Source of the DNA: Heterodontus francisci
Taxonomy: Eukaryota
Length of the DNA stretch: 64,000 nucleotides
NCBI RefSeq assembly: GCF_036365525.1
Contig: NC_090387.1
Location: forward strand, 89,321,691 to 89,385,690
Direction of reading: 5' to 3'
Under the pieces are notes generated by a model. It was not told the origin of the DNA. It saw nothing but the letters and a program-made list of their open reading frames with translations, and searched no databases. Shown here piece after piece: positions 1 through 64,000 of this stretch (positions within the stretch are counted from its first letter, which is position 1; each line of letters begins with the position of its first letter). Made by a program: the position numbers and the translations under genes.

Positions 1-1989
1 TGGATGACAAGAGATGTGGAACAGCTAGTCAAGAGGAAGAAGGAAGCTTACTGAAGGTTGAGGAAGCAAGGATCAGACAGGGCGCTAGAGGGTTACAAGG
101 TAGCCAGGAAGGAACTGTAAAATGGACTTAGGAGAGCTCGAAGGGGACATGAAAAAGTCTTGGCGGGTAGGATTAAGGAAAATCCCAAGGCGTTCTACAC
201 ATATGTGAGGAACAAGAGGATGGCCAGAGTGAGAGTAGGGCCGATCAGGGATAGTGGAGGGAACTTGTGCCTGGAGTCGGAGGAGGTCCTAAATGAATAC
301 TTTGCTTTAGTATTCACTAGTGAGAGGGACCTGGTCGTTTGTGAGGACAGCGTGAAACAGGCTGATATGCTCGAACAGTTTGACGTTAAGAGGGAGGATG
401 TGCTGGAAATTGTGAATGACATAAGGACAGATAAGTCCCCAGGGCCAGACGGGATATACCTAAGGATATTACGGGAAGCGAGGGAAGAGATTGCCGCGCC
501 TTTGCTGATGATCTTTGCATCCTCAATGTCCACTGGAGTAGTACTGGATGATTGGAGGGTGGCAAATGTTATTCCATTGTTCAAGAAAGGGAATAGGGAT
601 AACCCTGGGAATTATAGACCAGTCAGTCTTACGTCGGTAGTGGGCAAATTATTGGAGAGGATTCTGAGAGACAGGATTTATGATTATTTGGAAAAGCATA
701 GTTTGACTAGAGACAGCCAGCATGGCTTTGTGAGGGGCAGGTCATGCCTCACAAGCCTTATTGAATTCTTTGAAGATGTGACAAAACACGTTGATGAAGG
801 AAGAGCAGTGGATGTGGTGTATATGGATTTTAGCAAGGCGTTTGATAAGGTTCCCCATGGTAGGCTCATTCAGAACGTAAGGAGGCATGGGATACAGGGA
901 AATGTGGCTGTCTGGATACAGAATTGGCTGGCCCAGAGAAGACAGAGGGTGGTAGTAGATGGAAAGTATTCAGCCTGGAGCTCGGTGATCACTGGTGTTC
1001 CACAGGGAACTGCTCTGGGACCTCTGCTCTTTGTGATTTTTATAAATGACTTGGCTGAGGAAGTGGACGGCTAGGTTAGCAAGTTTGCCGATGACACGAA
1101 GATTGCTGGAGTTCTGGATAGTGTGGAAGGCTGTTGTAGGTTGCAACGGGGTTGACAGGATGCAGAGCTGGGCTGAGAAGTGGCAGATGGAGTTCAACCT
1201 GAAAAAGTGTGAAGTGATTCATTTTGGAAGGTCGAATTTGAATGCAGAATACAGGCTTAAAGACAGGATTCTTGGTAGTGTGGAGGAACAGAGGGATCTT
1301 GGGTTCCATGTCCATAGATCACTCAAAGTTGCCACCCAAGTTGATAGGGTTGTTAAGAAGGCGTATGGTGTGTTGGCTTTCATTAACAGGGGGATTGAGT
1401 TTAAGAGCCGCGAGGTTATGCTGCAGCTCTGTAAAGCCCTGGTTAGACCACACTTGGAATATTGTGTTCAGTTCTGGTCGCCTCATTATAGGAAGGATGT
1501 GGAAGCTTTAGAGAGGGTGCAGAGGAGATTTACCAGGATGCTGCCTGGACTGGAGGGCATGTCCTATGAAGAAAGGTTGAGGGAGCTATGGCTTTTCTCA
1601 TTGGAGCGAAGAAGGATGAGAGGTGACTTGATAGAGGGGTACAAGATGATGAGAGGCATAGATAGAGTGGGTAGCCAGAGACTTTTTCCCAGGGCGGAAA
1701 TGGCTATCACCAGGGGGCATAATTTTAAGGTGATTGGAGGAAGGTTTCGGGGAGATGTCAGAGGTAGTTTCTTTACACAGAGAGTGGTGGGTGCGTGGAA
1801 TGCACTGCCAGCGGTGGTAGTAGAAGCAGATACATTAGGGACAGTTAAGCGTCTCTTGGATAGATACATGGATGATAGTAGAATGAAGGGTATGTAGGTA
1901 GTTTGATCTTAGAGTAGGTTAAAGGTTCGGCACAACTTCGTGGGCCGAAGGGCCTGTACTGTGCTGTACTGTTCTATGTTCTATGTTCT
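1..1989 (+). mobile_element. CR1/HER1-type LINE, 3' part of ORF2 (reverse transcriptase) plus 3' tail; inactivated
   Basis: ORFs 160-1074 and 1046-1897 carry RT motifs (PGPDGI, NYRPVSLTS, QHGF, YMDFSKAFD, GVPQG, then FADD at about 1084-1095). In-frame TAG at 1072-1074 and a frameshift near 1150. Ends in GGGCCGAAGGGCCTGT...(TTCTATG)n. Runs off the window start. Confidence 0.95.
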
Positions 1990-1994
1990 TTGTT

Positions 1995-3770
1995 CTATTT
2001 GCCCAACATCTAGTTTAAGCTGATAGGCCTGTAACTACTTACTCGAACAGTTTCTCACAGTGGGACCATATTTGCAGTAATCTAGTCCTCTGGCACCAGG
2101 CCTGTAACAAGAGAGGTTGTACAATGGTGGTCGGAACCTCTGCTATTTCTTTCCTCCTTTCCCTTAGCGGCCTCAGGTACGTTTCATCCATGCCTAGCGA
2201 TTTATCCACTTTCAATAATGCTAAACCCGTGAAGAATTATTCTTTTGCTATGTTTATTCCACTCAACGTTTCACGCGTTTCCTCCTTAACTACAATGTCC
2301 TCATCGCCTTCCTACTTTTTTGAGGGCTGACGCAATTCATTAATAGGCATGCCCAGGTCTTCCACGTCCATACACAGGTTATCGTTTTAGGTGTAAGGGC
2401 TGCTCGTTCCTTCGTAATCCTTTTACTCTTTTTGCATTCATAAAACAGTTTTAGAATTTGCTTAATTTTGCTTGCTAATATTTTGGTTTACTAATGTCTT
2501 TGTTTTTAAATTTCACCCCTGCACTATTTATGCCCGTCTTCGCTTTGCGCAGTATTGAGCTCTTGGTATCTGACATAAGCTTGCCTTTTTCTGCCTTATG
2601 CTACGTAGCATTCTCCTTGGTATTCAAGACAGTCTACATTTGAGAGTCTGATCTTTCTTGTTTGTTGGAAAATATTTACTCTGAACCCTCATTATCACCC
2701 CTTTTAATGCCTCCCACTGCTCTGTCACTGATTTAACTTAAGTACCTGCTTCCCGTTCTGCTATGTACCATCCCAGATTATTAAATTAACCTTCTCCAAA
2801 GTGAGAAATTTTATTTCTAGTCTATTGTTTGTCCGTTTCCGTAACTGTGACGAACTACATCAAATCTAACTGAGTTATGATTTCTGCTGCCAAAATATTC
2901 TTTTAGTATTACTCTTCCGTATAGCTAGGTTCATTCCCTAAAACTAGGCTGGGAAGTGTCCCAGACCTCATTGGGTTTGCTACATATCGGCTAAGTTCCA
3001 ATGAATACAATTCTGTTTTGTGTCGTCTCCTTCGTACTTCAGCATTTAAAGTCCAAGTATCATCCATCCTAAATCTGGTGTCCAGAATCAGACACAATAC
3101 TCTAATTGAGCTCTAACCAACAATACGTAAACATTTTGGAATACGTCCTTTATTTTTTTACTCTATTTCTTTATTCCTAACGCCAAGGATTCGGTCTGCT
3201 TTTTAGCCAAAATATCAACTTTCCTTCCGCTTCCACTGGACTGGTTCGCCAGATTTGGCTGCTCCTCTACCCCTTTTAAAATGTTACGTCTCTCCATTCA
3301 TCCTCCCAAATTGAATCAATTTATGCTTCTCTGCATTAAACATCTTCTTTTATGTGCCTGCTTATTTGTGCATTCTGTCTATGTCCGTCTGTTCACTCCC
3401 ATTAAAGTCCACACTCTTTGCTACATTTCAAAGTGTTGCATCAATTGCAAGCTTTGAAATTGTGTCACCTATACCCAAGACAGGTCATGAATATATATAA
3501 TATATGTAAACACAAAAGAGGAGCAGTCCGATTCCGAACATTGCGGGACAACATTATACATTTTCCCTCCCAAATCTGAAAAGGATGGCTCACCAGTGTT
3601 CTCTGCTTTCTATCTCTTAAACAATTTAGCACCAATGCCACCACTACCTCTTTACTCCCATAGTTTTCAATGCTGTTAGCGAGTTTAACATATGGCATTT
3701 ATCAATCTGTTTTTGAACGTTCATGTACACAGCATTAGTTGCACTACCACCATCTACCCTCTCATTGGAA
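1995..3770 (-). mobile_element. Older, heavily degraded CR1 LINE fragments
   Basis: Reverse-strand remnants resembling CR1 ORF2 (LVLGNEP-like at about 2930-2950, NCLRDRKQR-like at about 3600-3630), with no long ORF. Confidence 0.6.
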
Positions 3771-5608
3771 TGATTTGAATGTCATCATATCCCAGCTACT
3801 TTCTGGAACTTGCTGTATTAAAGAAAACACATGCTAAAGTTGTGCTCTTGTGTCGCTTGAAAACTGTTGGATAAACTTTATAAAATTGACACGAATACAG
3901 AGAAAATCAATGTGATGGGTGAACGCTCACAGCTGGAAACATATAGACCGAGAGCAGTGGATTCAGGAAAAGCATGCAAAAGACATTACCTTTGAAGCTT
4001 TTCTGCACATCCAAAATAATCTTGACTAAAATAATTTGCCATAGATGAGATGACGTAGAGATAGTGAAGGAAAATGCATTGTTTAGATGTTAATAGTTCT
4101 TTGTTCTGAAGAGCTTGTCAGTGGGAATTGATATCTGACTGAAATAAATTGTGCCAGTTCATATTTTTGCGAGCATCGACATTTATGCAAGCATTTATTT
4201 TTATGGATTAAAGATACAGGCGGTGCATAGATTTTATACTACGAAGGAAAAATATCTCAAAACCTATCCTAAATCCTTAGATTTAGCCTTCATAATTCCG
4301 TTATACATGTATTTCCAAATATTTAAGAATTGCCAACCAATAACCTGTCTTCTTTCCTGCTTCTTGCGACGCTATATTTTCGATAACATGATATTAAAAT
4401 GAGCAGGATTAGCAGTGCTATAGAAGACCGGCTGGGAGGAAACGTTCATTGCCACTAAATTAAGTCATCCACAACAATATCAGCCGCCGTATCTAAACCA
4501 GAACATGCATCCCGGGAGTTAAGTAATCTTTGCCCTTTAGACAATTTCGCAGAAATAACCTTCCCTTGACGTGCAAAACAAAATTGCTTTTGCAATTGCG
4601 GGATAGGTCGTATGCGTTAAACGGCATAGAAAACTTAGTTTGAATACTTGCAAGATTGGCAGCTGCTACGTAAATTGCAAATGCTTTCTAAAATACTTGA
4701 GTTGCAGCATCGCTGGAAACAATATGTGGTCACATTTCTCTGCTGAGTTTCAGATGTGTTAATATGTGGTGGCCTAACGGAAATCATCTCCACAAATATA
4801 CAATACTCGAGAGCACATAGCCCATATCTTTATGTTGCTGGCAAAAGTTCTGCCTCCAGTACTGGTGCCCGGCAATGGACGAATGGAACGTTTAATTTAT
4901 GTATCTCGAAACCGAGAAGTTGTTTGTCATTCAAACACTAAGACGAGCACGGCTTATAAATAGATCAGAAATAAAATGTCACCTTCGCTGAAATGACAGA
5001 TGCTTCCTGGTGAATGACTACGGACCAAGCTTTCACAGTTTGGAGCGGATAAACAGAGACCAGACTTGAACTTTTTCACTATTGTGTTTATAATGCTTCA
5101 TATTGTGTTAACTGGCTCAACGGAATGTTTAAACCCTAATCCAAAACATTCTTTATCGGAGACGACATTGCAAAGAATTTCAAAAGCAATCATAGACAAG
5201 CTGCTATCATTAAAAGATACATTTTGGTTGTTGGAAATGACGAGGTTTTTTTTGTCATGCAACTAATGGTTCAGCTCTGGAATGCAGTGCCTGGGCGTGT
5301 GGTGGAGGCGCGTTCAATTGCTGCATTCGAAAAAAAAGGTTTGTAAATAGAGAAATATATGTATATATATATTTCATTTGTGTGTATATGCTCAAGTATA
5401 TATATACACACGCAAACGAAATATGTTAGGACTTCATAAATCGCTGGTTAAGATTCAGATGGAAAATTGTGCCAATTCTCGGCAGTGCACTTTTATCAAA
5501 ATGGTCATATCCTTAATGGGGTGTACAGAAGTTTTACTAGGATGTTACTATAGACGAATGATCGTTTGGTAATAGAGAACTTGAGTATTGCTGAAAATAG
5601 GGACATGT

Positions 5609-6360
5609 TGTCAAATCATTTCATCTTGCACTAATCAGGACAATCCACAAGAATACCAATGCAAGGGAAAGCAACAACTTTATACTGTATGAGAAGAGAG
5701 TTGTTTGGCAAGTGAACTCTGGTTGGTCGAGACATGTAGAATGCTCCATTTTATGGTGATTAACAGTTAACTGCCAAACTGTGTCTGAAATTCAAATCTG
5801 GCAGCTTGACTCTTATTGGTCAAGATATTGCCCTGAGAAATGAACCAGTGAATGGCTGTCACTTATGTTCTTTCGCTGAAGCAGGTGCAATGCGTCTACA
5901 TGTTCTTACTCTCTAGCTTATCAAACAACATGATGTCACTTCCGCTGTTTGCAATGGACAAGGCATAGGCCGTACCCAACCAGTCCATGCTTCCAAAACT
6001 CAAAACATAGTGTCCAACATTAGATGTGATTCTGTGTTTGGACAAAATTCGGTAAATAATCCTCAGTGTGCTAAGAATTAAGCTGACAACCAATTGAAGA
6101 TTGTCATTAGGGCACGCAGTGTCGTCGTTTGTATGTATTGGAAGCTACATATATTAATACAGAGGGCCCTGTCGTTTGCAGCCAGAAAGAACATGTACAC
6201 ACATTGCGCCTGTTTCAGCTAAACAAAATCATTGACAGCCATTCGTTGGTTCATTCCTCAGGGCAATACCTTGACCAATGAGTGTCAAGTTGCCTGGTTT
6301 GAATTTCAAACAAAACCTGACAGTTAACTGACATAAACTGGTCATTTTCAATGGCAATTA
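5609..6360. mobile_element. Penelope-like element (family B) 3' region as a partial inverted repeat
   Basis: About 5940-6360 (+) encodes a GIY-YIG C-terminal-like remnant (LEATYINTEGPVVCSQKEHVHTLRLF) followed by a 3' UTR. About 5609-5925 is the same UTR on the minus strand. The same family occurs at about 45390-45760. Confidence 0.65.
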
Positions 6361-6364
6361 GAGT

Positions 6365-7510
6365 AATTTTCTATTATATTTTATCCAGTGTCTGTTAAAG
6401 CAAAAAAACAAGTTTGTACAGGGGTGTCCTTATACAACTCTGGAAGTAGTAAGGTGCTAAGCACTGTTCCGATACGCAAGTTGGTGTCATTCTGTTCTAT
6501 GGACCCAGTTACGAATATTATCATCAGCGTAAATATCAGACTGTATTCCGGGTGCAATATCTCATGGTGTTTTGATGTATCCTAGTGGTTCTTATAACTC
6601 GTCACAACCTCGGCGAACGATTGCCAACGAAAAATATATAATTACACATGCGGTTTTGTTTTACAACCTACATTTTTTCACCAACATTACATGGCCTTAA
6701 ATTAAAAAGTTCATAACAGAAGGAAATTAAGTATAAAAGCGAAAACGTAAATTATTTCTACAATCTTCGTTGTGTAAATGTAATTGTTCTGTCTGCTTCG
6801 ATATTGGTTATAATCTATTCGAAATGATTTTCTAGAATTGGGCAAGACTGTCGCGTGAGTTTGTTGAAATGTTGCATGATTCCAGTAATAGTTTAATTTA
6901 AAATAGTAATGATTAGCGGATAATCTAATCTGTATGCCGGTAGCGGGAATGCACGTGTTGTGAATGCTCAAATACCTTGCTAATGTTACCAACTGTGCTG
7001 TGTCGACTCATAAAAAAACAAACTCTAGTCAATATACGCAATACAGGAAACGATGCGTAGAGTTACAGCTGTCATTGTGTAAAGTCTTTTGGAAGCATCG
7101 TTTAGTTAACTATCAAACTTCATTTTGAATATTGATGGAAATGATACTTATACACGGTGAAACTGAATACAAAGATCAGTAAACTAAAATAATATTGATT
7201 TGTTTCTTTTCCACAGGCACATTTCCTTAAGAATTGCTAAATACTGTTACAAAAAAAAGCTACTTCCTGTTTCAAGCTTTGCAAAATAGTATTCACTTTT
7301 GCCGTGATATGACACAATATGGAACTCCATGAAATATACTCATTTCATTATTAATTCGGAAATAGAAGAACAAACCTTAGTTCAAGAAGCTAAATGTATA
7401 GGACATTTAAAGTGGAGAACGTCAGTGCTTCTTTTGACTTCTGTAGTAATATCAGCAACTAACGATCCTAGTTGAACTTTTGAGGAGGGACCCAATTTTG
7501 TAGAAAAAGC
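6365..7510 (+). repeat. Copy 1 of an approximately 1.1 kb inverted duplication
   Basis: Its reverse complement aligns by eye with 27062-27690 and 23770-24300. For example, the ORF-track peptides at 6711-6992(-) and 27067-27252(+) are homologous. Confidence 0.85.
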
Positions 7511-7549
7511 GAGTGTTCTGGCTCTTAAAAAGAGGAATCATGCTTTATA

Positions 7550-8185
7550 TCAAATGGCTAGATATTCTTGACGCTAATAATTTCCTCATCCTCAAAGCCT
7601 ATCCTTCCACAAAATTTTCAGGTCGAGTAATCCCGATTCTGGAAATTAACTGAGTGAAAACTGTCTCTTCATCTTTCTTTTAGATATTCTGTCGACGATT
7701 TGGAATCTATGCCCTTTACTTGTTGAACCATTCATCAAAGGAAGACTTTTCCTCGATCTACATGATCAAAATCTCCCAACATCTTGAATACCTCTACTAA
7801 GTCACCAGTCAACCTTCTCTGCACCAAGGTTAAGAGTCGTAACTTGTCCACCTTCTCCTCGAAACTGAAGTAATTGTAATACAATATAGGGTTAACAAAC
7901 AGAGATGTGGCATAAAGCATGATGGCTCTTTATATATATATATATATATATGGGCGTCGCCGGCTACGACGGCATTTACTGCCTATCCCTAATTGTCCTT
8001 GAGAAGGTGGTGGGGTGCCGCCTTCCTGAACCGCTGGAGTCTGTGGGTCAGGTTCGCCCACAGTGCTGTTAGGAAGAGAGTTCCAAGACATTGACCCAGT
8101 GACCGTGAAGGAATGGCCAATTAGGGATGGGCAAAAAATGTTGGCCGACCTGCGATGCCTGCATACCATGAACCAAAATAAAAAC
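7550..8185. mobile_element. Short LINE 3' fragments (CR1 and LINE family B tails) with a (TA)n microsatellite at about 7930-7951
   Basis: Minus-strand QRRLTGDLVEVFKML (CR1 ORF2 end) and a GGGCAATTAGGGAT tail motif shared with 31500, 59270 and 61470. Confidence 0.7.
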
Positions 8186-8189
8186 AAAA

Positions 8190-11100
8190 ACTCAACTTGT
8201 CGATTATAGGAAATGGCCCTTGCCTTTTTAGATCAAACACATTTTCTTTCTTATTGTAGCTGAGTTCATATGGTCTTACTTTTGCATGAAAATACTTTTT
8301 GATTCTCTTTTTTCGAAACTTCCAAGATCTTTGCCACATACTCATTTTGTATTGTTGTTTGTTCTCCCATTTGTTTCACTCATTTGAAACTGCATTGTTC
8401 CTGTGTTGCAAGACCTTTTACTGTCAGTGTTAAATAACTCAGCGTTCACATGAGTCTCGCTGTCTTGCCTGATAAGGAGAAACTCCTGTGTTTCTGTGAA
8501 GGGTTGATCTTATGGCCATGAGGATAATGGTAATGTTAGCCTATTGAGTGGGGTGGTCTGCACATACCTTTTGCAACATCGTTTTTCAAGTTCTGACCCC
8601 TCTTTCCAATACCCAAGAAGACTGTGGGTGGTGACTGATGTGAGATTTGTGTTTACTCCCCAATATCTTTCGCATTTGGATAAAATAAATCACATGCAAA
8701 ATGTGAGCTTTAGTCAGTTCCCACTTGTACTGGTAGTTCCAACTACGGATTACTTCACTCAATAAAAGCTTTGCAGCCATGAGTGCATTATTACTCTGCA
8801 GAAAAAAGCTTCAATCCACTTGGTAAATTGATCTATTACAACTCGTGTATGTTCATAGTAGCTTGCGTTTTTTTGGCAAAGGCCCAATGAAATCAATTTG
8901 TAAATGGGTCCATGGTCCTATAGCCTGTGGTGCACTTTTCAAACGGCTCTGTTGGAACACACAGGAGGATTCTGTCGAAGGTGTGGCAACGTGATACCTG
9001 AAGGTTGACTGCATCCCGTACGTCTAGCCATCATGATGGATCAGCAATTTTCTGATGCGTGACATCAGCCGAAAAGTGGCCACCTATTGTATATGAGTGA
9101 AATAGGTAAAGCAGTTCTAGTCCCACTTCAGGAGAAACACAAAGGGTAGGGGTTGTGTCTTTAGTTTTGATCATCGGTAGCACATCTGCATTTGATACTT
9201 GGACAGAATGTTGTTTGCAACCCAAGAGGATGGTTGTGGGATTGGCCAATCTTGTTTGTGCCATTCAATAACAACGGCATTAGGTTCATAATGCTGCTGC
9301 AGAGTGCTTAAATCTATCGAATCGTTCACTGTTTGCGGATGCTTCAGCACATTCGTTTGTAGTTTATATAGTTTTCCGGATACTACAGCTTCTTGGACTA
9401 TTTTGCCAGCTTTTGCATCACTTTGACTATGGGCTTATCCTGGTTAATGTAACAGGGTTGACTACGATTGTTGAGAGCTGTCCATATTACCCACAAAGAA
9501 CCATGAACTATGTACAGTATTTATTTTCTGATATAAGGGATGATCTAACACAGCACTGAAAGTATAGGCGCTGTCAGACCAAATGTTTACAGTTTGATTA
9601 GAAGTTTATTTGATGGCTATTAAGAGGAAAACTATTTCAGCACTTTGGGAACAGCGTTTAGCACGTCGTCATTTAATGGCTCTTACTGGTACGAGTAAAG
9701 CATAGTCTGTATGTGGCAAACCTTAAATGTGATAACAGAACTATCCACAGACACATCTGGAGCATCCTCGATACGTTCTATCATGACTGGATGTGATTCA
9801 TCAATCAAAAGGTCGTGGATACTTATGTGAATCTCCCTCATAACCCCCCAAAATAAAATAATAATGTTGTCTTTTCTGCTGTAATATCAATATCTCTGTT
9901 TAATAATTCTAAAGTCCACTTGTTTAACCGTTATGATGAAAATAAACAATTTCCAGGTTTCATTAATAAATTTAGTGGGAGTGTGCTGAGTGCAAGATAA
10001 TACGCTGCAAGCCTGTAATGTTTGCAACATATTGTATCGCCCAAAGTGCAGCTAGTACATGACCTTCACATGTTGAGTATGTATTCTCCGCCGCCGGTTG
10101 GATGTGTGATGCAGACGCAAATTTTGCAGCTTTCCGTCATGTTCCTGGCAAAGTACAGCAGTTAGATTTTGTTCTGCAGAAGCAACCTCGAGATGAAAAG
10201 GCAAAGCAGAATCAGTTACAATCAGACTAACAGCTTTCATGATTGCCTTTTTAAAGGTTTGTTACAGCTTCAATGTGGTACTCTTTCCAATCAGGCTCAA
10301 TATTGTGATTTTTAGAGAGACTTTGCCATTTCAGCAAAATTCTGAATAAAGTTTCTCTGATAACTGATAAGACTCAAAAGTGATCGCGGAGTAGTTTGAG
10401 TTCTGGGGAAAGGCAGTCTCTGAATGGCCCTATTTTATGAGAGTCAGGACTTAGAACATAGAACATAGAACATAGTACAGTACAGCACAGTACAGGCCCT
10501 TCGGCCCACGATGTTGTGCCGAACCTTTAGCCTACTCTAAGATCAAACTAACTACCTACCCTTCATTCTACTATCATCCATATACCTATCCAAGTGTCGC
10601 TTAAATACCCCTAATCTATCTGCTTCTACTAACACCGCTGGAAGCGCATTCCACGCACCCACCACTCTCTGTGTAAAGAACCTACCGCTGACATCTCCCC
10701 AAAACCTTCTTCCAATCACCTTAAAATTATGCCCTCTGCTGATAGCCCTTTCCACCCTGGGAAAACGTCTCTGGCTATCCACTCTACCTATGCCTCTCAT
10801 CATCTTGTACCCCTCTATCAAGTCACCTCTCATCCTTCTTTGCTCCAATGAGAAAAGCCCTAGCTCCCTCAATCGTTCTTCGTAGGACATGCCCTCTAGT
10901 CCAGGCAGCATCCTGGTAAATCTCCTCTGCACCCTCTCCACATCCTTCCTATAATGAGGCGACCAGAACTGAACACAATATTCCAAGTGTGGTCGAACCA
11001 GGACCTTATAGAGCTGCAGCATAACCTCGCGGCTCTTAAACTCAATCCCCCTGTTAATGAAAGCCAACAACCATACGCCTTCTTAACAACCCTATCAACT

Positions 11101-14100
11101 TGGGTGGCAACTTTGAGCGATCTATGGACATGGACCCCAAGATCCCTCTGTTCCTCCACACTACCAAGAATCCTGTCTTTAAGCCTGTATCCTGTATTCA
11201 TATTCGACCTTCCAAAATGAATCACTTCACACTTTTCCAGGTTGAACTCCATCTGCCACTTCTCAGCCCAGCTCTGCATCCTGTCAATGTCCCGTTGCAA
11301 CCTACAGCAGCCTTCCACACTATCCACAACTCCAGCAACCTTCGTGTCATCGGCAAACTTGCTAACCTAGCCTTCCACCTCCTCATCCAAGTCATTTATA
11401 AAAATCACAAAGAGCAGAGGTCCCAGACAGATCCTTGTGGAACACCACTGGTCACAAAGCTCCATGCTGAATACTTTCCATCTACTACCACCCTCTGACT
11501 TCTATGGGCCAGCCAATTTTGTATCCAGACAGCCAACTTTCCCTGAATCCCATGCCTCCTTACTTTCTGAATGAGCCTACCATGGGGAACCTTATCAAAC
11601 GCCTTGCTAAAATCCATATACACCACATCCACTGCTCTTCCTTCATCAACGTGTTTTGTCACATCTTCAAAGAATTCAATAAGGCTTGTGAGGCATGACC
11701 TGCCCCTCACAAAGCCATGCTGACTGTCTCTAATCAAACCATGCTTTTCCAAATAATCATAAATCCTGTCTCTCAGAATCCTCTCCAATAATTTGCCCAC
11801 TACCGACGTCAGATTGACTGGTCTATAATTCCCAGGGTTATCCCTATTCCCTTTCTTGAACAAGGGAACAACATTTGCCACCCTCCAATCATCCGGTACT
11901 ACTCCAGTGGACAGTGAAAACGCAAAGATCATCGCCAAAGGCGCGGCAATCTCTTCCCTCGCTTCCCGTAATATCCTTGGGTATATCCCGTCTGGCCGCG
12001 TTGACTTATCTGTCCTCATGTCATTCAAAATTTCCCGCACATCCTCCCTCTTAACCTCAACCTGTTCGAGCATATCAGCCTGTTCCACGCAGTCCTCACA
12101 AACGACCAGGTCCCTCTCACTAGTGAATACTGAAGCAAAGTATTCATTTAGGACCTCCCCTACCTCCTCCAACTCCAGGCACAAGTTCCCTCCACTATCC
12201 CTGATCGGCCCTACCCTCACTCTGGCCATCCTCTTGTTCCTCACATAAGTGTAGAACGCCTTGGGATTTTCCTTAATCCTACCCGCCAAGACTTTTTCAT
12301 GTCCACTTCTAGCTCTCCGAAGTCCATTCTTCAGTTCCTTCCTGGCTATTTTGTAACCCTCGAGAGCCCTGTCTGATCCTTGCTTCCTCAACCTTAAGTA
12401 AGCTTCCTTCTTCCTCTTGACTAGCTGTTCCACATCTCTTGTCATCCAAGGTTCCTTCACCCTACCATCCCTTCCCTGTCTCATCGGGACAAACCTTGTG
12501 ACTTGTTCCTTGTGAAGTGATTGCAACTCCCAGGTACGTCACTTCTCCAATTAAGCTATTCGTGGATTAACTTTTAAACCTGCTTGTGTCAGGATTGTTA
12601 GCAGTTCATCTAATGAAGACACATATTCGTTCACAGTTGTAGTTGCTAAAAGGATGCTGTCTACATATTTCAACGTGCGTTCAGGTTCAGAAAAGTGTTT
12701 TTTTAATTCTACCATCAGCGTGTGAAGTATTGTAGGGCTATTGTGAAATCCTTGTTGCAGACAAGTCCAAGTGTAACTATGAACTTCAAATGTAAAAGCA
12801 AATTTGTACTAATCTTCCTTTCTAGCAGGCATACTCCAAAATCCATTAGAAATATCTACTGTAGAAAAACACTTAGAACCAACTGGAGTTGGCGAGAGAG
12901 GGGTGGGTGTTTCTCGCTCAACAGGAGAACAGGCTGGTGTTTCAGAATTCAGTTTCCGATAATCAGTAGTTAACCTTCAATTACCATTACGTTCTTTACA
13001 AGGCAAATTGGTGAATTTGTAGCAAATGTGCCTTGCCTTACAACGTCTTGTTTACAAGTGATTGAATTATTTCTCTAAGGTAGGGATAACTTTCTTCAGG
13101 AATTTGATTTTTTTTTTCCAAAGGAGTGAGGAGGTATGTTGATAGACACCTCCCCTTCCATTCACGCACATTCATGTTTGTTAGTAGCAAAGACAGCAGG
13201 GTGTTGGTGAATTTACTGTTGTACTCGAGCATTCTCATGTTCAGGGGGATCATATAAAGACGTTTTTTTTATTGCAAAAACAGAATGAGTATCTAAAACT
13301 ATCACCGTTTTCTTATTCCCAGCGCTTAAGCAAAGACAGTTATTGTAGTGGTTAATAATGGCACCATACTGGTCGAGTGAATCAGTTCCTATTATTCAAT
13401 CTTTCAATGGCAAATTCATATACAGTGGTGAGTTAAGCGTCCAGAAGAAGCTTCCCAACTGAAGTTCGGAAGCTTTCCCTTCAAATACAACTTTTTTTGA
13501 AACCTTCATAAACTTTCAATGGAGCACAGCCCTTGTCCATCTTCGCATAGCGTTCAGGGTGAATGATTGTGACAGGTGAACCTGTGTCAAGTAACAAGTT
13601 CTGTTGCCCCACCCCTCCCCCCCCCACTCCCCCAAAAAAGAACAGCAATGACTGGTCTACTGTCACAATCATGTCGGAACCCCAATACCGAACATTCGGA
13701 GGCGGCCTGACTCCTTCATCGGTAACCTGTCTGCGTTCCCTTTGTTGCGAGGCCACTTGGTCTAGATTTGCCCTCTACACGTCCATTAACAAATCGTTCT
13801 TTGAAAATAGATAGAACCATATTAGACATTCCTTTGCTGAGCTCTTGTTTAATTCCATTTTCCATTTTACGCACCATCAAATTGGTAAATGTTTGTTTTG
13901 GTAAATCTTGCTGTGCGGCATTTTGTGTGTTTTGCTAATTATGGTGAGGTCACTTCCAATTACTTGGGAAAGGCGGATTGGAGGATGGTTTATTTCTCCA
14001 ATTTTGTGCAGAATGAACTATTTTACCACAATGGAAACAAGATATGCTGGGTACTTTCTGCCAACGTTGACGTTGGGGCTGATTTCCAACACTTCAACTA

Positions 14101-14190
14101 TACAACTATCGCAACATTTCTCTTGGCAGCAGGTTGTTCCTTAATAGAATCTTTAACAGAGGTCCACGCTTCAAGTGCATTCGCCCCTAC
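8190..14190 (-). mobile_element. Decayed endogenous retrovirus-like gag-pol (Zn knuckle-PR-RT-tether-RNase H-IN), interrupted by a CR1 at 10453-12499
   Basis: Manual minus-strand translation gives CFHCGKIVHSAQNW (13998-14039) and the protease LLDTGSPVTII (about 13560-13595). RT: FSTVDISNGFWS...YKFAFTF...YTWTCLQQGFHNSPTILH...KYVDSILLAT...QAGLKVNP (about 12550-12870). Tether: PFHLEVAS...LTAVLCQE...YSTCEGHVLA (about 10050-10200). RNase H: VSVDSS...SQSAEI...VNIWSDSAY (about 9550-9760). Integrase: FHSYTIGGH, GPWTHLQIDFIGPLP, VIDQFTKWIEAF, HHPQSS, QGPFPI (about 8200-9105). Many stops and frameshifts. Confidence 0.88.
10453..12499 (-). mobile_element. CR1/HER1-type LINE, 5'-truncated, with a 5-bp TSD
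   Basis: RT ORFs at 11405-12526, 10896-11327 and 10552-11070, and a (TTCTATG)n tail at 10453. GACTT is duplicated at 10448-10452 and 12500-12504. Near-identical to the element at 1-1989. Confidence 0.95.
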
Positions 14191-15052
14191 CTGACGCCAG
14201 GGTTCGGTCGCTCGGGTTGAAATTCCCATTGCACTCCTAACCGTTGGGATGCATCTAACTGCACTCTTAAAGTTAAGTTGATTTTCCCCTTCGGATGAAA
14301 CGTGAGCTGGATCTGGTGGAAATTTTGAAGGGATCGGACGATATATATGTGGAAAAATTGGAGGACCACTTCATGGCGGCTCGAGGTGGGGGGTGGGGGG
14401 GGGGGGGGGGGGGGGAGGCGGGATGGGGGGAATCCCTTACTTCGACTATTTTTACTGGTGGTGACAGAACTGAACATTTCCATTACGACCCATACACCTC
14501 CGACAGGCATGAAATTGGATCGGATACCAAATCCGAAATGGCGTCTCCTTTATCAACTGCGGATATAAATGCATGCTCTCTTTTCAATTCCCATTTAGTT
14601 CATATATTTTCGCTTGACAACGGGAGTGATCCTCCCGAGACTGTTGTTCATTGTTATATTATCTCAAGGCGCCTCCAGCATCCTTTATATCAGACTTAAG
14701 TAATTAATTTTCTTGCTTACTTTCAGCATGATGTTGCCTAAACTCCTGCGTTCCAGCCATAACTGCATTTCCATTCCCTCTCACATGACTTTGTTGACCT
14801 AACAGGTTGCTGTTCTGTCCGGGTCTCGTTCCCAATCAGGGATCCATAGTTTTAAATTAGCTGCTTCTATTGGAGCTCTATCTCCTTTTCTAACAGCTGT
14901 TTTAATTCTTACATCACTTGATCCATAGTTTTGATGATACCGTCATCCTTAGTAGCACAAAAATAAGCGCTAAATGGCAGAAGGTTACTGCCTTTCGCGG
15001 GCTTACATGTTTTACTGTCGACTTTTCCTTCAATAGAAGTAATAACATCGTG

Positions 15053-15315
15053 TTTGCCTTTGCTCCATGGCCTTCTGGTCAGCTATTCTGTGGCCTTGTC
15101 CAATCTACACCTCCTTCGTTATCTATTGCCCATCCCCTTGTTACTTGCTTATAACCTTTGACATTTCTAATATTTGCCAGTTCCGAAGAAGGGTCACTGA
15201 CCGGAAACGTTAACTCTGCTTCTCTTTCCACAGATGCTGCCAGACCTGCTGAGTATTTCCAGCATTTCTTGTTTTTATTCCAGATTTCCAGCATCTGCAG
15301 TATTTTGCTTTCATT
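15053..15315 (+). mobile_element. Penelope-like element (family A) terminal-repeat fragment
   Basis: Same sequence as 42575-42845, flanked by ATAACATCGTG at 15042-15052 and 15316-15326 (TSD-like). Contains a hammerhead-like core at 15178-15218. Confidence 0.8.
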
Positions 15316-16779
15316 ATAACATCGTGAAACTATACTGTCGTTTTCTTTAGTTAAACATTCAGACGGCAGTAAAATAATTTCTTCACCGGACATGCGGGCC
15401 AACTTTTATTTGTACTGTGAGGAAATGGATTTCATTCTTACGTCTTTCTGTATTATCTTTAGCCCACCTTTCCTGAAATAAGTTGACAGTTACTTTTCTT
15501 TAAAAAAAACATTGCTAATCGGATATCCTTTTATTATCTTATGTGGCCTTGCACCCCTCCACCGCCTTTGTTCGGCGGAGAGTTTCATCTGTTGACTTTT
15601 TTTTTATTAAAATAAAACCACCCAGTTTGTATATATATTTGTTTGTATATATATATAAGATGGTACATAATGAATCCATGTGGATCCACACTGTCAATAA
15701 GTGGATATGCCGTCATGCCCGTTTCTGTGTTGAAAATAACAATTTCATACAGCGGAGCCAACTGCTGGAAAAAGTAGTTTCTACCTGGCCTCTTCTTAAA
15801 CCGCCAGCCTGTGACTAACGAATTTATAGTTTTTTTTAATGCATCTTGAGTATTTTCATTGAATTTAATTCTTGATTATGAAACCAACTAACTCAAATCA
15901 ACGTAACAAAATCAAATAAATGTCTTTTCGTACAAGATATAAGCAAAGCCAACGATGGACTCTAGAACAGTAAATTAAAAGAGAAAGTTTATTTTGAAAG
16001 GCAATACGAAACAGTGTTTTACAGCTTCAATCATGTGATGAGGCTAATACGAAGTTGTGGTGTTCCTCAAGGTGCTTTTTTGACATAATTCTTTCACATT
16101 ATGCCTTTCGAAGCATCCAGTACATGACTAGCTAGCCAAGATATCACTCGGAGTCTCTATTTTTATCCCTTTTTTGGGCGTCAGACCACCTTGTGGTTTA
16201 TCTGATGGTTGGTCCAGACCCTGTGATGTCGGTTACTATCCTACTGTAATTGGGGCTTAATTGATAAAACATTTACCAATAATTGAGATAAAAATCTATG
16301 AAGAGTTATATTCATTGCGATTGTTATCTCCTTACACAGTATGAATTTGCACAGAAGTTGATTCTTTGTTAGCCAAGCTATGCAATGTTATCAGGGTCAC
16401 AATATTTTTTTTCTGTTGACTTTGTGTTACAATTTAAAACTTCATTTTTAGTGTTAATACATTTAAATTAAAACGGATTCTTTCTATTAGGATTGTTAAT
16501 TCATTAATTACAGCTCAATCCATGTCAATTTCCATGTGTGTTTTTTTTGATGGGTTACTACTTAATACATTAATTTGATTGATGCAGTTGCTGATCCACA
16601 ACACACAAATGACTCATTTGGCCACCTATCAGTACTACGATGGCTTACTTGATCTTGCTAGCTTACTGCAGCGAATGCAATACGGAATTAATCTAAAGAT
16701 GGTCTAGTTACACTAAAAATGTACTACCTAGGATTGTTTTCAACACATAACTAACAATAGAAACTTGGGCAGGTCAATA

Positions 16780-17225
16780 AGGGTTGAGCATAACAACTTG
16801 GCCCATTATGGCAGTAAAATTGTAGAAATATTGAATAATTAGTTTGCCTCGGTATGTAACAGTGAGGCAAATATGGCAGCCATGACATTAGAAGATGAGG
16901 TCAAAAATGGCATGAGGACGTTCAAAACGGAAAGCGGCAGATATTGGATGCAATAATCAATGTAGACCGGAAAGAATCCCTGTCCAGATGGGTAGAATCC
17001 TCGCATATCTAAACAAGGCAGGGAGAGAGAGCATTGGCAATGCTACATGATCGTAAAAAATTCTTAGACAATTGAATAGTATTAGAGGACGGTTTGATAT
17101 CTAATATAATTTTTTTATTTGGAAAGAAGATACAAAAACTACAGGGAAGTACAGAACAATTAGCTTACCATAGGTAGGAACATTTTCCTACACCTTACTG
17201 AAAGATATAACAGAAGAACAAATCT
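16780..17225 (+). mobile_element. Degraded CR1 ORF2 fragment
   Basis: ILNN*FASV-like and NYRxxSL-like remnants. Confidence 0.55.
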
Positions 17226-18165
17226 TTGGCCCAGATTTTACAGTGAGCGGCGAAGGAACGGTTCCGTTCATCTTACTGATTGGTCCCTAGAGAGTTTTCC
17301 TGAGCTTCTCAATTCCCTCAAGTTCCGCGTCATTTTCAGCGAGGCACCCTCTGGAGTGGCTCTGTCGAGTATGTGAGCAGCGCAAGCAGCAGTGCGGCTC
17401 TGTAACCAACCAGATTGAACAACACTCACAAACCAGCAGTGTTTAAGCCAGGAAGTATACAGCAGGAAATATAAATAAAAATTAAATTATGTTCAGAAAG
17501 CGAAATAAAAATTGGGAAATACACATGGGATTATGGGCGGTAAATAAACGGCGGATAAAAAAAATTAAAAATACGTGCATTATTTTTTATATTCAACACT
17601 TGCTGCCTAGAAATGAGATTCTATACCTGCAAAGAGAGAAAACCAGTGTCAAAGAGATTTTTCAGCACAGACTATCACGATCAGATCATTAAAAAGTCAC
17701 TTACTCATGAATGCAGCAGCCCCAAATATTCTAGAAGTTTTTAGTGCCCTACTTGTGAGTAAGAATGGAATATCCATGCACTGCTGTCATCTTATTGCCA
17801 AGACTAGCCTGCAGGTATGAAATAGCGCGCACTGTGGAGAAGAAGGATATCGCTCATACCAACGTCTGCATTTCCACATGCAACTTCGCATGTGTGGACG
17901 CCATGTTTTGCTGCCAGATGTACCCCATAAGAAAGGAGTTTGCCGAGAGCCTTGCAGTTATTATTGTCGCAAACTTCGGACCATTAATATTATTCGTTCA
18001 AAAAGTGGCGGTTACCTCGAAATGTAAAGTTGTGCCCATTTCTATAGAAATTTATGGTTCTTCCTTCTGCATAGGATGGATAACTATGGTAAACCGGTCC
18101 GTGCAGAAAGCCGCGTGAATATCACCCAACAAAAGGCACTCAATTCTGAACGCGCAGAGACCGGG

Positions 18166-18223
18166 TGACGAACGTCATCGTGACGTATTCCATATTAAAT
18201 AAATTGAAGATCATTCTTACAAA
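18166..18223 (+). promoter_or_regulatory. Putative proximal promoter of IgSF gene 1 (CRE half-sites, TATA-like box)
   Basis: TGACG-AA-CGTCA (18166-18177), TGACGTA (18181-18187), TATTAAATAAA (18193-18203) and TTCTTACAAA (18214-18223), the last also present upstream of gene 2. Confidence 0.5.
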
Positions 18224-18276
18224 TCAGGATGGATTCATCACATTCAACGAGGGACTGCAATAATACGTTGTTCATA

Positions 18277-18331
18277 ATGCTGAAGAATAAGCTGGCTCTG
18301 TGTCTCTCAGCTTTGGGGATCGTTTACGCAG
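18277..18331 (+). CDS. Gene 1 exon: signal peptide MLKNKLALCLSALGIVYA
   Basis: Hydrophobic leader, phase-1 donor GCAG|GTGCCT, homologous to the leader at 59516-59570. Confidence 0.8.
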
Positions 18332-21300
18332 GTGCCTGTTAATTTATTTACTACCCAGTCTCACTCAACATAAACATAAACTATGTAGTTATTGTTTTCA
18401 TTCATAGACATACAGCTGCATTAAACTTTTTTTTAGCCTTTTTCTGTCCCTGGGATGTATTATAAGTAATTTTACATTGTTTATATTTAATAGTTTCGGC
18501 AGATACTTCAATCGAAGTGGTTCAACTTCCTGAAAGTCTGGCCTCAGTTCAAGGATCAAACGTTACTTTTCATTGTTCATTACCCTCCATTCAAGATAAC
18601 TCGCAGGTGAGCATCGACTGGTCGAAAGAAGGTGACGATAAATACTTAAGTACAGCGACTGATCAGCGAAAAGTATTTGGTTTCATAAACAAATTCAACG
18701 CGTTTCTTCAGATCGCCAATGTACGCTTCCAGGACGCTGGAATATATTACTGCACTGTCAGTTATCAGGGATACACTACGAGAAGCCATATTGGATCTAA
18801 TTTAACTGTATGGGGTGAGTATGGAGATAGCGCAGAATATACGATGCAATTCTGACTTATAAATTCATGTTAAATGGACCAAGCGTCGGAGAATATTTGC
18901 AATGAATATAACAAATCAGTATACACAACGGAATATTGGAAGTCAAATATTTCGTGCAAGATTTCATGTTACAGATAGTACTTCATTCTTCACATTATCA
19001 AATCTGGGCTACAGAAATATATTTGCCCAGCTGACTGGCAACAAATAAGACCGTTAGTTCAATGTGCCGTTGCTGGAACTACAATAAATTCATTTTCATA
19101 GTTATATATTGCAAATGGGATTGCTGCACACGTAGATAGCGATTATCTTCTCCACAATGCAACATGTAGCAGCGCAATGTTGCGTGCTTTACCATTTTCC
19201 GGAATGTCAAGAGCATGCACAGAAAGTAATTACATTGAAAAAGTCTTGGCAATCTGCAATACTGCCAGAATTTAAATCGGTGCAGGAAAAGGCCGACGAT
19301 TGTTAGTCAAGTTAGAAATTCTTCCTTTTTTCTCATCTGGTCTGCCCCACATACGGCGCTCATTTTTTTAGAATTCACAGGAATACGAGTATTTCCACAC
19401 GTCCACTTAAAAAACGCGGCAAGTGGTCATAAGCAAACGGTAATAATGGTTCGTAAATCCCTAAATCACGTGTGTCTTAATAATTTAATATATGACAGCA
19501 TGTCTATCAATAAGGGTGTTAGTCTTGCTTGTTTTGTGTTCTGTTTTATAGTACCTCCAACTGCAGTGACAATTGTCTCCAGAGAACCTGGAAGGGGGTC
19601 AGCATTGTCCCTGACACTTGTGTGCCAAGCGGCTGCATTTTACCCGGACGTTATTAACTTCGGCTGGTATAAAGATGGCATTGAAGTTACAACCGGGATA
19701 TATGTCATTCAGCAGCGAAACGCAGGCGGCCTGTATGAAGCTCGCAGCTATTTGGAAGAGACACAGCCTGTTCAGAGCGGAACTGTTTATATCTGTCTGG
19801 TATCACACATCACATTTCGGACTCCGTTAACTGTCACGCATGTTATTACATATCCTAAAGCAGGTACGTGGCCAGCACTATAACTGAGATATTCTAACTT
19901 ATTTGTCATCAAAGACCCCATTCAAGTCAATACAAAACATAATTTGTTTTCCGAAAAATTTCGAGAGTATATAAAATTACAGTTGCAGCAAAGATTATGG
20001 CTCTATTATTTTTGCAGTTAAGTGCAAAAAAGACACAAGACCTGGAATTAACCTTCTGCATGTATGAGGTTCTCTTCGCATTACCAATGATACATATACA
20101 GTATTGTTTCCCTCGTTCAAAAATGTCCATTTTCCTATTTTCATGAATGGAATAGCTTTGATTAGATGTTACGGTGGTAGGCGGTAGAGGCGAGGCGATG
20201 CAGAGAATGATTTTACCATTTAGCACGGATCGAGAAAAGAGTGATTATGAGTTGGCAGCCCGTTTTACACTTCGCTTCATTTCCTTACCAATCGACTGCA
20301 ATTGCCTCACTTTAACGGGTTCCGCACTTTAAGAAGGACGCCGAGGCCCTAAAGAGCGCGCAAAGAGATTTACTGAAATGGTAACTGAGTCAAAGATTTC
20401 AATTACATGGAGAGATTAGATAGACACGGATTGTTCTCCTTAGAACAGGGACAGTTAATGCATGATGACAGAGAGGCGTTCAAAATCATTAAATGACTTG
20501 ATAGACGAATTGAGGAGAAACTATTTCCCGTGACAGAAGGTCTGGTACCCAGAATTTACAGACTTAAGGTTATTAATCAATTAACTACAGGGGGCATAGG
20601 GGAGATGTTTTGCTATAGCTGTACAGGAAATTGGTGAGATCACATCTAGAGTATTGTGTACATTTTGATCTCCTTATTTAAGAAAGGATTTAATTGCAGG
20701 TCAGAGAACGTTAATTCGATTGATTCCTGGATGCGAGGGTTATCTTATGATGAAACGTTGGACAGATTGGGTCTGTAGTTATGGGAGTTTAGAAGAATGA
20801 GAGGTGATCTGATTGCAACATATAAGGTCTTGAGGGGACTTGACAGGGTGGATGTGGAAAGGATGTTTCCCCTTGTGGGGAAATACGGGGTCTCCCATTT
20901 AGTAGAGATGCTGAGTTTTTTTTTCTCACAGAGTGTCGTGATTCTGTGGAATTTTCTTCTTTGGACAGCGGTGGAGGCAGTGTCATTGAATGTTTTTTAA
21001 GGTAGAGGTAGACATTTTCTTGGCAAATAAGGGATTCAAACGGTTTCGGAGTTAGGCAGGAAATGGAATTGAGTCCATACACAGATCAGCAATGATCTTA
21101 TGGAATGGCGGTACAGGCCCGAGGGGCAGAATGGCCTACTCCTGCTCCTTGTTCATATGTTTGTATGTTCATTCTTTTTGAAAATCCCTTCCTTTCTCCA
21201 AAAGGAGCTATGATTTCTGAACTCTCGAAAATAGCTTTATAAATAGCCGCCGCTCCAACTAGGTTAATAGAAAATGTATCTTCATTCCTCGGGCTGCAAC

Positions 21301-21597
21301 AGTATCACTAGTATTTCCCGGTTTCATAAATCAGTACTGTATAAAAAGAAACCAGAGATGGTATCGTCGTTAAATCATGGCTGCTAAACTACTTTACTGT
21401 GTAATTATAGAAAATGCGATTAATCCCGCAAATGATTTTTAAGTTTGCGACTGTGTTATACTTTCCACAATGTCTAACATTTTTCTGTAATTTTTTTAGG
21501 CAATTATCTGCTGATTTCTGGATGTATAGGATATAGTCTGATATGTCTACTATTCTTTGTCTTAATTTGGAAGCGACATCAATTAAAGGAAATGTAA
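18277..21597 (+). CDS. IgSF receptor gene 1: leader-V(J-joined)-C1-TM, about 261 aa; join(18277..18331,18494..18814,19552..19863,21500..21597)
   Basis: Four exons joined by GT-AG phase-1 introns give a continuous frame from ATG to TAA. An in-frame upstream ATG at 18229 is a possible alternative start. Confidence 0.85.
18494..18814 (+). CDS. Gene 1 exon: Ig V-set domain with the G strand in the same exon
   Basis: Acceptor taatag|; VVQLPES, NVTFHC, IDW, LQIANVRFQDAGIYYC, GSNLTV; donor TGGG|GTGAGT; 321 nt. Confidence 0.93.
19552..19863 (+). CDS. Gene 1 exon: Ig C1-set domain
   Basis: Acceptor ttatag|; LTLVCQAAAFYPDVINFGWYKDG, GLYEARSYL, YICLVSH (the C1 signatures FYP and YxCxVxH); donor GCAG|GTACGT; 312 nt. 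Confidence 0.93.
20320..21170 (+). mobile_element. CR1 3' fragments in intron 3 of gene 1
   Basis: MRGDLIATYKVLRGLDRVDVERMFPLV (20797-21000) and a CR1-type tail at about 21110-21170. Confidence 0.8.
21500..21597 (+). CDS. Gene 1 exon: transmembrane segment and very short tail (GNYLLISGCIGYSLICLLFFVLIWKRHQLKEM*)
   Basis: Polypyrimidine acceptor ttttttag|, an approximately 21-aa uncharged hydrophobic stretch followed by a KRH stop-transfer motif, TAA at 21595-21597, and donor AG|GTAATT at 21600. Confidence 0.8.
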
Positions 21598-22849
21598 AGG
21601 TAATTTTCCGCCATTTCTGTAAACTTTCATAGTAGCTTTATTATTTATTATTTCTTCACGCGACGTGAGCGTCGTTGGCAAGGCCTGCATTTATTGCCCA
21701 TCCCTATGTCCTTGTCCCATTTTAAACAGTGACCCATGAAAATATAACTTCCTGCTTTGAGAAGGGACAGTAACTTGACTGCACACTAAAATGTACGAAC
21801 GTGGGGCATCATCAGGATAACAAGAATGGTTGGTATTACAACTGGTTCTACATAATAGAATGTGATCATAACTCATAACTGTTGGTTAGTGGATCTGTCT
21901 CTCTCTCTTTCTCTGTCTCTATTCGAATTTCTAACAATATTCCTTCGTAAATATGGTCGTCTCGTTTGAAGTAACATCAAACACATCAACACGGATTCTT
22001 CGATCAAGCCTTGCTTTGTTTAATTGAATGGAGTGCATTGCGTATATAATTTGTCACCTTGACAGCTAGCTGGAAATAATTAAGAATCTCCAGCTTGATT
22101 TTGAGGATCTAATTCTATTCTTTGAAAATGTCCAATTCCTGTGTCTCTAATCATAATCACATTGTATGATTCTGCAGTCCAATTAGAACTTTACACATGC
22201 TTTCTAAAAATATTTAATTCATTTCAGTGCTGCATTCACTCGCTGTTTGCAAGAAATAGAAGAAATGGAATGGGAAGACTTTCGAGCAGGAACAAGAACA
22301 ATTTCGAATAATGTAGATTTCTCTGAAAGATTGCGTCGATTACTTGTCAAATGTGTTTTCGAACTATTAATTCTTCAAAGTGCTAATATGATATCACTCA
22401 TTTGTGGATTGTGAGCTTAAGAATAAGCATTAATCAACCGAATTGAGTATGTTATAAGTTAGAGTAGGTTTGTTTCGTTTCAAATAGACAACCTATTGAA
22501 GTTATTAAGGTTGCCAGATGAGCTTTATTTTTATCTGAAATCACTCGAACCACGACATACTTTTTTTCCCGACAGTCTGTGCAGGGAGCGGGTATCCTTT
22601 TAATAGCTCCAAGAAATCAAAAATGTAACGGCAAGAATATGGGGGAAAAAATGGTTTAAAATCACGTAACCCACAGAAAGGAAACAATTATTAAATCATG
22701 TTACAATTACTAAAACAATACATATTTCCAGGATGGATATTGCTCAGGTTAGCTGCTATCAAGGCCCATTACGCACAGCCTAAAATCGTTATGATGCCAC
22801 AATTTCATTGCAGATTTTAGAAGTTTCGGATCAACAACAAAATGAACAT

Positions 22850-23810
22850 AATACAGAATATAGGGCCAGCAGTTGTACTACGCGTCTGCTCTGCCGTTCA
22901 ATTAACACATGGCTGTTCTGTATGTTACCTCCATATTCACGCCGTGATTCTCTAACCGTTGATAAATTTGCTTCACAAAATCTTATCAAACTTTTGAAAT
23001 TTTTAAATGATCTGTTTTCAACAGCATTTCGAGAGAGTGAATTCCATTATATTCACTCCTGGTGCGTGCATTCCATCCCTGTAATTTAATCTTATTAGCT
23101 CCGGTACTATTCCGGGGAAGCTGTACTGTATCCTGTCTAAGTCCAACATATTATTCCTGGGGTGCATTGCCCAGAACTATATGCAGTAATCCATATGTGG
23201 TATAACGAGAGTTCTGTGCAGTTTTGCCTTAACTTCCAACCGTTTAATATTCCAGAGCTCGTGAGATAAAGGGCATTTTATTTTTTTTAAGGTAGTGTCC
23301 AGTAGATGTAAGTGTTTTTTTAATTTGAACCACAGATCACTTAGGTTTAAAGGAGAGGAATTTAGACTTTGCCGCTTTGATCTCTACCTGCTACAATTTT
23401 GAGTAATCGCTGAATAGGTTAATGTCCCCCTGCAATTCCCTTTTCAAGTGTGCACTATTAACGGAGCTGCACAAATCATGTCGTGCACAAAGTAAAATTC
23501 ACGGTTCTCGATACCCTCATCCAAGTAATGTCGAAATAAATTGATGTGTACATCTGTACTGATGCCCGAGGTCCACCGATAATCAGAACCGGCCAGTTTG
23601 AGTGCATATGCATTACGTATCTTTTCTTTCCTTCATTGAAAGCAATTCTCTCTCAACGCCAATAGGTTGCCTGGAATTCCATGGTCTCTTCTTTTGAACA
23701 ATTGCTTATATGTGAAAATGTGTCCAGTTCCTTCTAGCAACCCATATAATTGACATCTATCGACATTACTTTTTCTTCCACGTTGGATACCTCCTCAAAA
23801 AATCGATTAG
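22850..23810 (-). mobile_element. Old degraded CR1 fragment
   Basis: Minus strand reads LIDFFEEVSNVEEK..IDVNYMG (degenerate LIEFFEEVT...VDVxYMDF). Confidence 0.6.
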
Positions 23811-26800
23811 GATCGTAATATTGCTGATATTATTGCAGAAAACAAAGGTTCATTTTCATTCTCCACTTTAAATGTGCTGTAAATTTCGGTTCTGGACTAA
23901 GGTTTGCACTTCTATTTCCGAATTAATAATGAAACAAGTATATTTCATGGAGTTACGTAGTGTCCTTTATCAGCACAAACGCGAATGCTATTTTGTAAGG
24001 CATGAAACAAGAACTAGAATGTTTGTCTTGTTTTTTTTGTAACAGTAATTAATCGTTCTGGAGAAAATGTACCTGTGGAAAAGAAGCAGATCAATGTTAT
24101 TTTAGTTCACTGATCTTTGTATTCAGTTTCACCGTGTATAATTATCATTTTCATCATTATTGAAAATAACGTTAGCCATTTAAGTGAGCGATGCTTCCAA
24201 ACGACCTTACACAATTTTTGCTCTACCTGTCCAAAATTTTCCGTATTGCGTATATTGACTAGAGTTTTATTCGCGATTTGACACAGCAGTGATTAGTGTT
24301 AGAACAAAGAACAAAGACAATTACAGCACAGGAACAGGCCCTTCGGCCCTCCAAGCCTACGCCGATCCAAATCCTCTAACTAAATCTGTCGCCTGTTTTC
24401 TAACGGTCTGTATCTCTTTGCTTCCTGCCCATTCATGTATCTGTCTAGATACATCTTAAAAGACGCTATCGTGCCCGCTGGCAATGCATTCCATGTACCC
24501 ACCACCCTCTGCGTAAAGAACTTTCCACGCATATCCCCCCTAAACTTTTCCCCTTTCACTTTGAACTCGTCTCCCCTTGTAATTGAAAACCCCACTCTGG
24601 GAAAAAGCTTCTTGCTATCCACCCTGTCTATACCTCTCATGATTTTGTACACCTCAATCAGGTCCCCCCTCAACCTCCGTCTTTCTAATGAAAATAATCC
24701 GAATCTACTCAACCTCTCTTCATAGCTAGCGCCCTCCGTTCCAGGCAACATCCTGGTGAACCTCCTCTGCACCCTCTCCAAAGCATCTACATCCTTTTGG
24801 TAATGTGGCGACCAGAACTGCACGCAGTATTCCAAATATGGCCGAACCAAAGTCCTATACAACTGTAACATGACCTGCCAACTCTTGTACTCAATACCCC
24901 GTCCGATGAAGGAAAGCATGCCGTATGCCTTCTTGACCACTCTATTGACCTGCGTTGCCACCTTCAGGGAACAATGGACCTGAACACCCAAATCTCTCTG
25001 TCCATCAATTTTCCCCAGGACTTTTCCATTTACTGTACAATTCACTCTTGAATTGGATCTTCCAAAATGCATCACCTCGCATTTGCCCTGATTGAACTCC
25101 ATCTGCCATTTCTCTGCCCAACTTTCCAATCTATCTATATTCTGCTGTATTCTCTGACAGTCCCCTTCATTATCTGCTACTCCACCAATCTTCGTGTCGT
25201 CTGCAAACTTGCTAATCAGACCACCTATACTTTCCTCCAAATCATTAATGTGTATCACAAACAACAGTGGTCCCAGCACAGATCCCTGTGGAACACCACT
25301 GGTCGCACGTCTCCATTTTGAGAAACTCCCTTCCACTGCTACTCTCTGTCTCCTGTTGCGCAGCCAGTTCTTTATCCATCTAGCTAGTACACCTTGGACC
25401 CCATGCGCCTTCATTTTCTCCATCAACCTACCATGGGGCACCTTATCAAACACCTTACTGAAGTCCATGTATATGACATCTACAGCCGTTCCCTCATCAA
25501 ACAACTTTGTCACTTCCTCAAAGAATTCTATTAAGTTGGTAAGACATGACCTTCCCTGCACAAAACCATGTTGCCTATCACTGATAAGCCCATTTACTTC
25601 CAAATGGGAATAGATCCTATCCCTCAGTATCTTCTCCAGCAGCTTCCCTACCACTGACGTCAGGCTCACCGGTCTATAATTACCTGGATTATCCCTGCTA
25701 CCCTTCTTAAACAAGGGGACAACATTAGCAATTCTCCAGTCCTCTGGGACCTCTCCTGTGTTTAAGGATGTTGCAAAGATATCTGTTAAGGCCCCAACTA
25801 TTTCCTCTCTCGCTTCCCACAGTAACCTGGGATAGATCCCATCCGGACCTGGGGACTTGTCCACCTTAATGCCTTTTAGAATACCCAACACTTCCTCCCT
25901 CCTTATGCCGACTTGACCTAGAGTAATCAAACATCTGTTCCTAACCTCAACATCCGTCATGTCCCTCTCCTCGGTGAATACCGATGCAAAGTACTCGTTT
26001 AGAATCTCACCAATTTTCTCTGACTCCACGCATAACTTTCCTCCTTTGTCCTTGAGTGGGCCAATCCTTTCTCTAGTTACCCTCTTACTCTTTATATATG
26101 AATAAAAGGCTTTGGGATTTTCCTTAACCCTGTTTGCTAAAGATATTTCATGACCCCTTTTAGCCCTCTTAATTCCTCGTTTCAGATTGCGCCCACAATC
26201 CCGATATTCTTTCAAAGCTTCGTCTTTCTTCAGCCTCCTAGACCTTATGTATGCTTCCTTTTTCCTCTTAGCTAGTCTCACAATTTCACCTGTCATCCAT
26301 GGTTCCCTAATCTTGCCATTTCTACCCCTCATTTTCACAGCAACATGTCTCTCCTGCACGCTAATCATCTTCTCTTTAAAAGCCTCCCATATATCAAATG
26401 TGGATTTACCTTCAAACAGCTGCTCCCAATCTACATTCCCCAGCTCCTGCCGAATTTTGGTATAGGTGGCCTTCCCCCAATTTAGCACTCTTCCTTTAGG
26501 ACCACTCTCGTCTTTGTCCATGAGTATTCTAAAACTTACGGAATTGTGATCACTGTTCCCAAAGTAGTCCCCTACTGAAACGTCAACCACCTGGCCCGGC
26601 TCATTCCCCAACACCAGGTCCAGTATGGCCCCTTCCCGAGTTGGACTATTTACATACTGCTCTAGAAAACCCTCCTGGATGCTCCTTACAAATTCTGCTC
26701 CATCTACACCTCTAACACTAAGTGAATCCCAGTCAATGTTGGGAAAATTAAAATCTCCTATCACCACCACCCTGTTGCTCCTACATCTTTCCATAATCTG

Positions 26801-27690
26801 TTTACATATTTGTACCTCTATCTCACGCTCGCTGTTGGGTGGCCTGTAGTACAGCCCCAACATTGTTACTGCACCCTTCCTATTTCTGAGTTCTGCCCAT
26901 ATTGCCTCACAGCTCGAGTCCTCCATAGTGCCTTCCTTCAGCACAGCTGTGATATCCTCTTTGACCAGTAATGCACTGCTCCACCCCTTTTACCTCCCTC
27001 TCTATCCCGCCTGAAGCATCGGTATCTTGGGATATTTAGTTGCCAATTATGCCCTTCCCTTAACCAATGTTGGTATCATTAGCAAGACATTTGAACATTC
27101 ACAACACGCACACTCCCGCTAGTAGTATACAGATTAGATTATCCACCAATGGTTACAATTTTAAATTAAAACTATTTTTGGGATTCCGTAACATCTCAAC
27201 AAACCGACGCCATTCTTGTCCAAATCTAGAAAATTATTTCGAAATACTATAATCAATATCGAAGGAGACAGAGCGATTACAATTACACAATAAAGATTGT
27301 AGAAATATTTTACGTTTTCGCTTTTATACTTAATTTCTTCCTGCTATGAATTATTTTAATTTATGGCCATTTAAGGTTGGTGAAAAATATAATGTGTAAC
27401 AAAAAATCGCATGAGTAATCATATAATATTTTTGGTTGGTAATACAGTTTTTTCAACATTTCTGCAAGGTTGTGACGAGTTATCAGAACCACTAGGATTT
27501 ATCAAAGAACCGTCAGATATTGCACCCGCAATACAGTCTGATACTGACACCGATGATAATATTCGCAACGGGGGTCAAGAGATTACAATGACGCCGACTA
27601 GCGTTTAGGAATAAGGCATCGCATCTTATCACTTCAACAATCCTGTGCACACTTAATGTGTTTTTAACAGACACTGGATAAAGTATGCGA
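23770..27690 (-). repeat. Copy 2 of the inverted duplication (23770-24300 plus 27062-27690), split by a young CR1
   Basis: Both flanks of the CR1 continue the alignment to 6365-7510 in reverse orientation. Confidence 0.8.
24301..27062 (-). mobile_element. Young 5'-truncated CR1 LINE with an uninterrupted 854-aa ORF2 segment (partial APE endonuclease plus RT)
   Basis: ORF 24380-26944 contains YYRPPNS, GDFN, SDHN, QHGF, GVPQGSVLGP and FADD. 3' tail (TTCTTTG)n at about 24301-24317. Confidence 0.97.
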
Positions 27691-29264
27691 GAAAACTAAG
27701 TGTCTGTCAGATTTTTATTAGAGAGGGGGGATTTAGAATCAGCGTCCAGACTTGTAATATTGAGTTAAACTTTTCTCACCATCCTGCAAACCATACACAT
27801 GTTCGGGTTGATGTCCAAAACTAAAGTGTTGAACAACAAAAGAATATTCGTCAAGTAACAATTTCACAATCTGTAATGAAATCAATTGACATGTAAATCT
27901 AATGCATTGTACTCGTGATATTACATACACACAGCGGGCAGAATTTTACCGGCCCCTCCTGCGGAGGTGCACCAATCCCACCCCATCCCCCCTCCCCCGC
28001 CGCTCGGGGGCGGCACCCAATTAAAAAACGGCACTTACCTCTGCAGATTCTGCAACCCGCCGCCTCTCCTGCGCACTTCCTGATTTTACTTCGAACAAGC
28101 GGCCGTCACGTGCCGTTCCGTTCACGAACAGAAAAGCGGCGGGTCGTCAAAGGCAGAATGTTTCGCGACGGGCGGTAAGTTCGGTTTCAGGGGTCTGACT
28201 CTGCATGCTGGAAGGGGGGAGGGAGGGGAGATGCTCAGGAGTCTCACTCTGCATACTGGAAGAGAGCAGGGAGGGGATGCACAGGGGTATCACTCTACAT
28301 GCTGGAAGGAAGTTGCTGTGTACCCTCCCTCCGTAAACGGTGTACCCTCTCCATGTGTTTGTGTTTGAGCAAGAGAAAAGGCACTCCAGTCGCCCAGTGT
28401 TTGGGGAGGGTGCTACAAAGGGCAGGAGCGTTAAGGTTATAAGGATGGTGGGGAAAATCGCTGCAACTGGTAGGATCTTGATGTGGCCATGCTGTGCCTC
28501 TCTCAGTGTTGGCCAAGATGGGCGATCTCCTCTTTGTTAACATATATATGTCAAACGCTCTGCTCGATTGGGCTGACCGACATTTAGTTTTGGTGTTCGC
28601 AAGTTCTTCTCTTACTTCAAACATCAAAATACTCACCGGGTCCACGTTTAACCAGTGTTTAAAATTTGCAAAAACAACTGTTACCTTCACTTTGTTAGAT
28701 ATATTTGATTTAAAATATTTTCAAAATAATTATGTGAGAGACCTCGGCCGGTTCCCCACGGTTTTCTAAACAGGTAGGTTTGGTAAGTCTGAGCTGCTAG
28801 GCCTAGAGAGATTCGGCATTGTTCTTTCGCAACTTCCTCGTTCTTGATAGGACCACAAACAATAATTCTACCATGAGTATTTGTATAACAATTCCTTTTA
28901 GAACACCGCTGTCCAACATACTGCCCGCGGGACAGGATCCGGCCGCCACAATTGTCCAACGGGACCATGGATGCATTTCAGAGACGAGAAATTTCCCGTT
29001 GTCTTTCTTCAGACTGGATTTTTTATAAATAAAATCGCGCTTTCAGTTTCACAGCTGGCAGCTACTGGGCGCGAGAACAGCGGCAGAGTGCAACTTTGTT
29101 TTAAAAGGCCGCATATCACCCTGAGCTGTGTGAAGTTGGAAAACCGCTGTTCCCGATGACAGCAGCTATCAGCTGTTATCTTGACTTGCGGCTTTCAAAC
29201 AAACTGACCAACCACAAAGCAGGGGAGCTCAAAGATCCCGCTCCCTGCAACTGTCAGGGAGAAA

Positions 29265-29605
29265 GAGAGAGAGCGAGAGAGGTGGAACAGAGAGAGAGAG
29301 GAATCGGGAGAGAACAAAGAGAGGGGAACAGAGTGAGAGGGGCAACAGAGAGGGGGAACAGACAGAAGGGGAAGAGCGAGAGGGACCAGAGATAAAGGGA
29401 CAGAGAGAGGGAGAACAAAGAGAGAGAAGGGACAGAGAGAAAAGGCGCAGAGAGAAAGGGGCCAGAGAGAGAAAGAGGGTGGAAAGAGAGAGGGGGACAC
29501 AGAGAGCGAGGACTACATGGGTGGTGAACAACAGAGGGGGGGGGGGGGGGGGGAACACAGAGAGGGAAACAGAGACAGAGAGAAAGAGAGGGGCAGAGAG
29601 TGATC
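29265..29605 (+). repeat. GA-rich purine low-complexity tract including a poly-G run
   Basis: Imperfect (GAGAGAGGGAACA)-like units; G run at about 29536-29553. Confidence 0.9.
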
Positions 29606-30857
29606 AAGACCATTCCTGATAGATGGAGACCTATCTGGAATACTGCGCATTGCTACAAGAAGTGCGCAGGCAAACATTGACTACTGCACAAGCAAAAAAA
29701 AAGTCGTCTGTCACTAAATTTGTGTCTATTGTACTGACAAGAAAGTGATTCAATAATTAATCTTGTCATTGCAAGCTTCTTCACAAAAATGCACCTTCAT
29801 TGCAGTTTGGATCAAAAGCGAAATACATTTTAATGCCTTTATCTTCCTGAAATTGTCTCACTGCGCCCCCATTTAAAACAAAAAAAAACTGTACTGTAGT
29901 CCCCACGCCAAAAGGTTGGACAACCCTATTGTTATAAATTCGATTTTCGCATTTCACTATGCCGCGACATCCATGGTTTCATCAAACAACGGTGCGATCC
30001 TATCTCTCGGTTATATCAATGTAGGTTTACAATTGTGCAACCAAATACGTGTTTAAGATCATGTTCACTAAGGTGTAACGGATCGGCTATAAATACACTG
30101 TTGAGTACACAATAGGCAGGCTCACAGACTCAGGACAAAGCAAATCCTTAACTATTTCTATAGAATTCCTGCTCCAAGATATTAATCATTATTACAATTC
30201 TGCATATTTTACGGCTGCCATTTACAGTGAACTCTCCAAAGTCTGATCGGAGCAGACTTTAGGATTAATTTCACAGGTGAACAGATCCATAGAATAAAGC
30301 GGTGTAAGTATTTCCATGGCATATGTGTCTATGGATACAAGGGACACATTGCTGTAAATTTATTCTGCTTAGTATTTCTTTGGAAATGGGTTCCTTACTG
30401 CTTTTTCTAGAAATACCAAGCAGGCGAAAACTTCAAAAATATCTTCACTGTGTCGATACACAAAGGAAGTCTTGGTCACAGGTGTTTAAAAAGGACAACT
30501 AATTAGTATTATGGGGGCAAATGTTCAAATGCTGTCGCTATGGTAACGGTTTAACTTCAGATCTATTCCCCAAATACCCGAGGGATGAGCACATAGACGA
30601 ACGTCATTCTGTCCATATAGACCATCCTTCAAGAGAAATACATTGCTCCCACAACATACCATGCAATTACCTTTCGAATATCATTAGAATATTATTCGAC
30701 ACGTCCATAACAGTTATTAATTAATTTGTGCAATACACTTCTTACCAAAAGAAGTCATCAACTTGTCTTCAGACAGTCTGTCCGGCGCCTTGTCCCTTTC
30801 ATTGTTGGTTAATTGTACAGGGGAAACTTTTTGCCACTTATTTTCTTATATCCTATT

Positions 30858-31930
30858 ATGATGTATTATGTTTCTGTTGCCCATTATTGCTTTGCAATAA
30901 TTGGACAAGGTAAGCCGAGAGGGTGCCTCACTCCCCTTAACCTAACCATGCACATAAGATTTTTGGCTACAAAAGCAGCTCTGAGGCTTGGTATTCTGTG
31001 GCGGTTGACTCAACTCCTGACTCCCAAAGCCTTTCCACCAACTACAAAGCACATGTCAAGAGTGTGGTGGAATCCACTCCACTTGCTTAGATGAGTGCAG
31101 TTCCATGAATACTCAAGCCGCTGAACACCATCTAAAACAGAACAACTGCTTGATCTGCACCCCATTTATGACCTTAAACATTCACACCCTCTACCACCGG
31201 CACACCATTACTTCAATGAGTACCATTTACAAGATACACTGCAGAAACTCGCCAAGGCTTCTTCGAAAGTACCTCCCAAACCCGAAACCACCAATAAGGA
31301 AGGCTGCAGCAGGTACACTGTAACACAATCACGTACAAGTTCCTCTTCAATCAACACACCATCCTGACTTGGAAATGTTTGGATGTTTCTTCAACGTCCC
31401 TGGGTCACAATTCTGGAACATCCTCCAAAGAGCACTCTGCCGTATCTACACTATAGGGGCTGTAGGGGTTTAAGACGGCGGTTCACCAGCACCTTTGCAA
31501 GGGCAATTAGGGATGGACAATAAATACTTGCATTACCAGCGACGCCCACGTCCTATGAACGAATTAAAACGTATCAGTCGGTTGACCCCCATATTCTAAG
31601 CCATCCGTTAGTAATGTTTCATTTTCATCAGACATGTAACCACATGAATTTCTCTTAATTCAAGTTTGCTTCCAGAACTCTATTCCATAATATCTGAGCT
31701 AGATCGTCGATATGCACTCCCACACCCTTTCCAAACTTAACTGTAGTTTAACATGCCTACCTGTTACTCTTGTTCTCTATTGTAGATAAAAATGAATGAA
31801 AACTTGCCAATATCATATGTCCAGCACCAACCACTGGACAAGTGCTACAAGATTCTTTCACATCCTTTTTCAACTGGCTCCCAGGATACCAATTGTATTA
31901 AGTCTGCGTGACAGCGTTAACAGAAATCTT
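30858..31930 (+). pseudogene. Possible decayed gene: leader-like exon plus cbEGF-like exon
   Basis: 30858-30909 reads MMYYVSVAHYCFAIIGQ with donor AAG|GTAAGC. An exon from 31786 reads DKNE*KLANIICPAPTTGQVLQDSFTSFFNWLPGYQLY*VC. Confidence 0.3.
30960..31570 (+). mobile_element. LINE family B (CR1/L2 group) 3' fragment
   Basis: Homologous to 58730-59335 and 60830-61540, with the shared tail GGGCAATTAGGGATGG...CCAGCGACGCCCAC. Confidence 0.8.
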
Positions 31931-33337
31931 GGTTTACGTTGATGAATGTATTACACATTCACTTTTTAGATAGAAAGTTGCACAGTAATTCGTGAGGCAG
32001 GTTTTTTTTTAATCGTTCAAGGTATGTGGACGTCACCGGCTAGGATAGCATTATTGCCTATCCCAAGTTGCCCTTGAGAATCTGCTCTGTAAAGTCCATT
32101 TGACCTGTAAAAAGCAATGTTATTTTCAATAGATGCCTTTTCGAAACGGTGGATTCCATGACATACTGATCTCCGATGTCGAATCTAGTAGGGGCTGTAT
32201 TCCGTTGTTGAAAAACATAGGGGCTTGTTCCTACATTATCATATGTCTCACGATGAGTCTAAATACTTCATATTCATCGTCCTAAATTTAGCTTCCTAAT
32301 ATAAGTTGCATAGGTATAAATGTTCTTGTGTGATAACGGCGTCGTATCGTATCACATTAAAGCATTTTCGCTCAGTAAATCATATGTGTTGAAAAACTAT
32401 GTTCACAGTGTAATAACTATTCAACTTTAATGTTTCATAGAAACGTTTCGCTTTTTTTAGTTTGCAGCTGAAGTAAGTCGTACCTGGCACCATAACGAGG
32501 AGTATTGCTAAGTACAGATGGCCGTTATATGGAATAAGTTTCTTATTTTACCAGTAATTGAGCCATTTACTTACGTCTGCTCTCCAATGATTCACGCAGT
32601 GGCTTTAAGTCACTTGATTGCAACATCAGAGAACCACAACAAGTTGTTGCAAAAGTTTAATTGCTACAAATTATACGCATCGTGTTTCGCAATACACACT
32701 GATAGATCTGAAGAACTCATATATAATACATTATTCACCTACTGTGCAACACACCACTCCTCACACTACCAGTAGCACAGACTTAAACATTTAATGTCTG
32801 CATTCTAGTTCTTCTTAAGCTCCCTTTATTTTTTCAGTCTTGGTTCTGAAGGTGCAACAGATTATTGAGAAGTTTACGTTTCTGAATGTTTTACTCATGA
32901 CTGGGAAAATAGCTATATATTGCTATTTAGTTTTTATTTAGGAATATCTCATCGCTCCAGTGCTAACTTACATAGATTCCTTTAACTAAACAGAGTTCTC
33001 TTTCCTGCTATATACTTCCAGAGAAGGCTTGAAAAATATAGTATGTTTCGGTTCGTTAACAAATAGAATGAATGAACATACCATAAGTCAAGAAAACTCG
33101 CTTCGTCATTAAGTGTAACACATGCTGAGTATGGGTGTCGATTAAGGAAGTATCGATTGGGAGTCAGCAGAAAAGAACACGCCCTCCATATCGAAGCAAA
33201 TTCACAGTTTGTATTATTGTGACCAAATTGTGTCATTTAAGGTTACAAAACTGTTCCATTTTGTATCAATTTTATAAATAAATGGACTCTTCCTTTACTC
33301 TAACAGTTTCATCGCTGCAAGGCAGTGTGTGTTTATA

Positions 33338-35875
33338 CATAGAAATATAGAAAATAGGAGCAGGAGTAGGCCATTCGGCCCTTAGAACCTGCTTCGCCAT
33401 TCATTATGATCATGACTGATCATCCAACTCAGTAGCCTGTTCCCGCTTTCGCCCCATACCCTTTGATCCTTTTAGACCCAAGAGCTATATCGAACTCCTT
33501 CTTGAAAACATACAATGTTTTGGCCTCAACTGCTTTCTGTGGCAGCGAACTCCACAGAGTCACCACACTCTGGGTGAAGACATTTCTCCTCATCTCAGTC
33601 CTGAATGGTTTACCCCGTATCCTTAGTCTATGACCCCTGGTTCTGGACTCCCCCACCATCGGGAATATCCTTCCTGCATCTACCCTGTCAAGTCCTGTTA
33701 GAGTTTGATTATGAGATCCCCCCTCACTCTTCTGAATTCCAGCGAATATAACCCTAACCGACTCAATCTTTCCTCATACGTCAGTCCCACCATCTCAGCA
33801 ATCAGTCTGGTAAACCTTCGCTGCACTCCCTCTATAGCAAGAACATCCTTCCTCTTATAAGGAGACCAAAACAGCACACAATATTCCAGGTGTGGCCTCA
33901 CCAAGACCCTGTATAATTGCAGTGAGACATCCCTGCTCCTGTACTCGAATCATCTCGCTGTGAAGGCCAACATACCATTTGTCTTTTTTACCGCCTGTTG
34001 CACCTGCATGCTTACCTTCGTGACTGGTGTACGACAACACCCAGGTCTCGCTGCATATTCCCCTCTCTCAGTTTATAGCCGTTCAGATAATAATCTGCCT
34101 TCCTGTTTTTGCTACCAAAGTGGATAAGCTCACACTTATCCACATGCTATTGCATCTGCCATGCATTAGCCCACTCACTAAACTTGTCCAAATCACCCTG
34201 AAGCCTCTCTGCATCCTTCTCACAACTCACCCTCCCACCCAGTTTTGTGTCATCTGCAAATTTGGAGACATTACATTTAGTTCCCTCATCTTAATCATTA
34301 ATATATCTTGTGAATAGTTGGGGTCCTAGCAACAATCCCTGCGGTACTCCACTAGTCATTGCCTCCCAGTCGGAAAAAGACCCATTTATCCCTATTCTTT
34401 GTTTACTGCCCACCAACCAATTTTCTATCCTTCGCAATACACTATGCCCAATCCTATGCGCTTTAATTTTACATGCTAATCTCTTATGTTGGACTTTGTC
34501 GAAAGCCTTCTGAAAGTCCAAATAAACCACATCCACTGGCTCCCCCTCATCAACTCTACTAGTTGCATCCTCGAAGAATTCTAGTAGATTTGACAAGCAT
34601 GATTTCCCTTTCGTAAATCCATGCTGATTCTGCCCGATTCTACCACTGTTCTCTCAGTGCTGTGCTATAAAATCTTTGATAATGGACTCTAGAATTTTCC
34701 CCACTACCGACGTCAGGCTGACTGGTCTATAATCCCATGCTTTCTCTCCACCTCCCTTGTTAAATAGTGGGGTTACATTAGCTACCCTCCAATCCGTAGG
34801 AACTTTTCCAGATTCTGTAGAATATTGGAAGATGACCACCAATGCATCCACTATTTCTAGGGCCACTTCCTTAAGTACACTGAGATGCAAACCATCAGGC
34901 CCTGGGGATTTATCAGCCTTCAATCCCATCAATTTCCCCAACACCATTTCTCTACTAGTACTGATTTCCTTCAGTTCCTTTCTCCCACTAAGCTCTGTGT
35001 TCCCCAACATTTCTAGTATGGTTTTTGTGTCCTCCTTTGTGAAGACAGAACCAAAGTATGCATTTAATTGGTCAGCCATTTCTTTGTTCCCCATAGCAAA
35101 TTCCTGTTTCTGACTGCAAGGGACCTACATTTGTCTTAACCAATCTTTTTCTCTTCACATACCTATAGAAACTTTTACAGTCAATTATTGTGTTCCCCGC
35201 AGGCATGCTCTCATACTCTATTTTTCCATTCTTAATCAATCCCTTGGTTGTCTTTGCTGAATTCTAAACTCCTCCCAATCCTCAGGACTTTTGTTTGCTT
35301 TTTTTTCTGGCAGATTTATATGCATCTTCATTGGATCTAATGCTATCTCTAATTTCCCCTGTAAGCCACGGTTTGGCTACCTTCCCCATTTTTATTTTTG
35401 CGACAGACATGGATAAACAATAAGTGCAGTTCATCCATGTGCTCTTAAAATGTTTGCCATTGCCTATCCCCCGTCATCCCTTTAAGTAACATTTCCCAAT
35501 CCGTCATAGCCAACTCGCACCTCATACCTTCGTAGTTTCCTTTACTAAGATTCAGGACCCCAGTCTCAGAATCATCTATGTCACGTTCCATCTTGAAGAA
35601 TTCTATCATATTATGGTCTCTCATCCCCAAGGGATCTCGCACCACTAGATTGTCAATTATTCCTCTCTCATTACACAATACGCAGTCTAGGATGGCCTGT
35701 CCTCTAGTTGGTTCCTCAACGTATTGGTCCAGAAAATCATCCCGTATATACTCCAAGAATTTCTCCTCTACAGTGTTGTGACTAATTTGATTTGCCCAAT
35801 CAATATGCAGATTAAAGTCACCCATAATTACAGATGTTCCTTTATCGCATGCGTCTCTAATTTCCTGTTTAATGT
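33338..35875 (-). mobile_element. CR1 LINE (different subfamily), fragmented ORF2 and 3' tail
   Basis: ORFs 35445-35945 (GDFNLHIDW), 34654-35094, 34291-34596 (YLDFQKAFD), 33698-33904 and 33429-33659; tail CATAGAAA at 33338. Confidence 0.92.
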
Positions 35876-37297
35876 ATGTGAGGCAAGGGACGAGATAGCA
35901 GGTGCTCTGACACAAATTTTCAAATCCTCTCTGGCCACAGGACATGTACTATAGGATTGGAGGACAACAAATGTGGTACCAATATTCAAGAAGGGCAGCA
36001 GGTATAAACCAGGTAATCATATGACGGCAAGTCTAACACCAGTGATTGGGAAACTATTGGAAAAAATTCTGAGGGACAGGATTAATCTTCACTTGGAGAG
36101 GCAGGGATTAATCAGGAATAGGGGGAGATCGTGTCTAACTAACTTGATTGAATTTTTTGATGCAGTGATTAGACGCATAGTTGAGCGTAAAGCGTTTGAT
36201 GTAGTTTTCATGGACTTCAGCAAGGCTTTTGTAAAGGCCCCGTCTGGGAGATTGTTTAAAAAGGCAAGAGCCCATGGGATCCAGGGTAATTTGGCAAATG
36301 CGATGCAAAATTGTCTTAGTGGCAGGAGGCATAGGGTGATGGTCAAGGGTTGTTTTTGCGAGTGGAAGCCTGTGACCAGTGGTGTACCACGGGGATCAGT
36401 GCTGGAACTCTTTCTGTGTGTCGTGTACAGTAATGATTTAGATGTGAATAATAAAGATATGATCAGTAAGTTCACAGATGTCACGAAAATTGTTGATGGA
36501 AAGAATGAACAGGAAATCCTTAGATTACAGGACGATTATAGATGGGCTGGTGAGATAGGTGGAGCAGTGACAAATGGAATTTAATCCTGAGAAGTGTGAG
36601 GTGATGCATTTTGGGAGGACTAACAAGGCAAGGGAATAATACAATGAATGGTGGAATCCTAGGAAGTACAGAGGGTCAGAGGGACCTTGGTGCACTTGTC
36701 CATAGATTACTGAAGGCAGCAGCGCAGACAGATAAGGTGGTTAGGAAGGCATAATGGAATACTTGCCTTTATTAGCCGAGGCATATAAGAGCAGGAAGGT
36801 TATGATGGAGCTAGTAAAAAGCGCTAGTTAGGCCACAGCTGGAGTACTATGTACAGTTCTAGGCACCACACTATATGGAGGATGCGATTGCACTGAAGAG
36901 GGTGCAGGGGAGATTCACCAGGATGCTGGCTGGGCTGGAGCATGTCAGCTATGAAGAGAGACTGGATAGGATAGGATTGTTTTCCTTAGAGCAGAGAAGG
37001 CTGAAGGGGAACATGATTGAGGTATACAAAATTATGAGGGGCATTGATAGGTTAAATAGAAATAAACTTTTTCTCTTAGCGGAGGGGTCAATAACCAGGG
37101 GGTGATAGATTTAAGGTAAGGGGCAGGAGGTGGTAGAGGCAGTAACATTCATAACGTTTAAGAAGTATTTAGATGAGCACTTGAAACGCCACAGCATACA
37201 AGGCTACCGGTCAAGTGCTGGAAAATGGGATTAGAATAGTGTTTGATGGTCGGCGCAGACACGATGGGCCGAAGGGCCTGTTTCTGTGCTGTATATG
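35876..37297 (+). mobile_element. CR1/HER1 LINE RT and 3' end, degraded
   Basis: ORFs 35973-36584 (FMDFSKAF, GVPRGSVL) and 36875-37105; tail GGGCCGAAGGGCCTGTTTCTGTGCTG at about 37266-37291. Confidence 0.9.
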
Positions 37298-37299
37298 TG

Positions 37300-38205
37300 G
37301 ATGACTCTATCTCTCCCCGACTATTTGGAGGCCTGTAGTACACTCCCAGCCAAGTGATTGCGCCCTTTTAGTTTTTAAGTTCTACCCATATGGCCTAATT
37401 TGAGGAACCTTCTAAGATATAATCCCTCCTTACTGCAGTAATTGACTCCTTGATCAACAGTGCAAAACCACCCCCTCTTTTACCCCCTCCCCTGTCTTGC
37501 CTGAAGATTCTATACCCTGGAATATTGAGCTGCCAGTCCTGCCCCTCCCTCAACCATGTCTCTGTGATAGCAATAATATCATAATCCCATGTGCTAATCG
37601 ACGCCCTCAATTCCTTGCTAGTAAAACCCCTTGCATTATAATAGATGTAATCCAGCCTTGCATTTTTACTTGGCCCGTTACAGGTCTATATTTGCTCTGG
37701 CTTCCAGACAGACTCAGTTTGTCTTCTATATTTGACTGTGCATCATCCCCTACTGTACCTCCACTCTGTATCCCATCCCCAGCCAAATAAATTTAACACC
37801 CTTCCCCCCTCCCCTCACGCGCCCCCCCCCCCCCCCGCCCCCCCACAAATAAAACGCGCAAAAGTCCCAGCAAAGACTTGTGGCCTATTCCAGTTCAGGT
37901 GCAACCCGTCCAGCTTGTACCGGTCCGACCTTTGCCAGAGGCAGACCCAGTGATCCAGGAAACTAATGCCCTCCCTCCTGAAACATCTCCTCAGCAAGGC
38001 ATTCATTTGTTCTATCCTCCTATTCCTATACTCACTGGCATGTGACACCGGGAGTAATCCAGATGTTACAACCTTTGAGGTTCTGCTTTTTAATCTGCTA
38101 CCTAGCACCCTAAATTCTTGTTGGAGGACCTCATCTCTCGTTCTACCTATGTCGTTGGTACCAATGTGTACCTTTACCTCTGACTGTTCACCCTCCTCAT
38201 TCAAG
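37300..38205 (-). mobile_element. CR1 5' portion: ORF1 esterase (SGNH-like) and start of the ORF2 endonuclease
   Basis: 37815-38204 contains VHIGTNDIG...DGLHLN; 37395-37610 contains DIIAITETWL; YYRPPNS at about 37320-37340. Confidence 0.88.
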
Positions 38206-38689
38206 GTTTAAGAAGTATTCTGGGCCCCAAAGAAAAGCAAGACCTACCTACAATTAAGGACCCTACAGCGAGCTCGAAGAACAGTAATGAAAACCATCTT
38301 CAGCTATTGCCTCAAACCTTTCCACGTTATTTCTTCTGCTCTATTCTGTCTCTACCTGCAAGTGTATTGTGCTTGGATTCTCACGTGGGCACAACATGTA
38401 TCTATAGGCGTCAACCGAATTTAGAGTTTAAGTTTAATATATTTCAACCTTTCTTCTTTAAATCTAAGAAAACCTGTTTGGTTGGTTTCTTTGCCTTATA
38501 ATTGGAAAGTAGTGAACAAGGATCCACTAAGTGGGAGCTAAAGAATTGGTGTGTTGAAAAATAAAACCCTGTTACGGTAAGATCAGGTGAAGGTTGAGAG
38601 GGAACCCTAGACCCCTTTCTCACCTGCTCATAACAGATTCCAGACACTTTTGAGACCCAACATAATGTGCATGGCTGGATACTAGGTGG

Positions 38690-40560
38690 CAAGGAAATCC
38701 TAGCCAGGGCTCACGACTCCTCTGAGAAATTCCCAGATACCAACTGAGCACTTACACAACGTGAAACTGTCTGCCATCAGTAATATCATTAAGCAGATCA
38801 TTGGGGTCCTTAAGCAGATTTTTACATGTCAAGAGGCCCTGCAGTACTAACCCAAGTTGGTGCCCAGATTTGTGATGATTTGCTGCATGCACCACAATCT
38901 GGTGATCGTGACAGTCCAGCCACTGCCACTAGAAATTATGCCTGAGTGTCAAGCTCAGAAGACACAAGTGGAGGAGGAGGAGGGAGATGGGGGCGAGGTG
39001 GGAGGAGTAGTACGTAAGGATTCTAGGTAGATGGCCCATGAATAGGAGGGATGTTCAATGCCGTTTATTTAAATGCCACACTTGAGAGATATTCTACACC
39101 ACTAGACTCCGGAGCATTCTTGCCACATGCTTTACCTTCCATTACTGAGCATCCATCTGGGAGTCCACCATCAACATTCAAACCTTTCAACTCCTTCCCC
39201 ATGAAGAATGCAATACAAATACCAGTTCAAGCACTACCCAATTATCATAACCATTCTTTACCTATACCAACACCAATCAATGAGAACAAGACATAATCAG
39301 TAGCACTGGAAAAAAAAACATTCAACCTGATGCTTACCCTTAGTAATTATCTTCTAAGTGCTGGTGCTTACTCTGGCTTTTCTACGAAGTTCAAAATGAG
39401 TGGCAGCAGCAGACAAGGTGGATGGATGCTGAAAATCTGAAGAGTGTTGTTTATAAGTCCTCCTACACCGCCCTGGAGAGGGAATGGGCTATGATGGCCT
39501 TGCTTCTGAGTTGCTTCAGAGTGCACCATCTCATCATGGTCTGGAGAAATCCGGGCTGCCGGGTTAGCAGGCAACTGCAAGAACAATGGTGGAGTGATGG
39601 TGGCGGGAGCAGCAACGGTGGCCTCCGGAGAGAGGCCAGTAGGTACCTGCTCCTTGATTAACACACCACTGCCTCGAGGTACCAATTCAGCTAGCCCAGT
39701 GATGTAAAGGGTAGATCTCTGGAGAGCTGAGCCACCCTGAATTCCCCTTTCAACTGATGAGTCAAGAGCCACTATGGCAGCTGCCTGAGCATTCCATTGC
39801 AGCACTTTGCAGTTCCATCAAAGATACTAGTAATGTAACAGGCGAAATTTGACTCCCATTGCATAATTCTGTGAAATGGAAGCTATTATGACTGCATTGG
39901 AATCTGTGACCTCATTCTTCAGATGTTGGGCTACACTGATCGCTGGATGGAATTGGACAACCTCCCCATGCTGGAGAGCATGTGGCCCAGGCTCTTCATC
40001 AACTCACGGGCCAAGATGGAGGCAGGCTCCTCCATCCCCCTAGCCATGATCCATAAGCTTCCAGGCAGACTGTCCATTGCACCAAACATTTGGTTTGCTA
40101 AATCTATCAGGCTTCCTCTGAAGGCCCTGCGAGGACTTGTGCATCAGAACTAGAATATGATCTTGCTGCCAGGCTATGTGGCACCTGTGGTGTCTCTTCC
40201 TGTTCTTCTGGGGGCAAAGTGGATCTTGTTCCTGGAAGCCTGCAATGATAAATGCTAAAGTGTAGTGTGCGTGATCACTGTAGGAGGAAGTGTGGCATGA
40301 GCTCATATGGAGCTTGTGAGTGAGAATATGTTTTGGGGATTAGGAATAGTAATGAATATGTAAGGATGTTGGGTTAGCAACATATCTTGAGGTGATATGT
40401 CACTTGCTCTGCCTGTGGCCGCAGCATCTGCCTATCCCAACTTGAATAGCACCAGTACTGTCTCTTACAGAGTGTCTTTCCCGTCGCAGGCACTGATACC
40501 GATCTTATTTGATATCTTGTCCTGGAAGAGAAAGAGTTATGATTGTAAATGAATGCATTG
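38690..40560. mobile_element. Decayed PIF/Harbinger transposon remnant
   Basis: The plus strand at about 38715-38905 gives TPLRN...NIIKQIIGVLKQIF...ALQY...ICCMHHNL (HARBI1-like transposase C-terminus). The adjacent region resembles the convergent second ORF. Boundaries are approximate. Confidence 0.6.
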
Positions 40561-40749
40561 TTATGTGTGTATGATGCCTCACATGGATGAAGACCTATAC
40601 CATGTTTCTGAAGTGTACAGTAGTGCCTCTGAAGGATTCAATATTGCACAAATGTTAGCGTAGTTAGATGGTGGGCAAAATACGTTAATGTTGTAATACT
40701 GGTGGTGCAGTGTCAAATCATTATTTTGTCAAATCATTTCATCAAATCA

Positions 40750-42850
40750 TTATTTTCCACCCCATTAGCCTCCACATTCAAAGGATCATCCTCTGCCATT
40801 TTTGCCACGTCCAGCCTGATGCCACTACCAAGCTCATCTTCCCCTCTCCTCCCCTGTCAGCGTTACGAAGGCATCATTCCCTCTGCGACATCCTGGTCCA
40901 CTCTTCCAATACCCGCAACACCTCGTCCCCTTCCCACGGTCCCATGTAATCGCAGGAAGTGTTATATCTGCCCCTTTACCTCCTCTCTCCTCACTATCCA
41001 AGGCACCAAACACTTCTTTCAGGTGAAGTACCGATTTGCTTGTACTTATTTCAATGTAGTACACTGTATTTGCTGTTCACAATGTGGTCTGTTCTACACT
41101 GAGGAGACCAAACGCAGATTGGGTGACTTTGCGGAACACCTCGGCTCAGTCCGAAAGCATGACCCCGAGCTTCCGGTTGCTTCCCATTTAAACACCTCCC
41201 CCGTATGCTCTCATGCCAACTCTCAGGCTTTTCTTCCTACTTCCCCTGGACTATGACGCCACCACTAAACATCAAGCTACTGTCCACAGGAATTTCACTG
41301 ACCTCATCTCCTATCGAGAACGTCCTTCTACAGCTTCCAATCTCTTAGTCCCAGAACCCCAGACGGCCCACTTCTACCACCTTCCTAATATCTACAAACA
41401 GGACAGTCCTGGCAGACCCATAGTTTTAGCCTGTTACTGCCACATTGAACGTATTTCTTCCTATCGACTCAATCTTTTCTTTCCTGCTCCAGTCTCTTTC
41501 CAACTACGTCCGTGACTCTTCTGAAACCCTACGTCATTTTGACAACTTCCAGTTTCCTGGCCCCAACTGCCTCCTCTTCACTGTGGACGTCCAATCTCTC
41601 TACACTTCCATCCCCCAAGAGGGCGGTTTGAGGGCTCTCCACTTCTTTCTTGAACAGAGACCCTACTTGTCCCCATCCACCACTACCCTCCTCCGCCTGG
41701 CTGAACTTGTTCTCACACTGAACAACTTCTCCTTCAGCTCCTCTCACTTCCTTCAAGTAAAAGGTATTATTATCATTATTTTCCACCCCATTAGGCTCCA
41801 CATTCAAAGATCATCCTCCGCCATTTTTGCCACGTCCAGCCTGATGCCACTACCAAACTCATCTTCCCCTCTCCTCCCCTGTCAGCGTTACGAAGGCATC
41901 ATTCCCTCTGCGACTTCCTGGTCCACTCTTCCAATACCCGCAACACCTCGTCCCCTTCCCACGGTCCCATGTAATCGCAGGAAGTGTTATATCTGCCCTT
42001 TCACCTCCTCTCTCCTCACTATCCAAGGCACCAAACACTCCTTTCAGGTGAAACAGCGATTTACTTGTGCTCCTTTCAATTTAGTATACTGTATTCACTG
42101 CTCACAATGTGGTCTCCTTTACATTGGGGAGACCAAACGCAGAATGTGTGACTGCTTTGCGGAACACCTCTGCTCAGTCTGAAAGCATGACACCAAGCTT
42201 CCTGTTGCTTGCCATTTCAACACACACCCCTGCTGTCATGCTCACATATCTGTCCTGGACTTGCTGCAGTGTTCCACTGAACATTAATGCAAGCTCGATG
42301 GACACATCTCATTTACCGATTAGGCACAATACAGCCTGCGGCACTGAACAGTGAGTTCAATAATCAGAGCATGACATACCCATTTTTAGTTTTAGTTTTT
42401 AAATTATTTTTTATTTGTTTATTTTATTTTAGTTTGTTTCCTAATTCTTTTTATTTTCACCAAGTGCCTACCTGCGTATTTTTTCATGTTTGTGTTTTGG
42501 GCCAGGGCTATTTATTTTTCTGTCAATTAACACCCTCTCTGCACATTGTCTTGCAGCACACCAGTAACATACCGTTTGCCTTTGCTCCATGATCTTCTGG
42601 TCAGTTATTCTCTGTGACCCTCTGTCCTATCAACACCTTCCCTGTTGTTATCTCTGACCCATCCCCACTTTATTCGCTTGAACCCTATTACATTTCTAAC
42701 ATTTGCCAGTTTTGATGAAGGGTCATTGACCTGAAATGTTAACTCTGCTTCTGTTTCCACAGATGCCGCCAGACCTGCTGAGTATTTCCAGCATTTATTG
42801 TTTTTGTTTAGGATTTCCAACATCTGCAGTATTTTGCTTTTATTGTTTTT
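40750..42850 (+). mobile_element. Penelope-like element (family A): RT and GIY-YIG fragments with an internal direct repeat
   Basis: RT: PGRPIV, YVRDSSETL, LFTVDVQSLYTSIP, LVLTLNNFSF. Endonuclease: PCNRRKCYICP...NLVYCIHCSQCGLLYIGETKR...EH. About 40750-41220 is repeated at about 41778-42243. Confidence 0.9.
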
Positions 42851-43184
42851 ATTATTATCAATATTTTGTGGAACTGGAGGCAAGTCCTCAAGGCAGTGCT
42901 CCTCGCTGTCGCTTCCTCGCCAAGCTCCTCTCACATCTGCTGCATTAGTTTTCTCTGTAGCTCTATTCCTCCTTTGGGTACAGATCGTCCCTCCTCCTCC
43001 GGACCTCCTTCACCAGGACCTCCAGGAGTGCATCTGAGATCCTGTGAGCCATCCTAATACATGGCGCTTTCTGTGAGCCTGGGAGAATATATCTCTTTTG
43101 AGACCAATACTAACTTAAAAGGAGGGAATAAATACAGTAATAGACAGTAACACAAAACGTTAAAGGAAGCTCAGCTAAATCAAA

Positions 43185-43345
43185 CTAAAATGTCATTCTT
43201 AGGGGTGATGATGCTCTTCAATCCTTTCGATGTCCACCGGTTAGGCAAGAACTCCAGTAGACTGGTGGATACCGTGTGCTTCCTCTCCAAGGAAACCTAG
43301 GTGCAACCTAACCGTGAAAGAGAGGCAGACAGTCCTGCCGGTTGT
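43185..43345 (-). mobile_element. Tx1/L1-like LINE 3' end fragment
   Basis: DCLPLFHG...VSLERKHTVST...RW on the minus strand, continuing the peptide type seen at 44900-45385. Confidence 0.5.
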
Positions 43346-44899
43346 TTCCTTCGACAGACCGCTATCCAGACCTGTTAGCAGCCACCTTGGCCAGACCTTG
43401 GTCTCTCGATGTGTCTGCTCGAGGCTACTTATACCACTTCACCAAATTTATTCGCAATTCGCACTTGAGTGCTAAACGTGCAGATTTAGCACCACCAGGC
43501 ATATTTAAATCATGGAAATCAGCAATTAGCCTCAGAAATTTTGGCTAAAAGACCAGACTTTTAAACAGATGTTTCTTATAACCACATCACCCATTTAATA
43601 TTTGTTTTAATCCTTTCTCCAAAATACCCCCTACTTTTCTAAAAAAAAATAAAGAAAAGTAGAGGCATCCTGAAGCTGATATAAAGAAGATTGAAAACAG
43701 TAGATACTTGTTTTCAAATATCTATATTCTCGTGCGATACTAAGGAGTTGCTATAAATAGGAATAAATTATCAACTATAATTATGAACGATAACTATAAA
43801 GTTATTACACTGTAAACTTGGTCAAGTTATCTGAGGTTGGAATTTCGGCGAACTTACAATTCACTGTCTCTGTTCCTATCGGTCTGTTTGATGATGCTGA
43901 TAGGCCTGTCTAAGAGCATAAAAATAAGAGCGGCAGTTTACCATACAGCCTGTCGAGCCTGCTCCACCAATCAATACAATCATTCCTGATCTTAAATGAT
44001 AGCACCTCTGATGTACAACACTCCCTCCGTACTCCACTTGGGTGCCAGTCTGGATTTCGCCGCTCAAGGCCTGGAGTGAGACACGTGACTCAGAGGTGAA
44101 GTATATATCAAATGAGTCATGGCTGACATTAAATGAAGGCATGGCATGATTTGAACCCAGGACCTCCTGCAAATTTTAACAGCCAACCCCAAAGCAGGAA
44201 TCACACTTCTAGAGCAATGGGCCACCCACTTTTGATTCTGTGGTTCGCGATGTGCGAGGCCGAATTGGCATTTCTGGTGCTCATCATCAACATTGGATTT
44301 GTAGATGAATAAAGGTAAACTCGAACTTAAAGCATAGATTTAATAGGAACTTTAGAAATGAAGTGAGAGCATCCTGGTGCGATACAGAGACAGAACAACT
44401 AGACTTTTATTTAAAGATGAAGGCAATATTGTCTGAGGCCAGACAAAAATGGAGGCCACCGGTTATTGTGAAGAGCAGTGAATTCAACAAGTATTTTTTT
44501 TAATGCTTGCCAATGGCGTATTACGGGCTTAACAGATTTGTTATCTGTTGTACATTCGATCCAATTGTCTTTCTAAAAATGGAAGGAATCGGGTGTGGTG
44601 TGTGATGGAATATTGACCATTGCCAGTTGACCATTCTTCCATTAGACCCAGCCTGTGTACTACAAGTTAAAATGTCCCTGTGATGTGCTTGTAGTTGACC
44701 TGCTCGCTAAACTTGCAAGTTTTGTTTGGGAACAAGCTACAACATCAAAACACAGATAACAGATTGAGCACAGGAGAAAACTGTGCACGGAGAAAGTGAG
44801 TATTGCATAATTAGACCCCTGCTTATTAGTTATGATTATAGAGCTACTGTTCAGTGGTCTTGTGAGCTGTTCAGACAGTTGGAAGTCCATTGTCCTGCC

Positions 44900-45385
44900 T
44901 ATTCCATACGCATGGAGTGATTTCTTGCACACCCTCCACTTCCTCTGGACATGCTGTAGCATTCCATACTGTCATCCGGAGGAGGTGCGGGACCCTAGAA
45001 GGGGGTTCTCTATGTGAGAGTCTGCCCTCATCCATAGGGGATTTGGCATCAAAGGTTTTGCATGGGGCAATTCCGTGTAATAAATGTTTAAGTTGATTCA
45101 CAGATTTCCAGGCCACCTGTAATTTCTGTGGCCAGAGGAGTCAGTGTGTCATGTCTATATTGAATGTGAGAGGCTGTAATCCCTCTTCCTGTATTTGAAG
45201 GAGCTGCCCTTCAATTTCATGCACCACTTCAGACCCACACTCCTGATCTTTAGCCATCCAGTATGGAGGGGAGCCGACAGATCAGACAATCCCTGGTGGG
45301 ATTGCTCTTGGGCACAGCCAAGGGGCATTAACAGGTCCAGGCATCAGGTGGTCATTTCGGATGACTGCTGCCTCTCTTCTGCGGT
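44900..45385 (+). mobile_element. Tx1/L1-like LINE ORF2 C-terminal (zf-RVT) fragment
   Basis: IGDLASKVLHGAIPCNK...CNFCGQ.ESVCHVYIEC...PTLLIFSHPV. Confidence 0.65.
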
Positions 45386-45389
45386 TATG

Positions 45390-45760
45390 ACAGCGTTGCA
45401 CATTTGTGTGTACTGGAAGCTACATATATTAATACACAGGGCCTGTTCTTTGCAGAGTGAAAGAACATGTACACACATTGTGCCTGCTTCAGCTCATAAA
45501 ATAATTGACAGCCATTTGCTGGTTCATCCATCAGGGCAATGCCTTGATCAATCAGAGTCAAACTGCCTGGTTTAAATTTCAAACAAAGCTTGACAGTTAA
45601 CTGTCAGTTACCATAAACTGGTGCATTGTCCATTTGACAACGAATCATCACTCTATTCTCATACAGTATAAAGTTGTTGCGTTCCCTTATATTGGCATTC
45701 TTGCAATATGTCCTGATAAGTGCAAGATGAAAAACTTCGACAACATGCCTCTATTTTCTC
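45390..45760 (+). mobile_element. Penelope-like element (family B) 3' end
   Basis: LEATYINTQGLFFA/RVKEHVHTL remnant plus a UTR homologous to 5609-6360, with a hammerhead-like core at 45709-45742. Confidence 0.7.
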
Positions 45761-46669
45761 TTATTTGCTTTTTCACTTCGACTCTGAACCTTCTATATTC
45801 AGCCTGGTTCTCCACACAATCCAGCCCTATGCCACTTTTATGAAGCAAAAAAATCCCATCAGCTTTTCACAGAATTATAGAGATAGAATAATATAGCACA
45901 TAAGGAGGCCATTTGGCTTGCCGCGCCGGCATTGTCTTTTTCTTGAAGAGAAATGCATGTCGTCCCATGCTCCTCCCCCACTCTTTTTCTACAGCATGGC
46001 AAGTTTTGTTCCTTCAAGTTCAAGTCCAGTTTCCTTTTGAAAATGACAGCTTTCAAGGTTCCAGACAGTGCATTCCAAATCCTAACCACTAGTTGTGCAA
46101 AATGTATTTTCCCACAGTGTGTCTGGTTCTTTTTCCAATCACATTATATATGTTCTCTCTGGTTATTGCCCCATTAGGCACTGAAAACAGTTTCTCTTTA
46201 TTTACTCTATCCAAACTGTTCATGACTTCAAACAGTTTTATCAATTACTCCTCAGCCTTCTCTGCTCGAAGTAGAAAAACAGTATCTTGTGCAGTCTATC
46301 CATGTAACACTAGAACCTTAACCCTAGACCCATTCTGGTGAATCTCTGTTGCAATCTCTCCAAAGTCTTCACATTCTTGTTGAGTGTTGCCCAGAATTGA
46401 ACGCAATATTCCATCCGGGACCAAACTAGTGTTTTATAAAGGTTTAACATAACTTTTGTACTTTATGTACATATGTATCAGGACTTTATGCATCAAGATC
46501 CCCGAGGCTTTATTAACTACTTTGTTAACATGTCCTTGCCACCCTCAAATATTTGTGCACAAAACACTTAGGTCTCCTTGCTCTCGCACTCTGTTTAACA
46601 TTGCACCAGCTTATATTGCCTCGCCAATTCTTCCTACCAAAGCATGCCACATCGCGCTTTCCTGAGGCC

Positions 46670-47780
46670 AGCATTTATTGCTTATTTACTTATTTACTTT
46701 GAGAAGGTGATGCTGAGCTGCATTTTTGAACCGGTGCAGTGCATGTGGGCTAAGTAAACCCGCAGTGCTGTTAGGAAGGGAGGTCCAGGAACATATCCCA
46801 GCGGCAGTGAAGGAACGGCGCTTTAGTTCCAAGTCAGGATGGTACGTGGCTTGGAGGGGAAGTTGTAGGTGGTGGTGTTCCCATGCATCTGTTGCCTTTG
46901 TCCTTCTAGGTGGTAGAGGTTGCGGGTTTGGAAGGTGCTGAACGAGCCTTGGTCGGTGTTGCAGTGCAACTTGTAGATGGTACACACTGCTGCCACTGCG
47001 TGTCGGTGGTGGAAGGAGTGAATGTTTGTGCATGGTGTGCCAACCAAGAAGGCTGCTTTGTCCTGGATGGTGTCGAGCTTGTTGACTGTTGGAGCTACAC
47101 CCAGCCATGCAAGTGGGGCATGTTCCATTTGCCTTGTAGATGGTGGACAGGTTTTGGGGAGTAAGGAGGTGAGTTACCACCGCAGTGTTCCTATTCTCTG
47201 ACCTGCTCTTGCAGGCACCGTGTTTATATGGCTGCTTCAGTTCAGTTTCTGGACAGTGGTAACCCCCAGAATGTTGATAGTGGCGATTCAGCAATCATAA
47301 TGCCATTGAATGTGATGGGGAGATGGTTATCTTTTCTCTTGTTGGAGATGGTTATTGCCTGGCACTTGTGTGGCGTGACTGCTACTTGCCATTCATCAGA
47401 GCAAGCCTAGATATTGTACAGGTCTTGTTGAATTTCTGCACGGACTACTTCAGTATCTGAGGTGTCTCATATGGTGCTGAACATTGTGCAATCATCAGCG
47501 TATATCCGCACTCCTGAACATATGATTGAAAGAAGGTTATTGATGAAGCAGCTGAAGATGTTTGGGCCTAGGATACTACCCTGAGAAACTTCTGCAGTGA
47601 TGTCCTGGAGCTGAGATGATTGACCTCCAACAAACACAATCATCTTTCTTTGTGCTAGTGCGACTCCAACCAGCTGAGAGTTTTCCCCCGATTCTCATTG
47701 ACTTCAGTTTTGCTAGGGCTCCTTGATGCCATGCTCGGTCAAACACTGCCTTGATGTCAAGGGCAGCCTCTCCCATCTCA
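46670..47780 (-). mobile_element. LINE family B (CR1/L2 group) RT and 3' end, nested in degraded CR1 fragments (about 45850-46670 and 47820-48130)
   Basis: ALDIKAVFDRAWHQGALAKLKSM (47576-47776) and KLDTIQDKAA (46823-47128). Confidence 0.85.
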
Positions 47781-50324
47781 ACTCTTGAGTTCAGTTCTTT
47801 TGCCCATCTTTGAACTAACGAGTTTAACCTGTTGCATTTCCATTCATTCCACCAAGTCCATTTCTACCTTCCTCACTGATAACGACACTTCCAAATTTCG
47901 TGTCCTTGGCAAATTTCAAAAATATGCCCTGTATCCTCATGTCCAAGTCATTAATATTCATCAAAGACAGTCGTAGCCCCAGTACTGAACACTGGGGAAC
48001 ACAATTGTGTATATCCATCCTGTCCAAAGAATAATCATTCCTCACTACTCTGTTTTCTATCTCTCAGTCGTTTTTGTATTTATGTTGCTCCTGTCCCTTT
48101 TATCCCACTTTTGCTAACAAGCTTTATTATGTCTCTGGCAGCCTATCCTCTCGTGAGATGATTTTTTGCACCTTTGTGGTCAACTCTGTTCTCCTGATGC
48201 GATAGATTCGGTCTACTTGTTGATCAGAGACCCTAAGCTTTGAGCACCCATTGAACCTTGTAAAATGTAGCAGGTGAGCACCTTACTAGTCAGGGGCTGC
48301 CAGACTTGAGGTGGGCATGAGCTAACTAGTGGGATGCGATGGTACCTCAGAGATAGACCACAACGAACCTGTTTCTCAAATCCAATCAAGTTGTGTTTAT
48401 CACTTGTACCTGTTGTCTCCCGCGTTGTGTTCATGCTTTGCGGTAGGACAAGAGTGTCCGCTCCAGGGCACAAGACTGGGCAAAAGTTATGGATACTCTG
48501 GGCTGCTCAAACGTCAGGTTCCCACTTCAACCTCCCAATTTGGGTACAAAAAATACACACCACTATGTTTGGCACCAGATTGTTTGCATAAATTGTTGAA
48601 AAGATGACATATTTAAGGCTCAGTCTGGCTTTGTGTTGCACTCCAGATTTTTTTTTGTCAAGGTTTACTCCCTTAGCCTTCATCTCTCCTGAGGTATCCA
48701 GAACTTAGTGGGACTATTTGTCCACATCTGAGAGTTTGGTTCATGAGTGCTGGGGCGTGTCCACATGCCAGTGGGTCTGCACACTGAATGTCTGGGGCAC
48801 AAACCTTCTCAGAATTCCTATGAAGTTTTAGCCTACTGCTGCAAGGGACCCAGTTTTGGTATGTCGCAATGTGGAGACAGAGCAGAGGACTTGTCAATGG
48901 AGAGGCAGTGCACTGAGAGGAAGAGACATGCGTATTGCCTTTCCTACTTGTATTGGTGCTCGCCGGCGGTGCAGGGTGAAAATGAGAAGCGCACTAACCC
49001 ACAAGCGGGAAGCACACTAAGTCTCCTCAGGCACATACTAGGCATATCACATCGACCCGTTGGAGATGCAATCTGTTATGTGGTGCTTTATTAAACGTCT
49101 TTTGAAAGTTTATGTACATGATATCAACTGCACTCTACTTATACAATTTTTGTGTTACCTGATCAAAAAACTCAATCAAGATAATAAAACCTTAACAATC
49201 TATGTTAGCTCTCTGTTATTGATCCAGGTTTATCCAAGTGACCATTAATTTTATCCTGGATCATTGATGTTAAAAGCATTCACACCATCACCGTTAAACT
49301 GAACTTGTCTGTAATTGGCAGGTTGATCGTTCTCCCCCTTTTTGAGCAGGGTGAAGTATTCGGAATCGTCCATCGGCTGACACAACCCCTCTCTCTCGGA
49401 AAAATTGAAAGTGGCCAGCTACTCCTCAATTTGTACCTTTACTTCCCTCAGCAATCTCGCATGCATCCATTCTGGACCTGGTGAGTTATTCAATTTAATT
49501 ACTACCAGTCTTTCTATATTCGCTTTATCTATGTCTAAATGGTTCCTTGGTCTACCGTTGTTTTTAATAGCATCATCAGATTCTGCTATCGCCTTCAAAG
49601 ATTTCAGCTCAAAGAGTCCAGTTCAGCAGTTGAAGTGTTACTCTTCGTTCTCCAGCGATAAACACTGCAGATCAGCAATAATTTATTACTTTTTTTTTAA
49701 GGAACTAATCTGGCTTGAAATTTTTCGAACTTTGAGAGATAAATAAGTAAACGAACATCTCTTCCATCAATTTAAATGGATGGGTGATCTCCCTTCTCCC
49801 TTCAGTTGCTGGCACACAGCTGTGTTAACAGTCTCTGAACAAAACAGTTTTTTTGCCAGCCAGTTTCAAAGTCAACAGGAACATTGGATGTTCTGCTCTT
49901 CCTCTCTGTCTGACTGTATTCAGGCAACCAAGATACACTTTCACATGGTAACTTCTGAATCTGGCTGCCTTAAAGAAGTCCTCATCTTTTGTTGCCTTAA
50001 AAGCACACTGCTATATTTCCGGAGAGGATAATAGATCATTTCAGTATATGAGTTACATATAATTACATAGAAATTAAGGCATAAAAGCAGTCCATTCAGT
50101 CCAGTGCGTCTATGTATGCCTTTATCCTCTACCGGAACCTCTTCCCACCGTACTTCACCTCACACTATCAGCAATCCTTTCTTCCTTACGTAAACCTAAT
50201 TGCCCCTTAAAATATATAGAGAGTTCCCATTAAACACAACGAATGACTTTGAAATATAGGGAAACAGAACAGCTACTTTTCGCATAGCAAGGATCCACAA
50301 GCAGCAATGAGAGACATTATGATA

Positions 50325-50470
50325 GAACTGTCAGTTCTGATGAAAGCTCACTGACCTGAAACGTTAATTTTGCTTCTCTCTCCAGAGATGCTGGCAGTCC
50401 TGCTGAGTAATTCCAGCATTTTTTTTTTGTTCCAGATTTCCAGCATCTGCAGTATTTTGCTTTTATTTTA
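50325..50470 (+). mobile_element. Penelope-like family A terminal fragment with an intact CTGATGA/GAAA core, flanked by DeuSINE-like remnants
   Basis: CAGTT-CTGATGA-AAGCTCACTGACCT-GAAA-CGTTA at 50332-50366; the downstream sequence matches 15215-15315. Confidence 0.75.
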
Positions 50471-51439
50471 GTTGTTTATAAGACTTTCTTTTGCTTAAAT
50501 TAGCTGCTGCATTTCTCTACATTTCAAAGTATTCTATTGATTGCAAAGTGGTTTGAGTCGGCATGGTGTAGTAGAAGGCACAGCCTTTTTGCTTCTTTAT
50601 CAGCATTGAAGCAAAATTTTCTTTTATTTTCTTATTGTTGTTGTCATTATACTTGATCATTCCTACACTTTCTGGCCAGCTTTCCATTTTCCATCCTGTA
50701 TAAGCTAAAGTTCATCCAAATCTCTGCTTCCTGTCTCCCGACTCGCATCAGTTCCAATTCAACTGCTCACTGACCTGCACTGCCTCCTGGTTAAGCAATA
50801 CCGCAGATTACAGATTCTGCTAGAACTTTTCAGGTCTCTGTGACTTTTCAGCAGAACTGGCAAAAGTTAGAAATGTAATAGGGTTTGAGCAAGTAAAAGG
50901 GGAAAGGGGGGCGGCTGTTAATAGAAGAACAAAAAACAAGATCCCGTCGGCGGCGCCAAATGAGCATTTAATTACGCAGATTTGTTATCCGCCTCGACCA
51001 GGCGAGTTGCATCTGCAGGTGCTGAACCACCTCCGGGAAGGTCGCCCAGAGGTGGAAACGCGTGAGGCCACTGACCCGACGCGCGTCTTTCGCAGATATC
51101 CGCCCCGGTCTCCTTGGGGCCGTGAAGATTCTGCTCTAATTCCGCCATGGTGCACACCTCTTGTTTAGTGTCTGAAAGGCTGAGAATATATGCATTCATA
51201 GAACTGCTGGCAGGGCCAAATTTTCTTTGGCCAAGTCCATCCTCAATAGGCCCTAACACAGGGGGAAAAGCGGAAGAAATTTTAGACTAGCCTGTGGAGG
51301 AGCAGAGCTAACATGCCAGTCTCGCGCCAAGGAGTGACAAGCGTTTCATGATAGAGGTCCTGAATTTCGATGGGTTTCGAATCTTCTTCCGCAATGTTGG
51401 TGGAATTTCGGTGGACATCCTGGAGAAACAGAATGAATT

Positions 51440-54030
51440 GTCATTTTCAGGTCTGCTCCACATCACCTAAACATATTGCACGATATTTACTGGCACAGTT
51501 TTCGGTTGTCAGAAACCGAAGGCAGCAGAAACTATCTGGAGAAGGAATGGTGCACCTATGTCTAAACCCCGTGGGGAAGATGGTGCAAGTTATTATCGGA
51601 ACAGCCCTAGCTGTGGCCGTGGACAGAAGCAGGGCAGAAACTAATGGAGATGATGATACCTCATACTTAATATTCCTCACATCCTACTTCCTCCTCATTA
51701 AACATAGTGTCCTGACTTACAAGTTTGCAGATAGTGTAACCATGCATCTCTGTGTTTCCCCTCCCTCCCTACACCACAGCCTTACATTTGTGCCATTTTC
51801 CTTTCAGGTGTCCAGGAGGTAAAACGTAGTGTTGGAAGACCTAGAAAACAGCAATTATGAAGACACAGTACGGTCACTAGATTTCACATTCACAGTCACT
51901 TGCTTAGATATTGACATTGCATGAGTCCTAGGGGATAAATTAGAAGTGAAATCTGCACATGGGGAGACACTGGGCACAAGTGGACTTCAGCAATGGCAGG
52001 CAAAAAGGATAGCACACGTGCCAGCTCACTGGAGGGTGAAGTCACGTACGAGATTTGCTACAAAGCAGTCAAATGAAGATTTTGATGGGAGAGGATAGAG
52101 GGAGGTTGGTAGTTACACACAACGAATGTTTGCTGCACCAAGGTGCCTAGCAGAAAGCCTGCATTCAATATCAATGAACATGGAGGAGTCCAGCACCAAC
52201 TTTGCACAGGGCTATGAGCAGAGCTTGGATTCAATACTTTCCAGCATAGAAATAGTGCCAATTTCATCAGCATACTCTGGAGTCAACAATAATGCAGCGT
52301 CTAATGCAGCCCGTGTTTCAGTATCCATTGCAGAACGTTCAGCCTCCACCAAAAGTATGAATGCTGCAGTGGAAGCTCAGACTGATGTCATGCAATTTCA
52401 GCTTGCTACCGTGCAAGCTCAGACTCAGACTCAGACTGCTGCCATCAATGTTCAAAGGTTCTTGCAGGCTATCAGAGCATTCCAGCAATCTTTCCTCAAA
52501 CAGATTACTAGGAATGCTGAGACCACCCCAAGGGAAAAGCGATGGCTCCAGGGAACAAGAAATGCTGCTCTCCCTCGGGATGACGTCGTTCGTCCTTCCA
52601 GTCCACCAGTGCCCTTGTTGTTGCCTGTCTGCCAGACAGCCCAGGCTTCCGCCACCCAAGCCGATTTGGTACCATCTGAAGTACCACCTTCAAGGCTCAC
52701 AGCTGCTCGAGGTCGTCCTCCAACGCCATTGCTGCCTTTTGAATACAAGGTGAACAGCCTTTGGGAAAGCACTGCGTAGGATAACTAGCACAAGTGCAGA
52801 TACCTGCAAGACAAGTATTAAGGGAAGGCACAAGAGTGATTAGCTTAAGTCTCTGTGCAATATTACATGACTTCATTTATACATTTGGTCAGAAATATTC
52901 ATTTTCTGATGGTTTTATTTTTGTGTTGTGGCCAATAGGATGATGTGACAGTCGGTGAGGGATTGAGGGTATGGAATGTGGGACTGTGGTGGATGGGGAA
53001 TTGGGGTTGCAATTACAGGTAACACGCAGATATCACAGCTATCAATATCCGAGTTGTCCACGTTAAACCTGTGCAGAATGTCACTGCATAGGTTGCTGCC
53101 TCCCTTTCTCTTCTCACACTTTTCCCGCCCCTCCTTTTCTACGTGATTCTTCTGCTCAGCTACTCATGTCATCGCTGGTGGCAAGAGCTGCCATCTCACG
53201 ATATGCAGTATGCAACACACCACCATGAATCTGGAAGCCGGCTTAGCCAAATACTACTCTAAATCTGTCCAGGCAGTGGAATCGTTGTTTCAGTACATCA
53301 AAGGTCTATTAGATTTCTTGTAGCAGCAGGTTTCTGTTTGTATACACACTGCATAAGTGTGCATGTATTGTGAACCGGAGTCAGGAGCCATGTTGTCAGC
53401 AGATACTTCTGCTCACCCAATAGCCGTACTTTGATTTCTCCTGATGAATGAAATATACCTGACACAATCGATTGACATCGAATGAAGACATTATTGCTGC
53501 TGCTAGGATCCCGGGCATTGACTTATATGATCACACTTCAGGTGAACATTGAGGGACTAGAATCCCAAAGCATTGTGCCTGCAGTCGCTGGCTGCCTGCA
53601 CCATGGGGAAGCCTGTAATTCTTGGAAAGCCTCGTTCTCAATCTGCCAGCTTGCCTCTGAAATGAAATTAATTATTTTTGAATAGTAGGTGACCTTGCTT
53701 ATGCAATAGTGGATTGCATTTTACTAAGATCTCCAGCTCCAGCCTGGAAAGAGCCAGATGTACAACAGTTGATTGCCATAGTCAGCTTCACAGCTGTTGC
53801 CAATGTGGCTACAGCACTTGGTGTATTTCAATGTGGACCTCCTTAGACTGCTCTTGCACTGTTTTTGATTGAGGTTCAGGTAGGACAATTGCTCTCTGAA
53901 CACTCTGGGCAGGTATGGCCTTCTGCTGAAACCCTTTCTCCCACACTCTCCTCTTCCTCTCTTTTCCAGCAGCCTGCCCAGCTCTGCATGGTCTCATCTC
54001 ATTTGTTCCGTCATGCTCTACTGCAAAGGA
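51440..54030. mobile_element. Decayed PIF/Harbinger transposon: Myb/SANT-type ORF remnant (+) converging on a transposase remnant (-)
   Basis: Minus strand about 53190-53830: AVKLTMAINCCTSGSFQAGAGDL, WLLTPVHN, VLKQRFHCLD, FMVVCCILH. Plus strand about 51510-51600: RNRRQQKLSGEG...IIG, plus the coiled-coil-like ORF 52126-52779. Confidence 0.7.
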
Positions 54031-55344
54031 AGGCCTACTAGTTCACCCATGCCTGAAAGCAACTGGTTTGTACAGGAGTCTTGAAGTTCAGCACTAAGTA
54101 CTTTAGCACATGCCACATCACTCCCTGCAGACTCTTGAAGCTTGAAACAATTATGGACAAAATGGGGAAGGTTTCGAGTTGCAGAACAACCAGAAGAAAT
54201 CAAGAAGCAACTAATTTGTAAGTAGTTCATGATCCATGTAAAAGTACTGGTGGATGGTGCTTTCCTCCTGCTTAAAGACTGTTTAGTTGTGTGATGCCTA
54301 AAAGCGGGCATTGGTTGGACCGTTGAGCTCCAATATGCAGAGTTATGGGGACTAAATTGGACAGCTCTTCGAAGAGGCTGCTTAGGCACGCTGGGCCAAA
54401 TGGCTTCTTTCGATACTGTAAGACTGTCCGATTCTGTCGGAAATCTTACTTGTGCTGGGATAGGTGGCAGCCTGCGGAAGGTCGTGTGAGAACAGATAAG
54501 AGGGGGGGAAATAAACACTACTTTATCAATCCACCAGTCGCAGATGCATCTACCTGGCCTGCATACTTCCACTGCGTACAAATTAACAGCTGCACCAAGA
54601 TGGTTTTTGACATACTTTGCATCACAAGTGTGCACGCGTGTCCAGACGCCATTTTGCACCGAGCGGCCAAAAAGCGGGCGTTATTGAGCCCAATTTCTCG
54701 CCCAGCACGGCTCAGCCATTGGTTGAAGAGGCACACTGCGCTCACACACACCACAGATCCCCTGTAGATGGCAGCATACTGTAAAGCATCGCGTGAAAGC
54801 CGAAGTTGCTGCTCAAAAGTTCACGAAACCTCTGTGGACAGTTGTCAACGGAATGAACAGCGAGAGCCGCTCTTTTGTTCGTGACTGCAAAATTGGGGGA
54901 CAAAGTCTTCATACACTTCACTGTGGGGATGGATTGATGCATTATACACTGACAACCTGGTGACTATCTTTCCATTATCCCTGTCCCTCTCTTTCAGACC
55001 TGTGCCAAACGTTCTTCCCTCCCTGCATCTGTCCATGATCAATAGATGCATCAAGGAATCTACGGGTCACTATGTCCCCTGTACACGTGTTCCTATGTCC
55101 CCTGTACACGTGTTCCGAGATTATTTTTCGACAAACCTTTTTTTTTGTAGGTAAACAGTAATATTTATGTCTGTGCCCCTGCGTTTGAAGCATCTGTAAG
55201 CCATTAAATGCTATGACAGACGAGCTCACCCTTCTCACAACCCGTTATCGACTTTGTGTATTGAGTCACATCCGAGTTTGGATGAAACATGAGAAAGATC
55301 TGCATTGCTGATGATATTTTTATAGTAAGAGTCTCCGAGCATTG

Positions 55345-56025
55345 AGTCACAGAATCACAGAATAATACAGTGCAAAGGAGGCCCTTCCGCCCATCGTGTC
55401 TGCACCGATGCATTAAAGACACCTGACCTGTCTACCTAATCCCATTTGCCAGCACTTGGCCCATAGCCTTGAATGTTATGACGTGCCAAGTGCTCATCCA
55501 GGTACGTTTTCAAGGATGTGAGGCAACCCGCCTCTACCACCCTCCCAGGCAGGGCATTCCAGACCGTCACCACCCTCTGGGTAAAAAAGTTCTTCCTCAA
55601 ATCCCCCTTAAACCTCCCACCCCTCACCTTAAATTTGTGACCCCTCATAACTGACCCTTCAACTAAGGGGAACAGTTGCTCCCTATCCACCCTGTCCATG
55701 CCCCTCATAATCTTGTACACCTCGATCATCTTCTCTGCTCCAACGAAAACAACCCAAGCCTATCCAAACTCTCTTCATAGCTTAAATGTTCCATCCCAGG
55801 CAACATCCTAGTGAATCACCTCTGCACCCCCTCCAGTGCAATCACATTCTTCCTATAATGTGGCGACCAGAATTGCACACAGTACTCCAGCTGTGGCCTT
55901 ACCAAAGTTCTGTACAACTCCAACATGACCTCCCTGCTTTTGTAATCTATGCCTCGATTGATAAAGGAAAGTGTCCCATATGCCTTTTTCACCACCCTAT
56001 TAACCTGCCCTTTTGCCTTCAGAGA
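55345..56025 (-). mobile_element. CR1/HER1 LINE 3' end
   Basis: ORF 55436-55729 IEVYKIMRGMDRV...FFTQRVV..WNALP; tail CACAGAAT repeats at about 55348-55363. Confidence 0.9.
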
Positions 56026-56539
56026 TCATTAATTGGATAGTTATTCGTAGTTTACCTGGCTACTTTTACCAATTATCAAATAAAAGGTGGCACAGAAAAC
56101 AACATAAGCGGCCGTGCTGCACACTGCACCTAGTTTATGTTGGGTTTTCAGCAGTCACTGAAGTTGCCGCGGGAGACCTAAAGTGTTATCAGTAAATTTA
56201 TGGGCCGTAGAGCTTTAAATATTTCACAATTTCCTGCACTGCGGTTCGAAACATCTCTGCTGTCTTGGTTGAAATGACGTAGATCATTGTGGGAGAATGT
56301 TGCCGCAGCTCTCGCAATGTCCCGCCGTATCTTCTCCGGACGATTAACGCAAACGCTGCACGAACAAGTAACGGCTGGATTTAACCATTCTTGCCATTTT
56401 CCTGGGAGTCTGCCTGTTTCCTGTCAGAGAACTCCGTGAACATTTTATGCTCACTGCCCTGAAATCCACCCTCTCCGGACCAGTCCATGCCCTTTTCATT
56501 ACAGCTTTCCTTAATGTAGGAGGTCCTGAGGCCGGTCCA

Positions 56540-59335
56540 GCTGCTGTGTGTAATGAAAGCGGGCGGACCACCTGGCATCAGTCTAGTCACCAGAAATGGC
56601 AACGGCACGCCAAACCCTGCAGAATTCTCCTTGCTAACATCTGGAGGCTTGTGCCGCAATTGGGAGAGCTGTCCCACAGACTCGTCAAGCAACTGCCTGG
56701 CATAGTCATACTGTCAGAATCATATCTTACAGCCTGGGCACCACCATCACCACCCCGGGGCATGTCCTGTCCCACCGGCAGGACAGGCCCTGCAACGGTG
56801 GCAGCTCAGTGGTATATATTCGGGAGAAGTGACCTGGGAGTAATCCTTCACATTGAATCTGGACTGCATGAAGTCTCATGGCATCAGGTCAAACATGGGC
56901 ATGGAAACCTGCTAATTATCACCTGGCAGAAGCACTGAGGGTCCATCATCAAGAGTACTTCGGTAGCACCACGACTGACTGAGCCTGCCGAGTCCTGAAG
57001 GACATATCTGCCAGACTAGGCCTGTGGAAGGTGGTTTGGAAACCAAAAAGGGAGAAGAATCTGCTACAGTATGTCCTCATCAATCCACCAGTCGCAGATG
57101 CATCCATTACTGTATAGGTAAGATTGACCACCACAAAGTCCTTGTGAAGACGAAGTCCTGTCTGCACACAGGGGATATCATCTATCGTGTTGTCTGGCAC
57201 TACAACCATACTAAATGGGATAGATTCAGAACAGATCTAGCAGCTCCAAACTGGGCATCCAAGAGGCGCTGAGGACCATCAGCAGCAGAAGAATTGTATT
57301 CAACTACAATCTGGAACCTCATGGCCCGGCATATCCCTCATTCTGCCATTATGATCAAGTCAAAGGATCAACACTAGTTCGTTGAAGAGTTTAGAGGGGT
57401 ATGTCGGCATCAGAGCCAGGCATACCTAAAAATGAGGTGTCAACCTGGTGAAGCTACAGCACGGGGTTACTTGCATACCAAACAGCTGAAGCAGTATGCA
57501 ATAGACTGGGTTCAGCGATCCCACAACCAACCAATGAAGTCAAAGATCTGCAGTCCTGCCACATCTAGTTGTGAATTGTAGTGAATGGACACTTAAGCAG
57601 CTAACAGGAAGAGGAGGCTCCACAAATATCCCCATACTCAATGATGGAGGAGCATAGAACATCAGTGCAAAACACAAGGTCGAAACATTTGCATCCCCGT
57701 TCAGCCAGAAGTGCCAAGTCGATGATCCATCTCGGCCTCCTGCTGAGGTTCCCAACATCACAGATACTCTACGTGATATCACAAAACAGCTGAAGGCACT
57801 GGATGCTGCAAAGACTTGGTTCCTGACAACATCCCGGCAAAAGTACTGAAGCCTTGTGCTCCAGAGCTAGCCATGCCCGTAGCCAAGATTTTCCAGTACA
57901 GCTACAAAAGTGGCATCTACCCGACAATGTGGAAAATTGCCCAGGTATGTCCTATCCACAAAAAAACAGAAGAAACCCAATACAGGCAATTACGGCCACA
58001 CGAACCTGTTCTCGATCATCAGCAATGTCATGCGAGGTGTCATTGACAGTGCTATCAAACAGCACTTACACAGCAATAACTTACTCACTGACGCTCAGAT
58101 TGGGTTCTACCAGGGCTACTCGGCTCCTGACCTCGTTACAGCCCTGGTCCAAACATGAACAAACGATCTCAAGGTGGAGGTGAAAGTGACTGCCTTTGAC
58201 ATTAAGGCAGTATTTGACTGAGTATGGCATCAACGATCCCGCACAAAATTGAAGTAAATGGGAATCAAGGGGAAAACTCTCCACTGGTTGGAGTTACTCC
58301 TGTCACAAAGGAAGATGGTTGTGGTTGTTGGAGGCCAATCATCTCAGCTCCAGGACATCACTGCAGGAGTTCCTCAAGGTAGTGTCCTAGGCTCAACCAT
58401 CTTCAGCTGCTTCATCAATGCCCTTCCTTCAATCATAAGAAGTGGGGATGTTCGCTGATGGTTGCACAATGTTCAGCACCATTCACGACTCCTCAGATAC
58501 TAAAGCAGCCCATGTCCATACACAGTGAGACCTGGATGACATTCAGGCTTCGGCTGATAAGCGGCAAGTAACATTCACATCACACTAGTGACAGACAATG
58601 ATCATGTCCAACAAGAGAGAATCTAACCATCTCCCCTTCACATTCAACGGCATTATCATTGCTGAATCATCCATTATCAACATCCTGGGGGGTTACCATT
58701 GACCAGAAACTGGACTCGAACAGCCATATAAATACTATGGCTACAAGAGCAGGTCAGAGACTGGAAATTCTGCGGTGCGTAACTCACCTGCTGACTCCTA
58801 AAAGCCTGTCCGCCATTTGCAAAGCCCAAGTGTGATGGAATACTGTAAACTTTTCCGGATGTGTGCGGATCCTCCAACATTCAAAAAGCTCGAAACCATT
58901 CAGGACACATTTGCCCACTCGACCAGCATCCCACCTTGAACATTCACTCCCTTCAGCACTGATGCACAGTGGCAGCAGTATGTAATATATACAAGATGTA
59001 CTGCAGCAACACACCAAGGCTCCTTCCACAGCACCTTTTAAATCAGTGACCTCTTCCACTTAGAAAGACAGGGGAAGCAGTTGCATGGGAGCACCACCAC
59101 CTGCACGTTCCCCTCCAAACCACACACCATCCTGACTTGGAACGATATCGTTCCTTCACTGCTACTGGATGAAAACCCTTAAATTCCCTTCCTAATATAA
59201 CTGTGGGTGTACCCGTGCACGATGGAGAGCAGCGGTTCAAGAACATGCCACCACCACCTTCTCAATGGCAATTAGGGATGGTAATGAATGCTGACCTTCC
59301 CAACAATGCCCACATCCCATGAACGAATAAAAAAT
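56540..59335 (+). mobile_element. LINE family B (CR1/L2 group), long degraded ORF2 (endonuclease plus RT) and 3' UTR
   Basis: ILLANIWRL...IVILSESYL, PDNIPAKVLK..APELA, WKIAQVCPIHKK, AQIGFYQGYS, GVPQGSVLG; the tail ends about 180 bp upstream of the gene 2 ATG. Confidence 0.88.
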
Positions 59336-59345
59336 ATTGCGAGCG

Positions 59346-59359
59346 GCGCCCTCTTCTGG
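59346..59359 (-). promoter_or_regulatory. CTCF-like motif upstream of gene 2
   Basis: The reverse complement CCAGAAGAGGGCGC matches CCASYAGRKGGCRS at 13 of 14 positions. Confidence 0.4.
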
Positions 59360-59515
59360 CGGATTGACAACTGTTTTAGCAAAGGGACAACCCAAATATT
59401 TTCTGAACCCATACACAGGATGTTACGCTTCTTTGAGGCGTTTGTCGCACTCCGACCCTTCGGCGTTCTTACAAACCATCAGCCACTTCATGATCTGTCC
59501 TTTGAGTGATCCAGA

Positions 59516-59570
59516 ATGTTCGCGAGTGTTGTACTTCAGTGCCTCTCCGTTTTGGGGATCGTATTCACAG
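59516..59570 (+). CDS. Gene 2 exon: signal peptide MFASVVLQCLSVLGIVFT
   Basis: CLSxLGIVxx motif shared with the gene 1 leader; donor ACAG|GTAACA. Confidence 0.85.
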
Positions 59571-62428
59571 GTAACAGTTCCCTCCATACCATAGTTTAGT
59601 TTAGTGATACAACACTGAAACCGGCCCTTCGGCCCACTGTGCCGACCATCAACCACCCATTTATACTAATCCTCCACTAATCCCATATTCCTGCCACATC
59701 CCCACCTGTCGCGATATTTCCCTACCACCTACCTATACTAGGGGCAATCTATAATGGCCAATTTACCTATCAACCTGCAAGTCTTTGGCATGTGGGAGGA
59801 AACCGGAGCACCCGGAGGAAACCCACGAAAACACAGGGAGAACTTACAAACTCCACACAGTACCCGGAATCGAACCCGGGTCGCTGGAGCTGTGAGGCTG
59901 CGGTGCTAACCACTGCGCCACTGTGCTTTCCCATTGAATCTGGTAGTTATTTAGCTTTCCTTTGATATAACATGTTTCATTTTCCTTTGTACATATTCCC
60001 TGATTCCCTCGCGCTTTTTCTTCTGTAATACTATTTTATTAGCATATTTTCCGATAGCTTGCGGCGAAACGTCAGTCAAAGTGAATCAGTACCCTGAGAG
60101 TACGAGCATAAACCTGGGAAGAAATGTTTCCTTTCGCTGCACGCTTCCCATCTTTGAAGACGGCCCACCTGTGAATGTCTACTGGTGGAAGGAGGGTGAT
60201 AATCAATATCTAATCACAGGACAGGATGACAGAAAATTAATTAGCTTTAAGACTGGAATCAGCGGCGTTCTTTGGATAATCAATGTGAGTGTACAAGACG
60301 CAGGAGCATACTATTGCACTGTCGCTCATCGAGGCAAAATAGTTGGAAACGGAACGGGATCCAATTTAGTTGTAACGGGTACGTATGAAAAAAAACGACT
60401 GACATCCCTGTAACTGTAATATTTCACAATTCGGAACATTTCTTGACCGTACTTCGAAGGATTCACATCGCAAATTAAATTCCATTATTTTAGCATGCAT
60501 ACATTCAAATTGCACGTGTCACGGCTGCAATTATTGTTGATATGCTTCACAACATTTCAGCAATATTGATCAAGACAAGCATTATCTCTTAGTTGCTTGG
60601 TTTCCAAAATACACAGGAAACGTTATACAGAAAATGATTGAAGTTAAAACTGCAGTATCATTTACGGAGTTGTGTATCTCGACAGTGTGAGATGCCAGCG
60701 CGATCTGCCGCTCTGAGCACAGATATTGCCCTATTTGAGATATATATTGTCTCCGTTACGAGGGACTGACTGTTTCTATCTGGATTCAGATTTCCGTAGC
60801 TCTAATTTAATCATCTATATGTCAGGATTGTCATTCAAAGGCATTACCATCGCTGAATCCCCACTATCAACATCCTAGGGGAAACCATTGACCAGAAACT
60901 GAACTGGAGTAGCCATATAAATACCGTGGCTGCAAGAGCAGGTCAGAGGCTAAGAATCCTGAGGTGAGTAACTCACCTCCACGCTCCCCAAAGCCTGTGC
61001 ACCATTGACAGGGCACAAGTCAGGAGTGTGATGGAATGCTCTACACTTGCCTGGACGGGTGCAGTTCCGACAACACTCAAGAAGCTCGACACCATCCAGG
61101 ACAAAGCAGCCCGCTTGATTGGCACCCCATCTACAAACATTCATTCCCTCCACCACTGACGCACAGTGGCAGCAGTGTGTACCATCTACAAGATGCACTG
61201 CAGTAGTGCACCAAGGCTCCTTTGACAGCACCTTCCAAACCCGTGACCTCTACCATCTAGAAGGACAAGGGCAGCAAATGCATGGGAACACCATCACCTG
61301 CAAGTTCCCCTCCAAGTCACACATAATCCTGATTTGGGACTATATCGCTGTTCCTTCACTGTCGCTGAGTCAAAATCCTGGAATTCCCTTCCTAACAGCA
61401 CAGTGGGTATACCTACCCCAAATGGACTGCAGCGGTTCAAGAAGGCAGCTCACCACCAACTTCGCAAGGGCAATTAGGGATGGGCAATAAATGCTGGCCT
61501 GGCCAGCGACTCCCACGTCGCATGAATGAATTTTAAAAAGTATCTTTGAAAGGGCATATTACTAACAGCTAAATTTCACATTCTGTAGATTGAGCCTCCG
61601 GTCCAATTTTTCTTAATGATTTTCACCTCCTGTAAATAATGTATCATCCTGGACCTTGGTGCCAATGTCCCTCTAGTTTGGTAAATTATATTTTCTCATC
61701 AGTTCTTATGTTCAACCGGGTCGGCAGCGGTGCCGCGAAACAGGGAATGCAACGCAAATTACATCACGCTCAATTTTCTTTCCCATTTGAATAGAAAATT
61801 GGGAGGGCTGGAAAACGGACGACCCACTCGCTTTCATCCGTTTTTTTTTTTGCCCGGCGGTAACATTGCAACTACTGCCGAAATAATGGCGATACTTGTG
61901 AAAATCCATTTCTACTACTGACAGCGCAAAGTGAACATCCATGCAGTGCCACAAAGACTCATCCCCTCACCGCACCCTCCACTGCCACCCCACCCACCAC
62001 CCCCCACCCCCCGCGACATCCTCCAGTGTAAAGTTCGAAATGGGCTGAAACAAAACGTCGGGTTGTTAACCTTGATTAATGTCCCATTAACGATATTTTC
62101 CTTCATTATTTTTTAGCTCCACCAACTCCACTGAAAATTAACTCTCAGCAACCTGAGAAGGATTCATCTGTTTCTCTGACTGTTGTGTGCGTGACATCTC
62201 CCTTTTATCCAGAGAGTATCAGCTTCACTTGGTATAAGGATGGCAACAAAACTACAACAGGGATAAGTAACGATATTGAACCCAACACCGACGGACTATA
62301 TGAAGCCTCCAGCCGCTTGCAAGAGACGCAGTTTGTCCCGCCCGGAACTGTTTATATCTGCCTGGTCTCTCACAGTAGCCTCCAAAATGCAGCCATTGCC
62401 ACTTACATTGTCACCTATCACAGCACAG
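59516..62428 (+). CDS. IgSF receptor gene 2 (3'-partial): leader-V(J-joined)-C1; join(59516..59570,60058..60378,62117..62428)
   Basis: Three open exons with GT-AG phase-1 introns and the same sizes as in gene 1. The C1 exon ends at a donor, and the TM exon was not found before 64000. Confidence 0.88.
59594..59935 (-). mobile_element. HE1-type tRNA-derived SINE in intron 1 of gene 2
   Basis: Minus-strand A box TGGCGCAGTGG, B box GGTTCGATTCC, and HER1-like tail GGGCCGAAGGGCC...(CTAAA)n. Confidence 0.88.
60058..60378 (+). CDS. Gene 2 exon: Ig V-set domain with a germline J-like GNGTGSNLVV strand
   Basis: Acceptor cgatag|; VNQYPES, NVSFRC, VYWW, LWIINVSVQDAGAYYC; donor ACGG|GTACGT; 321 nt. Confidence 0.93.
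60830..61540 (+). mobile_element. LINE family B 3' fragment in intron 2 of gene 2
   Basis: KKLDTIQDKAARLIG remnant and the family tail. Confidence 0.85.
62117..62428 (+). CDS. Gene 2 exon: Ig C1-set domain
   Basis: Acceptor ttttag|; LTVVCVTSPFYPESISFTWYKDG, NTDGLYEASSRL, YICLVSH; donor ACAG|GTGAGA; 312 nt. Confidence 0.93.
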
Positions 62429-62449
62429 GTGAGATTTCAGATAAAATTC

Positions 62450-63830
62450 GGAGAATCGTCGGCATCGAAAGAGGTCATTTGGCCCAGCGTGTCTGTGCGG
62501 CCTCTTTGAAAGAGCTGTCCAGTTTAGTCCCCATAACTGCAAATTAGACAACTTTAAGCAACATGTCCAATTGTCTTTTGAAAATTCCTGTCTAAATTGC
62601 TTCCAACAATCTTTCAGCTCGTGTATTCTGCATCTCAACAACCCCCATGAGAAAAGAATTCCCCTCAAAACCTCTCTAGTCTTTTTGCCAATAGATTTAA
62701 ACCTATGACTGCCGGCTATCGACCCATTTCTTCAGAAGAATGTTTCTTTCTACTTGATTCACTAAAAGCCTTCATAATTTTGAATATTTCTCTTAGATAT
62801 CCCTTTAATTTTCTGTGTTTTAATGAGAGCAATCCTAGCTTCGCCAATATCTCCAAGTAGCTGAAGGCCCTCCTCCCTGTTCGAGCCGGTAAATCTCGCC
62901 TGAATTCTCTGCAAGACCTTGACATTCTTTGAAAATGCGGTGCCCAGCATTGTGCACAATAATCTAACTGAGAACTAACCAAAGATGTGTAAACTTTAGC
63001 ATGGCTTCCATGTTTTTGTATCCAATGCCTCGATTCACAAAACTAATTACCGCACAAGCTTCCTTAACCGACTTATTAACTTGCTGTGCTACCTTCAAAG
63101 ATGTGTAAATATGCACCCCTATCTTCTCCTGATTTAGTATACCCCTCAAAATCGCACCATTTCCATTTTACTACCTCTCATTATTTCACCCAAAGTGCAC
63201 ACTTCAGACTTATCCACATTGAATTGCACCTACCATTCGCGCAACAGGGAAAGCAACGCACAGTGGCGCAGTGGTTAGCACCGCAACCTCACAGCTCCAG
63301 CGACCCGAGTTCAATTCCGGGTACTGCCTGTGTGGAGTTTGCAAGTTCTCCCTGTGTCTGCGTGGGTTTTCTCCAGTTTCCTCCCACATGCCAAAGACTT
63401 GCAGGTTGATAGGTACAGGTGGGGATGTGGTAGGAATATGGGATTAGTGTAGGATTAGTATAAATGGGTGGTTGATGGTCAGCACAGACTCGGTGGGCCG
63501 AAGGGCCTGTTTCAGTGCTGTATCTCTAAACTAAACTAAAATTCGTCTGCCCATTTCCTCACTGTATTTTCTTCCAATGTCTGCTACTTCCTTTCTCACC
63601 ATTTACTACGTTACCAATTTTGCCTCATTAACAACCTTCAAATTGTACTCCCTATATCACGTCCCAGCCATTTATGCATATCAGGTAAAGTATTAGTCCT
63701 GATACTGATCCCTGAGGGAATCCCACTGCATATTTCTCTCCTGTCAAAAATCCACTCTCTGTCACCTATCACTTAGCAAATTGCATACCCAAGGTACCAT
63801 GGTGCATTAAATCCAATATGTCATAGCTCA
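62450..63830 (-). mobile_element. Degraded CR1 3' region, interrupted by a SINE
   Basis: SLKVAQQVNK..K.A...ISFVNRGIGYK and LDYCAQCWAPH remnants. Confidence 0.75.
63240..63540 (+). mobile_element. HE1-type tRNA-derived SINE
   Basis: A box TGGCGCAGTGG, B box GAGTTCAATTCC, tail (CTAAA)n, and ATTCG at both flanks (63235-63239 and 63541-63545). Confidence 0.9.
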
Positions 63831-63874
63831 ACATTCGTTTGTTTAATAATATCGCACCTTAATACTAAATGATT

Positions 63875-64000
63875 AAAACAAAAAGATTTGCATTTATGTA
63901 ACGATTTTCACGACCACTGGACATCTCAAAGTGCTTTACAGCCAATGAAGTACTTCTGAAGTATTTTCACTGTTGTAATGTAGAAAACGCGATAGCCAAT
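63875..64000 (-). mobile_element. DeuSINE (SacSINE1/AmnSINE-like) conserved-domain remnant
   Basis: The minus strand ATTGGCT...TTTCTACATTACAACAGTGA...AAGTACTTCATTGGCTGTAAAGCACTTTG resembles the Deu-domain as I recall it. Confidence 0.6.

What the first reader, a model, noticed from the sequence alone, without database searches (positions are those of the whole stretch)
18277..62428. Tandem family of non-rearranging, antigen-receptor-shaped V(J)-C1-TM genes in a shark
Seen: two same-strand paralogues with identical exon sizes (55/321/312 nt) and phase-1 introns. Each has a V domain whose J-like G strand is germline-encoded in the same exon, with no RSS or separate J seen, followed by one true C1 domain. 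By hand count they share 47/107 (V) and 51/104 (C1) identical residues with no indels or stops in these exons, implying an old duplication kept under selection. Established: C1 domains are largely restricted to Ig, TCR, MHC/b2m, tapasin and SIRP-type proteins, and a germline-joined VJ-C1 receptor is the proposed pre-RAG ancestor of Ig/TCR chains. Non-rearranging VJ-C1 and NKp30-like genes are known in some ectotherms. Inference: this is part of a diversified, probably uncharacterised innate receptor cluster that automated annotation would likely label SIRP-, tapasin- or light-chain-like.
Basis: partly seen in the sequence, partly recalled or inferred. Interest (0 to 1): 0.82.

Follow-up and report, generated by a model that had tools for sequence, protein, structure and literature searches.

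The report
Shark SIRP-like V-C1 receptor gene pair
Two neighbouring horn-shark genes encode surface receptors built like a single antibody light chain or T-cell-receptor chain but needing no gene rearrangement; one has an inhibitory tail and one has almost no tail, and both belong to a large shark, ray and chimaera family that databases name only automatically.

Summary
Both + strand genes have 55/321/312-nt exons with phase-1 introns. Their V exons are 47/106 identical and their C1 exons 51/103, with no indels or stops.

- **Gene A** is XP_067906076.1 ("tapasin-related protein-like", Heterodontus francisci). One 860-nt spliced contig joins leader, V, C1, TM and a 3'UTR exon at GT..AG borders. 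It ends eight residues after an uncharged TM. A Mustelus orthologue stops at the same codon.
- **Gene B** is XP_067906077.1 ([quoted passage not shown]). Its TM and ITIM/ITSM tail exons lie beyond the window.
- **No rearrangement:** the J-like strand lies inside the V exon and no RSS flanks it.
- **Family:** dozens of V-C1-TM relatives turned up, and every named one is chondrichthyan.
- **No clear outside family:** the family profile scores SIRP-alpha d1-d2, Ig lambda and TAPBPL alike (about 70 bits, against 348-428 within the family). Only the tail and overall design are SIRP-like.
- **Age:** the A/B split predates the shark-ray split, and dN/dS is about 0.35-0.39.

I found no paper on the family, though several relevant journals are not held. 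The scan has already reported this family many times elsewhere in this genome.

The parts
18277..18331 (+). Gene A exon 1: start codon and most of the signal peptide (MLKNKLALCLSALGIVYA), 55 nt, phase-1 donor
   Evidence: Sequence; leader scan; joint 18329->18492 GT..AG in a spliced contig; exact match to XP_067906076.1 = P0174
18494..18814 (+). Gene A exon 2: end of the leader plus a V-set domain with its G strand (HIGSNLTVW) in the same exon, 321 nt
   Evidence: Pfam V-set 46.9 bits; contig piece 18492-18813; no RSS nearby
19552..19863 (+). Gene A exon 3: C1-set domain (FYP...WYKDG...VYICLVSH), 312 nt
   Evidence: Pfam C1-set 45 bits; joints 18813->19551 and 19861->21498, both GT..AG. The contig differs at 19625 (synonymous) and 19831 (Thr to Ile)
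21500..21599 (+). Gene A exon 4: short stalk, uncharged transmembrane helix (NYLLISGCIGYSLICLLFFVLIW), 8-residue tail KRHQLKEM, stop TAA at 21595-21597, two bases before the donor
   Evidence: TM scan; sequence; contig piece 21498-21597 and joint 21597->22226 GT..AG; identical C-terminus in P0174
22228..24199 (+). Gene A exon 5: 3' untranslated exon, whose end was not determined. Contigs cover 22226-22320, 22384-23935 and 24062-24199, the last being the limit of the stretch laid
   Evidence: tables 2 and 8; no similarity to family tail exons
59516..59570 (+). Gene B exon 1: start codon and signal peptide (MFASVVLQCLSVLGIVFT), 55 nt
   Evidence: Leader scan; exact match to XP_067906077.1 = P0219; 36/55 nt identical to gene A's leader exon
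60058..60378 (+). Gene B exon 2: V-set domain with a J-like G strand (GTGSNLVVT), 321 nt
   Evidence: contained exactly in P0219
62117..62428 (+). Gene B exon 3: C1-set domain, 312 nt. The TM and ITIM/ITSM tail exons of this gene lie beyond the window's end
   Evidence: contained exactly in P0219, whose remaining 146 residues (stalk, TM, tail) match nothing in the window

Best explanation
The window holds two tandem members of a large cartilaginous-fish family of non-rearranging type I membrane receptors. Each has a split leader, one short V-type domain with a built-in J-like strand, one C1 domain and a transmembrane helix. The family comes in inhibitory, activating-type and tail-less versions, as mammalian SIRP alpha, beta and gamma do.

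Gene B is an inhibitory member. Its V-C1 ectodomain would bind an unknown ligand. Its tail carries an ITIM (LTYAAV) and an ITSM (TEYAQL), which would recruit SHP-type phosphatases after tyrosine phosphorylation. Both steps are inferred from motifs.

Gene A belongs to an old tail-less lineage. It has the same ectodomain plan, an uncharged membrane helix, and a stop eight residues after the helix that a Mustelus orthologue shares. It most likely acts without signalling of its own, as a SIRP-gamma-like adhesion or decoy receptor, or through a partner held by its well-conserved membrane segment. This too is inferred.

Shown here: the gene structures, the splicing of gene A, the domain types, the family's spread and the age of the duplication. 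Not shown: ligand, cell type and signalling.
For: Gene structure and splicing:
- One 860-nt spliced contig carries four GT..AG joints for gene A.
- Both genes match RefSeq proteins P0174 and P0219 exactly.

Domains:
- Pfam V-set and C1-set both score above their cut-offs.
- The AlphaFold model has mean pLDDT 87.5, with two beta-sandwich domains and a TM helix.

Family:
- The V-profile search of 1.84 billion proteins gave 1155 hits. About 55 are single-V V-C1(-TM) proteins.
- Every member whose name I retrieved is chondrichthyan: about 20 species of sharks, rays and Callorhinchus.
- At least 20 Heterodontus models lie on the same 99.65-Mb record.
- Family tails repeat a unit of the form xTYAxLDL...TVYAQT / TEYAxx. 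Some members have R in the LLISxC membrane motif, and others are tail-less.

Age and constraint:
- Tree: gene A with Mustelus 100/99, sister to the gene B clade that includes batoids 100/99.
- dN/dS is 0.35-0.39.
- Gene A against its Mustelus orthologue is 58% identical overall. It is 23 of the last 29 residues identical in the TM and tail, by my count on the alignment, and both stop at the same codon.

SIRP likeness:
- SIRP-alpha d3 is the best single C1 match in the PDB, at 48 bits.
- The language-model look-alikes of gene B's protein are SIRP-alpha clusters, at 0.97 and 0.96.
- The human SIRP-alpha tail unit printed in PMC5589908, and the ITYADL/LTYADL motifs in PMC5413580, resemble the family's tail unit by eye.
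Against: - No ligand, cell type or signalling was tested.
- RNA support comes from one contig of one run whose RNA nature is only guessed by the tool. Gene B's splicing was not checked with reads.
- The ectodomain is no closer to SIRP than to Ig light chains or TAPBPL, all at about 70 bits.
- Structural neighbours tie at Z 14-16.5 across the B7, nectin, Neph and butyrophilin families.
- ITIM/ITSM tails can arise convergently. In gene B the first tail unit is degenerate (APYAEL, and H in place of Y in RTAHVQV).
- Gene A has neither a tail motif nor a charged membrane residue, so its mode of action is a guess.
- 'Chondrichthyan only' rests on the names I could look up. Several representatives were never named.
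Confidence: 0.8

Rival explanations
1. The genes are true SIRP orthologues or co-orthologues. On this view the shark family is simply the cartilaginous-fish SIRP locus, expanded and with one C1 domain instead of two.
For: - Most automatic names are SIRP-alpha- or SIRP-beta-like.
- SIRP-alpha d3 is the best single C1 match, at 48 bits.
- The top named look-alike clusters are SIRP-alpha.
- The tail units look like the SIRP-alpha unit printed in PMC5589908.
- The inhibitory, charged-TM and tail-less trio mirrors SIRP alpha, beta and gamma.
Against: - SIRP-alpha d1-d2 (70.2 bits) ties with Ig lambda (70.2) and TAPBPL (71.2).
- There is one C1 domain, not two.
- No tetrapod SIRP came up in either word search.
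- The only bony-fish 'SIRP-like' hits are weak and built differently.
Confidence: 0.3
2. They are germline-joined immunoglobulin light-chain genes, which are known in cartilaginous fish, or relatives of the non-rearranging shark antibodies UrIg and UrIg2.
For: - The leader / VJ exon / C1 exon layout is the same.
- Several family members are auto-named Ig lambda-like.
- Foldseek's top hits are Fab light chains, at about E 1e-16.
- UrIg2 tops the PDB list for the C1 exons.
Against: - Both proteins have a transmembrane exon, and gene B has an ITIM tail.
- Identity to light chains is only about 20-26%.
- The UrIg2 score is a sum over three C1 domains of about 17-24 bits each.
- UrIg has three C1 domains and is secreted. 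UrIg2 has nine to eleven (PMC12227049).
- The C-strand motif is WWKEG / WSKEG, not the WYxQ of Ig and TCR V domains (the latter from my own knowledge).
Confidence: 0.03
3. They belong to the PRARP family: non-rearranging V-C receptors with inhibitory tails, described in chicken and found in other jawed vertebrates.
For: The general plan is similar, as I recall the abstract of Fu et al. 2019, which is cited in PMC10751288.
Against: - No bony-vertebrate member of this family appeared in three protein searches, whereas PRARP is reported from bony vertebrates.
- Earlier scan notes place PRARP-like genes on other pieces of this genome, with relatives from sharks to birds (unchecked).
Confidence: 0.05
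4. Gene A is a decaying copy: an inhibitory receptor that lost its tail to a stop codon and is drifting towards pseudogene status.
For: - The stop lies two bases before a splice donor that still joins to a downstream exon. This looks like a truncated longer gene.
- Gene A's J-like motif has lost one glycine.
Against: - The same stop position and the same modified G strand occur in the Mustelus orthologue, so the state is old.
- The ectodomain is intact, with dN/dS about 0.35-0.39 against gene B.
- The TM and tail are more conserved than the ectodomain.
- The gene is transcribed and correctly spliced.
Confidence: 0.07

Closest known systems
SIRP family (SIRP alpha, beta and gamma; SIRP alpha is also called PTPNS1/SHPS-1)
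   Same: - A non-rearranging V domain with a J-like strand, followed by C1-set domains, in a type I membrane protein.
- Inhibitory, charged-TM and tail-less versions exist within one family.
- Tail units of the form xTYAxL...TEYAxx resemble the SIRP-alpha unit printed in PMC5589908.
- SIRP-alpha d3 is the best single C1 match in the PDB, and SIRP-alpha clusters are the nearest named look-alikes.
   Different: - There is one C1 domain instead of two, and the V domain is shorter, with hardly any C'-C''.
- The ectodomain profile score is no better than for Ig lambda or TAPBPL.
- The family is expanded to at least 20 genes on one horn-shark chromosome.
- Orthology, synteny and CD47 binding are untested.
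UrIg and UrIg2 (non-rearranging shark VJ-C1 genes; PMC12227049)
   Same: A single-exon VJ domain with a split leader, C1-type constant domains, no rearrangement, and occurrence in elasmobranchs.
   Different: - UrIg is a secreted homodimer with three C1 domains. UrIg2 has nine to eleven C domains.
- Here there is one C1, a TM helix, and either an ITIM tail or almost none.
- Per-domain similarity is only generic, at 17-38 bits.
Immunoglobulin light chains and TCR chains
   Same: A V(J)-C1 two-domain chain with the same exon plan and phase-1 introns. Fab light chains are the best Foldseek matches, and Ig lambda scores 70.2 bits with the family profile.
   Different: - There is no RSS and no separate J segment.
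- There is a TM with an inhibitory or absent tail, not secretion or CD3-dependent charged TM residues.
- Identity is about 20-26%.
Tapasin-related protein (TAPBPL) and B7H6 / B7 family
   Same: Both have V plus C1-type domains. TAPBPL V+C1 scores 71.2 bits, and B7-H6 is a top two-domain structural neighbour at Z 16.3. Several members carry these automatic names.
   Different: The family lacks TAPBPL's large N-terminal domain. Its scores tie with unrelated V-C1 proteins. B7 family members lack the SIRP-like ITIM tail units.
Other multigene paired Ig-type receptor families (teleost NITR, mammalian KIR/LILR, chicken CHIR)
   Same: Tandem, rapidly duplicating clusters that mix ITIM-bearing, charged-TM and truncated members (from established knowledge).
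   Different: Those families use V plus I/C2 or C2-type domains. A true C1 domain next to the membrane is unusual.

Membership tests
SIRP family | N-terminal V-set domain with a J-like G strand, encoded unrearranged in one exon | tested here: met
   Pfam V-set 46.9 and 35.0 bits. The motifs GTGSNLVV (gene B) and HIGSNLTV (gene A) lie inside the V exon. No RSS.
SIRP family | Two membrane-proximal C1-set domains (V-C1-C1 ectodomain) | tested here: not met
   There is one C1 exon per gene, and gene A's C1 is spliced directly to the TM exon. P0174 and P0219 each have a single C1.
SIRP family | Cytoplasmic tail with paired tyrosine motifs that bind SHP-1/2 (alpha type), or a short tail with a basic TM residue (beta), or a short tail without charge (gamma) | tested here: inconclusive
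   Gene B's tail has LTYAAV and TEYAQL, plus degenerate APYAEL and RTAHVQV. Gene A is gamma-like, with an uncharged TM and an 8-residue tail. Only the motifs were seen; binding was not tested. The likeness to the human unit (PMC5589908) was judged by eye.
SIRP family | Sequences cluster with SIRPs to the exclusion of other V-C1 proteins | tested here: inconclusive
   With the family profile, SIRP-alpha d1-d2 scores 70.2 bits, Ig lambda 70.2, kappa 66.6 and TAPBPL 71.2. SIRP-alpha d3 alone scores 48.0, the best single C1. No tree with reference sequences was possible.
SIRP family | Conserved synteny with tetrapod SIRP loci, and binding of CD47 | not testable with these tools
The window itself holds only repeats besides the two genes.
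Rearranging antigen receptors (Ig/TCR) | Separate V and J segments flanked by recombination signal sequences | tested here: not met
   The G strand is in the V exon, and the transcript joins V directly to C1. No heptamer-spacer-nonamer lies near either V exon.
UrIg / UrIg2 | A VJ domain followed by three or more C1-type domains; secreted (UrIg) or very long membrane form (UrIg2) | tested here: not met
   A single C1 domain and a TM. The family definition comes from PMC12227049.
PRARP | Sequence relation to the chicken PRARP genes, and presence in bony vertebrates | not tested
   The paper and its sequences are not held. No bony-vertebrate member was found, which argues against membership but is not a direct test.
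C1-set immunoglobulin domain | Match to the C1-set profile above its curated cut-off, and the FYP...W...YxCxVxH signature | tested here: met
   45 and 52 bits against a cut-off of 21. The structural best matches for this domain are MHC class II membrane-proximal domains, at Z 15.2 and rmsd 1.8.

The most novel reading that the evidence does not exclude
The family is neither a SIRP offshoot nor a light-chain offshoot. It is instead a surviving cartilaginous-fish lineage of the ancestral non-rearranging VJ-C1 membrane receptor from which SIRPs, TAPBP-type proteins and the Ig/TCR chains diverged. This would explain why its ectodomain sits at equal distance from all three. In addition, the conserved tail-less gene A lineage would pair through its V domain or membrane segment with ITIM-bearing neighbours. 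That would make a two-chain receptor that foreshadows antigen-receptor heterodimers.
Probability: 0.1. Interest if true: 0.85.

Novelty: new variant of a known kind. Interest (0 to 1): 0.55.

Why it matters
Non-rearranging VJ-C1 genes are the proposed starting material for antibodies and T-cell receptors. Recent shark work on UrIg and UrIg2 (PMC12227049) shows that the field is actively looking for them.

This family gives cartilaginous fish a large membrane-bound set of such genes, with inhibitory, activating-type and tail-less members. It sits about equally far from SIRPs, light chains and TAPBPL. It therefore offers many natural sequences for rooting V and C1 trees, and for asking whether SIRP-type "paired receptor" logic was already present in the first jawed vertebrates.

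In practical terms, the inconsistent automatic names (tapasin-related, Ig lambda, SIRP, B7H6 ligand, MHC class II) will mislead gene-family counts in shark genomes until the family is curated.

What this window adds is an old, conserved tail-less lineage (gene A) lying beside a recently expanded inhibitory lineage (gene B).

Tried and rejected
- **Further copies or relic exons in the window:** tblastn with both domains and with 16 family tails found nothing beyond the two genes and gene A's TM exon.
- **Gene B's downstream exons:** the 1.5 kb after its C1 exon is retroelement sequence, and the rest lies outside the window.
- **Tail-only word search** for SIRP-alpha-like tails: only 33 candidates, all from the family. 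This search was too insensitive to be informative.
- **Pfam on tails:** only a sub-threshold match to the SHP2-interacting adaptor SIT, at 15 bits against a cut-off of 27.6.
- **Structure searches:** Foldseek is swamped by Fab light chains. The wide VIA search ties many two-domain IgSF families at Z 14-16.5. Neither discriminates.
- **Trees against SIRP, Ig, TCR, NKp30, B7H6, UrIg and PRARP:** not possible, because no tool supplied those reference sequences as usable ids and I did not type sequences from memory.
- **Papers:** no paper on a shark SIRP-like family was found. The PRARP 2019 and UrIg 2023 papers are not held.
- **Reedfish 'SIRP beta-1-like' protein:** rejected as a bridge. It is V-V-x-C1 and scores only 41, 25 and 21 bits per domain.
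- **Joined exon model:** I did not build or search one. Exons were searched one by one by reference, and the full-length proteins used are database entries returned by the tools.
Full report
**What is there**

Reading the sequence gives two + strand genes with the same plan.
- Gene A: leader 18277-18331, V exon 18494-18814, C1 exon 19552-19863.
- Gene B: leader 59516-59570, V exon 60058-60378, C1 exon 62117-62428.

The exon sizes are 55, 321 and 312 nt in both genes. All borders are AG/GT and all introns are phase 1.

The four domain exons translate without stops. They align without gaps, at 47/106 identical residues for V and 51/103 for C1. tblastn with all four exons finds only these two copies in the 64 kb.

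Pfam calls the first domain V-set (46.9 and 35.0 bits, cut-off 26). It calls the second C1-set (45 and 52 bits, cut-off 21).

**Not rearranging**

The G strand with its J-like motif lies inside the V exon: GTGSNLVV in gene B, and HIGSNLTV in gene A, which has lost the first glycine. A scan of both strands for a heptamer, a 12- or 23-bp spacer and a nonamer found one weak site, at 5034, which is next to no V exon.

**Transcript**

One public run (X1, coded, kept as contigs, RNA nature only guessed by the tool) holds an 860-nt contig. It lies on 18492-18813, 19551-19861, 21498-21597 and 22226-22320, with about 30 further letters reaching back to the leader exon. Its four joints all have GT..AG ends.

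This confirms the three exons and adds two more.
- A TM exon at 21500-21599, which I had predicted from hydrophobicity.
- An untranslated exon from 22228, covered by further contigs to at least 24199.

The stop codon (21595-21597) sits two bases before the last coding donor. The protein therefore ends KRHQLKEM, eight residues after an uncharged helix (NYLLISGCIGYSLICLLFFVLIW).

The contig differs from the window at two places in the C1 exon, one synonymous and one Thr to Ile. These look like allelic differences.

The two sister runs of the same sample show nothing on the exons.

**Identity of the genes**

A profile of the two V exons was searched against 1.84 billion representative proteins. 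It gave 1155 hits, about 55 of them single-V proteins with a C1 domain and usually a TM. Name look-ups and two word searches then identified the genome and both genes.
- Gene A is XP_067906076.1, "tapasin-related protein-like" of Heterodontus francisci. It has 261 residues and is identical to my exon model, including the C-terminus.
- Gene B is XP_067906077.1, [quoted passage not shown]. It has 374 residues and contains the leader, V and C1 exons exactly.

Gene B's remaining 146 residues are a stalk, a TM (CYLLVSASAGGVVVLLVIGLIIAKRC) and a tail. The tail reads APYAEL, RTAHVQV (H where relatives have Y), LTYAAV (ITIM), TEYAQL (ITSM) and VIYTEP. These exons are not in the window.

I built no joined exon model. 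The full-length sequences used are database entries that the tools returned.

**The family**

Every relative whose name I retrieved comes from a shark, a ray or the chimaera Callorhinchus, about 20 species in all.

Their names are a lottery: SIRP-alpha-like, SIRP-beta-1-like, Ig lambda- or kappa-like, tapasin-related-like, NKp30-ligand(B7H6)-like, CD276, PD-L1-like, MHC class II beta-like and TCR-beta-like.

At least 20 horn-shark models lie on the same 99.65-Mb record. The accession numbers following genes A and B run on consecutively, which suggests, but does not prove, that the tandem array continues.

The members fall into three tail types.
- Long tails repeating a unit such as VTYAALDLSGSKKT...NTEYAEIQ or ...ERTVYAQTK.
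- Short tails with an arginine in the conserved LLISxC membrane motif (activating type).
- Short tails with no charge, like gene A.

**Age and constraint**

A maximum-likelihood tree of 52 ectodomains (210 columns) pairs gene A with a Mustelus asterias protein at 100/99. It makes this pair sister, also at 100/99, to a clade with gene B, four close horn-shark paralogues, catshark, bamboo and epaulette sharks, and three batoids. With the rest of the family as outgroup, the A/B duplication predates the shark-ray split. Gene B belongs to a recent horn-shark expansion and is 92% identical to its nearest paralogue.

Between A and B the introns cannot be aligned. dS is 1.0-1.3, which is near saturation and therefore rough, and dN/dS is 0.35 for V and 0.39 for C1.

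Gene A and its Mustelus orthologue are 58% identical overall. They match in 23 of the last 29 residues (my count on the alignment), share the modified G strand (xIGSNLTVW) and stop at the same codon. The tail-less state is therefore old and maintained, not recent decay.

**What it is related to**

Here the evidence is deliberately split. With one and the same 33-member family profile, the outside V-C1 proteins tie.

| Target | Bits |
|---|---|
| Family members | 348-428 |
| TAPBPL V+C1 (mammal) | 71.2 |
| SIRP-alpha d1-d2 | 70.2 |
| Ig lambda V+C | 70.2 |
| Ig kappa V+C | 66.6 |
| UrIg2 part-V+C1 | 55.6 |

The apparent lead of UrIg2 in the single-exon searches is a sum over three C1 domains of about 17-24 bits each.

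The AlphaFold model of gene A's protein is confident (mean pLDDT 87.5) but does not discriminate.
- Foldseek returns Fab light chains.
- The wide structural search ties Rst/Neph, B7-H6, PD-L2, butyrophilin and nectin two-domain modules at Z 14-16.5.
- The C1 domain alone looks most like MHC class II membrane-proximal domains.
- The V domain alone looks most like NCAM d1, CD79b, TCR V-beta and IgNAR V.

The model also shows hardly any C'-C'' strands, so this is a short V domain.

Four things point specifically to SIRP, none of them decisive.
- SIRP-alpha d3 is the best single C1 match (48 bits).
- The nearest named clusters by language-model features are SIRP-alpha (0.97 and 0.96).
- The family shows the inhibitory, charged and tail-less trio.
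- The tail unit resembles, by eye, the human SIRP-alpha unit printed in PMC5589908 and the conserved ITYADL/LTYADL motifs in PMC5413580.

I did not feed the human peptide to any tool.

**Verdict on kind**

The genes work like SIRP-type paired receptors and are shaped like a single antigen-receptor chain. Membership of the SIRP family proper is not established. One defining feature, two C1 domains, is not met, and sequence clustering is inconclusive.

- Germline-joined light chains and UrIg-type antibodies are excluded by the TM exon, the tail and the single C1 domain.
- PRARP could not be tested, because the paper is not held. The absence of bony-vertebrate members argues against it.
- Earlier notes of this scan place PRARP-like genes elsewhere in the genome (unchecked).

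**Earlier findings**

The scan has already reported this same family many times on other DNA of this genome. The reports run from 12.4 Mb before to 3.2 Mb beyond this window, and on another piece. They use the same 'SIRP-like, only automatically named' reading. MHC notes all lie on other pieces.

I treated these as leads. My own searches agree with them. For this window they add the conserved tail-less lineage and the quantitative tie between SIRP, IgL and TAPBPL.

**Limits**
- Reference sequences for a proper cross-family tree were not obtainable.
- RNA support rests on one contig.
- The literature library lacks the journals where such a family would most likely be described.

Noticed in passing
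window 24380-26944, minus strand: An uninterrupted 854-residue LINE ORF with endonuclease and reverse-transcriptase domains (RVT_1 123.9 bits, Exo_endo_phos_2 43 bits) lies just downstream of gene A's 3' exon. Further RT fragments lie at about 34.3-36.6 kb, 55.4-56.0 kb and 62.7-63.2 kb, so most of the 40 kb between the two genes is retroelement sequence.
   Followed up: partly
window about 59740-59930 (intron 1 of gene B): This stretch reads, by eye, like a tRNA-derived SINE in reverse orientation (its complement contains GGCGCAGTGGTTAGCAC). It helps explain why gene B's leader intron is 487 nt against 162 nt in gene A. ARAGORN and Rfam do not call it.
   Followed up: partly
window 40702-41256 and 41445-42182, plus strand: Two nearby ORFs share a long near-identical segment (...CNRRKCYICPFTSSLLTIQGTKH.FQVK...CS.CGL.Y..ETKRR...). 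By eye it resembles the GIY-YIG endonuclease end of Penelope-like retroelements. Pfam gave no hit at E 0.001.
   Followed up: partly
window 19625 and 19831 (gene A C1 exon): The transcript contig differs from the assembly at two bases. One is a synonymous C>T in the Cys codon and the other a C>T that changes Thr to Ile at C1 residue 93. These are probably allelic variation between individuals or haplotypes.
   Followed up: partly
window 20600-21200 and 21600-21800 (introns of gene A): Very high summed contig depth in all three runs (tens of thousands) marks abundant repeat families inside gene A's introns. These are not signals from the gene itself.
   Followed up: no
window 29195-29613, minus-strand ORFs: A CT/AG-rich low-complexity stretch gives overlapping Ser/Leu/Pro-rich ORFs. 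It is probably a simple repeat, not a gene.
   Followed up: no
family-wide; gene A residues 233-238 (window about 21509-21526): A conserved LLIS(G/R/A)C motif with a cysteine sits at the outer edge of the membrane helix in most family members. Activating-type members have arginine at the G position. The cysteine might mediate dimer formation. This was not tested.
   Followed up: no
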